Source: Spirochaetota bacterium
GTDB lineage: Bacteria > Spirochaetota > B62-G9 > DRHN01
DNA: 44,042 bases
Direction: 5' to 3'
Assembly (NCBI GenBank): GCA_035527995.1
Contig: DATKZJ010000033.1
Location: forward strand, 1 to 44,042
Shown: piece after piece, positions 1 to 44,042 of the stretch
How positions within the stretch are numbered: position 1 is the first letter of the stretch
Layout of the letters: each line of letters opens with the position of its first letter
Made by a program: the position numbers and the translations under genes
The notes under the pieces: generated by a model
The model's database searches: none
Told to the model about the DNA's origin: nothing
The model's input: the letters and a program-made list of their open reading frames with translations, nothing else

Positions 1-10
1 AAGATTTTGT

Positions 11-46
11 CCGCGGCCATATAGAGAAAGCGAAGCCGCGGTTTTT
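11..46 (+). terminator. Putative intrinsic terminator of an off-window upstream + strand gene
   Basis: Perfect 7-bp inverted repeat CCGCGGC (11-17) / GCCGCGG (35-41) followed directly by TTTTT (42-46). The 17-nt loop is long and weakens the call. Confidence 0.35.
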
Positions 47-70
47 ACGATATATGGATGAAGATACGTT

Positions 71-1918
71 TTGATCGACGTCGTAGCGAAGGGGGTTACG
101 TTGAAGGGATATAAAGGATCCATCCTGAGGATCAATCTATCTACAGGAACTGTAAAAAAGGAGCGTCTTGCTGCAGAAATGACACAACGATGGATCGGCG
201 GCAAGGGGTTCGGCGGGTATCTGAACTACAAGGAGAACCGGCCGGGTGCAGATGCCCTTTCTCCTGAAAACAAGCTCATTTTCGCTTCAGGGCCGGGTGC
301 AGGTACTATACTGCCCACGGCCACGAGAATTGGTCTTTTCTCGAACTCACCGCTCAACGATCGTTGCATCGATTCATACGTGGGCGGAAGCATCGGGCAT
401 TTCTTGAAGAAGGCTGGCTACGATATCGTGATAATTGAGGGGAAGGCCGATACTCCGAGCTACATAAAGATCGTGGATGAAAAGGTTACCATAGAGAGCG
501 CAGAAGGCCTCTGGGGAAGGCAGATATACGAGACAGAGGACCTGCTGAAAGAGGAACTCGGAAAGTCTGCAAGGGTACTATCGATAGGGAAGGCGGGGGA
601 GACACTCGTCCGGTACGCCTGTATAGGTAACGACCGGCACAGGCATTTCGGGAGGATGGGCTCCGGAGCCATCATGGGGTCCAAGCTGCTCAAAGCGATC
701 GCAGTGACTGGGACCGGAGATGTGGAGGTGCATGATCCGGAAGGGCTGAAAAGTTACGTCCGGGACTTGGGCAGGAGGATAAAGGAGAACCCCAGCACAG
801 GAACCGTATATCCTCAGGCGGGGACGCCGAGCTTTGTGAAGGCGGGCAATGAGCTCGGGGTTTTTCCCAGCCACTACTGGCACAGGGGACAGGCTGTGCA
901 CGCGGAGCGGCTCACGTTCGAATACATGAGAGAAAACACCCTCATGAAACAGACACGCTGCTTCGGATGCCCTATAGGGTGTGCACACATCAACAGGATA
1001 CAGGACGGCCCGCATGCCGGGATCGAGATCGACGGACCCGAGTACGAGACGATCTACGCATTCGGAGGGCTTTGTGATGTCGGGGACATCCGTGAGGTGA
1101 TAGAGCTGAACGATCTGTGCGACCGTCTCGGTATCGATACGATTTCAGCAGGAAACGTGCTCGGGCTCCTGATGGATGCCACGGAGCAGGGGAGGATCCC
1201 GAAAGAGTATGATATCCGGTTCGGCGATACCGAAAAGATGCTCGTTTTCATCGAGAAGATAGCGTCAAGGGAAGGTGGCTGGTGGATCCTCGGGGAGGGA
1301 ACGGAAAAGGTCTCGGAACATTTCGGCCTGCAGGATATCGCTGTCCATGTGAAAGGGCTCGAGCCTGCAGGGTTCGACCCGAGAGGATTGCAGAGCATGG
1401 CGGTAACGTATGGAGTCGGTAACCGCGGGGCTAGCCACCTCACCTCAAACGCCTACGCGCGCGATATAGGGGGGAAGGCGAGGGACCACGAGCTCGCAGG
1501 TGAAGACAAGACCCTGGACCGGTTTTCTCTCGAAAGAAAGGCGGAGCTGGTCTACAACATGATCAACTTCAACGCCATCGCAGACTGCATGATACTGTGC
1601 AGGTTCCTCAACAGGGACCTTCTCACATGGGACGACTATTCCAAGATGCTCTACCTTCTCACCGGAATAGAGAAGGGTCGTGACGAGCTCGAGCGGACGG
1701 CAAACGATATCGTAACGATCGGAAGGCTCTGGAATATCAACGGCGGGCTCACATCCGGAGATGATCTGCTGCCCGAGCGATTCTACAACGAGCCCATCGG
1801 ACTTGAGAATACTCAGGGACACACAGTTTCAAGAGAGAATTATGAACGGCAGATACATTCGTACTACGGCATGAGAAACTGGGATGAAAAGGGAGTTCCC
1901 AGGCAGAACCCAATGTGA
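71..1918 (+). CDS. aor: Aldehyde:ferredoxin oxidoreductase family protein (tungstopterin/4Fe-4S type)
   Basis: 615-aa ORF with an AOR-like N-terminus (KGYKGSILRINLSTG), the C-x2-C-x3-C cluster motif CFGCPIGC, and a length typical of the family. The ORF opens at TTG 71. The in-frame TTG at 101, preceded by GAAGGGGG, is the likelier start. Confidence 0.88.
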   Translation: MIDVVAKGVTLKGYKGSILRINLSTGTVKKERLAAEMTQRWIGGKGFGGYLNYKENRPGADALSPENKLIFASGPGAGTILPTATRIGLFSNSPLNDRCIDSYVGGSIGHFLKKAGYDIVIIEGKADTPSYIKIVDEKVTIESAEGLWGRQIYETEDLLKEELGKSARVLSIGKAGETLVRYACIGNDRHRHFGRMGSGAIMGSKLLKAIAVTGTGDVEVHDPEGLKSYVRDLGRRIKENPSTGTVYPQAGTPSFVKAGNELGVFPSHYWHRGQAVHAERLTFEYMRENTLMKQTRCFGCPIGCAHINRIQDGPHAGIEIDGPEYETIYAFGGLCDVGDIREVIELNDLCDRLGIDTISAGNVLGLLMDATEQGRIPKEYDIRFGDTEKMLVFIEKIASREGGWWILGEGTEKVSEHFGLQDIAVHVKGLEPAGFDPRGLQSMAVTYGVGNRGASHLTSNAYARDIGGKARDHELAGEDKTLDRFSLERKAELVYNMINFNAIADCMILCRFLNRDLLTWDDYSKMLYLLTGIEKGRDELERTANDIVTIGRLWNINGGLTSGDDLLPERFYNEPIGLENTQGHTVSRENYERQIHSYYGMRNWDEKGVPRQNPM

Positions 1919-2230
1919 CCTTAAGTTTCATGATACCATAGGGAGCAATACGAAGGACTCGATTCATGTGCGGGATAGAGTTTCGGCAAGTTTCATTTTG
2001 GTGGCTCCGGGATGACGTTCACAGGGGATTTCTTCAATGCCGCAGGTCTCCTTTGTTTCGGCATAGGGGCCCGTGGGGGTGGTTTACAAGAAAAAGAGGG
2101 TGCGGCAATCTTAAAGAACAGATCGGGAACAGACAGAAACGAGATAGAAGAAAGCGGTGAAGCCGGATCTATAGAAGGGTTTGGGCATAAGACAGAGCGA
2201 AAGATAAAGCTATAAAAAGTAGAGTGCGTT

Positions 2231-3286
2231 ATGAAGTACGATGAGAAAGAGCTTCTGGCAAAGGCAAAGAGGCCCGGTGAGGTCGCATCGAAGCTCCACC
2301 GGCTCTATCAGGGTAAGATAGAGGTGCTGCCCCGGTGCAGGGTAAAGAAGCTCAGCGACTTTAATGTCTGGTATACTCCGGGGGTTGCGGCCACGTGCAG
2401 GGAGATACAGAAGAACAGGGAGTTGGTATACGAGTATACGTGCAAATGGAACACTGTTGCCGTAATATCGGACGGAACGCGTGTGCTCGGACTCGGAGAC
2501 ATCGGCCCTGAGGCGGCGATGCCCGTTATGGAGGGCAAGTCGCTCCTCTTCAAGTACCTAGGCGACGTTGATGCGTTCCCTCTCTGCCTCGATACGAAGG
2601 ACCCGGAGCGGTTTATCGAAACGGTGAAGATCCTGCAGCCTTCGCTTGGAGGTGTAAACTTAGAAGACATCTCGCAGCCGAAGTGTTTTTACATACTTGA
2701 TCGATTGAGAAAGGAGTGCTCTATTCCTGTATGGCACGATGATCAGCAGGGTACGGCGGCTGTTATCGTTGCAGGACTGATGAATGCGGTGAAGGTGAAG
2801 AAGGAGTGGATTTCGCGAATGGCGAACAATTCCATTGTTTTCGTATGCGCGAATCCCGTGCCTGAAATCTGGCCATGGGAGGCAAAGGAGGCAGGCGCCA
2901 GGGTCGTTGCGACGGGCAGGAGCGATTTTCCCAACCAGGTTAATAACTCTCTGGGTTTTCCCGGAATATTCCGCGGCACCCTCGATGTGCGTGCCAGGAC
3001 GATAACCGATGAAATGTGCATCGAAGCTGCACGTGAGCTGGCAAAGACGGCCGAAGATCGGGGTCTCAGGGACGACTACATCATCCCGACGATGGATGAG
3101 TGGGAGGTCTTTCCGAGAGAGGCGGCTGCTGTGGGGATGAAGGCGATAGAGCAGGGCATCGCGCTTCAGCCGCTGGAGAAAGATGAGCTCTACAGAAGGG
3201 CGGAATCGATTATAAGAACAGCGCGAGAGAAAACGAAGATGCTGTTCGAAAAGGGGTTTATTACCGACCATGATGAGGATTTTTGA
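2231..3286 (+). CDS. Malic enzyme (NAD(P)-dependent malate dehydrogenase, decarboxylating) lacking the central dinucleotide-binding segment
   Basis: Conserved malic-enzyme blocks are present: YTPGVA, WNTVAVISDGTRVLGLGDIGP, PVMEGKSLLFK, GGVNLEDISQPKCF, IPVWHDDQQGTA, then VFVCANPVPEI and ATGRSDFPNQVNNSLGFPGIFRG. The roughly 80-100 aa that normally lie between HDDQ.GTA...NA.K and ...ANPVPEI, including the GxGxxG loop, are absent. See the finding at 2786-2803. Confidence 0.8.
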   Translation: MKYDEKELLAKAKRPGEVASKLHRLYQGKIEVLPRCRVKKLSDFNVWYTPGVAATCREIQKNRELVYEYTCKWNTVAVISDGTRVLGLGDIGPEAAMPVMEGKSLLFKYLGDVDAFPLCLDTKDPERFIETVKILQPSLGGVNLEDISQPKCFYILDRLRKECSIPVWHDDQQGTAAVIVAGLMNAVKVKKEWISRMANNSIVFVCANPVPEIWPWEAKEAGARVVATGRSDFPNQVNNSLGFPGIFRGTLDVRARTITDEMCIEAARELAKTAEDRGLRDDYIIPTMDEWEVFPREAAAVGMKAIEQGIALQPLEKDELYRRAESIIRTAREKTKMLFEKGFITDHDEDF

Positions 3287-3301
3287 CGGAGGACAAAAGC
3301 C

Positions 3302-4159
3302 ATGGGTGGAAAGCCTCGAACTGTAGATCTGCAAGAGGTGAAAAAGGCGGTAAAGAGTTTGAGCATCAGCGCCTGTACGGACCTGAACAGAGACGTAGAA
3401 GAGTCCTTCAAGCGGGCGATTGAGAAAGAGGAATCTCCCGTAGGCAGGGCAATATTCGAACAGCTTCTGAAGAATGCAGACATTGCCAGGCAGCAATCCA
3501 TACCCATATGCCAAGATACAGGGTTCACCGTGGTGTTTCTGGAGATAGGACAGGACGTTTCCTTCAGCGGGGGGTATCTGGGGGATGCGATTTCAGAGGG
3601 TGTGAGCGAGGCATATAAAGAGGGTTACCTGAGGAAATCGATTGTGAAGAACGCGTATACAAACCCTGAGAACACGGGTGACAACACCCCACCGATCGTC
3701 CATACCCGGATCGTCCCGGGAGACAGGGTAAAGATAACGGTGCTTCCCAAGGGTGGCGGCTCGGAAAACATGAGCAGGATAAAGATGATGAAGCCTGCCG
3801 ACGGTATGGAGGGAGTGCGCGACTTTGTCGTGGAGACCGTAAGGGGCGCAGGTGCGAACCCCTGTCCTCCTATTCTGGTGGGGGTCGGTCTCGGAGGAAC
3901 GTTTGATTATGTGGCGTACCTTGCAAAGAAGTCGTTACTGCGGGAGATAGGGGAGAGAAATCCAGACCCTGAGCTCGCCCGCTATGAGGTGGAGTGGCTC
4001 GAAACAATAAACAGACTCGGTATCGGTCCGGCAGGGCTCGGCGGAAGGTTCACCGCTCTGGATCTCTTTATTGAGGCGTTCCCGCGTCATATTGCCTCGT
4101 ATCCGGCGGCGGTCAACATCCAGTGCCATGCCGCACGAAGCAAAACGCATACGCTGTAG
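3302..4159 (+). CDS. fumA: Class I (Fe-S) fumarate hydratase, alpha subunit (L(+)-tartrate dehydratase alpha not excluded)
   Basis: 285 aa with the hydro-lyase alpha signature ICQDTGFTVVFLEIGQDV. Start lies 15 nt after the malic enzyme stop. The neighbouring malate and succinate enzymes favour fumarase. Confidence 0.82.
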   Translation: MGGKPRTVDLQEVKKAVKSLSISACTDLNRDVEESFKRAIEKEESPVGRAIFEQLLKNADIARQQSIPICQDTGFTVVFLEIGQDVSFSGGYLGDAISEGVSEAYKEGYLRKSIVKNAYTNPENTGDNTPPIVHTRIVPGDRVKITVLPKGGGSENMSRIKMMKPADGMEGVRDFVVETVRGAGANPCPPILVGVGLGGTFDYVAYLAKKSLLREIGERNPDPELARYEVEWLETINRLGIGPAGLGGRFTALDLFIEAFPRHIASYPAAVNIQCHAARSKTHTL

Positions 4160-4184
4160 AAACAACGAAGGGTACGGAGGAACA

Positions 4185-4739
4185 ATGGGAGACAAAAAGG
4201 TTGAAGCGCCGTTGACAGCCGAGACGGTCAAAAACCTCAAAGCAGGGGACGGCGTTCTGCTCTCAGGAGTCATATATACTGCGCGCGATGCTGCACATAA
4301 GAGGCTCGTGGATCTTATCGACAAAGGTGGACAGCTTCCTTTTGATCCGGAGGGGAGCGTCATCTATTATGTCGGCCCGTCTCCCGCTCCTCCAGGACAC
4401 GTGATAGGCGCTGCCGGACCGACGACGAGCTGCAGGATGGACAGCTACACGCCTCTGCTCTTGAAGCACGGAGTAAAGGGGATGATAGGCAAGGGGCAGC
4501 GGTCCGCTGAGGTCAAAAGGGCAATACAGGAGTATACGGCCGTTTACTTCGGAGCGACCGGAGGGGCGGCAGCGCTGATATCAGGAGCCATCGTGGAGGC
4601 GAAGATGATCGCATTCGATGATCTCGGGACCGAAGCGGTTCGACGGCTCGTTGTAAAGGAGATGCCTCTTGTAGTGATAAACGACTGTTACGGGAGGGAT
4701 CTCTATATAGAAGGAAAAAGAAAGTGGTCTCGAGAGTAG
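4185..4739 (+). CDS. fumB: Class I (Fe-S) fumarate hydratase, beta subunit
   Basis: The track ORF opens at 4071 but overlaps fumA. ATG 4185, preceded by GGAGG (4176-4180), gives MGDKKVEAPL... with the beta-subunit blocks SGVIYTARDAAHKRL and GPSPAPPGHVIGAAGPTTS. Confidence 0.82.
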   Translation: MGDKKVEAPLTAETVKNLKAGDGVLLSGVIYTARDAAHKRLVDLIDKGGQLPFDPEGSVIYYVGPSPAPPGHVIGAAGPTTSCRMDSYTPLLLKHGVKGMIGKGQRSAEVKRAIQEYTAVYFGATGGAAALISGAIVEAKMIAFDDLGTEAVRRLVVKEMPLVVINDCYGRDLYIEGKRKWSRE

Positions 4740-4847
4740 AAAGGGGCTGGTGTGATGGATAGACCGAATGCGGAGTCTGCTGCTTTTAAAAGTAATGAAA
4801 TCGGGGCTGATCGCAACGACTACGTTCTGAAGAGGAAGGATCGATCC

Positions 4848-5255
4848 ATGAATTTAAAGCTTTCTTCAAAAGAGTTGAAAAAAGAGGGTATTGAAAAAAC
4901 AGTAGAGATAAGCGAGGCGAACATATATTCCTGCTATCAGTGCGGAAAGTGCACTGCAGGGTGCCCGACCTCGGAGTTCATGGATATACCGCCGCATGAG
5001 GTGATAAGGCTTTTACAGCTGGGACAGATCGAAGAAATATTGAACGAAAACACCATCTGGATCTGTGCCTCCTGCATTACCTGCGCTGTTCGGTGTCCGA
5101 AAGGGGTGGACCTGTCAAAGATAATGGAGGCCTTGAGGCAGATCGTCCTGAGAAAGAATGTTAACCATGTTCATCCGAACAAAGTCTCGAAAGAGAAGCT
5201 GCAGACATTGCCGCAGATTGCTCTTATTGCGAATTTCCGCAAGTTCACTCATTAG
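4848..5255 (+). CDS. hdrC: Heterodisulfide reductase subunit C-like 2x[4Fe-4S] protein
   Basis: Two C-x2-C-x2-C-x3-CP motifs (CYQCGKCTAGCP, CASCITCAVRCP) separated by the HdrC-type helix PPHEVIRLLQLGQ. The start is ambiguous: GTG 4752, ATG 4755, or ATG 4848. I favour 4848 because GAGGAAGGA lies upstream of it. Confidence 0.8.
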   Translation: MNLKLSSKELKKEGIEKTVEISEANIYSCYQCGKCTAGCPTSEFMDIPPHEVIRLLQLGQIEEILNENTIWICASCITCAVRCPKGVDLSKIMEALRQIVLRKNVNHVHPNKVSKEKLQTLPQIALIANFRKFTH

Positions 5256-5298
5256 CGCGAAAGAAGAGCAAATACAATACGGGGAGTTATAGATACTA

Positions 5299-6183
5299 AT
5301 GGAAACCGTATCTTATATGCCGGGATGCACTTTAAAGACAGCAGGAAAAAATTTCGAAGAATCGGCTATAAGGCTTCTGGAAATACTAGGCGTTACGGTT
5401 GAAGAGCTCGAACGATGGTTCTGCTGCGGCACGACCTATTCTTTGTCCTCTGACAACCTTATGAACCACCTTGCGCCTGTAAGGACTCTGCTCCGTGCAA
5501 AAGAGACCGGCAGGCGGGAACTACTGGTTCTCTGTTCGATGTGCTACAATACGCTGCGAAGAACTCAGGACCTCGTGCTTCACGATCAAGAGAAGCGTGA
5601 CAAGATAAATGAATTCATGTATCGAGAAGAAACGACATTCAGCGGAGATGAAGTCAGGGTTGTTCATCTTCTCAACTATTTGAAAGATAACGTCGGATTT
5701 GAAAGGGTAGCCGAACACATTATCAGGAAGCCGTCGGATTTGAAAATAGCGCTCTATTATGGATGTATGCTCCTCCGCCCGGAAGAGGTCTCGATCGACG
5801 AGTCTTCGGAAGATCCTGTTATCATGGAGGAGCTTTTTTCATCATGCGGTATCGAGCCCGTATATTTTCCCTTTAAAACCGAGTGCTGCGGCTCATATCA
5901 GACGGTGAATAAAATAGATATCGTCCTGTCGAGGGCAGAACAGATCATAGATTCCGCCGTGAATAACGGCGCCGATATGATTGTTACCTCCTGCCCTCTC
6001 TGCTACCATAATCTCGATTCTTCTCAGGAAAGACTGGCCGATACGGTGTTCGGCTTCAGGAATATTCCTGTCATATACATAAGTCAGTTGTTGGCGTTAT
6101 TGGTCGGGGCGGGCGATGCAGCAGATTACAGTCTGCACTCGGTCGATCCGAGGCCTGTTTTAAAAGAAAAAGGATTGATTTGA
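5299..6183 (+). CDS. hdrB: Heterodisulfide reductase subunit B-like protein (two CCG domains)
   Basis: 294 aa with two CCG-domain signatures (WFCCGTTY, ECCGSYQ) and terminal C-x2-C motifs (CSMCYN, CPLCYHN). This is the only CCG-domain protein in the window. Confidence 0.85.
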   Translation: METVSYMPGCTLKTAGKNFEESAIRLLEILGVTVEELERWFCCGTTYSLSSDNLMNHLAPVRTLLRAKETGRRELLVLCSMCYNTLRRTQDLVLHDQEKRDKINEFMYREETTFSGDEVRVVHLLNYLKDNVGFERVAEHIIRKPSDLKIALYYGCMLLRPEEVSIDESSEDPVIMEELFSSCGIEPVYFPFKTECCGSYQTVNKIDIVLSRAEQIIDSAVNNGADMIVTSCPLCYHNLDSSQERLADTVFGFRNIPVIYISQLLALLVGAGDAADYSLHSVDPRPVLKEKGLI

Positions 6184-8150
6184 TGATTGTGGGTAAACGT
6201 CTGAACAGCATCGGTGTTTTTATCTGCCACTGCGGGATAAACATTGCTTCCATCGTCGACATCGAAGAGGTAAAAAAACAGCTTTCCGTCTATCCCGGAG
6301 TCGAGTTTGTGAAAGATTACCAGTACATGTGCTCAGAACCGGGGCAGTTGCTGTTCAAACAAGCGTGCGGTTCTGGAACAGTCGAAGGGGTTGTAGTTGC
6401 ATCCTGCTCGCCTAGGCTCCATGAAACGACATTTCGAAGGGCTGCGATCGAAGCCGGCATGAATCCGTATCGAATAGAGATAGCCAACATAAGGGAACAG
6501 TGTTCCTGGGTTCATCGCGATGAGAAAGAGAAGGCGACGGAAAAGGCCGTAGACATAATACAGAGCGTGATAGAACGCTCGAAACGCAACGAGTCTCTCA
6601 CTGCGGTTTCCATACAGACTACAAAGAAGGCGCTTGTTGTCGGGGCAGGTATCAGCGGGATGCAGGCGGCCCTGAATATAGCCAACAGCGGGGTCGAGAC
6701 GTATCTTCTCGACAGAGAGCCCTCCATCGGCGGGCGTATGGCCCAGCTTTCAGAAACCTTTCCGACACTGGACTGTTCGCAGTGTATCATGACGCCGCGC
6801 ATGGTCGAGGTGGGGCAGAACAGGAACATTACGCTCTTGACCTACTCCGATGTCGAGGAGGTATCGGGGTATGTCGGTAATTTCAAAGTAAAAGTACGCC
6901 GAAAGGCGGCGTATGTCGACTGGGACACGTGTACAGGCTGCGGCATATGTTCTGAAAAGTGTCCAAAAAAAGTCCCTTCCCAGTTTGATCGCTTGCTAGG
7001 CCATCGCAAGGCGATTTATAGCCCCTTTCCTCAGGCTGTTCCGAACAAGACCGTTATCGATAAGGAGAACTGTCTCTATTTTAAGACAGGCAGGTGTCGG
7101 CTCTGCGCCAAGGCCTGCCCGCTCGGAGCGATCGATTTCGAGCAAAAAGACAGGATCGAAGAGATCGAGGTAGGTGCTATTGTTGTGGCAACAGGCTATG
7201 ACCTCTACGAGAAGGAAAAGATCGAAGAGTACAGAATCGGATATTGTGAGGACGTGGTTGATGGGCTGGCCTTCGAGCGGCTCCTTTCCTCTTCGGGTCC
7301 GACGCAGGGCAAGGTCGTCCGTCCCTCCGACGGAACCGTACCGAAAGAGGTGGTATTCATACAGTGTGTGGGGTCGCGCGATCCCAACAATCATCTGCCC
7401 TACTGTTCACGTATCTGCTGTATGTACACGGCAAAGCATGCCATGCTCTACAAGCACAGGGTACCGGACGGGCAGCCGTATGTTTTTTACATGGACATTC
7501 GTTCGGGCGGAAAAAACTATGAGGAGTTCGTTCAGAGGACAATTGAAGAGGAAAAGGTTTTATATATCCGGGGCAGAGTGGCGAGGTTGTACCGGGAAAA
7601 CAACAAGGTCGTTGTCGTTGGCGCAGATACTCTCTCAGGGAAAAAGATCGAGATCAGGGCGGACATGGTCGTTCTGGCAATGGCAATGCGCCCTTCCGGA
7701 GGGATCGAGGAGTTGTCCAAAAAACTCAAGATACAGATCGACGGGAACGGATTTCTGGCGGAAGCGCATCCCAAACTTCGCCCTGTGGAAACACTGACCC
7801 AGGGCATTTTCCTCGCGGGCTGTGCGCAGGCGCCGAAAGATATCACTGATACGGTGTCCCAGGCAGGTGCGGCGGCCTCCATGGTGCTGGAACTTCTTTC
7901 GAATGAAGAGCTCTCGCATGACCCCACCACCTCATGGATAGACGAAGAGTTGTGTGCAGGGTGCGGTCAGTGTGTCTCCCAGTGCGCCTATAATGCTATA
8001 GAGCTCGACGAGAAAAAGAAAAAGGCGCATGTCAATGAAATACTGTGCCAGGGGTGCGGGGCATGTATCGTTACATGTCCGTCCGGTGCGGTGCATCAGA
8101 GGAATTTCACGATGAGTCAGTACTATTCGATGATCGAATCACTGGTATGA
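6183..8150 (+). CDS. hdrA: Heterodisulfide reductase subunit A-like FAD/FeS protein (canonical length)
   Basis: N-terminal Cys domain IGVFICHCGINIAS, the FAD Rossmann motif VVGAGISGMQAAL, DCSQCIMTPR, inserted ferredoxin motifs CTGCGICSEKCP, IQCVGSRD...YCSRICCMY, and the C-terminal ferredoxin CAGCGQCVSQC...CQGCGACIVTCP. ATG 6183 overlaps the hdrB stop by 1 nt. Confidence 0.9.
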   Translation: MIVGKRLNSIGVFICHCGINIASIVDIEEVKKQLSVYPGVEFVKDYQYMCSEPGQLLFKQACGSGTVEGVVVASCSPRLHETTFRRAAIEAGMNPYRIEIANIREQCSWVHRDEKEKATEKAVDIIQSVIERSKRNESLTAVSIQTTKKALVVGAGISGMQAALNIANSGVETYLLDREPSIGGRMAQLSETFPTLDCSQCIMTPRMVEVGQNRNITLLTYSDVEEVSGYVGNFKVKVRRKAAYVDWDTCTGCGICSEKCPKKVPSQFDRLLGHRKAIYSPFPQAVPNKTVIDKENCLYFKTGRCRLCAKACPLGAIDFEQKDRIEEIEVGAIVVATGYDLYEKEKIEEYRIGYCEDVVDGLAFERLLSSSGPTQGKVVRPSDGTVPKEVVFIQCVGSRDPNNHLPYCSRICCMYTAKHAMLYKHRVPDGQPYVFYMDIRSGGKNYEEFVQRTIEEEKVLYIRGRVARLYRENNKVVVVGADTLSGKKIEIRADMVVLAMAMRPSGGIEELSKKLKIQIDGNGFLAEAHPKLRPVETLTQGIFLAGCAQAPKDITDTVSQAGAAASMVLELLSNEELSHDPTTSWIDEELCAGCGQCVSQCAYNAIELDEKKKKAHVNEILCQGCGACIVTCPSGAVHQRNFTMSQYYSMIESLV

Positions 8151-8160
8151 GGATTGTTTC

Positions 8161-11100
8161 GTGGAAAAGATCGGTTCTGTAGCGGTATTTGGAGCGGGGA
8201 TTGCCGGCATGCAGGCGGCGCTCGATCTGGCGGAGACGGGATTTAAGGTCTATCTCGTCGATAACAAGCCCGCCATAGGCGGGGTGATGTCTCAGCTCGA
8301 CAAGACGTTTCCCACAAACGATTGTGCTATGTGCATCATGTCCCCAAAACTCGTCGATACGGGCCGTCACCCCAATATAGAGATCATCACCAATGCAGAC
8401 CTGAAGGGAATCGAAGGAGAAGCAGGCAGCTTTACTGTGACATTAAAAAAAAGGCCTCGTTTTGTAGACGAATCGAAATGCAACGGGTGCGGCGATTGCG
8501 CCCAGAAATGCCCTGTCACGTTGCCCAGCGAATTCGATGAAGGTATGGGGAATCGAAAAGCAATCTACAAGCGATATCCACAGGCAATTCCCAATCTGTT
8601 TGCCATCGACAAGATGGGGGTCTCCCCGTGCAGGGAACAGTGTCCCGCTTCAGTCAACATACAGGGGTATGTTGCGCTCATATCGATGGGTGAGTACAAA
8701 AAGGCGTATGATCTGATACGGGAGCGGCAGCCGTTTCCAGCTGTCTGCGGAAGAATATGCCACCACCCGTGCGAGTCCGCATGCAACAGAAGCGAGGTCG
8801 ATGATCCGGTCGCAATAAACTACCTGAAACTGTTTGCTGCAGATTATGTGCTGAAAAATGGATACATCGATGAAGAGGAAACAGAATGCGCTTCTCCGAA
8901 GGACGCAAAGGTAGCAGTGGTGGGAGCGGGTCCTGCAGGGTTGACATGTGCAAGGAACCTTGCTGATCAGGGGTACAGTGTAACGATATTCGAACGTGAA
9001 GACAAGCCGGGCGGCACTCTGTATACGGGTATTCCCAATTACAGGCTTGACAAGCAGGTCCTCTTCAAGGAGGCGGACGCCGTCCTTCGAAATAAACATA
9101 TCGAAATATCGTACGGGGTGAACATCGGCAGCGACAGGTCGCTCGTTGAGATCAGGAACGAGGGTTACAAAGCGGTGTTTGTCGCAACCGGAGCAACGAA
9201 ATCAGGAGGGCTTTCTGTGCCCGGAATAGATACAGATAGGGTGCTTAGAGGAATCGAGTTCCTGCATGATGTGAATGTCGGAAAACCCGTCAGGCTGAAC
9301 GGCGTCGTGGTCGTGCTGGGCGGGGGAAACGTCGCAGTTGATTCTGCGAGGACCGCACTCAGGCTGGGTGCTGATAAAGCGGTAATCGTGTACCGCCGTA
9401 CCAAAAAAGAGATGCCCGCCTATCCATGGGAGATAGAGGAGGCGCTCAAAGAGGGAGTGGAGATTCTCAATTCATGGACGCCCGCCGAAGTAATTGCGAA
9501 GAACGGCCGTGTTGAAGGGATCAGATTTCATAAATGTGCCGGTGTGTTTGACATCGAAGGAGCTTTCAGCACGGATATCTCTCTGGATGAATCGATGGTT
9601 TTGGATGCGGACTACATCGTTACGGCAACCGGGCAGGTCCCGGACGACACGGTCACCCGAGATCTTGATGGAATCGAAACAGGCGCAGGCGGCAGGTTCG
9701 TGGCAGATCCTCTAACGTTGCAGACAAACGTTGAATGGGTCTTTGCCGGAGGTGATGCGGTGAGCGGTCCGTCCTCGATGGTCGAAGCGGTTGCTGCGGG
9801 TCATGAGGCTGCGGAATCGATTGTGCGGTTCATCGAAAAAAGAGACCTGAGAGAAGGCCGTCACCATTCCCCGCAGAAAAAAGCTCCGCTGCCTCATAGA
9901 TCTGTAAGGAAGGAAGCAAGAAAAAAGATGCCGATGCTTCCTGTTGCAAAAAGGATGTCCGGATTTGATGAGATCGAGCTTGGATACGATGAAAAAAACG
10001 CTTCTGAAGAAGCCCAGCGGTGCCTGAATTGTGCCGGATGCTCAGAATGCATGATGTGCGTTGAAGCGTGCGGCTGTGACGCTATCGACCATATGATGAA
10101 AGAGGAGGAGATGGTGATAGATACCGGAGCAATCATCCTTGCTGTCGGGTATGAGAAGTATGATCCCTCCGGCCTTCATGAATACGGCTACCAGAAATAT
10201 CCGAATGTCGTAACGAGCGGTGAGTTCGAGAGGATACTCTCCGCGTCCGGACCGTTCAGCGGACATATCGTGCGCCCTTCGGATCACAAAGAACCGATGA
10301 AAATAGCATGGATCCAGTGCGTGGGGTCGCGCCAGATGCGGGAGCAGGGCAAGGCGTACTGTTCGTCCGTCTGCTGTATGTATTCGATAAAGGAGGCGGT
10401 CATCGCCAAGGAACATTCCCCTGCTCTGGACTGCCACGTCTACTATATCGATATCAGGGCGTTTGGAAAGGATTTTGATAAATATTATGAGCGTGCCCGT
10501 GACGAGTATGGTGTGAAGTTCAGACAGGCTCGCCTCTCTTCCATTGATAGTGTGCCTGGAACGGATGATCTCATCGTAAAATACTTCGTAGACAGCGTCG
10601 ACTGTGACGGCGGTGATGAAGTAAAAGAGGAGCGGTACGACATGATTGTCCTGTCTGCCGGTCTTGTATCGAACTCATGCAACGCGGATCTTTCCAGAAT
10701 AACGGGCGTGGCGCTGAATAAATTCGGGTTTATCGATACGCACCCTCTCTTCAGGGAAAAAACGAGCATCAGCGGCATATACACATGCGGTGCGGCTTCA
10801 GCGCCGAGGGATATTCCGGAAACAGTGGCAACGGCGAGCGCCTCGGCTTCGTACGCGTGTGCTCTCTTGAAAGAGGAGCGCCACACATTGACCGTCGAGA
10901 AACAATACCCGGAACAAAGAGATATTTCGAACGAAGAACCGAGGATCGGTGTTTTTATCTGTCACTGCGGTATCAATATCGGCTCGGTTGTTGACGTCCC
11001 TTCCGTGACGGAATATGCAAAAACATTGCCCTGTGTCGTTTATGCAGAACAAAACCTCTACACCTGCTCTCAGGATACTCAGCATAAAATGAAACAGGTG

Positions 11101-12594
11101 ATACAGGAATATAATATCAACAGAGTATTGATCGCATCATGCACACCGAGGACACATGAGCCGCTGTTCCAGGATACGTTGAAAGAAAGCGGGCTCAATC
11201 CTTTTCTTATCGAATTCGTTGGAATCAGGGAGCAGTGCTCCTGGGTACATATGAAGCAAAAAAGTAAGGCCACCCAAAAGGCAAAACAGCTCGTGGCCAT
11301 GGGAGCTGCAAGGGCAAAGCTTCTTGCCCCTTTCCAGAGATCATCTTTTCCGGTAATGAAAAAAGGTCTCGTTGTCGGCGGCGGCGTCGCGGGTATGACG
11401 GCCGCCCTGAACCTCGCCGAGCAGGGATTCGATACGTATCTCGTGGAAAAGGATAAAGAGCTCGGCGGAAACCTGAGAGATATTTATTACACGATAGATG
11501 GAGAGGATACACAAAAGCTGCTCAGCGATACGATTCGTGAAATAATGGAGAACGAAGCGGTAACGGTATTCACAGATTCAGAGGCGACGGAAATTGCAGG
11601 GTATGTCGGGAACTATACTACGGTCATAAGAAACAACGTTTCAGGCGAAGAAACGCAGATAGAGCATGGAGCGATCATCGTTGCTACCGGAGCTGTCGGA
11701 GTAAATACGGAAGAATACCTATACGGGAAATCGAATACGATTGTAACACAGACAGAGCTCGAAAAACGGATTGCAGACGGCGAAACGTTCAAAAACGTTA
11801 CCATGATCCAGTGCGTAGGGTCGAGGGATGGTGAGAGGCCGTACTGCAGCCGTGTGTGCTGTCAGACGGCCCTCAAGAACGCCATCAGAATTAAAAAACG
11901 TGTGCCGGAATCGATCGTAACCATCTTTTACAGGGACATGAGGTCGTACGGTTTTTATGAAGAGTACTATCAGAAAGCGCGTGAGATGGGCGTTACTTTC
12001 ATACGATATGAACGTGAGAGAAAACCTGCGGTGAGCTTAAACGAACGGAAGAAGCCGAAGATAAGGTATCACAACATACTTCTGGGCAGAAGTTTAGAAC
12101 TGTCTTCAGATCTTCTCGTTCTCAGCACCGGGATGGAGCCTCCTGATAACAAAACTATCTCGAACACGCTCAAGGTGCCGTTAAACGGGGAGGGATTCTT
12201 CCTCGAGGCGCACGCGAAACTCAGGCCTCTCGATTTCACGACCGAGGGCGTATACCTCTGCGGGACAGCTCATTCTCCGAAAAACATAGCAGAATCGATA
12301 TCCCAGGCAGCGGGTGCGGCGGCCCGGGCTGCAACGCTTTTGGCGAAGGAAAAGGTACAGGCATCGGGCAGGACCGTTAGGGTGAAAGATAGAATTTGCA
12401 GCGGGTGCGGCATATGTGTCGAGATATGCCCTTTTAATGCAAGAGAGATTGATGAGCAGACGGGCAGGGCCCGGGTTACCGAGGTGCTCTGTCAGGGCTG
12501 CGGGCTTTGTGCAACTGCCTGTCCAAATGCAGCAACACAGCAGATGAGTTTTACGAAAAGCCAGATATATCAGATGATAGAAGAGGCAGTATGA
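8161..12594 (+). CDS. Giant HdrA-like / GltD-like NAD(P)H module / HdrA fusion protein (HdrL-like), 1477 aa
   Basis: GTG 8161 lies 7 nt after GAGGA. Residues 1-150 form an HdrA FAD-domain start (VFGAGIAGMQAAL, NDCAMCIMSPK, CNGCGDCAQKCP). About 8620-9840 encodes a glutamate-synthase small-subunit-like module (CREQCPASVNIQGY, FPAVCGRICHHPCESACNR, VVGAGPAGLTCA, VVLGGGNVAVD, FAGGDAV). The rest of the first HdrA unit follows (WIQCVGSRQ...YCSSVCCMY). From about 10920 there is a complete second HdrA (IGVFICHCGINIGS ... CQGCGLCATACP). Confidence 0.88.
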   Translation: MEKIGSVAVFGAGIAGMQAALDLAETGFKVYLVDNKPAIGGVMSQLDKTFPTNDCAMCIMSPKLVDTGRHPNIEIITNADLKGIEGEAGSFTVTLKKRPRFVDESKCNGCGDCAQKCPVTLPSEFDEGMGNRKAIYKRYPQAIPNLFAIDKMGVSPCREQCPASVNIQGYVALISMGEYKKAYDLIRERQPFPAVCGRICHHPCESACNRSEVDDPVAINYLKLFAADYVLKNGYIDEEETECASPKDAKVAVVGAGPAGLTCARNLADQGYSVTIFEREDKPGGTLYTGIPNYRLDKQVLFKEADAVLRNKHIEISYGVNIGSDRSLVEIRNEGYKAVFVATGATKSGGLSVPGIDTDRVLRGIEFLHDVNVGKPVRLNGVVVVLGGGNVAVDSARTALRLGADKAVIVYRRTKKEMPAYPWEIEEALKEGVEILNSWTPAEVIAKNGRVEGIRFHKCAGVFDIEGAFSTDISLDESMVLDADYIVTATGQVPDDTVTRDLDGIETGAGGRFVADPLTLQTNVEWVFAGGDAVSGPSSMVEAVAAGHEAAESIVRFIEKRDLREGRHHSPQKKAPLPHRSVRKEARKKMPMLPVAKRMSGFDEIELGYDEKNASEEAQRCLNCAGCSECMMCVEACGCDAIDHMMKEEEMVIDTGAIILAVGYEKYDPSGLHEYGYQKYPNVVTSGEFERILSASGPFSGHIVRPSDHKEPMKIAWIQCVGSRQMREQGKAYCSSVCCMYSIKEAVIAKEHSPALDCHVYYIDIRAFGKDFDKYYERARDEYGVKFRQARLSSIDSVPGTDDLIVKYFVDSVDCDGGDEVKEERYDMIVLSAGLVSNSCNADLSRITGVALNKFGFIDTHPLFREKTSISGIYTCGAASAPRDIPETVATASASASYACALLKEERHTLTVEKQYPEQRDISNEEPRIGVFICHCGINIGSVVDVPSVTEYAKTLPCVVYAEQNLYTCSQDTQHKMKQVIQEYNINRVLIASCTPRTHEPLFQDTLKESGLNPFLIEFVGIREQCSWVHMKQKSKATQKAKQLVAMGAARAKLLAPFQRSSFPVMKKGLVVGGGVAGMTAALNLAEQGFDTYLVEKDKELGGNLRDIYYTIDGEDTQKLLSDTIREIMENEAVTVFTDSEATEIAGYVGNYTTVIRNNVSGEETQIEHGAIIVATGAVGVNTEEYLYGKSNTIVTQTELEKRIADGETFKNVTMIQCVGSRDGERPYCSRVCCQTALKNAIRIKKRVPESIVTIFYRDMRSYGFYEEYYQKAREMGVTFIRYERERKPAVSLNERKKPKIRYHNILLGRSLELSSDLLVLSTGMEPPDNKTISNTLKVPLNGEGFFLEAHAKLRPLDFTTEGVYLCGTAHSPKNIAESISQAAGAAARAATLLAKEKVQASGRTVRVKDRICSGCGICVEICPFNAREIDEQTGRARVTEVLCQGCGLCATACPNAATQQMSFTKSQIYQMIEEAV

Positions 12595-13046
12595 AGCAAA
12601 AAGAGGAATCCATGGAGAAAGAGAATCGAGCGTTCGAGCCGAAGATCATTGCATTCCTTTGTAACTGGTGCACATATGCCGGGGCTGACCTTGCCGGAGT
12701 CTCGAGGATACAGTATCCGTCCAATATCAGGATCATACGGCTTATGTGCAGCGGAGCACTCGACCCGACATACGTCATCAAGAGTCTTTTGGAGGGCGCT
12801 GACGGAGTACTGATCGGAGGATGTCATCCGGGGGATTGTCATTATATTAGCGGAAACTTCAAGGCAAGAAGGCGTGTTGCCGTACTGAAAGCATCGCTGA
12901 AAGAGGCGGGCCTGGAGCCCGAGCGTGTCTGGCTTCGGTGGATCAGTGCAAGTGAAGGCGCTTATTTTGCCGAAACGGTAGAGGGGATGGTCCTGCATTT
13001 GAAGCAGCTGGGGCCCAATCCTCTGAAATCAATGTGGGCGATTTAA
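12591..13046 (+). CDS. mvhD: MvhD-like (methyl-viologen-reducing hydrogenase delta subunit family) 2Fe-2S protein
   Basis: FLCNWCTYAGADLAG and GGCHPGDCHY motifs. ATG 12591 overlaps the preceding stop (ATGA). ATG 12612 is an alternative start. Confidence 0.85.
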   Translation: MKQKEESMEKENRAFEPKIIAFLCNWCTYAGADLAGVSRIQYPSNIRIIRLMCSGALDPTYVIKSLLEGADGVLIGGCHPGDCHYISGNFKARRRVAVLKASLKEAGLEPERVWLRWISASEGAYFAETVEGMVLHLKQLGPNPLKSMWAI

Positions 13047-13063
13047 CGGTATGAGGTTTGAAA

Positions 13064-14158
13064 ATGGCGTCAACAGCAAACTTTATTAAAGGGAAGAATC
13101 AACGTGAATCGATCGAACGGTTTTTGCATGATCTTCTGAAAGAGAAGAAGGTCGATGCAGTTCTGGTTCCTAAACGACATCCAGGCGGGAACATCGTCTC
13201 GCACGTTCTCATTACGGATCCGTCGAAAACGGAAGGAATCGACCCTCTGGCACCGGTCCAGATGGTGAATGCCGCCTGTATCGTAAAAGAGCTGTCGAAA
13301 GAGCCTGTGGATAAAAAAATTACGGTTATTCTCAGGCCATGCGAGGTTAGAGCAACGATAGAGCTCATTAAACTGAAGCAGCTGTCCGATGAGAGCCTCT
13401 ATATCATAGGGTATGATTGTCCGGGAGTATACAATGTAAAAGAGTATATGAGTATAATCGAGAATGTGGAGGATAAAGAAGCGTTTACCCAGAAACATAT
13501 GGAAGATTTTCTATCCGGGGACAAAGAGAGCATGCGAGAAGTCTGCAGGTTCTGCACATCTTTTACGGCGGACAGTGCTGACATCAACATAGCATGGATC
13601 GGGCTGGGTCCTTCGGGGATCGTAATAGAAGCGAGGTCGGAAAAAGGCCGGCAGATAGCAAACGACCTGAAGGTCGAAGAGGAGGGAGATTTGGCTGCAA
13701 GAAGAGAGAAGATAGAAACAATCGCGACGGCGAGAAAAAAGCGACAGAAAAGCGGAATCGAAAACCTGCTCGACCTGATACAGCCATGTATCAGGTGCTA
13801 CAACTGCCGTGAGGTTTGCCCTCTGTGTTACTGTAAAGAGTGTTTGCTGGAACCTGAGAAGCTGGGATACTCTTCGGAAAGATACTTGAACCGGGCTGCC
13901 AAGAAGGATCAGATAAAGATGCCTGTCGATACTCTGCTGTATCATCTGACCAAGATAAACCATATGGGATATTCGTGTGTTTCCTGTGGTCTTTGTGAAC
14001 AGGCCTGTCCGATGGATATCCCGCTTGGTACGATCTATAACGTGTTCTCAAAAAAGATACAGGCGCTTTTTGATTATGTGCCCGGAAAAAGCCGTGACGA
14101 TGAGCTTCCCCTTACGACGTTCAGGGAGGAGGAGCTCTCTGAAGTTGAGGATAGATAA
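13064..14158 (+). CDS. FlxC-like / FrhB-like iron-sulfur protein
   Basis: Motifs CIRCYNCREVCPLCYCKEC and CVSCGLCEQACPMDIP. It is a paralogue of the 18205-19062 product, sharing the C-x-R-C-Y-x-C-R-x-x-CPLCYC-x-EC signature. ATG 13064 lies 7 nt after GAGG. The ORF opens at TTG 13058. Confidence 0.7.
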   Translation: MASTANFIKGKNQRESIERFLHDLLKEKKVDAVLVPKRHPGGNIVSHVLITDPSKTEGIDPLAPVQMVNAACIVKELSKEPVDKKITVILRPCEVRATIELIKLKQLSDESLYIIGYDCPGVYNVKEYMSIIENVEDKEAFTQKHMEDFLSGDKESMREVCRFCTSFTADSADINIAWIGLGPSGIVIEARSEKGRQIANDLKVEEEGDLAARREKIETIATARKKRQKSGIENLLDLIQPCIRCYNCREVCPLCYCKECLLEPEKLGYSSERYLNRAAKKDQIKMPVDTLLYHLTKINHMGYSCVSCGLCEQACPMDIPLGTIYNVFSKKIQALFDYVPGKSRDDELPLTTFREEELSEVEDR

Positions 14159-14204
14159 AAAGCAGGAGCTGGTTTTTAAAGAAACTATAAAACGGGTTGG
14201 AGTC

Positions 14205-14672
14205 ATGAAAACGATCGATCCAGAATTCAAACGTGAAGTAGCAGGCTGTCCGGGAGGCGAGAACATCATGCGATGTTTCGCCTGCGGGACATGCGTTCTC
14301 TCCTGTCCTGTCAGCGAGGTTACAGCCGAGTACAGCCCGCGTAAAATAATCCATATGATCCTGCTGGGAATGAAGGACGAGGTTCTCGGTTCGGAAGCTA
14401 TCTGGTACTGCATGACCTGTTACAGGTGTCATGTGCGATGCCCCCAGGATGTAAAATATCCTGAAATAATGCGTGTATTGAGAAAACTGGCCGTAGAGCA
14501 GGGGTATGTAAAGCCGGGATTTATTACCGCCGTCAGCGAGGTGGATACCGTCACGCAGGATATAAGGCGCGATATGCTGAAACGGATTGTCGAAAAGCGT
14601 AATTCGATTACAGAGGACGATATAACCGAGATCCGCAACTATTCGAAAACAACGGGCAGGAATCATGGATAA
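14205..14672 (+). CDS. Second HdrC-like 2x[4Fe-4S] protein
   Basis: The track ORF opens at 13977 but overlaps the previous gene. ATG 14205 gives MKTIDPEF... with CFACGTCVLSCP, SPRKIIHMILLGMKDEVL and CMTCYRCHVRCP, the classic HdrC layout. Confidence 0.8.
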   Translation: MKTIDPEFKREVAGCPGGENIMRCFACGTCVLSCPVSEVTAEYSPRKIIHMILLGMKDEVLGSEAIWYCMTCYRCHVRCPQDVKYPEIMRVLRKLAVEQGYVKPGFITAVSEVDTVTQDIRRDMLKRIVEKRNSITEDDITEIRNYSKTTGRNHG

Positions 14673-17600
14673 ACGAATACTGGTGATAGGAGGGGGAATA
14701 GGCGGAGTCCAGGCCGGGCTCGATCTGGCCCAGATGGGCATAAGAGTGTCCCTCGTCGAGGAAAAACCGAACATCGGCGGCCGGATGGCCCAGCTCGACA
14801 AGACGTTTCCGACAAACGACTGCTCCACCTGTATTCTTTCACCAAAGCTCGTGGAGCTCGCTTCTCACCCCAATGTGGATATATATACCTACTCAAGCGT
14901 CGAAGATATTATAAAAACGGGTGATCGTTTTAGGGTGCGTATCAGGAAAAGAGCTCGTTTCGTCGATGAAGAAAAGTGCACGGCATGCGGGCTCTGCTCT
15001 GAGAAATGCCCTGTCAAGATACCAGACCTGTTTAATAAAAATATTACCACCTCGAAATGTATAAGCATACCATACGCACAGGCAGTGCCTGCGGTCTATA
15101 AGATCGACAGGGAGCACTGCCTGCGCCTGACAAAGGGAAAATGCGGTGTTTGCGAAAAGGTCTGTCCGGCCGGTGCAGTCGATTATGAGCAAAAAGACAG
15201 GATAGAAGATATGGATTTCAGCTCCATAATAGTTGCTGCGGGCGCAGAGGAGTTCACGCCTCAAATCAGGCCTGAATACGGATATAAAATATACGAGAAT
15301 GTTGTCACGAGTATCGAATACGAGCGATTTCTCAGTGCATCCGGGCCGACGAACGGGCATATAACGCGACCCTCCGACGGGAAACAGCCCGAAAGTGTAG
15401 CCTTTATTCAGTGTGTCGGATCGCGTGACGTCGCCTCAGGCAACTACGGATACTGTTCCTCCTACTGCTGCATGCAGGCGGCCAAGGATGCCGTTATCAC
15501 GAAGGAGCACGGCGCAGGCATAAACTCCACGATCTTTTATATCGATATCAGAGCATACGGGAAGGATTTCGACAGATTTGTCGATAGGGCCAAGACGGAA
15601 TACGGGGTCGAATACAAAAGATCGAGGGTTTCGGAAATACTCGAATCTCAGGATACGAAAAACCTCACAGTGAAATATATTACACCTGACGGAACCCTAA
15701 AGGCCGAAGAGTTCGATATCGTGGTCCTCTCCGTCGGTATACGGATACCCGATAGACTGGGGGGCCTTCTCGCAGGGCTGGGTGTGAAACTCGGAGAGTA
15801 CGGATTCTGTCAGTGCCGGACGTTCCGACCCGGAGAAACAGGTATCGACGGGGTCTATGTGTGCGGCACGGTAACGGGACCGATGGATATACCGGAAACG
15901 GTAGTCTCTGCAAGCGCCACTGCTTCTCTGGCTGCACGAGGACTATTAAGCCCTGACAGGACCTCGGAGATTATTGCGGATAATCCAGAAGAGGCGGATC
16001 TTTCGGGAAAACCGCTTACAATAGGTGTCATCGTATGTCATTGCGGCACGAATATCGGTTCTGTTGTCGATGTCCCTTCGGTCGTAGAGTATGCCGGGTC
16101 GATGCCGAATGTAGTGTTTTCGCATGGACTGCTGTATGCATGTTCACAGGATTCGATTCGTTACATAATAGACAAAATCAAGGAGCACGATCTGAACCGT
16201 GTTGTTGTGGCCTCCTGTTCTCCGAGGACCCATGAAGCCCTGTTCCAGAGAGGCCTCGAAAGAGCGGGCCTCAATAAATACCTCCTGCAGATGACAAATA
16301 TACGGGATCAATGCTCCTGGGTTCATCGGGATACTCCCGACCTGGCTACCCAGAAGGCAAAAGAGCTTGTTCGTATGGCTGTCGGCAAGGCAAGATATCT
16401 GAAGCCTCTGTACGAACTGTATTCGGATGTAAAAAAGGCCTGTCTTGTAATCGGCGGGGGAATGGCCGGTATGATGGCGGCGCTCTTTGTTGCGGATAAC
16501 GGATTCAGGGTATATCTAATCGAAAAAGAGGGCGAGCTCGGCGGAAATCTGTTAAAGCTTAAGAGCCTGCTTACTGAGGAGGATGTTGCATCGTCTGTGA
16601 AAAGAATCGTCGGGAGAATCGAGGAACATCCTCGTATCGAACTGTTTCTGAATGCGGATATAAAAGAGATAGAGGGCTATATAGGAAATTTTACGACAAA
16701 GCTTATGGTGGATGATGAAGAAAAGAAGGTGGAGCATGGTGCAGTTATCGTTGCAACAGGGGCGAAAGAACATGTAACAGAAAGCTACGGCTATAAGACG
16801 GATCCGTATGTCATCACACAGAGAGAATTCGAGACGATTCTCGAGAAAAAGAATCCACTCATGAAGTATGTCGACAGCATAGCGATGATACAGTGCGTTG
16901 ATTCGCGGGAAGGCGACAGAAACTACTGCAGCCGTGTCTGCTGCGGTCAGGCCGTCAAAAATATCCTGCAGTTGAAAAAGCATTATCCTGAAAAAACCGT
17001 ATATGTTCTTTACAGGGACATGAGGACATATGGGCTGCGTGAGCCGTACTATGCAATGGCGCGGGAATCGGGGGCCCTCTTCCTGTGGTATGATGAAACC
17101 CGTAAGCCGGTTGTCGAGAAGATCGAACAGGGGAGCTTCAGAATCAACCTCTTCGATGAAATACTGCAGGAAAAAATACAGCTGCCGGTACAGCTTATCG
17201 TTCTGGGTGTCGGCATAGATCCTCTTGATACGAACGATCGTGTGGCAAAGATGCTGAAAGTCCCGCTCACAGAGGACGGGTTCTTTCACGAAGCTCACGT
17301 TAAACTTCGACCTGTTGATTTTTCCACCAGGGGTGTATTTGTCTGCGGCATGGCCCATGGGCCTAAATATATCGATGAATCCATAGCACAGGCGCTTGCT
17401 GCTGCCGGTCGGGCTCTCACGGTTCTGACAAATGATAAAGTAAGTTCGGAAGCGTACACGGCTTCGGTTGATGAAGCCCTGTGCACGGGGTGTGGGTTGT
17501 GTGCGGAGGTATGCGCATACGGCGCGGTCGAGATCGATAAAGAAAAGGCCTCTGTTAATGCGCTTCTCTGCAAGGGGTGCGGGACATGTGCGGCAACCTG

Positions 17601-17676
17601 TTTCAGCGGTGCGATCGATCTGAGCGGATTTACTAATAAACAGATAGTAAAAGAGTTCCAGGAACTTTTTATATAG
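14665..17676 (+). CDS. Tandem HdrA-like fusion (QmoA-like half plus full HdrA), 1003 aa
   Basis: The first half starts directly at the FAD Rossmann motif (VIGGGIGGVQAGL, NDCSTCILSPK, CTACGLCSEKCP, FIQCVGSRD...YCSSYCCMQ). The second half starts at IGVIVCHCGTNIGS, near nt 16020, and runs to CTGCGLCAEVC...CKGCGTCAATC. The start overlaps the preceding gene by 8 nt. Confidence 0.88.
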   Translation: MDKRILVIGGGIGGVQAGLDLAQMGIRVSLVEEKPNIGGRMAQLDKTFPTNDCSTCILSPKLVELASHPNVDIYTYSSVEDIIKTGDRFRVRIRKRARFVDEEKCTACGLCSEKCPVKIPDLFNKNITTSKCISIPYAQAVPAVYKIDREHCLRLTKGKCGVCEKVCPAGAVDYEQKDRIEDMDFSSIIVAAGAEEFTPQIRPEYGYKIYENVVTSIEYERFLSASGPTNGHITRPSDGKQPESVAFIQCVGSRDVASGNYGYCSSYCCMQAAKDAVITKEHGAGINSTIFYIDIRAYGKDFDRFVDRAKTEYGVEYKRSRVSEILESQDTKNLTVKYITPDGTLKAEEFDIVVLSVGIRIPDRLGGLLAGLGVKLGEYGFCQCRTFRPGETGIDGVYVCGTVTGPMDIPETVVSASATASLAARGLLSPDRTSEIIADNPEEADLSGKPLTIGVIVCHCGTNIGSVVDVPSVVEYAGSMPNVVFSHGLLYACSQDSIRYIIDKIKEHDLNRVVVASCSPRTHEALFQRGLERAGLNKYLLQMTNIRDQCSWVHRDTPDLATQKAKELVRMAVGKARYLKPLYELYSDVKKACLVIGGGMAGMMAALFVADNGFRVYLIEKEGELGGNLLKLKSLLTEEDVASSVKRIVGRIEEHPRIELFLNADIKEIEGYIGNFTTKLMVDDEEKKVEHGAVIVATGAKEHVTESYGYKTDPYVITQREFETILEKKNPLMKYVDSIAMIQCVDSREGDRNYCSRVCCGQAVKNILQLKKHYPEKTVYVLYRDMRTYGLREPYYAMARESGALFLWYDETRKPVVEKIEQGSFRINLFDEILQEKIQLPVQLIVLGVGIDPLDTNDRVAKMLKVPLTEDGFFHEAHVKLRPVDFSTRGVFVCGMAHGPKYIDESIAQALAAAGRALTVLTNDKVSSEAYTASVDEALCTGCGLCAEVCAYGAVEIDKEKASVNALLCKGCGTCAATCFSGAIDLSGFTNKQIVKEFQELFI

Positions 17677-17800
17677 GCGGATATGTATGAGCTGCCGGGT
17701 CGAAACATGACCTTTTACAGCGGGGGATGCTGTTTATTGACCGTTTCTTGTTGCGGCGATTGCTATAAAACCCGACAACGGCTCTGTTAGAGATGGAAAA

Positions 17801-18208
17801 ATGGAAAAAAGATTGAAGATAGTGGGATTCCTATGCAACTGGTGCTCGTATGCCGGGGCGGACCTCGCAGGAGTCAGTCGATTCCAGTATCCGGCGGATA
17901 TCCGTGTCATACGAGTCCCCTGCTCCGGGAGGGTGAATCCGTTGCTGGTACTGAAGTGTTTTCAGGAAGGAGCGGACGGGGTGCTGGTATCGGGTTGTCA
18001 TCCGGGTGACTGTCACTATCAGGAGGGCAACTACTACACGAGGCGAAGAATGATGATGCTGAAGAACCTCCTCGATTTCTTCGGAATAGACAAGAGGCGG
18101 TTTCATATTTCCTGGGTTTCCGCCTCCGAAGGGAAAAAGTGGGCCGATATCGTTATAAAGGTGGTTGAGGATGTCGGGGCTGCTTTGGAAGAGATAACAA
18201 AACAATGA
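17801..18208 (+). CDS. flxD: MvhD-like protein (FlxD position)
   Basis: FLCNWCSYAGADLAG and SGCHPGDCHY motifs. It is followed by overlapping Flx-type genes in the order D-C-B-A, as in the Desulfovibrio hdrCBA-flxDCBA locus. Confidence 0.8.
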   Translation: MEKRLKIVGFLCNWCSYAGADLAGVSRFQYPADIRVIRVPCSGRVNPLLVLKCFQEGADGVLVSGCHPGDCHYQEGNYYTRRRMMMLKNLLDFFGIDKRRFHISWVSASEGKKWADIVIKVVEDVGAALEEITKQ

Positions 18209-19062
18209 TCGGCAAGATTAAAAAAACAGCAAAACAGATACTGGGCGACGGGACGGTGAGCCTTTTTTTAGGATACGGCAAGAACAGTCTCGGTGATACT
18301 GTTCCGGTTTTTATAAAACAGGAGAAAGATGTCGAAAAGCTTGTTTGGGATGAAAGCTGTTATTACAACCTCACAAGGTACTTTACGGATAAAGATATAA
18401 ATCAATTCGAAGAAGGTCCGATCGGTGTGTTAGTCAAGGGATGCGACCAGAAATCCCTGAAAGTACTGCTGTCCGAAAAACAGGTCAAAAGAGATAGAAT
18501 CAGGATCGTAGGCCTTGTCTGCAGCGGCATGAAGAACGAGAAAGGGGATTTTTTTACAAAATGTGAGACCTGTGATTCGAACAACCCTGACGGCGAGCTG
18601 TGCGATGTCGTCATCGGGCAGAAGGTCGAGAGGAAAAACAGAGAGGATGATTTTTCCGATATAGAAAAGATCGAAGCTCTCGATCCCGCGCAAAGGCAGG
18701 AACTCTGGAGCAGATATTTCGATCGATGTCTGCGCTGTTATGCATGCCGAAACATCTGTCCGCTCTGTTACTGTAATGAATGCATCGTGGAGCAGAACGA
18801 CCCGGGGTGGGTACGGCCCTCAGCATCGAAGGAAAACAACCTCTATTTTCACATTATCAGGGCATACCATCTGACAGGCAGGTGCACAGGCTGCGGGGAA
18901 TGTGAACGTGCATGCCCTGTCGGTATCCCGTTACGCAAAATCAACAGGCGGATGATAAGGGCAGTGAGAGACAGTTTCGATTTTATAGCAGGCAGGGACG
19001 CCGAGACAAAGTCGCCTCTGGCCTGTTTCAGGCAGGACGATCGTGAGGATTTCATAAAATAG
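18205..19062 (+). CDS. flxC: FlxC-like iron-sulfur protein
   Basis: Motifs CLRCYACRNICPLCYCNEC and CTGCGECERACPVGIP. There is a 4-nt overlap with the upstream gene. Confidence 0.7.
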   Translation: MIGKIKKTAKQILGDGTVSLFLGYGKNSLGDTVPVFIKQEKDVEKLVWDESCYYNLTRYFTDKDINQFEEGPIGVLVKGCDQKSLKVLLSEKQVKRDRIRIVGLVCSGMKNEKGDFFTKCETCDSNNPDGELCDVVIGQKVERKNREDDFSDIEKIEALDPAQRQELWSRYFDRCLRCYACRNICPLCYCNECIVEQNDPGWVRPSASKENNLYFHIIRAYHLTGRCTGCGECERACPVGIPLRKINRRMIRAVRDSFDFIAGRDAETKSPLACFRQDDREDFIK

Positions 19063-19071
19063 CAGGACTGT

Positions 19072-20079
19072 ATGAGTTTATCTATGGATGAAACGGTCTT
19101 CGGTAAAAAAGAGTTATTACAAATACTAAAATCCGTATCAGACAGATGCGTGATAATAGGGCCTGTCATGGAAGACGAGAAGCTGTATTTCAGGCCTGTC
19201 GATTGTATTGATGACATAGTGTGGGAGTTTGATAATACGGTCAACAGTATCAAGGAGTTCTTCTTTCCTCAGCGCCAGGCTTTGTATGAATTAAAGCAGG
19301 ACAAGATAAGGACGTTTGAGCCTGATATAGAAAAAAAGAGGATCCTCCTCTTTCCCCGCCCGTGCGATGTTCGTGCCGTGACGATTCTGGACAAGCTGTT
19401 CATGGGTGATTATGAGGATCGGGCGTATAGAACTTTACGGGAGAATACCGTTATCATGGGTCTCAGCTGCCGAAATCCTGGTCCGCGCTGCTTCTGTCTT
19501 TCGATCGGGGGCAACCCCTTTGGCATGGAAGGAATGGATGTCTCGATTACTGCTTTAGAAAACGATAAATATATTCTCAACACGGTCACAGATAGAGGGA
19601 AAGTTATTTTTGAAGGGAAAGGCAAAAGGGCGGATAAGGAAGAGGTACAGCGGTTCGAGAGGCTGAAGAAACAGGCGGAAGAATCCATTAAGAGGGAGAT
19701 ACATATTCCAAAAGACCTTCTGAAAGCATTTGAATCGGACTACTGGAAAGAAGTATCAGAGGCCTGTCTGAAATGCGGTGTCTGTACCTATCTTTGTCCG
19801 ACCTGTCACTGTTTTGATATCGTAGACGAACGGTTTTATCGAATCAGATGCTGGGATACATGCAGCTCCGATGCGTTTACGCGAATGGCGTCAGGGGAGG
19901 ATTCCAGGAAAAATAAGTTCAAGCGATACAGGCAGAGGATATATCATAAATTCAGCTATTATAAGGAAAACTTTGAAGAGTACGCCTGCGTGGGCTGTGG
20001 GCGGTGTGCGCAGTACTGTCCGGTCAAGACGGACATCGTTGAGATTGTGAGCACTGTAAATGAAAAAGGAACGCCATGA
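19072..20079 (+). CDS. flxB: FlxB-like iron-sulfur protein (AsrA / sulfhydrogenase-beta family)
   Basis: Motifs CLKCGVCTYLCPTCHCFD and CVGCGRCAQYCP, at a length typical of AsrA/HydB-like proteins. Confidence 0.7.
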   Translation: MSLSMDETVFGKKELLQILKSVSDRCVIIGPVMEDEKLYFRPVDCIDDIVWEFDNTVNSIKEFFFPQRQALYELKQDKIRTFEPDIEKKRILLFPRPCDVRAVTILDKLFMGDYEDRAYRTLRENTVIMGLSCRNPGPRCFCLSIGGNPFGMEGMDVSITALENDKYILNTVTDRGKVIFEGKGKRADKEEVQRFERLKKQAEESIKREIHIPKDLLKAFESDYWKEVSEACLKCGVCTYLCPTCHCFDIVDERFYRIRCWDTCSSDAFTRMASGEDSRKNKFKRYRQRIYHKFSYYKENFEEYACVGCGRCAQYCPVKTDIVEIVSTVNEKGTP

Positions 20080-20912
20080 AAGACATCCTTGTACCCGACC
20101 TGGCACAGATAAAAGATATAAAAGGTGAGACGCCCGATGTCATCACTCTGAAGCTCGTTTTTAAAGACAAGGACAAGAGGGATACCTTTTCTTTTTATGC
20201 GGGACAGTTCGTAGAGCTTTCCGTTCCAAAAGAAGGTGAATCGACCTTTTGTATAGCATCCGCACCGTCCGACAAAGGGTATATGGAATGCAGCATTAAA
20301 AAGGTCGGCAGGGTAACGGAAGCCGTTCATATGCTCGAACCCGGTGACACCGTCGGTATCAGGGGCCCTTACGGGAACTCGTTTCCGATCGAGCAGATGA
20401 AAGGCAGGAACATACTGTTTATCGGAGGCGGGATCGGTCTCGTGCCGCTCCGGTCTTTGATACGGGAAGTGCTTTCCATACGAAATGATTTTAAAGACTT
20501 GCGTATCATTTACGGTGCGAGAAGCGTTACAGATCTCGTGTATAAGGACGAGCTTGACGAGTGGGGAAAGCGCGGGGATATCAAGGTCACGCTGACACTG
20601 GACCCGGGCGGCGAAACCGAAGAATGGAAGGGAGAGGTCGGGTATGTTCCTGAAGTCCTGAAAAAACAGACCCCCGTAAAACAAAACAGCATTGCCCTCA
20701 CCTGCGGTCCGCCTGTTATGATAAAGCTCGCTCTGAATGCACTCGACGAGATGGGGTTTACTCCGAAACAGATTTTCACAACGCTCGAGATGAAGATGAA
20801 GTGCGGTATAGGCACATGCGGAAGGTGTAATGTAGGGCCTCTCTATGTCTGTAAAGACGGACCTGTCTTTACCTATGAGCAGATAAAGGGGTTTATCGAG
20901 GACATATTCTGA
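20076..20912 (+). CDS. flxA: FlxA-like FAD/NAD(P)-binding oxidoreductase with C-terminal 2Fe-2S (AsrB / PyrK / sulfhydrogenase-gamma family)
   Basis: Ferredoxin-reductase fold motifs (GQFVELSVP, ILFIGGGIGLVPLRS, LTCGPPVM) and the C-terminal cluster CGIGTCGRCNV. There is a 4-nt overlap with flxB. Confidence 0.8.
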   Translation: MKDILVPDLAQIKDIKGETPDVITLKLVFKDKDKRDTFSFYAGQFVELSVPKEGESTFCIASAPSDKGYMECSIKKVGRVTEAVHMLEPGDTVGIRGPYGNSFPIEQMKGRNILFIGGGIGLVPLRSLIREVLSIRNDFKDLRIIYGARSVTDLVYKDELDEWGKRGDIKVTLTLDPGGETEEWKGEVGYVPEVLKKQTPVKQNSIALTCGPPVMIKLALNALDEMGFTPKQIFTTLEMKMKCGIGTCGRCNVGPLYVCKDGPVFTYEQIKGFIEDIF

Positions 20913-20934
20913 TCTTTGTATGGAGGAAGCTGTA

Positions 20935-21693
20935 ATGGACAAAAAAGATATCATGGAGAAGATTGCTGAGTCGAACAAATCCGTTACAACGGGAATAGAC
21001 GAGAAGGACATAGAGCACTGGGTGAAGATATATGTCATGGGAATGGAGTACCGGGTCCCTGCGGTTCTTACTGTGATGCAGGCGATGGAATATGCCGGGT
21101 ACAGGTTTATTCGTTCGTGCGGCTGCAGAGCAGGTTTCTGCGGCGCATGTTCGACTGTGTATCGAACAAAAGACGATTACAAACTCAAGACGGCAATGGC
21201 ATGTCAAACAAGGGTAGAGGACGGAATGTATCTCGTTCAGATCCCCTTCTCGCCCGCAGAGAAGGCTTTCTATGATATAGAGAGCGAGGAGTACAGTGCA
21301 AATGTTTTTCTGAAGTGGTATCCGGAGATTGCCCGCTGTTTGTCCTGCAATACATGTACAAAGGCGTGTCCCCAGGATATCGAGGTCATGGATTACATAC
21401 AGGCGGCTTTGAGAGGAGATTTTGAAAAGGTCGCCGAGATTTCATTCGACTGCATTCAATGCGGGCTCTGCGCCATACGATGTCCTGCCGAGATAGTTCA
21501 GTATTACATTGGCCAGCTTGGAAGGAGAATGTATGGGCTGCATGGGCTGCCGAGGGACGAAAATGTTGAAAGCAGGGTAAAAGAGATAAAAGAAAATAAA
21601 TATGATGAAGAATTCGAAAAAACCATGGGCTTCAATAACGAAAAGCTTAGATCCGTTTATTCGGAGTACCAGAGAACAAGAGAGGTTTATTGA
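20935..21693 (+). CDS. SdhB/FrdB-like iron-sulfur subunit (2Fe-2S domain plus two 4Fe-4S-type motifs)
   Basis: Plant-type 2Fe-2S pattern CRAGFCGAC...C, then CLSCNTCTKACP and CIQCGLCAIRCP. The ORF opens at ATG 20920, but GGAGGA precedes ATG 20935. Confidence 0.72.
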   Translation: MDKKDIMEKIAESNKSVTTGIDEKDIEHWVKIYVMGMEYRVPAVLTVMQAMEYAGYRFIRSCGCRAGFCGACSTVYRTKDDYKLKTAMACQTRVEDGMYLVQIPFSPAEKAFYDIESEEYSANVFLKWYPEIARCLSCNTCTKACPQDIEVMDYIQAALRGDFEKVAEISFDCIQCGLCAIRCPAEIVQYYIGQLGRRMYGLHGLPRDENVESRVKEIKENKYDEEFEKTMGFNNEKLRSVYSEYQRTREVY

Positions 21694-21704
21694 GGGGGTT
21701 TGAG

Positions 21705-23366
21705 ATGTCCGAACTTACGTTTATCGATGGATATCCTGAATATATGTATGAGTCGATAAAGAAGGTTGAAAAGACCCGTGATAAACGGATAGGAAAACTG
21801 GTCCCACAGATGTCGCAAAAACAGAGAAGGGAAATTCTTGACCAGTATCATCCGGATTATACTGAGGGTGGAAAGAGACAGATCAGGCATGGGCAGAACA
21901 GGGGAGATCTGGCACCTCATGAGCTTGTCGATCTACTCGAATCGTTTCCATTGATAGATGAGAACGATGTGGACTTGAGTAAAATAGACTATGAAGTGGA
22001 TGTTCTTATTATCGGGGGCGGTCTCGCAGGGACGAGTGCGGCGCTGCTCGCCAATGAGTCCGGGATACCAGCGGAGAAAATACTGCTTGTTAACAAGCTT
22101 CGGCATGGTGATTCCAATTCCACGATGGCCCAGGGAGGCACGCAGGCAGCGGACAGGCCCAACGACTCTCCTGTTATTCACTATTTAGATGTGATAGGAG
22201 GGGGCCATTTTACGAACAAGCCTGATGTTGTACGGGCCCTTACCGAGGACGCCCCTGTTGTCGTTAAATGGCTCTGCGATCTCGGTGTTCTGTTCGACAG
22301 AGATGAGGATGCAGGCTTTATCGAGCTTTCAGGAGGCGGGACGTCGAGAAAGAGGATGCATGCCTGCAGGGATTATACGGGCATGGAGGAGTTGAGGGTA
22401 ATAAAGGATGAATTCAAGAACAGAAAAATAAACGTCCTTGAGTTTCATCCGGCTATCGAGCTTCTGACCGACGGGAGTGGAACCGTAACAGGTGCCGTAC
22501 TGTGGGGACTGGAGACGCATGAATACAGGATCGTGAAGGCAAAGGCCACGATAGTTGCTACTGGCGGATTCGGGAGGCTGCACATAAGGGGGTTCCCAAC
22601 CACAAATCATTACGGTGCCACGAGTGATGGAATCATTCTTGTCTACAGGGTGGGTGCAAAGCTTCTGGATACAGACACGGTACAGTACCACCCTACAGGC
22701 GCGGCGTATCCACAGCAGATTATAGGCCTTTTATTGACTGAGAAATTGAGAACGAGCGGTGCTCAACCGGTTAATATAGACGGCGATGAATTCGTGTTTC
22801 CGCTTGAACCCAGGGATGTGGAGGCGTCGGCAATTATCAGGGAATGTTACGGTAATGACAAAGGGGTGACGACTCCATCGGGCATGAGAGGCGTTTGGCT
22901 GGATACCCCTCTTATCGATATAATAAACGGTGAAGGAACAGCCCAGAAGTCTTTTCCCGGAATGGTACGGATGTTCAAGAGATTCGGGATCGATATGATA
23001 AAGAATCCGGTTCTTATCTTCCCGACACTTCATTATCAGAACGGTGGCGTAGAGACAGATCCGTTTGGAAAAACAAATGTAAAAGGACTGTTTGTTGCCG
23101 GAGAGGTTACAGGCGGAGTACACGGGAAAAATAGATTGATGGGAAACTCCACTCTCGATTGCCTTGTGTTCGGGCGGAGGGCGGGCAGTACAGCGGCGGA
23201 ATATGTAAAAATGCGTAAAGCATACGGGAGACTGACGCTACAGCACTTAAATACGTATACAAAAATGCTCGTGGAAGCAGGAGTCAAGACACAAAGAAGA
23301 GCGCCGATTCTACTTCCTGATTATAGGGGGAAGGCAGTACTTGCCAGGATGATAGACGTAATGTAG
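21705..23366 (+). CDS. Fumarate reductase / succinate dehydrogenase / L-aspartate oxidase family flavoprotein with an N-terminal extension of about 95 aa
   Basis: Motifs DVLIIGGGLAGTSAAL, SNSTMAQGG, VQYHPTG, LLTEKLR, PTLHYQNGG and GGVHGKNRLMGNSTLDCLVFG. The ORF opens at TTG 21690. ATG 21705 follows GAGGGGG. Confidence 0.8.
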   Translation: MSELTFIDGYPEYMYESIKKVEKTRDKRIGKLVPQMSQKQRREILDQYHPDYTEGGKRQIRHGQNRGDLAPHELVDLLESFPLIDENDVDLSKIDYEVDVLIIGGGLAGTSAALLANESGIPAEKILLVNKLRHGDSNSTMAQGGTQAADRPNDSPVIHYLDVIGGGHFTNKPDVVRALTEDAPVVVKWLCDLGVLFDRDEDAGFIELSGGGTSRKRMHACRDYTGMEELRVIKDEFKNRKINVLEFHPAIELLTDGSGTVTGAVLWGLETHEYRIVKAKATIVATGGFGRLHIRGFPTTNHYGATSDGIILVYRVGAKLLDTDTVQYHPTGAAYPQQIIGLLLTEKLRTSGAQPVNIDGDEFVFPLEPRDVEASAIIRECYGNDKGVTTPSGMRGVWLDTPLIDIINGEGTAQKSFPGMVRMFKRFGIDMIKNPVLIFPTLHYQNGGVETDPFGKTNVKGLFVAGEVTGGVHGKNRLMGNSTLDCLVFGRRAGSTAAEYVKMRKAYGRLTLQHLNTYTKMLVEAGVKTQRRAPILLPDYRGKAVLARMIDVM

Positions 23367-23402
23367 CTGCCATGCCCATTCCCGATTCCTCATAGAAAAC
23401 CG

Positions 23403-23431
23403 TTGACTTCAAAGAATACCCCCTGTATTTT
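23403..23431 (+). promoter_or_regulatory. Putative sigma70-type promoter for the riboswitch-controlled transporter operon
   Basis: TTGACT (23403-23408), a 17-nt spacer, then TATTTT (23426-23431), immediately upstream of riboswitch helix P1. Confidence 0.45.
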
Positions 23432-23435
23432 TATA

Positions 23436-23581
23436 TTGTTCTTCGGGGCAGGGTGAAAATCCCGACCGGCGGTACAGCCCGCGAGTTTTTATCTGTTTGT
23501 CTCTTCGAGCCAACCAGGTAAATTTCAGAATCCGGTGAAATTCCGGTGCCGACAGTCACAGTCTGGATGGGAGAAGAACTC
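23436..23581 (+). promoter_or_regulatory. FMN riboswitch (RFN element)
   Basis: Near-verbatim RFN core: CUUCGGGGCAGGGUGAAAAUCCCGACCGGCGGU...AGCCCGCGAG...CCGGUGAAAUUCCGGUGCCGACAGU..AGUCUGGAUGGGAGAAG. The P1 helix is GTTCTTC (23438-23444) paired with GAAGAAC (23573-23579). Confidence 0.93.
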
Positions 23582-23699
23582 CGCACAAACAGGATTTCTC
23601 TGTCATCCCTAAAAAACCTCGGCCCCGTGTTTCGGGGAGATATCCTTCTCGACGAGGACCGTCCTCCCCGGCTGCTTTATATACAGCGGAAGGAACAGT

Positions 23700-25334
23700 A
23701 TGGAAGATTACATAAAATTCAGCAACGTTTCGAAGCTGTTTCCGCTAGCCGGCAGGAAAAAGGAGGTCATACGTGCGCTCGACAGTATCGACCTCTCCAT
23801 TCGAAAGGGTGAGTTCCTCTCGATCGTGGGAGCTTCCGGGAGCGGAAAGACGACGATGCTCAAGCTCATCTCGGGCATCCTCGGGCCCACGTCGGGAACA
23901 GTCTCAATCAAGGGAGAGGCGGTTCACAATCTTCGCAGGGACACAGGGAACGTCTTTCAGAAGGCGACCCTCCTCCCATGGAGGAACGTTCTGAAAAATG
24001 TTCTGCTTCCAGTCGAGGTGGTAAAAGGGGAGATAACAAAGCAGGACACCCGAAGGGCCCATGAGCTCCTCGAGATCATGGGATTGAAGAGGGCTTTTAA
24101 CATGTATCCGGCGGAGCTCTCCGGCGGAATGCAGCAGAGGGTCGCCATAGCGAGGGCCCTCGTACTCGATCCGGAGATCCTCCTGCTCGATGAGCCCTTC
24201 GGCGCGCTCGACTCCATAACACGGGAACGCCTCAACCGCCTTCTTCTGAAGCTGTGGGAGCGGACAGGGAAGACGATCGTGTTCGTGACTCACAGTATTT
24301 CCGAAGCTGTCCTTCTGTCAACGAGGATCGTCGTACTGTCCGGATTGCCTGGAAAGGTAGTGGACATCGTCGAGCTCGATCCGAAGAAGAAGGATTCGAG
24401 AGGGGAGATTTTCTCATCCGAGTATATATCGAAAGCGGTCGTAGATGTGCGTAAACGGATCAGGGATGTATGGAGCGAGGAGATCGCGAAGACTGATCGC
24501 GGCAGAGGGGCGCTCCCTATTGCACTGGGAGGAGAAAGCCGTGCCGGGTTTCTGAAAAAGCTTCGGCAGTACTACGAATACCTCCTCATCCCTGCGGGAA
24601 TTGTGCTTTTCGTGCTTATCTGGGGAGTGGTTGCCAGGATTACCGGCCTGCCGGATTTCATTCTTCCAATGCCGAAGGCCGTGCTCGCCCGCTTCTTTAC
24701 GGCGGTTTCTTCCAGGCTCCTTTTCCCGAACCTTCTCGTTACCGCATATGAGAGTATCATGGGATTCATCATCGGCTCGTCGCTCGCTTTTGTCATAGGA
24801 TACGTTCTTGCTAAATACAGAACAGCGGAGCGCCTTTTTTCGCCCTACATCGTCGCCATGCAGGCCATACCGATCGTCGCGCTCGCTCCGCTTCTCATAA
24901 TATGGTTCGGGTTCGGCATACGAACGAAGATACTGATCGCGGCCCTCGTCATCTTCTTTCCCGTGCTCATAAGCTCGATCGTCGGGATACGCTATGCAGA
25001 CCGTGAGATCATGGAGCTCTTGCTCTCACTCGACGCGGGTCCTTTCAAGACATTTTTCAAATTTGAGCTACCTTCAGCTCTGCCCATGCTCTTCGGGGGC
25101 CTCAAGGTGGGTATCACATTCTCGGTGATAGGAGCCGTTGTGGGTGAATTCCTGGGAGCTTCAGAGGGGCTCGGCGCACTTGTAAGCATGGCGCGCGCAA
25201 GCTTTGACACTCCGCTGGTCTTCGTAAGCATCATGACCCTCGGCGGGCTCGGTATATTCTTCTACCTCGTGATATCGTTTGTTGAATACATCCTCCTGGG
25301 GAGACACAGGAAGCTAAAGGAGAACCAAAGATGA
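23700..25334 (+). CDS. ABC transporter, fused ATP-binding and permease protein (NitT/TauT-like family)
   Basis: The N-terminal half carries Walker A GASGSGKTT, the signature LSGGMQQRV and Walker B LLLDEPF. The C-terminal half (about aa 285-544) is hydrophobic with a binding-protein-dependent permease look. GGAAGGA is the RBS. Confidence 0.85.
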   Translation: MEDYIKFSNVSKLFPLAGRKKEVIRALDSIDLSIRKGEFLSIVGASGSGKTTMLKLISGILGPTSGTVSIKGEAVHNLRRDTGNVFQKATLLPWRNVLKNVLLPVEVVKGEITKQDTRRAHELLEIMGLKRAFNMYPAELSGGMQQRVAIARALVLDPEILLLDEPFGALDSITRERLNRLLLKLWERTGKTIVFVTHSISEAVLLSTRIVVLSGLPGKVVDIVELDPKKKDSRGEIFSSEYISKAVVDVRKRIRDVWSEEIAKTDRGRGALPIALGGESRAGFLKKLRQYYEYLLIPAGIVLFVLIWGVVARITGLPDFILPMPKAVLARFFTAVSSRLLFPNLLVTAYESIMGFIIGSSLAFVIGYVLAKYRTAERLFSPYIVAMQAIPIVALAPLLIIWFGFGIRTKILIAALVIFFPVLISSIVGIRYADREIMELLLSLDAGPFKTFFKFELPSALPMLFGGLKVGITFSVIGAVVGEFLGASEGLGALVSMARASFDTPLVFVSIMTLGGLGIFFYLVISFVEYILLGRHRKLKENQR

Positions 25335-26344
25335 TTGGAAAAGCTCGACGTCGGATTCATTTTCGCCGCCTTTTTTTCGTTTCTGCTGCTGCAGCGCTGT
25401 TATCGTTAAATGCGTTAGAGACAGATGCATCGGACAGCGTCAAGATAGCCATGGGTTACATTCCCAATGTACAGTTCGCCCCCTACTACGTCGCGGTAGA
25501 GAAGGGCTACTTCCGGGATGAAGGCATCGACGTGACGTTCGACTACGGGATGGCAACGGATATCATGAGCCTCGTTGCAAACGGGTCGGTGGATTTCGGA
25601 GTCTCGGACGGGGACCAGGTCATAATCGCGAGAGAGAAAGGGATTCCTGTACGGGTGGTGTACACGATGTACGTGAAGTATCCTGTCGGGATCATGGCCC
25701 TCGAAGAAAGCGGTATCACGGACGTACGGTCACTTGCAGGGAAGCGGGTGGGAACGCCGGTTCCGTACGGATCGAACTACTTCGGACTGCAGGTGATACT
25801 CGGCAGCGAAGGCATGACACTGAAGGACATAGACCTCAGCTTCATAGGATATACCCAGATCGAGAGCCTCCTCGCTGGAAGGGTGGACGCCAGTGTCGTT
25901 TTCATCAACAACGAGCCTGTCGTTCTGGGAGACATGGGGAAGAGCGTCAGAGTGATAGAGGCGTACCCCATCACGCCGATGGTCTCCGCGGCAATCATCG
26001 CAGGAGAACGGCTTATAAAACAGGACCCCGACCTTGTCAGGAGGTTCGTACGGGCGGTAAGCAGGGCGAGCGTGTACGCACTCGAAAACAGGGAGAAGGT
26101 ACTCCCTCTTATAAAAAAATATGTGCCGACCCTGTCCGACGATAACATCAAGATCAACAGGAATGTGCTTTTACGGTCGATGGAGCTGTGGGTCGACGAT
26201 GATATAGAGAGAAACGGATCAGGATACACGTCGCCGGAGGATTGGAAGCGCTCGATCGATACAATGCTCTCGCTCGGCCTCATCAAAAAGAGGGTCGATC
26301 CAGTAGGGTGCTACACCAACGAATTCATAGTCACCGGCAAGTAA
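25331..26344 (+). CDS. ABC transporter substrate-binding protein, NMT1/THI5-like (RibY/ThiY-like)
   Basis: Signal-like N-terminus (RRLFFVSAAAALLSLNA), then IAMGYIPNVQFAPYYVAVEKGYF, typical of NMT1/THI5-like binding proteins. The start overlaps the upstream stop (ATGA). Confidence 0.8.
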   Translation: MIGKARRRIHFRRLFFVSAAAALLSLNALETDASDSVKIAMGYIPNVQFAPYYVAVEKGYFRDEGIDVTFDYGMATDIMSLVANGSVDFGVSDGDQVIIAREKGIPVRVVYTMYVKYPVGIMALEESGITDVRSLAGKRVGTPVPYGSNYFGLQVILGSEGMTLKDIDLSFIGYTQIESLLAGRVDASVVFINNEPVVLGDMGKSVRVIEAYPITPMVSAAIIAGERLIKQDPDLVRRFVRAVSRASVYALENREKVLPLIKKYVPTLSDDNIKINRNVLLRSMELWVDDDIERNGSGYTSPEDWKRSIDTMLSLGLIKKRVDPVGCYTNEFIVTGK

Positions 26345-26804
26345 CGGGCAGGACTAAATGGATCGTGAAGATTTCTGGTTTTTTGTTTGTTGAAGATAGG
26401 GCGCGATCGTGCCGTTTTATTTCGACCCGCCCTGGATTCGTTGATATGATGACCATCTCTCCCTCTCTTTCAATCCAGCACCGTTCTGGTGTGTAACCGG
26501 GGGAACTGTTCCAGGTACTGAAGGGCCTCCCTGTAATAACAGGAAGCCGGTTTGTCCTATACGCATGCCGCGGGTGAAATGGTTCTCGGCCTTCCGGTTT
26601 CAGGATCATACACACTCACATGTCAGTAATAATCCGACATATCAGCGCATTCCTCCATGAGGGGCAAACATACTTCTGGACACAGTAACACTTTTTTCGA
26701 AACAATAACCGTCGTATGGCTTATACCGACATGTACATCACTGAAGTATAATAATTATCATATTTATAGTTTTAATAAGAATAACCAGTATTGTAATTTT
26801 TTAG

Positions 26805-27623
26805 TTGAAAAAATAGACTCTTTCATGTAGTTTTATCGCTGTTATCTGTACGGTTATTCTCACCGGGTGTCCGTCATCGGCGCCCCAGAACCCGGCTACC
26901 GGGCCAGGGGCCGCGTCGCCTGCAAACCTTCTCATTTCCGAGGCCGCCATCCAGTCCAATTTTTCCGGTGAGTTTATAAAGATATACAACCCTGCGGATC
27001 TGCCCATCGCGCTCGATAACGTCTATATCGCCGACTACAACACATATTATCAGGTGGTAAACGGGGTCGCTGCAGGCGGGTTGGATTTCAACATGCGTTT
27101 TCCGGAAGACACTACTATTACTGCAGGAGAGGTGCTTGTCATTGCCGTGTATACCACCAGCGGTTTTTTTACTACGTACGGGTTTTATCCTGATTTCGAT
27201 ACTTATGCAAGCCACGAAAACTCGCCCGCCATGGGCGGAACTTATGGCATGGCGTATAATCTGAATGATGTCGATGAGATGATCATTTTCTACTACTGGG
27301 ACGGGTCCAGCGACCTCGTCCAGGACATAGATTATCTCGGGATTGGTATTGAGAATTTGACATACTTGGATAAAACAGGTGTCATAATCGACGGCCCGGA
27401 CGGGGACTCGGGGGCTACGAGCGCCTATCTGAAAGATACCGCTGTTGCAAGCCAGCCTCTTGTGGCAGCCCCCGGGAACGGGCAATCGTTGAAGCGGACC
27501 GATTTTAACGAAGGAACTGAAACACTTACCGGCAGAAATGGCATGTTCGGCCACGACGAGACGAGCGAAGATTACAACAACACCTTCGAGGTCGCTGACA
27601 GCCCGACCCCGGGGACCCTCTGA
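26805..27623 (+). pseudogene. Lamin-tail-domain (LTD) lipoprotein gene interrupted by TAG at codon 4
   Basis: The frame of track ORF 27054-27623 stays open upstream to 26817 and reads TLSCSFIAVICTVILTGC (lipobox LTGC) ...LLISEAAIQSNFSGEFIKIYNP (LTD core). Between 26817 and 27053 there is no ATG, GTG or TTG. Immediately upstream lies TTG AAA AAA TAG (26805-26816), so the reading is M-K-K-stop followed by the signal peptide. Confidence 0.6.
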
Positions 27624-27666
27624 TCGGGACACATACTTTCATTATGTCCCGGAGTATCGTGTCCCC
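27624..27666. repeat. GGGACA-box repeat unit, copy A
   Basis: GGGACAC (27626-27632), N12, ATGTCCC (27644-27650), GGAGTATC, GTGTCCC (27659-27665). The 3' 22 nt match 35930-35951 at 21 of 22 positions. Confidence 0.7.
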
Positions 27667-27690
27667 CCAGGGTCCGCCAGGACCCTGGGG
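27665..27690. terminator. GC-rich perfect hairpin between convergent genes (candidate bidirectional terminator)
   Basis: CCCCAGGGTCC (27665-27675), loop GCCA, GGACCCTGGGG (27680-27690), giving an 11-bp perfect stem. It lies between the stop of the LTD gene (27623) and the stop of acd (27692). There is no U-tract on either side. Confidence 0.5.
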
Positions 27691-27691
27691 C

Positions 27692-29413
27692 CTAGGACAT
27701 GTCGAGAAGGTCTGAAGACTCCTCCATAACCGCGCTCTTTCCGGAGACCACAAACCCGTAGTTCTTGTCCCACTCGGGGATCTCGCGCTCGAAGAAGATA
27801 TCCATCGTCTTCCTCTTCTCTTCGCTGAACGCAGCGTACTTCAGAAAGAGGTGCGCGGTGTACAGCTTCGTTGCCATATCGACGAGCCGGTCCTGGTAGA
27901 ACGACTGATACTCGTGGTCGTTCTTTTCCTTTATGAAATCGACCGCTTTATTGAGAAGCGTGCGCTTCTCCTTGAGCACCTTGAGGTATGGTTTCTGGAA
28001 CTCCTCCCTGTGCCTGCTCTCCATGCGGTCGAGCTCCGGCTCCATCACCTTGGTCACTACGCCTCCGATTGCCGCAACGTACTGGAGCTGGGTGGTTCCC
28101 TCGTAGATGTTGGTGATGCGCGCGTCGCGGCAGTGCCGCTCCACGTTGAAGTCCTTCATGTAGCCGGTCCCGCCGTGGACCTGGAGCATCTTGTAGGCAA
28201 CGTCGTTCGCACACTCGGTAGATGTGTACTTGGCCATTGGTGTCAGCGTCGCGGCGAGCGAAGTGTAGTACTTCATCCTCTCCCGAAGCTCTTTCGTCGG
28301 GTTTTCTGTTTCGCGGACGAGTTTTTCGTATCCCTTCTTCAGGTCCACGACCCTCGACGTTTCGTAGGTGAGCATCCGCGCGGCCTCGATGTTCACGCGC
28401 GAGTTTACCAGCATCGAGTAGACGAGTGGGAAGTTGATGATCGCCTGCCCGAACTGCTCGCGGGCCCTGGCGTAATAGAGCCCCTCCAGGAATGCGGCCT
28501 GGGCTATGCCGAGCCCCTGGGAGGCGATACCGACCCTCGCGCCGTTCATGAGAGACATGACATACCGTATCAGCCCCATTCGCCGCTTTCCGACGAGGTA
28601 TGCTTTCGTATTATTGAACTGGAGCTCACAGGTTGGGCTTCCGTGAATTCCGAGCTTGTTCTCGATCCTTCGTACCACGAGGGAGTCGTTCTTCTCGCAT
28701 ACGAACATCGAGAGACCCCGCCCGTCTTTTGTCCCGGCCTCGCTTCTCGCAAGCACGAGAAGCACGTCACCGCATCCGTTTGTGATGAAACGCTTTACGC
28801 CGTTGAGGTACCATGTGTTGTCAGACGGATCGAGCGTTGCCTTGAGCTGTACCGCCTGGAGGTCGCTTCCCGCGTCAGGTTCGGTGAGCGCCATGGCGCC
28901 CGTTACCTTTCCGCTTGAAAAGAGAGGGAGGTACTTCGACTTGATCTCCTCGTCTGCAAACTCGCAGATCGTATCGCCTATGTCCTGCAGGCCGAAGAGG
29001 TTCATAAGGCTTGCGTCGGCCTGGGAGACCATCTCTATCGCTATGGTATAAACGAAAGTCGGAAAGTTCAGGCCGCCGTATTTCCTCGGGAGAGTGAACC
29101 CCATGAGGTTGGAGCGGCGCAGGGTGTCCATGTCTCTCTGTATGCCGTCTGCGTAGCGCACCTTTCCGGCATCGAAGAAGGAGCCCTGCTCGTCGACGTC
29201 AGGAGCGAGCGGGGAAATCTTCTGGGCGGCGATCTCCCCTATGAGGGTGAGAACCTCCCTGTAACCCTCCTTCGCGTCATCTGCGTCTGCAAAGGCGTAG
29301 TCGTATTCTGAAATCTCAGCATAGTCCCCTTCCTTCAGATCTATGACCTCCTTCAGGTCGATCCGATCGAAGAGGAGCTGAATGTCGCTGTTGTCTGTGA
29401 AAAAGTTTTCCAT
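27692..29413 (-). CDS. Acyl-CoA dehydrogenase (long form, 573 aa)
   Basis: ACAD blocks GAMALTEPDAGSDL, RFITNG, GARVGIASQGLGIAQAA, and QVHGGTGYMKDFNVERHCRDARITNIYEGTTQLQ. It lies directly downstream of etfA. Confidence 0.85.
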   Translation of the reverse strand: MENFFTDNSDIQLLFDRIDLKEVIDLKEGDYAEISEYDYAFADADDAKEGYREVLTLIGEIAAQKISPLAPDVDEQGSFFDAGKVRYADGIQRDMDTLRRSNLMGFTLPRKYGGLNFPTFVYTIAIEMVSQADASLMNLFGLQDIGDTICEFADEEIKSKYLPLFSSGKVTGAMALTEPDAGSDLQAVQLKATLDPSDNTWYLNGVKRFITNGCGDVLLVLARSEAGTKDGRGLSMFVCEKNDSLVVRRIENKLGIHGSPTCELQFNNTKAYLVGKRRMGLIRYVMSLMNGARVGIASQGLGIAQAAFLEGLYYARAREQFGQAIINFPLVYSMLVNSRVNIEAARMLTYETSRVVDLKKGYEKLVRETENPTKELRERMKYYTSLAATLTPMAKYTSTECANDVAYKMLQVHGGTGYMKDFNVERHCRDARITNIYEGTTQLQYVAAIGGVVTKVMEPELDRMESRHREEFQKPYLKVLKEKRTLLNKAVDFIKEKNDHEYQSFYQDRLVDMATKLYTAHLFLKYAAFSEEKRKTMDIFFEREIPEWDKNYGFVVSGKSAVMEESSDLLDMS

Positions 29414-30430
29414 TTAATCCACCCGCCTCTTTTTAATATCCTCGATGAGCATCGGGATTACCTCATTGAGGTCTCCTATGATTCCGTAGTGTGCGATACC
29501 GAATATCGGAGCTTCCGGGTCGTTGTTGATGGCGACGATTTTCGCCGACTGGTCCATACCCGCACGGTGCTGAACGGACCCTGATATTCCACACGCGATG
29601 TAGAGCTTCGGGCGGACTGTCGTTCCGGTCTGCCCGACCTGGTGGTCCTTGCTTATGAATCCTGCATCGACTGCGGCACGAGACGCCCCGACCTCGGCAC
29701 CGAGAACCGCAGCGAGATTTCTTATGGTGGCGAAGTTCTCCTTCGATCCGACCCCGTATCCCCCTGCGACAATGATGTGGGAACCTTTCAGGTTTACCTT
29801 CTTCTCCTTCTTCTCACGCTGCAGGATGTGCATGATGTTCTTCAGGTTTTCTATCTGTACTGTTTCGCGGACGATCTCACCGGTCCTTCCCCTCTGGACC
29901 GGAGGAGTTGGCATTACGCCCTCTCGGACGGTCGCCATCTGAGGTCTTTTGTGCGGCGTTACGATGGTTGCGATGATATTGCCGCCGAACGCCGGCCGTA
30001 TCTGGTAGAGTATCTTCTTGAAAACAGTGCCATCAGGGTGCTTATAGTCACCGATCTGGAGATCGGTGCAGTCGGCAGTCAGACCGACCTTGAGTTTGGA
30101 AGCGATCCTCGGAGCGAGGTCGCGTCCGCGGGCGGATGCGCCGAAGAGAACGATCTGCGGTTTGTACTTTTCAATAAGATCGGTGAAAATCTTCGCGTAT
30201 TTCGCCGTGTCGTAATTTTCGAGGGAATCGTTTTCGCACATGTACACCTTGTCCGCACCGTGCTCGAAGAGGGGCCCGGCGTGCTTCTCTACGCTTTTGC
30301 CTATAAGAATGCCGGCGAGTTCGGCCCCGAGCTCACAGGCGAGCTCTTTTCCCTTGGAGAGGAGTTCGATCCCTATCTCCTGCAGTGTGTTCCAGTCCTG
30401 CTCTGCAAATACCCAGACCTCTCCATTCAT
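29414..30430 (-). CDS. etfA: Electron transfer flavoprotein alpha subunit
   Basis: 338 aa with the C-terminal FAD-binding block VGQTGTTVRPKLYIACGISGSVQHRAGM...IVAINNDPEAPIF. Confidence 0.88.
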   Translation of the reverse strand: MNGEVWVFAEQDWNTLQEIGIELLSKGKELACELGAELAGILIGKSVEKHAGPLFEHGADKVYMCENDSLENYDTAKYAKIFTDLIEKYKPQIVLFGASARGRDLAPRIASKLKVGLTADCTDLQIGDYKHPDGTVFKKILYQIRPAFGGNIIATIVTPHKRPQMATVREGVMPTPPVQRGRTGEIVRETVQIENLKNIMHILQREKKEKKVNLKGSHIIVAGGYGVGSKENFATIRNLAAVLGAEVGASRAAVDAGFISKDHQVGQTGTTVRPKLYIACGISGSVQHRAGMDQSAKIVAINNDPEAPIFGIAHYGIIGDLNEVIPMLIEDIKKRRVD

Positions 30431-30479
30431 GCAACGCTCCTTGTCATGATTCTCTGTGATTGTTGATCTGTAGAATAGT

Positions 30480-31376
30480 TTACCATGTGTGATCTTCGAT
30501 GAGCTCAGCTACGAACTGCGCAATGCCTTCATCGGTCGCTTCTATCTTTTTAAAGCCCTTTCCCGTAAGGGTGATGCTTTCTATCATCTTGACCATCGTC
30601 GGGGAACCGGCGAACCCGACCTCTTCCTTTCTGGCTTTGATATCCTCCAGCCCCCACATCTCTATAAAGAGGCCCTTCTTCCTGAGGTGTTCTCTCAAAT
30701 CTTCGGCGGTATTAAACTGCGGGTATTTAGGCAGAAGCGCGGGAAGGTCGAATCCGCTCGCAGCCTTCCTGTACTTCAGAAGCCTTTTCGCCAAGAACGG
30801 CCTCGGCTCGTTTGCCGAGTCAGTGACTGTTAGCAGAACCGGCAGGGAGGTCTCCACGACCTCGGAACCGTTGTCCATGAGCTTGTGCACCTTTATGCGG
30901 TTCTCTGAAAGCTCCTCTATACGCTCCACGTAGGTGAGCTGAGGTATGTCGAGCTTTTCAGCCGTCTGCGGCCCTACCTGTGCGGTGTCACCGTCGATCG
31001 CCTGGCGTCCGCAGAGCACGATGTCGAAATCCGGGATCTTTGTGACTATCGCCTGTTTCAGGGCAAAAGAGGTTGCGAGGGTATCGGATCCGGCGAACTT
31101 CCTGTCGCTCAGCAGATACACGTTGTCTGCGCCCCTGTAGAGGGCCTCTTTCAGCAATTCTACCGCAGATGGGGGGCCCATGGTGATGACGTTAACCGTA
31201 CCACCGTACCGCTCCTTTACAGAGAGGGCCATCTCCAGGGCGTTGAGGTCCTCCGGGTTGAATATCGCAGGAAGGGCGGACCTGTTAACAGTGCCGTCCT
31301 CCTTCATCGCCTCTCCTGTGAGGTTCTGCGTGTCGGGAACCTGCTTTGCGAGAACCACCATCACGAGCTCTTTCAT
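30480..31376 (-). CDS. etfB: Electron transfer flavoprotein beta subunit (bifurcating-type motif)
   Basis: Motifs VLAKQVPD, ITMGPPSA and CGRQAIDGDTAQVGPQ. An internal ATG at 31361 is an alternative start. Confidence 0.88.
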   Translation of the reverse strand: MKELVMVVLAKQVPDTQNLTGEAMKEDGTVNRSALPAIFNPEDLNALEMALSVKERYGGTVNVITMGPPSAVELLKEALYRGADNVYLLSDRKFAGSDTLATSFALKQAIVTKIPDFDIVLCGRQAIDGDTAQVGPQTAEKLDIPQLTYVERIEELSENRIKVHKLMDNGSEVVETSLPVLLTVTDSANEPRPFLAKRLLKYRKAASGFDLPALLPKYPQFNTAEDLREHLRKKGLFIEMWGLEDIKARKEEVGFAGSPTMVKMIESITLTGKGFKKIEATDEGIAQFVAELIEDHTW

Positions 31377-31414
31377 ATTCCGCCCCTTATGCCTCTTTTT
31401 TTAGTTAAAACCGA

Positions 31415-31443
31415 AATTTATATAATTAAAAAAGTTGAGTCAA
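31415..31443 (-). promoter_or_regulatory. Putative sigma70-type promoter for etfB-etfA-acd
   Basis: On the - strand: TTGACT (complement of 31438-31443), a 17-nt spacer, then TAAATT, inside an AT-rich 87-bp gap upstream of etfB. Confidence 0.3.
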
Positions 31444-31463
31444 ATAATTTGCCCCTGAAAGTT

Positions 31464-32897
31464 CTAAAAAAACCTTGATAGTTCACGGCGAAGGTCCCTG
31501 TATGTAGAGTACAGCTCGGTATATGCTTCGTGTCTTTCTGCATCGGGTTCGAAGACCTCGTCCGTCTTTACGATCTTTTTGACTGCTTGCCTGAGATCTG
31601 AGCAGTGTCCCTCCTGCTGTGCGAGTATGCATGCGATTCCGATGAGCTCCGCATCATGGGTCTGAGTGACACAGAACGGCTTGCCCGTGACATCCGACTT
31701 GAGCTGGATGAACCAGCGGTTTTTTGCGCCGCCTCCTGTGGTGACTATGGGAGAAGTGAACCTGCAGCCGTTTTCCTCTATGATCTCTGCGACATCGCGG
31801 ATGCTGAGGGCGACACCGGTAAACACGCTTTTGAGAAGGTCGTCAGCAGTATGGGATTCTTCCAGCCCGAAGAAGACGCCCCTTGCGTACGGGTTCCACA
31901 GCGGTGTCCGCTCTCCCCGGAGGTAGGGAAGAAAGATGATACTGCCGGGCGTGTTTTTTTTACCGCCCCGTGACGAGAAGTCCCGTGACTGAAAGCCCCG
32001 GAACTTCTCGTAATCGACCCTAAGCAGTTTCGCCATCCATTCTACAGATATCCCGGAAGAGCTCGTAATACCTGCGACGTTCCATCTGTCCGGGATGAAA
32101 TGTGTATAACAGAGGAGCCTACGGTCACTTACTCTTTTGTCCCAGCAGAGGTTCAATCCGCCCGACGTCCCGGCTCTTTCACAAGACCTCCCCCGCTCTA
32201 TTGCGCCTGTTCCGATGAGAGCGGCAGCAAAGTCCACCCCTATGGCATAGAGGGGTGTGGATACCGGGATTCCGTACTCGAGCGCCGCAGAACGGCTCAC
32301 CTTTCCGATGCAGGAGCCGAGGTATAGAATCTCGGGAAACTTTTCTATGTCGAGTCCGGCGTGGAGGACCTTTTCTTTTTCCCACGGTTTGATACCGCTC
32401 GAAGAAGATGATGCCGTAAATTCTCCTGTAAGGAGAAACGCAAGGTAGTCGAACGACTGGAGAAATTTGAAGGTCTTCTCATAGACCCTGGGCAGCTCAT
32501 CCTTGAAGAAGCATGCAATGGGTATGTACATCGTCGAGGTGACATGGTCCTCTTTTCTCTCAGCAAGTTTCTTAATATATCGCTTCACCCTGTCATCAAG
32601 ATAACCGATCCCGCTTGAGAGCATGATTCCGTCCTCTCCGACCGGAATCAGGGTGGGACCGTGTCCGGTCACCCCGACTGCGGATACTTTCTTTGCGTCA
32701 AGACGGGAAAGCATTTCGCCCAGAGTTTTTTTAAGGGCCTCTTTGAAATCAGACTTTGAATATTCGTGGGTGCCGTTCTTGTTTGACCTATAGCGGTAAT
32801 CGCTCTTTGCAATGATATCTCCGCCGGGGGTTATGCACGCGGTCTTGAACCGCGTCGTTCCGGCATCGATGCATATAAAGTAGCGTTCTCCTGTCAT
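31464..32897 (-). CDS. FGGY-family carbohydrate kinase
   Basis: 477 aa. The N-terminal ICIDAGTTRFK and C-terminal VTTGGGAKN blocks are typical of xylulokinase/glycerol-kinase-like enzymes. Substrate is not assignable. Confidence 0.75.
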   Translation of the reverse strand: MTGERYFICIDAGTTRFKTACITPGGDIIAKSDYRYRSNKNGTHEYSKSDFKEALKKTLGEMLSRLDAKKVSAVGVTGHGPTLIPVGEDGIMLSSGIGYLDDRVKRYIKKLAERKEDHVTSTMYIPIACFFKDELPRVYEKTFKFLQSFDYLAFLLTGEFTASSSSSGIKPWEKEKVLHAGLDIEKFPEILYLGSCIGKVSRSAALEYGIPVSTPLYAIGVDFAAALIGTGAIERGRSCERAGTSGGLNLCWDKRVSDRRLLCYTHFIPDRWNVAGITSSSGISVEWMAKLLRVDYEKFRGFQSRDFSSRGGKKNTPGSIIFLPYLRGERTPLWNPYARGVFFGLEESHTADDLLKSVFTGVALSIRDVAEIIEENGCRFTSPIVTTGGGAKNRWFIQLKSDVTGKPFCVTQTHDAELIGIACILAQQEGHCSDLRQAVKKIVKTDEVFEPDAERHEAYTELYSTYRDLRRELSRFF

Positions 32898-32933
32898 CTT
32901 CTGTTCCTGTGCGTTATCACCACGCCGCCTTTT

Positions 32934-34085
32934 CTACAGGTTGAAAGAACGAAACTTGTTCCGGTTAGTTAACAGTATAATGAAGCTCACGAATGAAAAA
33001 AACGGGAAGACCAGAAGCGACAGCCTGAACGAGTAATAGCGTGAGATCATGGCGAGAATTATAGGAATGAATATTCCTCCAAATGGAATTCCCATTTTTA
33101 TTATTCCGAGCACGGTTCCTGCCATCTGCTTATACATAATCCCTGCGAGGCTCAGAATAAGAGGGAAAACGGCTGATAGCGTAAGGCCGTTCAAGAAGAT
33201 AAGGGTAAATGTCAGACCGAGCTTGCTGTTTGTATCGATAAAAAAGAGCGTGGAGAACAGAACGGTGCACAGGGCGAGGAGTACGAGTATAGAGCCTGAG
33301 AGATGGTGGCGCTTTGTGAACAGGCCGACAAGCAGTCTTCCGATTGCGACTCCGGAGAGAAATATGATGAGACCGAGCTTTGATGTTACCTGAGAGAACC
33401 CTCTGAGCTCCATGAGGAAGGTGGTCATGATTCCCTGTGTTCCGAGCTCGCAGCCCACTATGCATGCAGTTGCAATAAAGAGAATGAAAACAGATCGTTC
33501 GCCCTTGAGGCTCCTTATACGGTCCAGCATCTTTTCACTCGCACCCCTTCTGTTTTCCAGCCGTGACAAGGCAAAGAGTATGGCGATGCACGCGACGGCT
33601 ATGCTCGATTGCGCCATGGATTTCTGCCAGTTCATCTGGAGGAAAAGGAGATAGAGGGCGATCATCAGGGAGCCGAAAGTGACGAAGAAGTGATTGACGT
33701 TAATAAAGAGACTCTCTTTCTCTTCGTGTATATCGAGAAGCATCGCATCGGTAACTCCCTCGAAGCCGCCCATGCCGATGCCTATGAAAAACATGATAAT
33801 AAGGTTCGTGACAAAAGAGGGCCAGCGATAGAAAAGAGCGAATGCGATCGAGAGCACGATAGCACCTACGAGCAGTATCTTCGGCTTCTGATAGCTGTCC
33901 GAGAGCGCCCCTGAAGTTGATACTGAGAGCCCGAAGCCGACATTTTGTACTGCAAGAAGGAGCCCTATCTGAGATGGCGTCAGGCCGATATTACGTGCCG
34001 CGGCGCCTATCACCGTTGAACCGACACCTATGAAGAACATGGAAAGAAATGATGAAACAGTAAGAGCCTTTGTGCTGCGTATCAT
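32934..34085 (-). CDS. MFS transporter
   Basis: 383 aa and highly hydrophobic, with about 12 predicted helices by eye and a central loop (RLENRRGASEKMLDRIRSLKGER). Substrate unknown. Confidence 0.7.
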   Translation of the reverse strand: MIRSTKALTVSSFLSMFFIGVGSTVIGAAARNIGLTPSQIGLLLAVQNVGFGLSVSTSGALSDSYQKPKILLVGAIVLSIAFALFYRWPSFVTNLIIMFFIGIGMGGFEGVTDAMLLDIHEEKESLFINVNHFFVTFGSLMIALYLLFLQMNWQKSMAQSSIAVACIAILFALSRLENRRGASEKMLDRIRSLKGERSVFILFIATACIVGCELGTQGIMTTFLMELRGFSQVTSKLGLIIFLSGVAIGRLLVGLFTKRHHLSGSILVLLALCTVLFSTLFFIDTNSKLGLTFTLIFLNGLTLSAVFPLILSLAGIMYKQMAGTVLGIIKMGIPFGGIFIPIILAMISRYYSFRLSLLVFPFFSFVSFIILLTNRNKFRSFNL

Positions 34086-34669
34086 CTGCTGGTCCTCCGA
34101 AAAAGAGCGACTATAAAGGTCTCGCGGCTTTCCTTCCTGGAGGATTTAGGCTTTGCCAGTCGTACGGAATCGAATTCCTGTTTCTGTTCCCGTACGAACT
34201 CCCCGACGTCCTCCCCCGTCAGCACCTTGGCGACGACTGAACCCCCGTGCCTCAGAACGGTATCAGAAATGCCGAAAACCTTCCGGACGATCTCTATCGA
34301 CTTCTGTGCATCCATGAACTTGTTGCCGGAAGTGTTCGGGCAGGCATCGCTTACCACGAGGTCTACGGTTCCTACGGTTGACTTAAGATCGTCCCCATCG
34401 ATCGAGTTGATATCTTTTTTAATGTATGTGAAACGGTCGTTGCTTATTTTCGGTGTATCCACTATGTCTATGCCGAAAACAGTTCCCGGTCCGACCCGCT
34501 CCAGAAGATACTGGCTCCAGGAACCCGGCGCGCACCCTATGTCGAGCACCTTCATTCCCTTTTTTACGAGGCTGTAGCGGCTGTCGATCTCCTTGAGCTT
34601 GTACACGGACCGCGCGAGGTACCGCTCCTGCTTTGCCTTTTTGAAGTAGTGGTCTTTTACGGCTTTCAT
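34082..34669 (-). CDS. rlmE: 23S rRNA (uridine-2'-O)-methyltransferase RlmE (FtsJ)
   Basis: Motifs ARSVYKLKEIDSRYSLVKKGMKVLDIGCAPGSWSQY and DLVVSDACPNTSG. The stop overlaps the MFS start. Confidence 0.85.
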   Translation of the reverse strand: MKAVKDHYFKKAKQERYLARSVYKLKEIDSRYSLVKKGMKVLDIGCAPGSWSQYLLERVGPGTVFGIDIVDTPKISNDRFTYIKKDINSIDGDDLKSTVGTVDLVVSDACPNTSGNKFMDAQKSIEIVRKVFGISDTVLRHGGSVVAKVLTGEDVGEFVREQKQEFDSVRLAKPKSSRKESRETFIVALFRRTSR

Positions 34670-34675
34670 TTTGTA

Positions 34676-34704
34676 TTGATTAATTATTTAATTTCCAATA
34701 ATAT
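34676..34704 (+). promoter_or_regulatory. Putative sigma70-type promoter for gspG
   Basis: TTGATT (34676-34681), a 17-nt spacer, then TAATAT (34699-34704), in the AT-rich divergent gap between rlmE and gspG. Confidence 0.3.
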
Positions 34705-34778
34705 AATAAGAGAGACGAGGTTTTTCGAGTAACTTATGATGGTATTTCGATACTTTTTGTTAGCCTGGAGTGCATGAT

Positions 34779-35228
34779 ATGAAGCAGGAGAGTGATCGAA
34801 AAAGAGGCCTGGAGGCGTTCACACTTATCGAGCTCATGGTGGTAATCGTCATTCTCGGTATCCTCGCGGCGTTCGTTGTGCCGAAGCTTACAAAGCGGCC
34901 GGAGGATGCGCGGGTCACGAAGGCACGGATAGAGATCTCGAATATCGAACAGGCTCTCGAGCTCTACTATCTCGATAACGGAATATACCCTTCTACGGAA
35001 CAAGGTCTGGGTGCCCTCGTAGAGAAACCGCAAACCGGAGAAATCCCTGAGAACTGGAAAGAGGGTGGGTACCTTGTAAAGGGAAGGCTCTCGGCAGACC
35101 CGTGGGGTACTCCGTACGCCTATGTCTCGCCCGGAATCCATAATGCCGACTACGACATCGTCTCACTCGGAAAGGACAGGCAGGAGGGGGGCGAGGAATA
35201 CGACGCTGATATTACGAACTGGGAATAA
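34779..35228 (+). CDS. gspG: Type II secretion system major pseudopilin GspG
   Basis: Prepilin leader and methylation motif GLEAFTLIELMVVIVILGILAA, then ARIEISNIEQALELYYLDNGIYP and DPWGTPY. The ORF opens at GTG 34770. ATG 34779 lies 8 nt after GGAG. Confidence 0.85.
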   Translation: MKQESDRKRGLEAFTLIELMVVIVILGILAAFVVPKLTKRPEDARVTKARIEISNIEQALELYYLDNGIYPSTEQGLGALVEKPQTGEIPENWKEGGYLVKGRLSADPWGTPYAYVSPGIHNADYDIVSLGKDRQEGGEEYDADITNWE

Positions 35229-35276
35229 TGAAGGAGTGCCCGGGGTTTACCGTGAAGTTCGGGGTATAGGAGCAAA

Positions 35277-35774
35277 ATGAGACCTGAACGGGTTAGAGCT
35301 TTTACTCTCCTCGAGCTCCTCGTTGTCCTCGTCATCCTTTCACTGATATTTTTCATAGTGACTCCCAACTTCTTTTCCTCCATCAATCCGCAGAAGACAA
35401 AACAGTTTATGATGAACCTTCAGGGCACGCTCGAATACCTCTCAGAGAAGGCGATCCTTCAGAGCAAGGTGTATCTCTTTACCTTCGACCTCGATGAGAG
35501 GGAGTATCGCTTTATGGTCTCTGAGGAACAGAACCCCACAGGCGAGACAAAAGACAGATATCTCGCCCCGAGAAGCTTCCCTTCCCATCTCGAGGTGGAA
35601 AGCATAAAGACGGTTCCCGGGGGACTTGTTACGGAAGGAGAGCTCACGGTCCCCTTTACGCCGAACGGCATGCTGTTCTCCTTTGAGATTACGCTGGAGG
35701 ATTGGGTTCTTACGGGTGACAGTGTGAGCGGCCGCATCAGGGCCGTGAAGCGTACCGGGGAACAGGGTTTCTGA
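35277..35774 (+). CDS. Minor pseudopilin (GspH-like) with a prepilin-type N-terminal methylation domain
   Basis: N-terminus RAFTLLELLVVLVILSLIFF. AGGAG is the RBS. No other T2SS genes occur in the window. Confidence 0.65.
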   Translation: MRPERVRAFTLLELLVVLVILSLIFFIVTPNFFSSINPQKTKQFMMNLQGTLEYLSEKAILQSKVYLFTFDLDEREYRFMVSEEQNPTGETKDRYLAPRSFPSHLEVESIKTVPGGLVTEGELTVPFTPNGMLFSFEITLEDWVLTGDSVSGRIRAVKRTGEQGF

Positions 35775-35780
35775 GTCTAG

Positions 35781-35953
35781 CCGGGACACAATAATTGGGG
35801 ACATGATGAATAGGGACATGATAAACGATAAGGGTTATATGACCGCAAATCTTTGCTTCCACGGTATTAACAACAACTAACCGCTTATAGTTAACAGATC
35901 CAAATATATGGGGACATGAAAAAAGTATGATGTCCCGAAGTATCGTGTCCCAA
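35781..35953. repeat. GGGACA-box repeat cluster, copy B, about 170 bp with inverted-repeat ends
   Basis: GGGACA boxes start at 35783, 35798 and 35813 (exact 15-bp phasing) and at 35911. TGTCCC boxes start at 35931 and 35946 (15 bp apart). The left end GGGACAC-N8-GGGACAT mirrors the right end ATGTCCC-N8-GTGTCCC. Confidence 0.7.
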
Positions 35954-35970
35954 TTTTTCCTGAACCGCGA

Positions 35971-36705
35971 TCAAACGAGCCGTATCTCCCCTGTCACCGC
36001 CATCCGGTCTCCTATCATGATGAGCACGCCCGAGACCTCTGGAAACGACTGCACGTACTCGATCGTGCGTTCGAGGTCATCCGGGCTTTTTACCCTGTTG
36101 CCTATAGCGGTCGCGAATACGTCGGCGGTGATGGCGGAAGAAGCGATCACTGCCACAGCGTCTGTATTGCCGAAGCTTTTGGAATGTCCGATTGTGCGTG
36201 AAGACGCGCATACCCCGAAAGGAGCTTCCTGACCTTTTAGAAGAAGTCTCACCTTGTCCCTGAACGGAGAGTCCTCCCCCGCATAAACGAGAACAGTTCT
36301 GTCCTTCAGACTTCGTATGAATATGTCGCCGCCGTTCTCTATGATTATCTCCTCCGTCAGTTTGAGAAGCTCGCGGCCTACGAATTCGGCCAGAGCCCCC
36401 GCTATACCGGCCATGGGCCCGACCCCTGCGCGCCTGGACTTATCCAGCATCTCGTCTATCATTCCGTGTGGGGTTTTTAGCTCGATAGGGGAGAGTGAGG
36501 TCAGGAATTCCGGGTTTTCTGCTATTGTCTCTTCTACCTGGGACCTGTACTTCTTTACGAGGGACATCGTCTCGTCAGCGAAGTCCCTTTTGGCATATAC
36601 CATGAGGTCTGTTTCACGGTACTGTACCGAAAATGAGACAAGGTCTTCAGGGTTCTGCCATCTTCTGTAGAACCTTTCTCTGTAGTTATTCACCGAACGT
36701 ACCAT
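35971..36705 (-). CDS. UPF0280 family protein (ApbE-like superfamily)
   Basis: Family-like blocks: YRERFYRRW...DLVSFSVQYRETDLMV, GVGPMAGIAGALAEFVG, and IIENGGDIF. The ORF opens at TTG 36750, but ATG 36705 has an AGGAG RBS and matches the usual family N-terminus. Confidence 0.65.
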   Translation of the reverse strand: MVRSVNNYRERFYRRWQNPEDLVSFSVQYRETDLMVYAKRDFADETMSLVKKYRSQVEETIAENPEFLTSLSPIELKTPHGMIDEMLDKSRRAGVGPMAGIAGALAEFVGRELLKLTEEIIIENGGDIFIRSLKDRTVLVYAGEDSPFRDKVRLLLKGQEAPFGVCASSRTIGHSKSFGNTDAVAVIASSAITADVFATAIGNRVKSPDDLERTIEYVQSFPEVSGVLIMIGDRMAVTGEIRLV

Positions 36706-36817
36706 CCTTTTACTCCTATAGCATACTACTTCCCGCACCGGGCTTGTCAACCCGAATTTACTGTTTATCTTTCTTCAGTCCGTGTGTATATTGAGAAAAA
36801 GAGAGAAGGACCGTCCG

Positions 36818-37984
36818 ATGGTAATCAACGAGAATGTCGACCGGAAGATAATACCGGTCGCAAGCGGCAAAGGAGGAGTAGGAAAAACCGTGCTGGCCGT
36901 GAATCTCGCTCTGGCCCTTGCAGGGGGTGGAAAGAAAACGGTGCTCGTTGACCTTGATCTCGGCAGTTCCAACCTCCATACCTGTCTCGGAATCAAGAAC
37001 GTAAACCCGGGTGTGGGAAATCTCCTTTCAGACTCGGAGCTCGATTTCAAAGATATCCTTACAGAGACGCCGTACAGGGGTTTGCGGTTTGTTCCCGGTG
37101 ACGTACTCATCACCGGACTCGCGGGTATCAGTCATTCCCAGAGAAAGAGGGTCGCGAGACAGATACTGAAGATCGACGCCGATTACGTCATCATCGATCT
37201 CGGTTCGGGCACGAGCACCGCTGTGCTGGATTTCTTTCTCGTATCGAACTCGGGAATAATCATGACGACTCCCCAGCCGACTGCAGTCACGAACGCGTTC
37301 GCGTTTCTCAAGAACCTTATGTTCCGGTTTCTGCAGAGGGCGCTTTCATCCTCAAAGGAGGTGTCACGCTACATAAAGTCCGTGAACAAGGAGCGCCTTC
37401 CTCTTTCAACCCCGACGGTTTTACAGATACTCTCGAAAATGAAGGAGATTGACCCTGAGGCGGCCGGCAAGGCCGCTTTGTACATATCTATGATGCATCC
37501 GAAGCTCGTGGTAAACTTCGCCAGAACTCCTAATGACCTTCTGGCCGGATCGAAGCTGAGAGATCTGACCAAGAGAAACCTCGATGTTGACCTTGAGTGT
37601 ATGGGGCTCATCTATGCCGACAAGGCCGTGGATTCGTCTGTCCTGGAACGCGTGCCGCTGCTTCGATTCGATCCGGAAGCAGTTTCTTCTATCCAGATAA
37701 AAAGAATCGCGCAGAAGATCGTAGAGGCGCCGAATTTCCCGCTCATGACAAAGGGAGCCGGAGGCTCTTCAGGGTCAGGCGGTCCAGTCGGTTCGAAGGA
37801 ATATGCAGACAGCTTCGAGCTCGCACACGCTGAGGCGGAAGAAGATTTCAGGGTGAGCTCTGACGGGCCTCCCGGAGTGGAAGCGTCGGATGTCGAAAAC
37901 CTCATAAATGTCATTGCCGAACAGAAAAGGCGGATCGATGAGCTGAAGGGCACGGTCCGCATGCTCACGCTGAGGGATATGTAG
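36818..37984 (+). CDS. MinD/ParA-superfamily P-loop ATPase with a Gly/Ser-rich linker and a coiled-coil-like tail
   Basis: Deviant Walker A VASGKGGVGKTVLAVNLA and VDLDLGSSNL. C-terminal GAGGSSGSGGPVGS is followed by a charged helix (IAEQKRRIDELKGTVRML). ATG 36818 follows GAGAAGGA. Confidence 0.75.
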   Translation: MVINENVDRKIIPVASGKGGVGKTVLAVNLALALAGGGKKTVLVDLDLGSSNLHTCLGIKNVNPGVGNLLSDSELDFKDILTETPYRGLRFVPGDVLITGLAGISHSQRKRVARQILKIDADYVIIDLGSGTSTAVLDFFLVSNSGIIMTTPQPTAVTNAFAFLKNLMFRFLQRALSSSKEVSRYIKSVNKERLPLSTPTVLQILSKMKEIDPEAAGKAALYISMMHPKLVVNFARTPNDLLAGSKLRDLTKRNLDVDLECMGLIYADKAVDSSVLERVPLLRFDPEAVSSIQIKRIAQKIVEAPNFPLMTKGAGGSSGSGGPVGSKEYADSFELAHAEAEEDFRVSSDGPPGVEASDVENLINVIAEQKRRIDELKGTVRMLTLRDM

Positions 37985-38019
37985 GGTACGGCTGCGGTTT
38001 AGTGTCGGAGGACGGGTGG

Positions 38020-38820
38020 ATGAACATGGATGTCGGAGAAGCGCTGAAAACACTGGGACTTGCCGGTGATTCGACCCTAAACGACCTGAACTACAGTTTC
38101 AGAAAGCTCGCAAAGCAGTATCATCCCGACTCCAACCCGCGAAGGGAAGAGTGGGCCCATCAGAAGATGATCCGGCTCAATCTCGCCTATGAAGTCGCCC
38201 TCGAGTATATCGCCTCCTGTAAGGAGAAATCCTCCTCCGCCCCAGAGGGAGGAATGTCAGCTCATGAGAGTCTCAGGCGCAGCTTTCTTGTGGAGTTCAA
38301 TCGGGCAATGAACCAGGTCCTGGACGGTGTCTATATGTTCTACCAGTATGGTCTGGAGAACCCGCACATGAGGAGAAGCGGGGTGCGAAGGCTCCGCTAC
38401 AGGGACTCGATCAAGGCGCTGAAAAACGGAATCGTGCGTCTGGAGGGCCTGGAGAACAGCTCCCTCGTTCCGGGCGATCTTGTGGTGTTTATCAACTTTT
38501 CAAGGGCCTTTCTGCAGAACATGCTTCTCGACAGGTATTTCACTCCGTCGTCGGATGGAGTCGAAAACATCGCGTACAGGCACTACAGGGAGGGTTCCGA
38601 ACTACTCGACTCAGCCATTAAGCAGGTGTTCTTCGGAGATCTTCTCTCATATCCGGCAAGAGGGTCGATAGGCCAGTCAATCGAGATTTCGAACCGTGAG
38701 TTTATGAACGTCCTCACCAGGTACTACTCCACAGGCTGGGTGGCTGAGACCGTGATGAAGGTCTACCTTCTCGATCTGCTCGGCAAGGTGATAGATGTGT
38801 TCAGGCGGATGAGGTACTAG
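38020..38820 (+). CDS. J-domain (DnaJ-like) protein, otherwise uncharacterized
   Basis: J-domain signature ALKTLGL...DLNYSFRKLAKQYHPDSNP. There is no Gly/Phe or zinc-finger region. The ORF opens at GTG 38002. ATG 38020 follows GGAGG. Confidence 0.7.
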   Translation: MNMDVGEALKTLGLAGDSTLNDLNYSFRKLAKQYHPDSNPRREEWAHQKMIRLNLAYEVALEYIASCKEKSSSAPEGGMSAHESLRRSFLVEFNRAMNQVLDGVYMFYQYGLENPHMRRSGVRRLRYRDSIKALKNGIVRLEGLENSSLVPGDLVVFINFSRAFLQNMLLDRYFTPSSDGVENIAYRHYREGSELLDSAIKQVFFGDLLSYPARGSIGQSIEISNREFMNVLTRYYSTGWVAETVMKVYLLDLLGKVIDVFRRMRY

Positions 38821-39335
38821 GCGGAGGCGATCCAGTCGGCCTGGAGCGCCCCCTTGAGATGTACCTATCGGGGCCGTCCCTGGCCTACATGAAGCATGAA
38901 GCGGAAAAAATACCTTTAAGACTGAAACAAAACGAAATCGTACACCATGGTTCTGTCGATCCACATCCTATTCTGAAAGAAATAGCGGGTTGTTCATTGG
39001 CAGAACCTCTGAGCATTCTCGTATTATCCGGTTTTTTAGAAAACTTAATACTGAAGATGTATGGTAGATTGTGAGGTATGACCTAAACAGTAGCAGGGCG
39101 CTTTCGAGGGTCCCTGTATGGATGTTTCTGCAATTATCCTTACTGTACAACACACCCCCTGCGAATGAATTTATATTGTAGGGGTGCATAACTATCAAAA
39201 CAGACCTTGATAAAATAAAATTAAAGGAATTCTAAGAATTTAAGGAATTTGCTCTTGATATATTCTAAGGGAGCTTATATGATCTTTCAGTAATGTCGGG
39301 GCTGTGATCATTTAATGTACTTCAAGGAGATTTGA

Positions 39336-39494
39336 ATGAAAAAGATATTGTTGATTGACGATGATCCGGATTTGAGAGAGGTAATGAACACTGTACTGTT
39401 TCCCCAGTATGATCTGGAACTGGCCGATAGCAAGGAAGCTGGATATAAAATGCTTGAAAACAGTATCCCGGACCTTATTGTCCTGGAACGTTGA
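39336..39494 (+). pseudogene. Truncated response-regulator receiver domain remnant (52 codons)
   Basis: AAGGAGA RBS then MKKILLIDDDPDLREVMNTVLFPQYDLELADSKEAGYKMLENSIPDLIVLER-stop. The frame ends exactly where the phospho-acceptor Asp of DLI(V/L)LD is expected, and no continuation is recognisable in any frame. It is below the 60-aa track cutoff. Confidence 0.55.
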
Positions 39495-39786
39495 CCTGCC
39501 CCCATACTGCTATGTAGTATTTTGTCAAACCCTCTTCATAATAAAGTTCAAAAAATCCAGGATTATCTAAAAACGTCAATCACGTACAACCTGCTATTCG
39601 ACCTTACCAGTTTATTATGGTAGACCAGTATACCGAAACGTTGAGATGGACCAAACTTTGTCACGGTGTTTTAACACCAAGTATGGAACGATCTCATCCC
39701 ATCGTGATTTACGTATGATTTTCGCTTTTCATTCTATCCTCAGCTTTTCAAAATTACCCCTCTATATTCGGATTCATGAGATATAT

Positions 39787-41085
39787 TCATTCATTTTTAT
39801 GCCGTCTGAAAACCTCTTCGGCCCATGTCGCTATATTTTTCTTCTTCTGTCCCTGTTGTTTTAACGAGACCGCGTAACTTTTCATCTCCAGGTCCGGAAG
39901 TGTTCCGCCTCCGCAATGTCCTGTGCTCTCTACTATTACCGCCTCGACCTCACGCGATTCGAGTTCTTTCTGCAGAGTACGTCCAAGACTTTCGAGCTCG
40001 TTTGCAGGGCGCTCGAGCATTTTGAATAAAGGCATTGTATCTGCCAGCCGCTCGTCATCGATGTAGTACCTCAGCGCTGCGTTGAGAAATGCAAGCGTGA
40101 GCTTGCCAACGCGGAGTGCCCTCATCATCGGAGCGCACGAAAGCCGTTCTATGAGAGCCCTCTTGCCTGCGATAATTCCCGCCTGCGGCCCCCCGAGAAG
40201 TTTATCGCAGCTGAACGTTACAATATCCGCTCCATCCCGAATCGCCTGCCTCACTTCCGGTTCATTCTGAAGCGGCAGGCCTTTCGGTTTGCGAAGGAGG
40301 CCCGATCCGATATCATAGATCAGGGGCAGGGAATGTTTTTTTGCGACTGCAGAAAGCTGTTTTACACTCGCTTCTTCAGTAAAACCCTTTAACGTAAAGT
40401 TGGACCTATGGGCCTTAAAGATTCCGCCTGTGTTCAGCCCGATGACCCTCTCATAGTCCTCAACCCTCGTCCTGTTCGTTGTTCCGACCTCGATCATTCT
40501 GGCCCCTGAAGCCGCCATTATTTCGGGTATGCGAAAGGACCCTCCGATTTCAATGAGTTCCCCCCGGGAAATAATAACATCCTTTTCATTTGCGAGCGTG
40601 TTGAGGGTAAGAATGATGGCCGCAGCGTTGTTATTCACCACTACTGCATCTTCTGCAGTGGTGAGGAACCCGAGAATCTCTCTCACATGGTCCGCCCTGC
40701 TTCCCCGGCATGCATCATTGAGGTTATATTCCAGGTTGGAGTACCCTGTGATAAGGTCCTGTACGTCGGATAACATCTTTTTCCCGAAAGGTACGCGGCC
40801 GAGGTTCGTGTGAATGACGATTCCGGTGGCGTTTATGACCGGTTTTAACAGGTGTCCGGTTGTGCGCCGAACCCCCTCTACAATGTCTGAAACGATCTCT
40901 TTTTGGGAGGGTTTCTCGCCTCCGTTCAAAAGATCCTGCCGTATATTTTCGAGGGATTTACGGATCGTGCAGACGACGACATCGTGTCCGTATTTTTTTT
41001 CCAATTCGGAGATGCCGGGATATTTTAGAATTGAATCAACCGCCGGCAGTTTAGCAAGCTTGTCTACAGGAAGGCCGTTTTTCAT
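39787..41085 (-). CDS. selA: L-seryl-tRNA(Sec) selenium transferase
   Basis: Blocks PVINATGIVIHTNLGR, VVNNNAAAIILTLN, ISRGELIEIGGSFRIPEIM, GTTNRT and FSCDKLLGGPQAGIIAGK (the PLP lysine context). Confidence 0.9.
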   Translation of the reverse strand: MKNGLPVDKLAKLPAVDSILKYPGISELEKKYGHDVVVCTIRKSLENIRQDLLNGGEKPSQKEIVSDIVEGVRRTTGHLLKPVINATGIVIHTNLGRVPFGKKMLSDVQDLITGYSNLEYNLNDACRGSRADHVREILGFLTTAEDAVVVNNNAAAIILTLNTLANEKDVIISRGELIEIGGSFRIPEIMAASGARMIEVGTTNRTRVEDYERVIGLNTGGIFKAHRSNFTLKGFTEEASVKQLSAVAKKHSLPLIYDIGSGLLRKPKGLPLQNEPEVRQAIRDGADIVTFSCDKLLGGPQAGIIAGKRALIERLSCAPMMRALRVGKLTLAFLNAALRYYIDDERLADTMPLFKMLERPANELESLGRTLQKELESREVEAVIVESTGHCGGGTLPDLEMKSYAVSLKQQGQKKKNIATWAEEVFRRHKNE

Positions 41086-41130
41086 ATCGTTTTTAAGAGA
41101 TAGTTCCGGTCATTTTTTTAAAAATATATT

Positions 41131-41224
41131 GCAGAGAGGGCAGGAATCGAACCTGCCACAGACGGTATTATCCGCCCGCTACTGGTTTTGAAGACCAGTC
41201 GAAACACCAGTTTCATCCTCTCTC
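41131..41224 (-). tRNA. selC: tRNA-Sec (anticodon UCA)
   Basis: The reverse complement folds by hand as a tRNA-Sec. It has a 6-bp D stem (UGAAAC/GUUUCG) with the 4-nt loop UGGU, and a 6-bp anticodon stem (ACUGGU/ACCAGU) with loop CUUCAAA. It also has a long variable arm of about 8 bp and a T arm GCAGG-UUCGAUU-CCUGC. The acceptor is GAGAGAGG/CCUCUCUG, where the terminal 1:72 pair reads G-G. No CCA is encoded. Ends are accurate to about +/-2 nt. Confidence 0.85.
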
Positions 41225-41353
41225 AGATTCGTTTTATTTTCCGGTAAAGTTAATCATCATTATTATTAAAATCAAGGTAAGATACTGATACTACCCGGGA
41301 TTTGGAGTAAACACAACAAAAAAACAATCCCCGGGACAGCTGCTTGGTTCACA

Positions 41354-41605
41354 GTGAATTACACCGAAGAAAAGAAGTTTGAATATGAATACAACTGGGG
41401 TAAAGTTCGGTGGTCAAGAACGGGTCCATTGTCATCTTCTGTTCATATAAAAGCATATAATAAAACTCAGAAGAGTTTTTTTAGTGTATTGCGGACAGTG
41501 AATATGAACGGGGAGACACTATTCCATGACCGGAGAACTCCATGTCCGGATGCTGGCGCAAAAGTTAAAATTATGCCTGGAGAAAGCACAGACGGATATA
41601 AATAA
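41354..41605 (+). CDS. Hypothetical small protein (83 aa), weak call
   Basis: GTG-initiated ORF in an AT-richer, otherwise empty region. It has no recognisable motif and no clear RBS. Confidence 0.2.
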   Translation: MNYTEEKKFEYEYNWGKVRWSRTGPLSSSVHIKAYNKTQKSFFSVLRTVNMNGETLFHDRRTPCPDAGAKVKIMPGESTDGYK

Positions 41606-42120
41606 AAGGCATCAGGCTGGCAGATAACATGTTTCGGTATATGTGATGTTTTAAATATCCTTCCAGTACCGCCGGGTTGGTTTGTACTTATCCGTTCCGG
41701 CATTAGTATTTTCACCTAGTTTTTCGGTGCAGGCAAACAAAAAGGGGTAATGCGGTTTTCTCATCGAGCTCAATGGTAAATTAGCAGTATGTTATTAAGC
41801 TCTTCATGCAGGAGTTTCTTTAGTCCGGGACGATAATACGAACGGCGTCCGCCCGGCTGCAGTTACGGGAAACGGAAGACCTCCATTTCAGTGATAACAG
41901 GAGAAACGGCATATCGATGTGCTGCCATGCGTCTTCTGTAAAAGCCTCTTTTACACGTCAATATCCGCCTGTGAGCCGGGACCGAATTCATCGCAGTTGT
42001 ATGTTTACGGGAAAATACGCTATATTGTAGTGCAGCATGAGTTGAGATACCAGAGGTTTCAGAGTTATTCTGTATGGACTATGAAAACCCGCGGCAACTA
42101 AATACACGAGGAGATGGAAT

Positions 42121-42654
42121 ATGATTGAGGAGTGTCTGCAACTTGGCGCAACACACGCGGTCGCTGTTTCGACAAAAAGCATCAGGATAGCGCCCGAATT
42201 TAGGGCCCCCTGTGAAATGAACCAGTGCGGTCATTATGACAAAAACTGGACATGCCCTCCGGGAATAGGGAGCCTGGAAGAGTGTGAAAAAAAGGTCCGC
42301 CGTTTCTCGAACGGGGTGCTCTTTCAGAAAGTATATGGGCTTGAAGGTTCCTTTGACATAGAGGGTATGGAAAAAGCACATGATGATTTTTTCAGGCTGA
42401 TTAGGTCTATACAGGATTCGATTCCCGAAGAGATAAAATTTTCGGATCATACCATTCTCGGTGCAGGCGCATGCGCGGTTTGTGCAAAGTGCTCATACCT
42501 TGAGGGGGAAGAGTGCAGATTTCAGGATAAAGCGGTCTCATCCGTGGAGGCGCACGGGATCGATGTAAAGAAGCTGCTCGAAGTCAACGGACTGTCCTAT
42601 GTAAACGGTGTAAACACGGTCTCCTACGTAGGGCTGCTGCTTTTCAATGAATAG
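42121..42654 (+). CDS. DUF2284-family predicted metal-binding protein
   Basis: Signature CEMNQCGHYDKNWTCPP plus the later Cys cluster CAVCAKCSYLEGEEC. AGGAGA RBS lies upstream of ATG 42121. Confidence 0.7.
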   Translation: MIEECLQLGATHAVAVSTKSIRIAPEFRAPCEMNQCGHYDKNWTCPPGIGSLEECEKKVRRFSNGVLFQKVYGLEGSFDIEGMEKAHDDFFRLIRSIQDSIPEEIKFSDHTILGAGACAVCAKCSYLEGEECRFQDKAVSSVEAHGIDVKKLLEVNGLSYVNGVNTVSYVGLLLFNE

Positions 42655-43030
42655 ATGAGGGCCCAGAAAGCCTTCCAGATTTGCGCGCATAATAAGACGG
42701 GATATTAGGGACTATCTTCTTCATACAAGGATTAAAATCATAACTTTCTCCCAGGGCTGGCACAACACGCCTCTCCGAAGAACAAACACAACACGTACTA
42801 TGGATTGTATTGAAGCCTTTGTGAGTGGGGAAGCCTTTACTTAAAACGGGTCTTGGGTTTACCGGCAAGGGCCTTTTTTTCTGAACCGGAGAATTTATAA
42901 AACGCAAGCAGAGGGAGTACGGGGTCAGTCCACTGTCATACACGAGATACGGTCGGAGAATAGTCCCATTACGTTAAGCGTGTGTCGCTGTATGACTCTT
43001 CCCGATAATGCTTCCCTGTGAGGTTTACTT

Positions 43031-44042
43031 CTACTCCTCTTCGTTCTCACCCACATTCATCTGCGCTATGGCGAGCTTTGCGATCGGGATCCCGTAGGGA
43101 GAGCAGCTTACGTAGTTCAAGCCTGCCTCGCGGACGAATGGGATGTTAGCGGGCTCGGCGCCGTGTTCACCGCAGAGGCCCATAATGATATCAGGTCTCG
43201 TGAGTCTTCCGCGCTCTGCTGCGAGCTTGATGAGCTCCTTTACCTGCTCGCCGAGCACCTTGAAGGGGTTGTGCTCGAGCAGGTCGAACTCGTTGTAGTC
43301 GGTGAAGAAGTTGTTGAAGTCGTCGCGCGACAGCCCGTTTGTCGTCTGAGTGAGATCGTTCGTTCCGAAGCTGAAGAACTCCGCGTATCGGGCGATCCGG
43401 TCGGCCTGCAGCGCCGCAGCGGGGAGCTCGATCATCGTTCCCACCTTGAACTCTATGGGCTCAGTCCCGAAGCCTTTTCTGACCTCGGCTTCTATGTCCC
43501 TGATCCCCTTGATCGCCTTACCTTCGATGCGCTTGCCGTTCCGGATCGTCTTGATCTCGTTTGCGCTCATGACGAGCGGGATCATGATTTCGGGTTTGGC
43601 GTCGACACCCTCCATCTTGAGGCTGTAGGCGGCTTCAAAGATCGCGCGGACCTGCATATTATAGATTTCAGGGTAGGAGATGGCGATACGGATGCCACGG
43701 TGGCCGAGCATCGGGTTGAACTCCTTGAGCATATCCGATCTGAGCCGTATCTCCTCGGTCGTGAGCTTCGGATACCTCGCCCTCATGAACTTGATGAATT
43801 CGTCCATCGTTTCCTTCGAATGGGGGAGAAACTCGTGAAGCGGGGCGTCGAGCAGCCGGATGGTGACGGGAAGGCCCTCCATGATCTTGAAGAGCTTGTA
43901 GAAGTCCGCGACCTGCATCTCCCTGAGTTTTTCCAGTGCCTTTTCCCTCTCCTTCACGTCGCCCGCAATGATCATCGCCCTGAACATGTTGATCCGCTTC
44001 TCGTGGAAGAACATGTGCTCGGTCCTGCAGAGGCCGATGCCC
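43031..44042 (-). CDS. ppdK: Pyruvate, phosphate dikinase, C-terminal part (5' end runs off the window)
   Basis: The frame is open to the window edge and reads GIGLCRTEHMFF... at the boundary. It continues with PVTIRLLDAPLHEFLP, EFNPMLGHRGIR, GTNDLTQ and GLCGEHGAEP...LNYVSCSPY. Confidence 0.9.
   Translation of the reverse strand, partial: GIGLCRTEHMFFHEKRINMFRAMIIAGDVKEREKALEKLREMQVADFYKLFKIMEGLPVTIRLLDAPLHEFLPHSKETMDEFIKFMRARYPKLTTEEIRLRSDMLKEFNPMLGHRGIRIAISYPEIYNMQVRAIFEAAYSLKMEGVDAKPEIMIPLVMSANEIKTIRNGKRIEGKAIKGIRDIEAEVRKGFGTEPIEFKVGTMIELPAAALQADRIARYAEFFSFGTNDLTQTTNGLSRDDFNNFFTDYNEFDLLEHNPFKVLGEQVKELIKLAAERGRLTRPDIIMGLCGEHGAEPANIPFVREAGLNYVSCSPYGIPIAKLAIAQMNVGENEEE

Follow-up and report, generated by a model that had tools for sequence, protein, structure and literature searches.

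Gene content of the array

The window analyzed here is a 44,042-nucleotide stretch of a Spirochaetota contig (DATKZJ010000033.1). ORF and profile analysis placed 17 tightly packed genes in an operon-like array of about 21 kb (positions 2231 to 23366), all of them, like every gene described below, on the plus strand. A preliminary description of this DNA had counted 18 genes, a number reached only with the upstream aldehyde:ferredoxin oxidoreductase (AOR) gene (71 to 1918; Pfam AFOR_N and AFOR_C); the gene identities and order that it gave agree with our Pfam, NCBIfam, and PDB searches. Two long gaps, of 108 nt (4740 to 4847) and 124 nt (17677 to 17800), were likewise confirmed, with all remaining gaps at or below 43 nt, but six or seven junctions overlap rather than five. 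A hairpin scan, which provides weak evidence, detected no plus-strand terminator-like hairpin in either long gap. The AOR gene is co-directional with the array, from which it is separated by 312 nt, and it also adjoins the Frd pair in other loci (L002, L014, L046, and L047); AOR is a possible ferredoxin-linked partner of the array.

As previously described, a malic enzyme gene and both fumarase genes head the array, yet the former (2231 to 3286; Pfam malic, and Malic_M at profile positions 178 to 244 only) lacks its NAD(P) loop. Alignment with full-length homologs from L027, L050, L063, L075, and L010 traced the loss of this GxGxxG loop to an in-frame deletion of about 95 amino acids, and the encoded enzyme is probably inactive. 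The alpha subunit of a class I fumarate hydratase follows (3302 to 4159; Pfam Fumerase, 364 bits), and then the beta subunit (4185 to 4739; Fumerase_C, 186 bits), whose ATG start at 4185 is preceded by a GGAGG Shine-Dalgarno sequence.

Next comes an HdrC of 135 amino acids with two [4Fe-4S] sites (4848 to 5255; NCBIfam CoB_CoM_SS_C-like match, two CxxCxxCxxxC motifs), similar in length to its homologs in L002 and L010. HdrB (5299 to 6183; two Pfam CCG domains) matches the methanogen HdrB structures 8rvv and 5odc over its full length with 122 bits. It is adjoined by a canonical full-length HdrA (6183 to 8150; NCBIfam HdrA2, 807 bits) that scores 688 bits against the HdrA of the solved methanogen Mvh-Hdr complexes (8rvu and 5odc) and is the candidate bifurcating flavoprotein. 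The 1,477-residue HdrL-like protein (8161 to 12594; PRK12771, 511 bits over residues 154 to 657, plus HdrA models) consists of two HdrA units in tandem, the first of which is interrupted by an NAD(P)H module resembling GltD/NfnB, according to a segment map against the first HdrA (HdrL is defined in PMC2702500). The ATG of the following gene, for an MvhD-type [2Fe-2S] adaptor (12591 to 13046; Pfam FlpD, 175 bits), overlaps the hdrL stop. An FeS protein (13064 to 14158; FrhB_FdhB_C and Fer4) resembles FlxC (25% identity; E = 7e-25 in BLASTP) and FlxB (E = 2e-9). A second HdrC (14145 to 14672; CoB_CoM_SS_C, 93 bits), 35% identical to the first, precedes a 1,003-residue tandem HdrA (14665 to 17676; HdrA2, 976 bits in three stretches) with two HdrA-like units in the segment map.

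The flx genes encode FlxD, of the MvhD type (17801 to 18208; FlpD, 177 bits); the FeS protein FlxC (18205 to 19062), assigned by Fer4 families and its place in the flxDCBA order; the FeS protein FlxB (19072 to 20079; Fer4_22, 103 bits); and FlxA, which has a [2Fe-2S] site and is the module for NAD(P)H:FAD oxidoreduction (20076 to 20912; FAD_binding_6, NAD_binding_1, and DHODB_Fe-S_bind). HdrB is the single CCG protein of the array, as noted before, but what had been taken for three HdrA-type units are three proteins carrying five HdrA-like flavin units.

The array is therefore not an assembly artifact, since the order from hdrL to frdA is identical in a contig of an independent metagenome-assembled genome (L001; 68 to 94% amino acid identity). 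It represents an elaborated variant in which a five-gene HdrL/tandem-HdrA module has been inserted between hdrCBA and flxDCBA. A distance of 14.7 kb separates hdrCB from frdBA, a point against their coupling, although both belong to one gene string.

A distinct FrdB/FrdA pair without membrane anchors

The last two genes encode an SdhB-like FeS subunit, FrdB (20935 to 21693; Pfam Fer2_4 and Fer4), and a 553-residue fumarate-reductase-type flavoprotein, FrdA (21705 to 23366; Pfam FAD_binding_2 only). FrdB has sites for one [2Fe-2S] and two [4Fe-4S] clusters and lacks a CCG domain; its 12 cluster-ligand cysteines are 100% conserved among 73 family members. FrdA has a conserved N-terminal extension of 100 amino acids. 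It retains all four substrate and catalytic residues of the Sdh/Frd/NadB enzymes, and the motifs HPTG, LRTSG, HYQNGG, and NRLMGNS, which can be aligned to those of NadB and SdhA, do not vary in the family alignment. The earlier description of this protein as N-extended and SdhA-like is borne out, but the SdhA C-terminal domain is missing and FrdA falls below every curated Sdh, Frd, Tfr, and NadB cutoff in Pfam and NCBIfam. Its best Foldseek matches are Escherichia coli FrdA and Mycobacterium smegmatis Sdh1. By these sequence features, FrdAB is a distinct, very conserved flavoprotein/FeS pair with an Sdh/Frd active site. The histidine for covalent FAD attachment is replaced by asparagine (SNSTMAQGG), which predicts a noncovalent FAD site. 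Absence of this histidine favors fumarate reduction; in E. coli FrdA, the noncovalent enzymes produced by His44 variants lose succinate oxidation.

No array protein contains transmembrane-like segments beyond Rossmann strands in a sequence scan, bearing out the reported absence of a membrane-anchor subunit.

FrdAB is associated with Hdr genes across bacteria and archaea

We surveyed the neighborhood of the FrdAB family in 80 metagenome loci, from hosts ranging from Spirochaetes through Bathyarchaeota to Asgard archaea. FrdB lies upstream of FrdA throughout and is adjacent to it in 75 of the 80. Among the 54 loci with enough upstream sequence, 34 have HdrC-HdrB immediately upstream of FrdBA; 11 more carry Hdr genes elsewhere in the locus, and 9 have none in reach. 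Where at least 4 kb was available on both sides (27 loci), HdrA was found in 22 and MvhD in 20. At 85% identity the loci form 59 lineage clusters, 45 of which contain Hdr genes, across bacterial and archaeal phyla and in several gene orders. Mvh-type [NiFe] hydrogenase and flxCBA recur near the pair. Complete HdrA-MvhD-MvhG-MvhA-HycI-HdrC-HdrB-FrdB-FrdA operons exist (e.g., L056), as do HdrA-MvhD-FlxCBA-FrdBA (L015 and L028) and MvhD-FlxCBA-HdrA-HdrC-HdrB-FrdBA, with hdrA-hdrC-hdrB between flxA and frdB (L080); L010, L007, and L014 have the same parts in other orders. Fumarase and/or malic enzyme genes occur in 13 loci and 2-oxoacid:ferredoxin oxidoreductase subunits in 14 to 17.

The preliminary description had named membrane anchors or NAD biosynthesis genes beside relatives of the pair as evidence against its reading; neither anchors nor NadA/NadC were seen near FrdAB among the metagenome loci. 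The anchor-less pair is thus supported as functionally tied to Hdr-type modules. Because the FrdAB-Hdr neighborhood recurs without anchors or an NAD biosynthesis context, there is good support for regarding it as encoding a soluble fumarate reductase that is linked to Hdr and probably bifurcates electrons.

Proposed mechanism and alternatives

On balance, we lean toward the array encoding a cytoplasmic, quinone-independent, Hdr-linked fumarate reductase that bifurcates electrons, reducing ferredoxin alongside fumarate. Fumarase would supply fumarate, which FrdA and FrdB would reduce to succinate with electrons passing from the HdrA flavin through HdrC-HdrB to FrdB. FlxABCD would deliver NAD(P)H electrons to HdrA via the MvhD-like FlxD; the HdrL-MvhD-FlxC-like-HdrC2-tandem-HdrA module is probably a second feed, with its GltD-like insert binding NAD(P)H. 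The HdrA flavin would send one electron downhill to fumarate (+33 mV) and the other uphill to ferredoxin, for a net reaction of 2 NAD(P)H + fumarate + Fd(ox) → 2 NAD(P)+ + succinate + Fd(red). Fumarate would thereby take the place of CoM-S-S-CoB, the high-potential acceptor of MvhAGD-HdrABC. We infer that the proteins form a physical complex, that FeS clusters connect them directly with no thiol shuttle in between, that electrons are bifurcated, and that the HdrL module has the role given here; only the presence of HdrA suggests coupling to ferredoxin.

An unlikely alternative has the same net chemistry minus the continuous FeS wire: the CCG clusters of HdrB would be the site at which Flx/HdrL-HdrABC reduces a disulfide carrier, for which a small dithiol, lipoyl-GcvH, and a DsrC-like protein are candidates, and a split thiol:fumarate reductase, HdrCB-FrdBA, would reoxidize this carrier. 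Both CCG motifs of HdrB are intact (residues 42 and 196), and five loci carry a GcvH-like lipoyl carrier gene, while L010 has an ORF between fumarase and hdrC that resembles a lipoate ligase by sequence; these features could mean a dithiol intermediate. GcvH has been proposed to partner HdrB in Culexarchaeia (PMC9723716), and the thiol-oxidizing TfrB of methanogens fuses SdhB-like and HdrB-like parts (Heim 1998, as cited in PMC6315080), which the array holds separately as FrdB and HdrB. Yet most loci lack a carrier gene, no GcvH gene was found in the window, Pfam scans detected no DsrC-like domain among its larger ORFs, and the close hdrC-hdrB-frdB-frdA adjacency suggests a single complex.

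Less probable still is a plain soluble NAD(P)H:fumarate reductase, in which an electron wire from NAD(P)H, made up solely of Hdr, Flx, and GltD-like proteins, leaves ferredoxin unreduced. It would functionally resemble the five-subunit enzyme of Hydrogenobacter thermophilus; a soluble NADH-dependent multisubunit enzyme is known and is reported to be irreversible (Miura 2008, summarized in PMC13147460). The GltD-like module in HdrL fits this idea, as does a sister FrdAB group (44% identical) paired with a NuoF-like NADH module instead of Hdr; the FrdAB pair can therefore work without Hdr. However, a full-length HdrA closely resembling the bifurcating methanogen enzyme is kept with the pair in most well-covered loci, the variants with an Mvh-type hydrogenase parallel the bifurcating Mvh-Hdr complex, and ferredoxin-dependent Kor and AOR recur as neighbors.

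Mere co-location, with Hdr, HdrL, and Flx serving another acceptor and FrdBA plus fumarase forming a separate unit, is improbable: the gaps before hdrC and flxD and the lineages whose FrdAB pair lacks Hdr would permit it, but the coupling recurs in 45 of 59 clusters and the array contains no other candidate acceptor enzyme.

The preliminary description had left the direction open, and its fumarate reductase reading is the one supported here. Reverse operation, with succinate and reduced ferredoxin driving NAD(P)+ reduction to pull syntrophic propionate degradation, is very improbable, despite the reversibility in principle of flavin-based bifurcation, the abundance of Hdr/Flox and HdrABC/HdrL complexes in the propionate oxidizer S. 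fumaroxidans (PMC5947623), and the succinate oxidation suggested for an SdhA-HdrB cluster in Culexarchaeia (PMC9723716): the histidine that would bind FAD covalently is absent, the reaction is strongly endergonic (an estimated +40 kJ/mol or so at standard conditions), Pfam scans found no methylmalonyl-CoA pathway genes within the window, family contexts are reductive or H2-consuming (Kor, H2-uptake Mvh, rTCA-type), and known syntrophs rely on membrane Sdh with reverse electron transport (PMC5947623).

Relation to published systems

The concept of an Hdr/Flx-linked bifurcating fumarate reductase is not new, and its novelty had been overstated. A Flx-Hdr-linked, possibly bifurcating enzyme was proposed for the “succinate operon” of Pseudoclostridium thermosuccinogenes (PMC7282089 and a preprint cited there), backed by transcript coregulation and H2 inhibition of succinate formation (PMC7282089). 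Similar proposals concern tubeworm-symbiont rTCA clusters and Thioflavicoccus (PMC6315080, PMC11636981, and PMC13147460), with coexpression reported in Endoriftia (PMC11636981). The preliminary description knew of no characterized complex with this composition, in agreement with our literature search, which found neither biochemical proof of such an enzyme nor biochemical or structural evidence for any FrdAB family member.

Across the family, the coupling of FrdAB to HdrCB(A)-MvhD is conserved and the electron donors alternate among Mvh hydrogenase, FlxCBA, and HdrL. If the array bifurcates as proposed, part of the approximately −68 kJ/mol from NADH:fumarate reduction would be saved as reduced ferredoxin.

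Gene content of the array

The plus-strand genes from 2231 to 23366 form a co-directional array, as the preliminary description proposed, but they number 17 rather than 18; the higher count is reached only by adding the co-directional aldehyde:ferredoxin oxidoreductase (AOR) gene at 71–1918. Pfam and NCBIfam scans bore out the gene identities and order given there. The first six genes encode malic enzyme, the alpha and beta subunits of a class-I fumarase, HdrC, HdrB (with two CCG domains), and HdrA. They are followed by the genes for an HdrL-like protein of 1477 aa, whose residues 154–657 form a GltD-like NAD(P)H module, for MvhD, an FlxC-like FeS protein (25% identical to FlxC; E = 7e-25), a second HdrC (HdrC2; 35% identical to the first), and a tandem HdrA of 1003 aa. 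The 3′ part comprises flxD, flxC, flxB, flxA, and the genes for an SdhB-like FeS protein (FrdB, 20935–21693) and an N-extended SdhA-like flavoprotein (FrdA, 21705–23366). With the best-supported starts, only two gaps exceed 43 nt, at 4740–4847 (108 nt) and 17677–17800 (124 nt), and six or seven junctions overlap. A scan of these two gaps for terminators and promoters gave nothing convincing and is uninformative either way. The order from hdrL to frdA is identical, at 68–94% amino acid identity, in L001, an independent MAG contig of a Spirochaetes bacterium; therefore, the arrangement is not an assembly artifact.

A full-length HdrA, an HdrB with two CCG domains, and an HdrC with two [4Fe-4S] motifs are encoded together. 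HdrA aligns with its counterpart in solved Mvh-Hdr complexes (5odc, 8rvu) at 688 bits, and HdrB matches solved HdrB over its full length (122 bits), keeping both CCG motifs. Scores fall under the methanogen equivalog cutoffs (HdrA2, 807 against 1100), and the set is thus homologous to, rather than identical with, the CoM-S-S-CoB enzyme. HdrB is the only CCG-domain protein of the array, and a hydropathy scan found a transmembrane segment in none of the 17 proteins, both in agreement with the preliminary description. Its count of three HdrA-type units holds for proteins but not for units: the segment map gives five HdrA-like flavin units, since HdrL and the 1003-aa protein are each a tandem HdrA. 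The HdrL module (8161–17676) includes an MvhD, an FlxC-like protein, an HdrC, and a tandem HdrA of its own, but it lacks an HdrB. The Hdr and MvhD open reading frames contain no in-frame TGA interruption. Elsewhere in the window, selA (selenocysteine synthase; 39787–41085, minus strand) adjoins a tRNA-Sec gene (41131–41226, minus strand), indicating that the host uses selenocysteine.

Compared with its homologs in five related loci (L027, L050, L063, L075, and L010), the malic enzyme gene (2231–3286) lacks about 95 aa through an in-frame deletion, which takes out the GxGxxG NAD(P)-binding loop. Judged from this deletion, the enzyme is probably inactive, or else the region is an assembly collapse. 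At the other end, an FMN riboswitch (RF00050; 23435–23582, plus strand; 103 bits) lies between the frdA stop and the plus-strand genes for an ABC ATPase-permease fusion (23700–25334) and an NMT1/THI5-like binding protein (25331–26344). Since the riboswitch precedes them, an importer of a sulfonate thiol cofactor was rejected; a RibXY-type riboflavin importer is the most likely identity of the transporter, which would be a unit separate from the Frd array and delimit the array at its 3′ end. Both ABC genes also lie 3′ of frdA in L001, as does the ATPase-permease gene in the homologous locus L005, which ends inside that gene. Further along the window (27692–31376, minus strand), a 573-aa acyl-CoA dehydrogenase with an AcylCoA_dehyd_C domain adjoins EtfA and EtfB and may represent a second flavin-based bifurcating system.

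Sequence and predicted structure of FrdA and FrdB

FrdA (553 aa from the ATG at 21705) matches only PF00890 (FAD_binding_2; 209 bits) in Pfam, and the SdhA C-terminal domain (Succ_DH_flav_C, PF02910) was not detected. Against curated NCBIfam models, it scores 284 bits for TfrA, 267 for NadB, and 259 for SdhA/FrdA, all far under cutoff; by sequence, the family is equidistant from these three groups. The closest solved structure scores 183 bits. Comparison with Mycobacterium smegmatis Sdh1 and with NadB of Escherichia coli and Salmonella showed that the four catalytic or substrate-binding residues are kept (HPTG, L-R-TSG, HYQNGG, and NRLMGNS), and an alignment of 20 family members showed these motifs to be invariant. 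FrdA thereby has the residues shared by the Sdh/Frd/NadB superfamily, namely, the catalytic His (HPTG), the proton-donor Arg, the His of HYxxGG, and the Arg of NRLxxNS. In SdhA and FrdA enzymes, covalent FAD is carried by a His within an R-S-H-S/T motif (8-alpha-histidyl FAD). The protein studied here has Asn at this position (DSNSTMAQGG), and its FAD is predicted to be noncovalent. An AlphaFold model built from the 20-sequence alignment was of moderate quality (pLDDT 69); Foldseek placed it closest to E. coli FrdA and mycobacterial Sdh1. The model confirms, at that quality, an Frd/Sdh fold and says nothing reliable on the role of the N-terminal extension.

FrdB contains an SdhB-type [2Fe-2S] motif and two CxxCxxCxxxCP motifs, and all twelve Cys are invariant in 73 homologs. 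The pair is not of the complex II type (quinol:fumarate or succinate:quinone reductases, types A–E), as it has no anchor, no His for covalent FAD, and no Succ_DH_flav_C domain. Nor does it belong to TfrAB: FrdA scores 284 bits against a cutoff of 718, and FrdB scores 35 bits against the TfrB cutoff of 385. FrdB has no CCG domain; the CCG module is the separate HdrB.

Extent of the FrdAB family

The best 120 database matches to FrdA are 71–99% identical to it over 93–100% of the query (99% for nearly all), so that the N-terminal extension is covered. These come from MAGs of Spirochaetes, Aerophobetes, KSB1, Planctomycetota, WOR-3, Deltaproteobacteria, Aminicenantes, Neomarinimicrobiota, and Bathyarchaeota. 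A divergent family member used as a second query added Heimdall-, Loki-, and Thorarchaeota, Thermoplasmata, Theionarchaea, and others. Among the named matches from the two protein searches and a cluster look-up, all are MAGs and none is a cultured organism. At 50% clustering, the family comprises essentially one full-length representative, and the next full-length groups are 42–45% identical to it.

The nearest group outside the family (P0124; Gammaproteobacteria/Thiotrichales MAGs) shows 44% identity. An Flx-Hdr/Kor context like that of tubeworm symbionts was considered for this sister group and found absent: two of its loci (L085 and L086 9366–12891) have instead a three-gene unit of FeS protein, flavoprotein, and NuoF-like NADH module, with no Hdr gene. 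Judging by its gene content, this unit looks like a different, simpler design of soluble NADH:fumarate reductase.

Gene neighborhoods of the FrdB-FrdA pair

A metagenome scan with the FrdA family alignment yielded 80 loci, which we labeled by tblastn with the window's own proteins; the remaining neighbors were clustered and then annotated with Pfam. FrdA in these loci is 55–78% identical to the window protein, with an invariant N-terminal extension. A scan of genome contigs with the single protein gave one locus, L001. The gene for FrdB lies directly 5′ of that for FrdA in 75 of the 80 loci, and the remaining loci are truncated. Where at least 1.4 kb of upstream sequence was available (54 loci), hdrC-hdrB is immediately upstream on the same strand in 34, and Hdr genes occur elsewhere in another 11, as hdrCBA-frdBA or hdrA-mvhD-flxCBA-frdBA. 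In nine of these 54 loci, no Hdr gene is within reach of the pair. Loci flanked by 4 kb or more on each side number 27; of these, 22 have HdrA and 20 have MvhD. Clustering all 84 loci (the 80 plus L001 to L004) at 85% identity gave 59 lineage clusters, with Hdr genes in 45 and fumarase or malic enzyme in 11. The N-extended SdhA-like protein thus co-occurs with Hdr genes, an association whose frequency the preliminary description had proposed to check. Overall, N-extended FrdAB is a sharply defined family with a conserved HdrCB(A)-MvhD partner across many uncultured bacterial and archaeal phyla.

Other neighbors recur as well. The alpha, beta, and gamma subunits of a 2-oxoacid:ferredoxin oxidoreductase are near the pair in 17, 17, and 14 loci, respectively, a Mvh-type [NiFe] hydrogenase with its protease is in 8 to 11, and fumarase and/or malic enzyme is in 13. 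Complete hdrA-mvhD-mvhG-mvhA-hycI-hdrC-hdrB-frdB-frdA strings exist, for example, in L056. The closest relatives have the window's parts in other orders: hdrCBA-frdBA-hdrL in L007, malic enzyme-fumAB-gcvH-(ligase-like ORF)-hdrCBA-frdBA-hdrL-mvhD-flxC-like in L010, and AOR ... frdA-fumAB-hdrCBA-hdrL in L014. AOR genes adjoin the pair in four loci from distant lineages (L002, L014, L046, and L047), and the enzyme may either use or supply the ferredoxin of the Frd system; in L002, the AOR gene (11675–13525) begins 12 nt past frdA. The family is present in Heimdall-, Loki-, and Thorarchaeota, and one locus, L080, whose FrdA is 90% identical to Heimdallarchaeota proteins, reads mvhD-flxCBA-hdrA-hdrC-hdrB-frdB-frdA (2610–11650), with 2-oxoacid:ferredoxin oxidoreductase genes upstream.

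In L023, which belongs to a lineage whose frdBA has no Hdr genes beside it, frdBA neighbors unrelated genes, with a NuoF-GltD fusion a few kilobases away. The set there (13259–19056, minus strand) consists of a glutamate-synthase-like protein, a 2Fe-2S/4Fe-4S protein, and the 1025-aa fusion, and it is conserved 2–6 kb downstream of frdBA on the other strand in L022, L025, L029, and L053 as well. One possible role for this set is to feed in NADH electrons as an alternative module.

Five loci (L010, L015, L036, L054, and L065) have a gene for a GcvH-like lipoyl carrier (PF01597) next to their hdrCB-frdBA core; in L010, this gene spans 2826–3254 and is followed by a 364-aa ORF (3209–4303) resembling lipoate-protein ligase. 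By analogy with LbpA/sHdr systems, these neighbors hint at a protein-bound dithiol as the HdrB substrate. Within the window, tblastn found no GcvH gene, and Pfam scans of the larger ORFs found no DsrC-like domain.

The neighborhoods also bear on the identity of the flavoprotein. For L-aspartate oxidase (NadB), the score (267 for TIGR00551) is below the cutoff of 453, the SdhB-like partner is always adjacent, and neither nadA nor nadC appears among the annotated loci or the larger, recurrent neighbor clusters that were annotated. Thus, genomic context and the FeS partner lead us to reject the NadB reading. No membrane-anchor genes were present in the neighborhoods examined. Two of the outcomes that the preliminary description named as refuting its reading, anchor-associated orthologs and a NadB context, were therefore not observed; on a third, a non-Frd clade, the sequence scores give a partial answer, being equidistant from TfrA, NadB, and SdhA/FrdA. 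Fumarate/succinate is indicated as the substrate couple by the constant presence of the SdhB-like partner and by the fumarase, malic enzyme, and Kor genes nearby.

Comparison with known systems

The idea of an Hdr-coupled fumarate reductase is already in print, as a kind of enzyme predicted but never characterized, and the literature that we searched contained no biochemical or structural characterization of one, in line with the preliminary description. The gene content of the array matches the published descriptions of Flx-Hdr-coupled Frd of the Pseudoclostridium thermosuccinogenes and Endoriftia types. The "succinate operon" of P. thermosuccinogenes comprises fumarate hydratase, a seven-gene Flx-Hdr set, and a two-gene fumarate reductase, and its transcript rises about fourfold under CO2 limitation (Koendjbiharie et al. 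2020, PMC7282089). By these descriptions, both operons combine a class-I fumarase, hdrCBA/flxDCBA, and an anchorless two-subunit Frd, and the mechanism outlined there and in a 2019 preprint, from NADH to fumarate and ferredoxin, would be the same. The window alone has HdrL-MvhD-FlxC-like-HdrC2-tandem HdrA between hdrCBA and flxDCBA; this five-gene insertion and the defective malic enzyme gene are its special features. In tubeworm symbionts ("Ca. Endoriftia") and Thioflavicoccus mobilis, tfrAB is interleaved with flxABCD-hdrABC and korABCD and co-expressed with them, and direct bifurcation to Frd and OGOR was proposed (Rubin-Blum et al., PMC6315080; Mitchell et al., PMC11636981), a proposal repeated in a 2026 survey (PMC13147460). 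They share with our family the soluble two-subunit Frd interleaved with Flx-Hdr, the bifurcation hypothesis, and a recurrent 2-oxoacid:ferredoxin oxidoreductase. Unlike them, the window lacks rTCA genes such as kor and acl, has the extra HdrL module, and comes from a fermenter-type spirochete MAG; moreover, the one Gammaproteobacteria/Thiotrichales relative examined (44% identity) is NuoF linked rather than Hdr linked.

The gene set and hdrCBA...flxDCBA polarity recall FlxABCD-HdrABC of Desulfovibrio vulgaris, with FlxA as the NAD(P)H/FAD module and an MvhD-like FlxD; as summarized in two later papers, the acceptor proposed for that system is DsrC and its partner is an alcohol dehydrogenase (Ramos et al. 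2015, via PMC7282089 and PMC6315080). By Pfam families, the window keeps all seven gene types in this polarity, but they are parted by the 9.5-kb HdrL module, and the operon ends in frdBA. HdrL was defined in Desulfobacterium autotrophicum as a giant fusion of HdrA and the glutamate synthase small subunit, followed by mvhD (PMC2702500). The window protein likewise fuses HdrA with a GltD-like NAD(P)H module next to mvhD; however, it has no selenocysteine interruption and lies inside a fumarate reductase array rather than beside dsr or fdh genes.

Relatives that place MvhA and MvhG between hdrA-mvhD and hdrCB-frdBA resemble MvhAGD-HdrABC of methanogens, except that the acceptor would be fumarate via FrdAB instead of CoM-S-S-CoB; in the window, the donor would be NAD(P)H, not H2. 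Methanothermobacter TfrAB is likewise soluble; its FeS subunit works together with an HdrB-like CCG module and has a second cubane cluster in place of the [3Fe-4S] cluster. Here, in contrast, that module is a separate HdrB with its own HdrC, and FrdA has a 100-aa N-terminal extension and lacks the region matching TfrA positions 410–546. The only soluble multisubunit NADH:fumarate reductase purified from bacteria, the five-subunit enzyme of Hydrogenobacter thermophilus (Miura et al. 2008, as cited in PMC13147460 and PMC10052474), has A and B subunits of similar size by these accounts (63.9 and 27 kDa in the Aquifex aeolicus homologs), but its genes are dispersed, and the same accounts report no HdrA-type bifurcation for it. 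Co-location of SdhA, HdrBC, and GcvH has been noted in Culexarchaeia (Kohtz et al., PMC9723716). To these systems, our analysis adds the family-level picture of N-extended FrdAB with its HdrCB(A)-MvhD partner.

Mechanism and direction

Taken together, our results support a soluble, Hdr-wired fumarate reductase that is probably bifurcating. In the most economical mechanism, HdrCB-FrdBA would be the high-potential exit of an HdrA-based bifurcating system with interchangeable donors. Mvh would deliver electrons from H2 in many lineages, FlxABCD would do so from NADH in the window, L001, L015, L028, and L080, and HdrL from NAD(P)H in the clade of the window. Summed up, this would give 2 NAD(P)H + fumarate + Fd(ox) → succinate + 2 NAD(P)+ + Fd(red), which is strongly exergonic overall by established redox potentials. 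We infer complex formation, direct FeS wiring as against a dithiol shuttle at the intact CCG site of HdrB, ferredoxin coupling, and a role for the HdrL module.

The preliminary description left two directions open, a soluble bifurcating fumarate reductase or a confurcating succinate dehydrogenase, and our results favor the former. Succinate oxidation is unlikely for reasons of FAD chemistry, thermodynamics, and genomic context: the cofactor is predicted to be noncovalent, the reverse reaction would cost about +40 kJ/mol by our estimate, the window contains no methylmalonyl-CoA pathway genes, and the recurrent partners are reductive or H2 consuming. The reaction thus most likely runs in the reductive direction.

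A broader reading, which we put forward tentatively and rate at somewhat under even chances, is that N-extended FrdAB provides the physiological high-potential acceptor module that has been missing for HdrABC-type bifurcating complexes of nonmethanogenic anaerobes, including Bathyarchaeota and Asgard archaea, which have HdrABC-Mvh and no CoM-S-S-CoB. Fumarate would replace the heterodisulfide, and Mvh hydrogenase, FlxABCD, and HdrL would be interchangeable donors. On this reading, the window would hold the genes for the most elaborate form of the system: a mega-complex in the cytoplasm with a single HdrCB-FrdBA exit, fed by two modules for NAD(P)H entry and by five flavin units of the HdrA type.

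Implications

The FrdAB family is easily recognized and offers a concrete target for expression and assay. If the proposed coupling exists, cytoplasmic fumarate reduction would be open to fermenters and autotrophs that have no suitable quinones, and energy would still be saved in the form of reduced ferredoxin, usable for H2 formation, Rnf, 2-oxoglutarate synthase, or AOR. Fumarate would then be a new physiological acceptor for HdrABC-type bifurcation, which would account for the frequency of HdrABC-Mvh and Flx genes in hosts without CoM-S-S-CoB, Asgard archaea and Bathyarchaeota included, and the energetics calculated for succinate fermentation and for the reductive TCA cycle would need revising.

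Follow-up and report, generated by a model that had tools for sequence, protein, structure and literature searches.

Two adjacent plus-strand genes at positions 20935–23366 of the analyzed DNA stretch (44,042 nucleotides; hereafter the window) encode an Fe-S subunit and a flavoprotein. The Fe-S subunit gene (20935–21693; 252 aa) has its ATG at 20935, after GGAGGAAG; the flavoprotein gene (21705–23366; 553 aa) has its ATG at 21705, after GAGGGGG. Both reading frames are intact and translationally adjacent. The pair forms the end of a long Hdr/Flx operon, a single plus-strand array that opens with the genes for malic enzyme and the alpha and beta chains of class I fumarase (2231–4739), followed by HdrC, HdrB with two CCG domains, and HdrA (4752–8150). 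A 1003-aa tandem HdrA-like protein and an MvhD/FlxD-like protein (14665–18208), identified by Pfam and NCBIfam, come next, and FlxC-, FlxB- and FlxA-like genes (18205–20912) lie directly upstream of the pair. According to Pfam, NCBIfam and the ORF map, the Flx-like genes specify two Fe-S proteins and an NAD(P)H/FAD/2Fe-2S protein, respectively, and the FlxA stop codon is 22 nt from the start of the Fe-S gene. Judged by domain type, all seven components of FlxABCD-HdrABC, an NADH dehydrogenase/heterodisulfide reductase (Ramos et al. 2015, as cited in PMC7282089), are present in this array. A search for an intrinsic terminator 3′ of the flavoprotein gene found none.

No membrane anchor gene was found in the operon or, judged by neighbors, in 80 related loci, and neither protein of the pair contains a detectable hydrophobic segment or Tat/Sec signal, in agreement with the initial annotation of the window, which had described the pair as anchor-less. 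A Tat-exported, MFR-type enzyme was ruled out by the lack of a twin-arginine or hydrophobic signal.

The Fe-S subunit is built from an SdhB/TfrB-like N-terminal 2Fe-2S domain, a 2×[4Fe-4S] ferredoxin domain and a charged C-terminal tail of ~50 aa, with Pfam matches to Fer2_4/Fer2/Fer2_3 and Fer4_8/17; no CCG domain was detected in the 252-aa protein. Its plant-type 2Fe-2S ligand block, CRAGFCGAC...C (21124–21204, plus strand), contributes C64, C69, C72 and C90, with an extra C62 just upstream, and aligns with CREGVCGS of SdhB and CRMAICGSC of FrdB. Two CxxCxxCxxxCP motifs follow on the same strand, one at 21337–21372 (C135, C138, C141, C145 and P146) and the other at 21451–21486 (C173, C176, C179, C183 and P184). 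In an alignment with SdhB, FrdB and one TfrB, the second motif, with four Cys as in TfrB, resembles the TfrB sequence (CTTCRNCWAVCP) and not the 3Fe motif of E. coli SdhB/FrdB. With four Cys, the third cluster motif departs from that of a quinone-proximal 3Fe-4S cluster. The 2Fe-2S domain and the two CxxCxxCxxxCP motifs had been recognized in the initial annotation, which judged this partner to be closer to HdrC; because the second motif aligns with TfrB, the arrangement is a known non-classical SdhB pattern and is not specifically HdrC-like.

Active site and architecture of the flavoprotein

The flavoprotein matches Pfam PF00890 (FAD_binding_2) over residues 99–482 with 209 bits (cut-off 20.4; E = 1.4e-61), and this match, the fold of the FAD and capping domains and the catalytic residues together place it in the SdhA/FrdA/NadB superfamily. 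The position of the covalent-FAD histidine was located both by HMMER alignment to a solved SdhA (7d6v) and by MAFFT alignment to E. coli SdhA, FrdA and NadB. The two agree in placing Asn138 (codon 22116–22118, plus strand) at His45 of E. coli SdhA/FrdA, counting Met, as had been proposed from the sequence at the outset. Residue conservation was counted in 63 family sequences, and position 138 is Asn in every one. The histidine that would carry 8-alpha-N3-histidyl FAD in classical complex II is absent, and the best reading of the sequence is that FAD is bound non-covalently.

The substrate-binding and catalytic residues, encoded within 22689–23135 (plus strand), are His329, Thr345, Glu346, Arg349, Arg370, His443 and Arg477, and all residues of the FrdA reference set (His232, Thr244/Glu245/Arg248, Arg287, His355 and Arg390) are matched. 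His329 (HPTG), Thr345/Glu346/Arg349 (LLTEKLR), His443 (HYQNGG) and Arg477 (HGKNRLMGNS) are invariant in 63/63 sequences, as is Arg370 (LEPRD, a PRD motif), the proton donor equivalent to FrdA Arg287. The retention of these motifs claimed initially is accordingly confirmed, with one correction to the role of the LLTEKLR arginine: Arg349 corresponds to FrdA Arg248, a proton-path/hinge residue, and not to the donor Arg287. Position 143, equivalent to FrdA Glu49/SdhA Gln50 and a tuner of directionality, is Gln, the SdhA state, in the window protein and in 51 of the 63 members.

A feature overlooked in the initial annotation is the truncated C-terminus. The alignment stops near SdhA residue 485, leaving ~100–130 C-terminal residues absent, so that the C-terminal domain is wholly and the helical domain mostly missing; the Pfam search returned no PF02910 match. 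An AlphaFold model built from an 82-sequence alignment reached a pLDDT of 92.4 and a pTM of 0.92 (an earlier model from 35 close homologues, with a pLDDT of 61, was discarded as poor). VIA comparison of this model with FrdA, SdhA, NadB and Fcc3 gave Z scores of 33–42, and the closest structures were the soluble Shewanella flavocytochrome c3 (Fcc3) fumarate reductases (for example PDB 1qjd and 2b7s; Z 42, rmsd 2.0–2.2 Å, 34% identity over 389 residues).

The N-terminal extension

The Rossmann motif DVLIIGGG begins at residue 99, and the ~95-aa extension reported to precede it is therefore real. Residues 1–95 (21705–21989, plus strand) are family-specific and Cys-free, with conserved Y10, R25, R28, H49-P50-D51, G63 and G67 and a mean column majority of 0.62 versus 0.76 in the core. 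The family alignment contains no conserved Cys in this region, and a cofactor-binding role for the extension was rejected on that ground. A full HMMER scan with residues 1–95 against 1.84 billion representatives gave 321 matches that were N-terminal pieces of the same flavoprotein family or frameshifted/chimeric gene calls, and the extension was not found as an independent domain outside the family. Three giant repeat proteins matched residues 48–78 only, through a short, many-times-repeated β-strand-like motif, and were judged uninformative. The ESM Atlas returned no match ≥ 0.9, and residues 1–75 were never covered in Foldseek and VIA alignments.

The extension may act as a docking element for the Hdr/Flx proteins, as suggested initially. 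A serious contender, if somewhat short of an even chance, is that it does not dock but replaces the missing helical and C-terminal domains internally, stabilizing the FAD domain or covering the non-covalent flavin. Gain of the extension and loss of ~130 C-terminal residues coincide in every member; in the AlphaFold monomer the extension packs confidently onto the core without any partner (pLDDT 83–97, pTM 0.92); and it is unchanged in loci without a nearby Hdr gene. Against these points stands the strict co-occurrence of the family with Hdr in the same genomes, which fits docking equally; nothing else bears directly against the structural role.

Family, synteny and relation to known enzymes

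The flavoprotein family forms its own clade (support 100/100), apart from NadB, a TfrA-like protein and classical complex II. It is compact, with 55–90% identity across domains, and at least 596 bacterial and archaeal species genomes carry it. All close relatives found come from metagenome-assembled genomes (MAGs): for a cultured-organism relative, a homologue search seeded with an ‘Eubacteriales’ MAG and a cluster-name look-up yielded only MAG proteins. No NCBIfam model reaches its cut-off for the flavoprotein, the best being TfrA (NF004900; 284 bits versus 718, profile positions 6–410 only), and an APS reductase was rejected for want of an NCBIfam family match.

Synteny was surveyed in 80 loci from other species, with adjacency counted in 68 and 10-kb neighborhoods in 57. 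In 46/68 loci the gene directly upstream of the Fe-S gene is HdrB, and in most other genomes an HdrC–HdrB pair immediately precedes it, unlike in the window, where these genes are at 4752–8150. The usual neighbor is thus HdrB; Flx holds this place in 3/68 loci and in this window. Of the 57 loci, 49 had HdrB within 10 kb of the pair, 47 HdrA, 44 MvhD, 13 fumarase and 8 malic enzyme. In 8/57 loci (~14%) the pair is isolated, without Hdr genes inside 10 kb, which indicates that a fixed supercomplex is not obligatory; in five of five genomes with an isolated pair an HdrB (38–43% identity) is encoded elsewhere.

Fcc3 is a unidirectional fumarate reductase with non-covalent FAD, both in line with what is predicted for the window flavoprotein, and likewise carries an N-terminal appendage of ~100 residues before the FAD domain. 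The Fcc3 appendage, however, is a tetrahaem cytochrome, whereas the window extension shows no arrangement of Cys or His suited to binding a cofactor; in addition, Fcc3 is a periplasmic protein that lacks an Fe-S subunit. The flavoprotein of classical complex II (E. coli SdhABCD/FrdABCD) has the same fold and catalytic residues, and the B subunit the same 2Fe-2S plus 4Fe-4S layout, but the window pair lacks the anchor, quinone site, covalent-FAD histidine and C-terminal domain and is linked to HdrA/MvhD. In the non-classical type E enzymes (SdhABEF), SdhAB is likewise paired with an HdrB-like CCG protein and has a second 4Fe-4S cluster. NadB resembles the flavoprotein in being soluble, in its non-covalent FAD (predicted for the window protein), in Ser/Asn at the histidine position, with NadB homologues in Spirochaetota reading (D/E)(S/C)NTxYAQGG, and in a 2–3-residue insertion after HPT. 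It differs in being monomeric without an Fe-S partner, in using Glu121 for the substrate amino group and in retaining the helical domain with its ESRG motif. Orthology to NadB, which the initial annotation had left to be checked, was excluded: the flavoprotein scores 267.5 bits against the TIGR00551 cut-off of 452.75, Gly210 replaces Glu121 (Gly in 62/63 members), the family branches apart, an Fe-S partner gene is present, and the genome has its own NadB (contig C138; 450 bits versus the 452.75 cut-off, broken off by the contig end).

A further close parallel, known from methanogens, is the thiol:fumarate reductase TfrAB (Heim et al. 1998, cited in PMC6315080). Both systems are soluble and quinone-independent, combine an SdhA-like flavoprotein with an SdhB-like Fe-S protein (2Fe-2S and two four-Cys motifs) and are associated with an HdrB-type CCG module. 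A search of 61 genomes of one archaeal phylum yielded one near-cut-off TfrA (locus L129, 668 bits), which was used as the reference and also adjoins a fumarase gene. The CCG module is fused in TfrB, whereas the window has a separate HdrB in addition to HdrC, HdrA and MvhD; the Fe-S protein matches the TfrB model NF004898 in its N-terminal 2Fe-2S region only (35.7 versus 385 bits) and is not an SdhB-like domain fused to two CCG domains. The archaeal TfrA-like protein (570 aa) keeps the histidine (EGKAHTVMAEGG) and full C-terminal domains but lacks an N-terminal extension; the window protein differs in each respect, and the two fall into different clades.

The idea of a bifurcating Hdr/Flx fumarate reductase has already been published as a hypothesis. 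In Pseudoclostridium thermosuccinogenes, a succinate producer, the genes of the ‘succinate operon’ (Koendjbiharie & van Kranenburg 2019 preprint, as cited in PMC7282089) occur in the order fumarase, Flx-Hdr, fumarate reductase, are co-regulated and are proposed to bifurcate (PMC7282089), and in tubeworm symbionts tfrAB is interleaved with flxABCD-hdrABC (PMC6315080, PMC13147460). By gene order and description, these systems share with the window the operon logic of fumarase, HdrABC, FlxABCD and a two-subunit, anchor-less fumarate reductase, and the proposed reaction is identical; the proposals themselves are hypotheses with transcript data only. [quoted passage not shown] 2008, according to PMC13147460). 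By that account it is a soluble FrdAB core with extra redox subunits linking it to NADH, but it is reported to be a non-bifurcating NADH:fumarate reductase.

Proposed function and alternatives

The soluble, reductase-type character first suggested for the enzyme is well supported by the lack of an anchor or hydrophobic segment, Asn138 in every member, the intact active site, the best structural match to Fcc3 and the fumarase and malic enzyme genes of the operon. In E. coli FrdA, variants at His44 whose FAD is non-covalent keep fumarate reduction and lose succinate oxidation; this behavior, the invariant Asn138 and the missing C-terminal domains indicate the reductive direction. On balance, the evidence leans toward the pair being a cytoplasmic, quinone-independent, bifurcating fumarate reductase with non-covalent FAD that is wired to the Hdr/Flx module. 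Malic enzyme and fumarase would supply fumarate, which would be reduced to succinate at the FAD of the 553-aa flavoprotein. Electrons would reach this flavin through the three clusters (one 2Fe-2S, two 4Fe-4S) of the 252-aa Fe-S subunit, itself fed by the Hdr module (HdrA FAD to HdrC to the HdrB CCG clusters), with FlxABC(D) delivering NADH electrons into the Hdr module in the window. Exergonic fumarate reduction (E0′ ~ +30 mV) would then drive reduction of ferredoxin by the same donor through flavin-based bifurcation: 2 NADH + fumarate + Fd(ox) → 2 NAD+ + succinate + Fd(red). It is the gene context that suggests bifurcation, and physical complex formation and the identity of the donor are likewise predicted. 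Gln143, as in SdhA, and the 8/57 loci without Hdr within 10 kb were counted against the preferred explanation, as was the presence of HdrB.

The known function of HdrB is disulfide chemistry, so a mechanism that runs through thiols is conceivable. Together with HdrB, the pair could form a three-gene equivalent of TfrAB that oxidizes a diffusible or protein-bound dithiol and reduces fumarate, with HdrABC/Flx separately re-reducing the disulfide with bifurcation. Its net chemistry would be the same as in the preferred explanation, coupling being achieved by a thiol/disulfide carrier in place of direct transfer. Such a split enzyme would mirror TfrB, in which an SdhB-like domain is fused to an HdrB-like CCG domain, as seen in the archaeal reference locus with its adjoining fumarase, and the frequent position of HdrB directly upstream of the Fe-S gene (46/68) is in keeping with it. 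Most loci, however, have a single HdrB that would need to serve both enzymes, the hosts are mostly non-methanogens with no known CoM/CoB, and the flavoprotein is not a TfrA orthologue, given its separate clade, its score of 284 versus 718 bits and Asn where the archaeal reference has His. We consider this mechanism rather unlikely.

Operation in the opposite direction is far less probable still. A soluble succinate dehydrogenase could pass electrons from succinate, together with those of reduced ferredoxin, to NAD+ or H2 (confurcation) during succinate or propionate oxidation, with fumarase and malic enzyme leading on to pyruvate; these two genes fit both directions, and Gln143 matches SdhA. 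The invariant Asn138 speaks against it, as FrdA/SdhA variants without the covalent histidine have a lower flavin potential and no longer oxidize succinate, and under standard conditions succinate/fumarate (+30 mV) and ferredoxin together would have a mean potential too positive for NAD+ reduction. About as improbable, or a shade more so, is that the flavoprotein is a fumarate reductase look-alike acting on another C4-dicarboxylate or enoate, for example L-aspartate as in NadB. The Asn/Ser at the histidine position and the insertion after HPT are common to NadB-type proteins, and the NCBIfam NadB score (~267 bits) is near that of TfrA (284). Yet NadB works without an Fe-S partner, its Glu121 is replaced by Gly210, a separate NadB is encoded elsewhere in the genome, the family is a clade apart from NadB, and the recurrent metabolic neighbor of the pair is fumarase.

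Beyond the preferred reading of the pair as a bifurcating fumarate reductase, the family, found in hundreds of uncultured bacterial and archaeal species, may, tentatively, be the catalytic module of an uncharacterized class of flavin-based bifurcation, one where HdrABC has fumarate and not the heterodisulfide as its high-potential acceptor. The extension and the loss of the covalent-FAD apparatus and of the C-terminal domains would then serve as the adaptor by which a reductase of the SdhAB type is attached to HdrB. The family probably lets anaerobes use fumarate as a downhill electron sink for generating reduced ferredoxin. If so, fumarate respiration in many anaerobes of sediments, hot springs and digesters, among WOR-3, Aminicenantes, Bipolaricaulota, Thermoplasmata, Bathyarchaeia, Asgard and Chloroflexota, would be cytoplasmic and ferredoxin-generating and not quinone-linked, and ATP-yield estimates, metagenomic calls of “sdhAB/frdAB” or “tfrAB” and models of the reductive TCA branch would all change. 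GDSN-S/T-MAQGG with its Asn, the HPDY motif of the extension and the short C-terminus mark the family and could allow it to be annotated separately from complex II, NadB and TfrA.

Architecture and active site of the pair

Two closely packed genes, both intact, occupy 20935–23366 on the + strand and encode a 252-aa Fe-S protein (ATG at 20935, preceded by GGAGGAAG) and a 553-aa flavoprotein (ATG at 21705, preceded by GAGGGGG; an in-frame TTG upstream is unlikely to be the start codon). In Pfam, flavoprotein residues 99–482 match FAD_binding_2 (209 bits) while Succ_DH_flav_C gives no hit, and the protein falls below the cut-off of every curated NCBIfam model (TfrA, 284 vs 718 bits; NadB, 267 vs 453; SdhA/FrdA, 259 vs 567). 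The protein was aligned by HMMER to solved SdhA and also to E. coli SdhA, FrdA and NadB (from NC_000913), with residues mapped by script. Asn138 aligns with the covalent-FAD His45 (counting Met) of SdhA/FrdA, in agreement with the initial annotation. His329, His443 and Arg477 correspond to the substrate-binding FrdA residues His232, His355 and Arg390, Thr345/Glu346/Arg349 to Thr244/Glu245/Arg248 of the proton path or hinge, and Arg370 (LEPRD) to the proton donor Arg287; all of these, Asn138 included, are invariant (63/63 family sequences). The catalytic residues listed in that annotation are all kept, but the arginine it cites in LLTEKLR lines up with Arg248, and a second conserved arginine is the proton donor. 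In the alignment, the flavoprotein ends near SdhA residue 485, with the helical domain mostly and the C-terminal domain wholly missing. Judged from the aligned residues, the fumarate/succinate active site is intact and everything linked to covalent flavinylation, the His as well as the C-terminal domains, is gone. The AlphaFold model (82-sequence alignment; pLDDT 92.4, pTM 0.92) has its top-ranked Foldseek / VIA-align matches in flavocytochrome c3, the soluble fumarate reductase of Shewanella (Z 42; rmsd ~2.1 Å over 389 residues, model 76–501), followed by FrdA, urocanate reductase, Osm1, SdhA and NadB.

The Fe-S protein combines a plant-type 2Fe-2S block (C64/C69/C72/C90) with two CxxCxxCxxxCP motifs. 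In an alignment with E. coli SdhB/FrdB and one TfrB, its second motif has the extra Cys of TfrB, whereas classical SdhB/FrdB carry a 3Fe-4S cluster at this position. The cysteine pattern indicates a three-cluster wire whose last cluster is 4Fe-4S, not the quinone-site 3Fe-4S. Neither protein sequence contains a hydrophobic segment or signal peptide, and the pair is soluble by this measure. In IMG, the 251-aa Fe-S partner in the cluster of database protein P0274 is named 'heterodisulfide reductase subunit C', and the same 90% cluster also holds the flavoprotein (552 aa), apparently through a quirk of clustering or annotation that could mislead automated pathway calls.

The N-terminal extension

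The Rossmann motif begins at residue 99, confirming an extension of ~95 residues. AlphaFold scores the extension at 83–97 and models helices 12–28 and 38–48, short strands and a helix at 72–78 before the Rossmann strand. Conserved positions are Y10, V21, R25, R28, L45, H49-P50-D51, G63, G67 and D95, with no conserved Cys across 63 family sequences. Searched by itself in a full HMMER scan, the extension matched only N-termini of this family or its broken gene calls. Residues 1–75 were unaligned in every Foldseek / VIA-align match. The initial annotation had envisaged a soluble reductase-type enzyme whose extension could dock to Hdr/Flx proteins; the first half is well supported by the lack of hydrophobic segments, the intact active site and the lost flavinylation, and the extension may alternatively be purely structural, substituting for the lost C-terminal domains.

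Giant repeat proteins (P0130, P0162 and P0270; 2889–5816 aa) contain many copies of a motif resembling F-PDYTQ-G-YQVR...LAD..LVD that match residues 48–78, probably a common beta-hairpin-like pattern without shared descent. The 257-aa gene call P0152 joins the family extension and Rossmann start to a stretch resembling, by eye, succinyl-CoA synthetase alpha, and is most likely an assembly chimera.

Distribution and phylogeny of the family

Homologues spanning the entire protein together with the extension are very abundant: each of two k-mer searches returned at least 8000 candidates, with 71–99% identity among the matches listed. Scanning one genome per GTDB species revealed relatives in at least 596 species, the best 80 of which are all MAGs. 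At 55–75% identity, they include bacteria (WOR-3, Stahlbacteria, Aminicenantes, Bipolaricaulota, Thermotogota, Chloroflexota and Planctomycetota) and archaea (Thermoplasmata, Bathyarchaeota, Culexarchaeota, Methanofastidiosa, Theionarchaea and Heimdallarchaeota). A maximum-likelihood tree also contained SdhA/FrdA/NadB of E. coli, SdhA-/NadB-like proteins of the window's phylum and one TfrA just short of its cut-off (668 bits). The family forms one clade (support 100/100) whose stem is long, at 1.2 substitutions per site, and whose internal branches are short; the tree does not resolve its placement relative to SdhA/FrdA, NadB and TfrA-like groups. Because branching within the family does not mirror taxonomy, and only 9/201 sampled genomes of the phylum, from two families, carry it, lateral spread is suggested. 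L060 (a Spirochaetaceae MAG) and L071 (a Fibrobacterota MAG) nest within archaeal subclades (Thermoplasmata, Heimdallarchaeota), pointing to either inter-domain transfer or mis-binned contigs.

Orthology to NadB is contradicted by the sub-threshold NadB score, the separate clade and a normal NadB elsewhere in the window's genome. NadB-like proteins of the phylum (L089, L091, L097, L100, L105–L116) carry (D/E)(S/C)NTxYAQGG, so the phylum's NadB-type proteins usually have Asn in place of the covalent His too, and the Hdr-linked family is not peculiar in this. The genome also encodes a third, divergent PF00890 paralogue (contig C5, L083:1477–3192, +; 571 aa, TfrA model 377 bits). It adjoins a DeoR/GlpR regulator, and its aligned active site has diverged (His329→Tyr, Thr345→Glu, Arg349→Asp, His473→Gln, Gly at the covalent-His position).

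Gene linkage and the proposed electron path

The pair closes a + strand array of malic enzyme (2231–3286), fumarase alpha and beta, HdrC, HdrB, HdrA, a 1477-aa HdrA/GltD-like fusion, MvhD, an FrhB-like protein, an Fe-S protein, a 1003-aa tandem HdrA, MvhD, FlxC, FlxB and FlxA, the last ending 22 nt before the Fe-S gene. Directly 3' of the flavoprotein gene, an FMN riboswitch (23435–23582, +; Rfam RF00050, 103 bits vs 66 gathering) starts the next transcription unit, making the pair the last cistron pair of the long array. A promoter-like site lies at 23403–23431 before the riboswitch, which precedes a fused ABC ATPase-permease and an NMT1/SsuA-type binding protein (23700–26344). When window proteins were compared with 80 related loci by tblastn, the 57 loci whose upstream sequence extends for 5 kb or more contained HdrB (49), HdrC (47), HdrA (47), MvhD (44), fumarase (13), Flx genes (12) and malic enzyme (8). 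HdrB immediately precedes the Fe-S gene in 46/68 loci, FlxA in only 3/68 plus the window. The pair stands alone in eight loci (between unrelated genes in L013), and all five lone-pair genomes tested encode HdrB of the same similarity elsewhere. Linkage to HdrB/C/A-MvhD and fumarase is persistent.

We read the pair as the putative terminal reductase of a cytoplasmic Hdr-coupled fumarate reductase because of its active site, loss of flavinylation, 4Fe-4S wire, solubility and Hdr/fumarase linkage, and because non-covalent FAD in the SdhA/FrdA/NadB superfamily accompanies fumarate reduction and poor succinate oxidation. A less likely alternative is that the enzyme runs in the oxidative direction. 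NADH would enter through FlxABC(D) in the window and HdrA would be the bifurcation point, from which one path would lead to ferredoxin and a second would pass via HdrC/HdrB, the Fe-S subunit and FAD to fumarate; complex formation, bifurcation and donor identity are what we infer. It is also less likely that the flavoprotein acts on another substrate. The pair might also be a split Tfr working through a thiol. The commonest architecture, HdrC-HdrB-FeS-flavoprotein, is a split TfrAB plus HdrC, HdrA and MvhD. The TfrA-like reference, which has a TfrB with fused CCG domains as its next gene, keeps His and a full C-terminus and lacks the extension, whereas the family has Asn, a short C-terminus and the extension.

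The operon idea behind an Hdr-coupled fumarate reductase is already published, as a hypothesis. PMC7282089, citing a 2019 preprint, describes a co-regulated P. thermosuccinogenes 'succinate operon' of fumarase, Flx-Hdr and fumarate reductase for which ferredoxin reduction was proposed, and the same hypothesis exists for tfrAB-flxABCD-hdrABC of tubeworm symbionts (PMC6315080; PMC13147460). Culexarchaeia and Hermodarchaeota genome papers label such genes just TfrA or cytoplasmic fumarate reductase. The family signature (invariant Asn, N-terminal extension, short C-terminus, separate clade) does not appear in the passages searched from these papers, and the literature searched contained no biochemical characterisation of the family. 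Soluble, Hdr/CCG-linked fumarate reductases are a known kind, of which the family is, as predicted from sequence, a widespread variant.

In each related locus that carries a malic-enzyme gene, the window's gene matches by tblastn in two disjoint pieces, which fits a window copy without an internal segment. SelA (bacterial selenocysteine synthase; 39787–41226, −) adjoins a tRNA-Sec gene (anticodon TCA), and the organism therefore uses selenoproteins.
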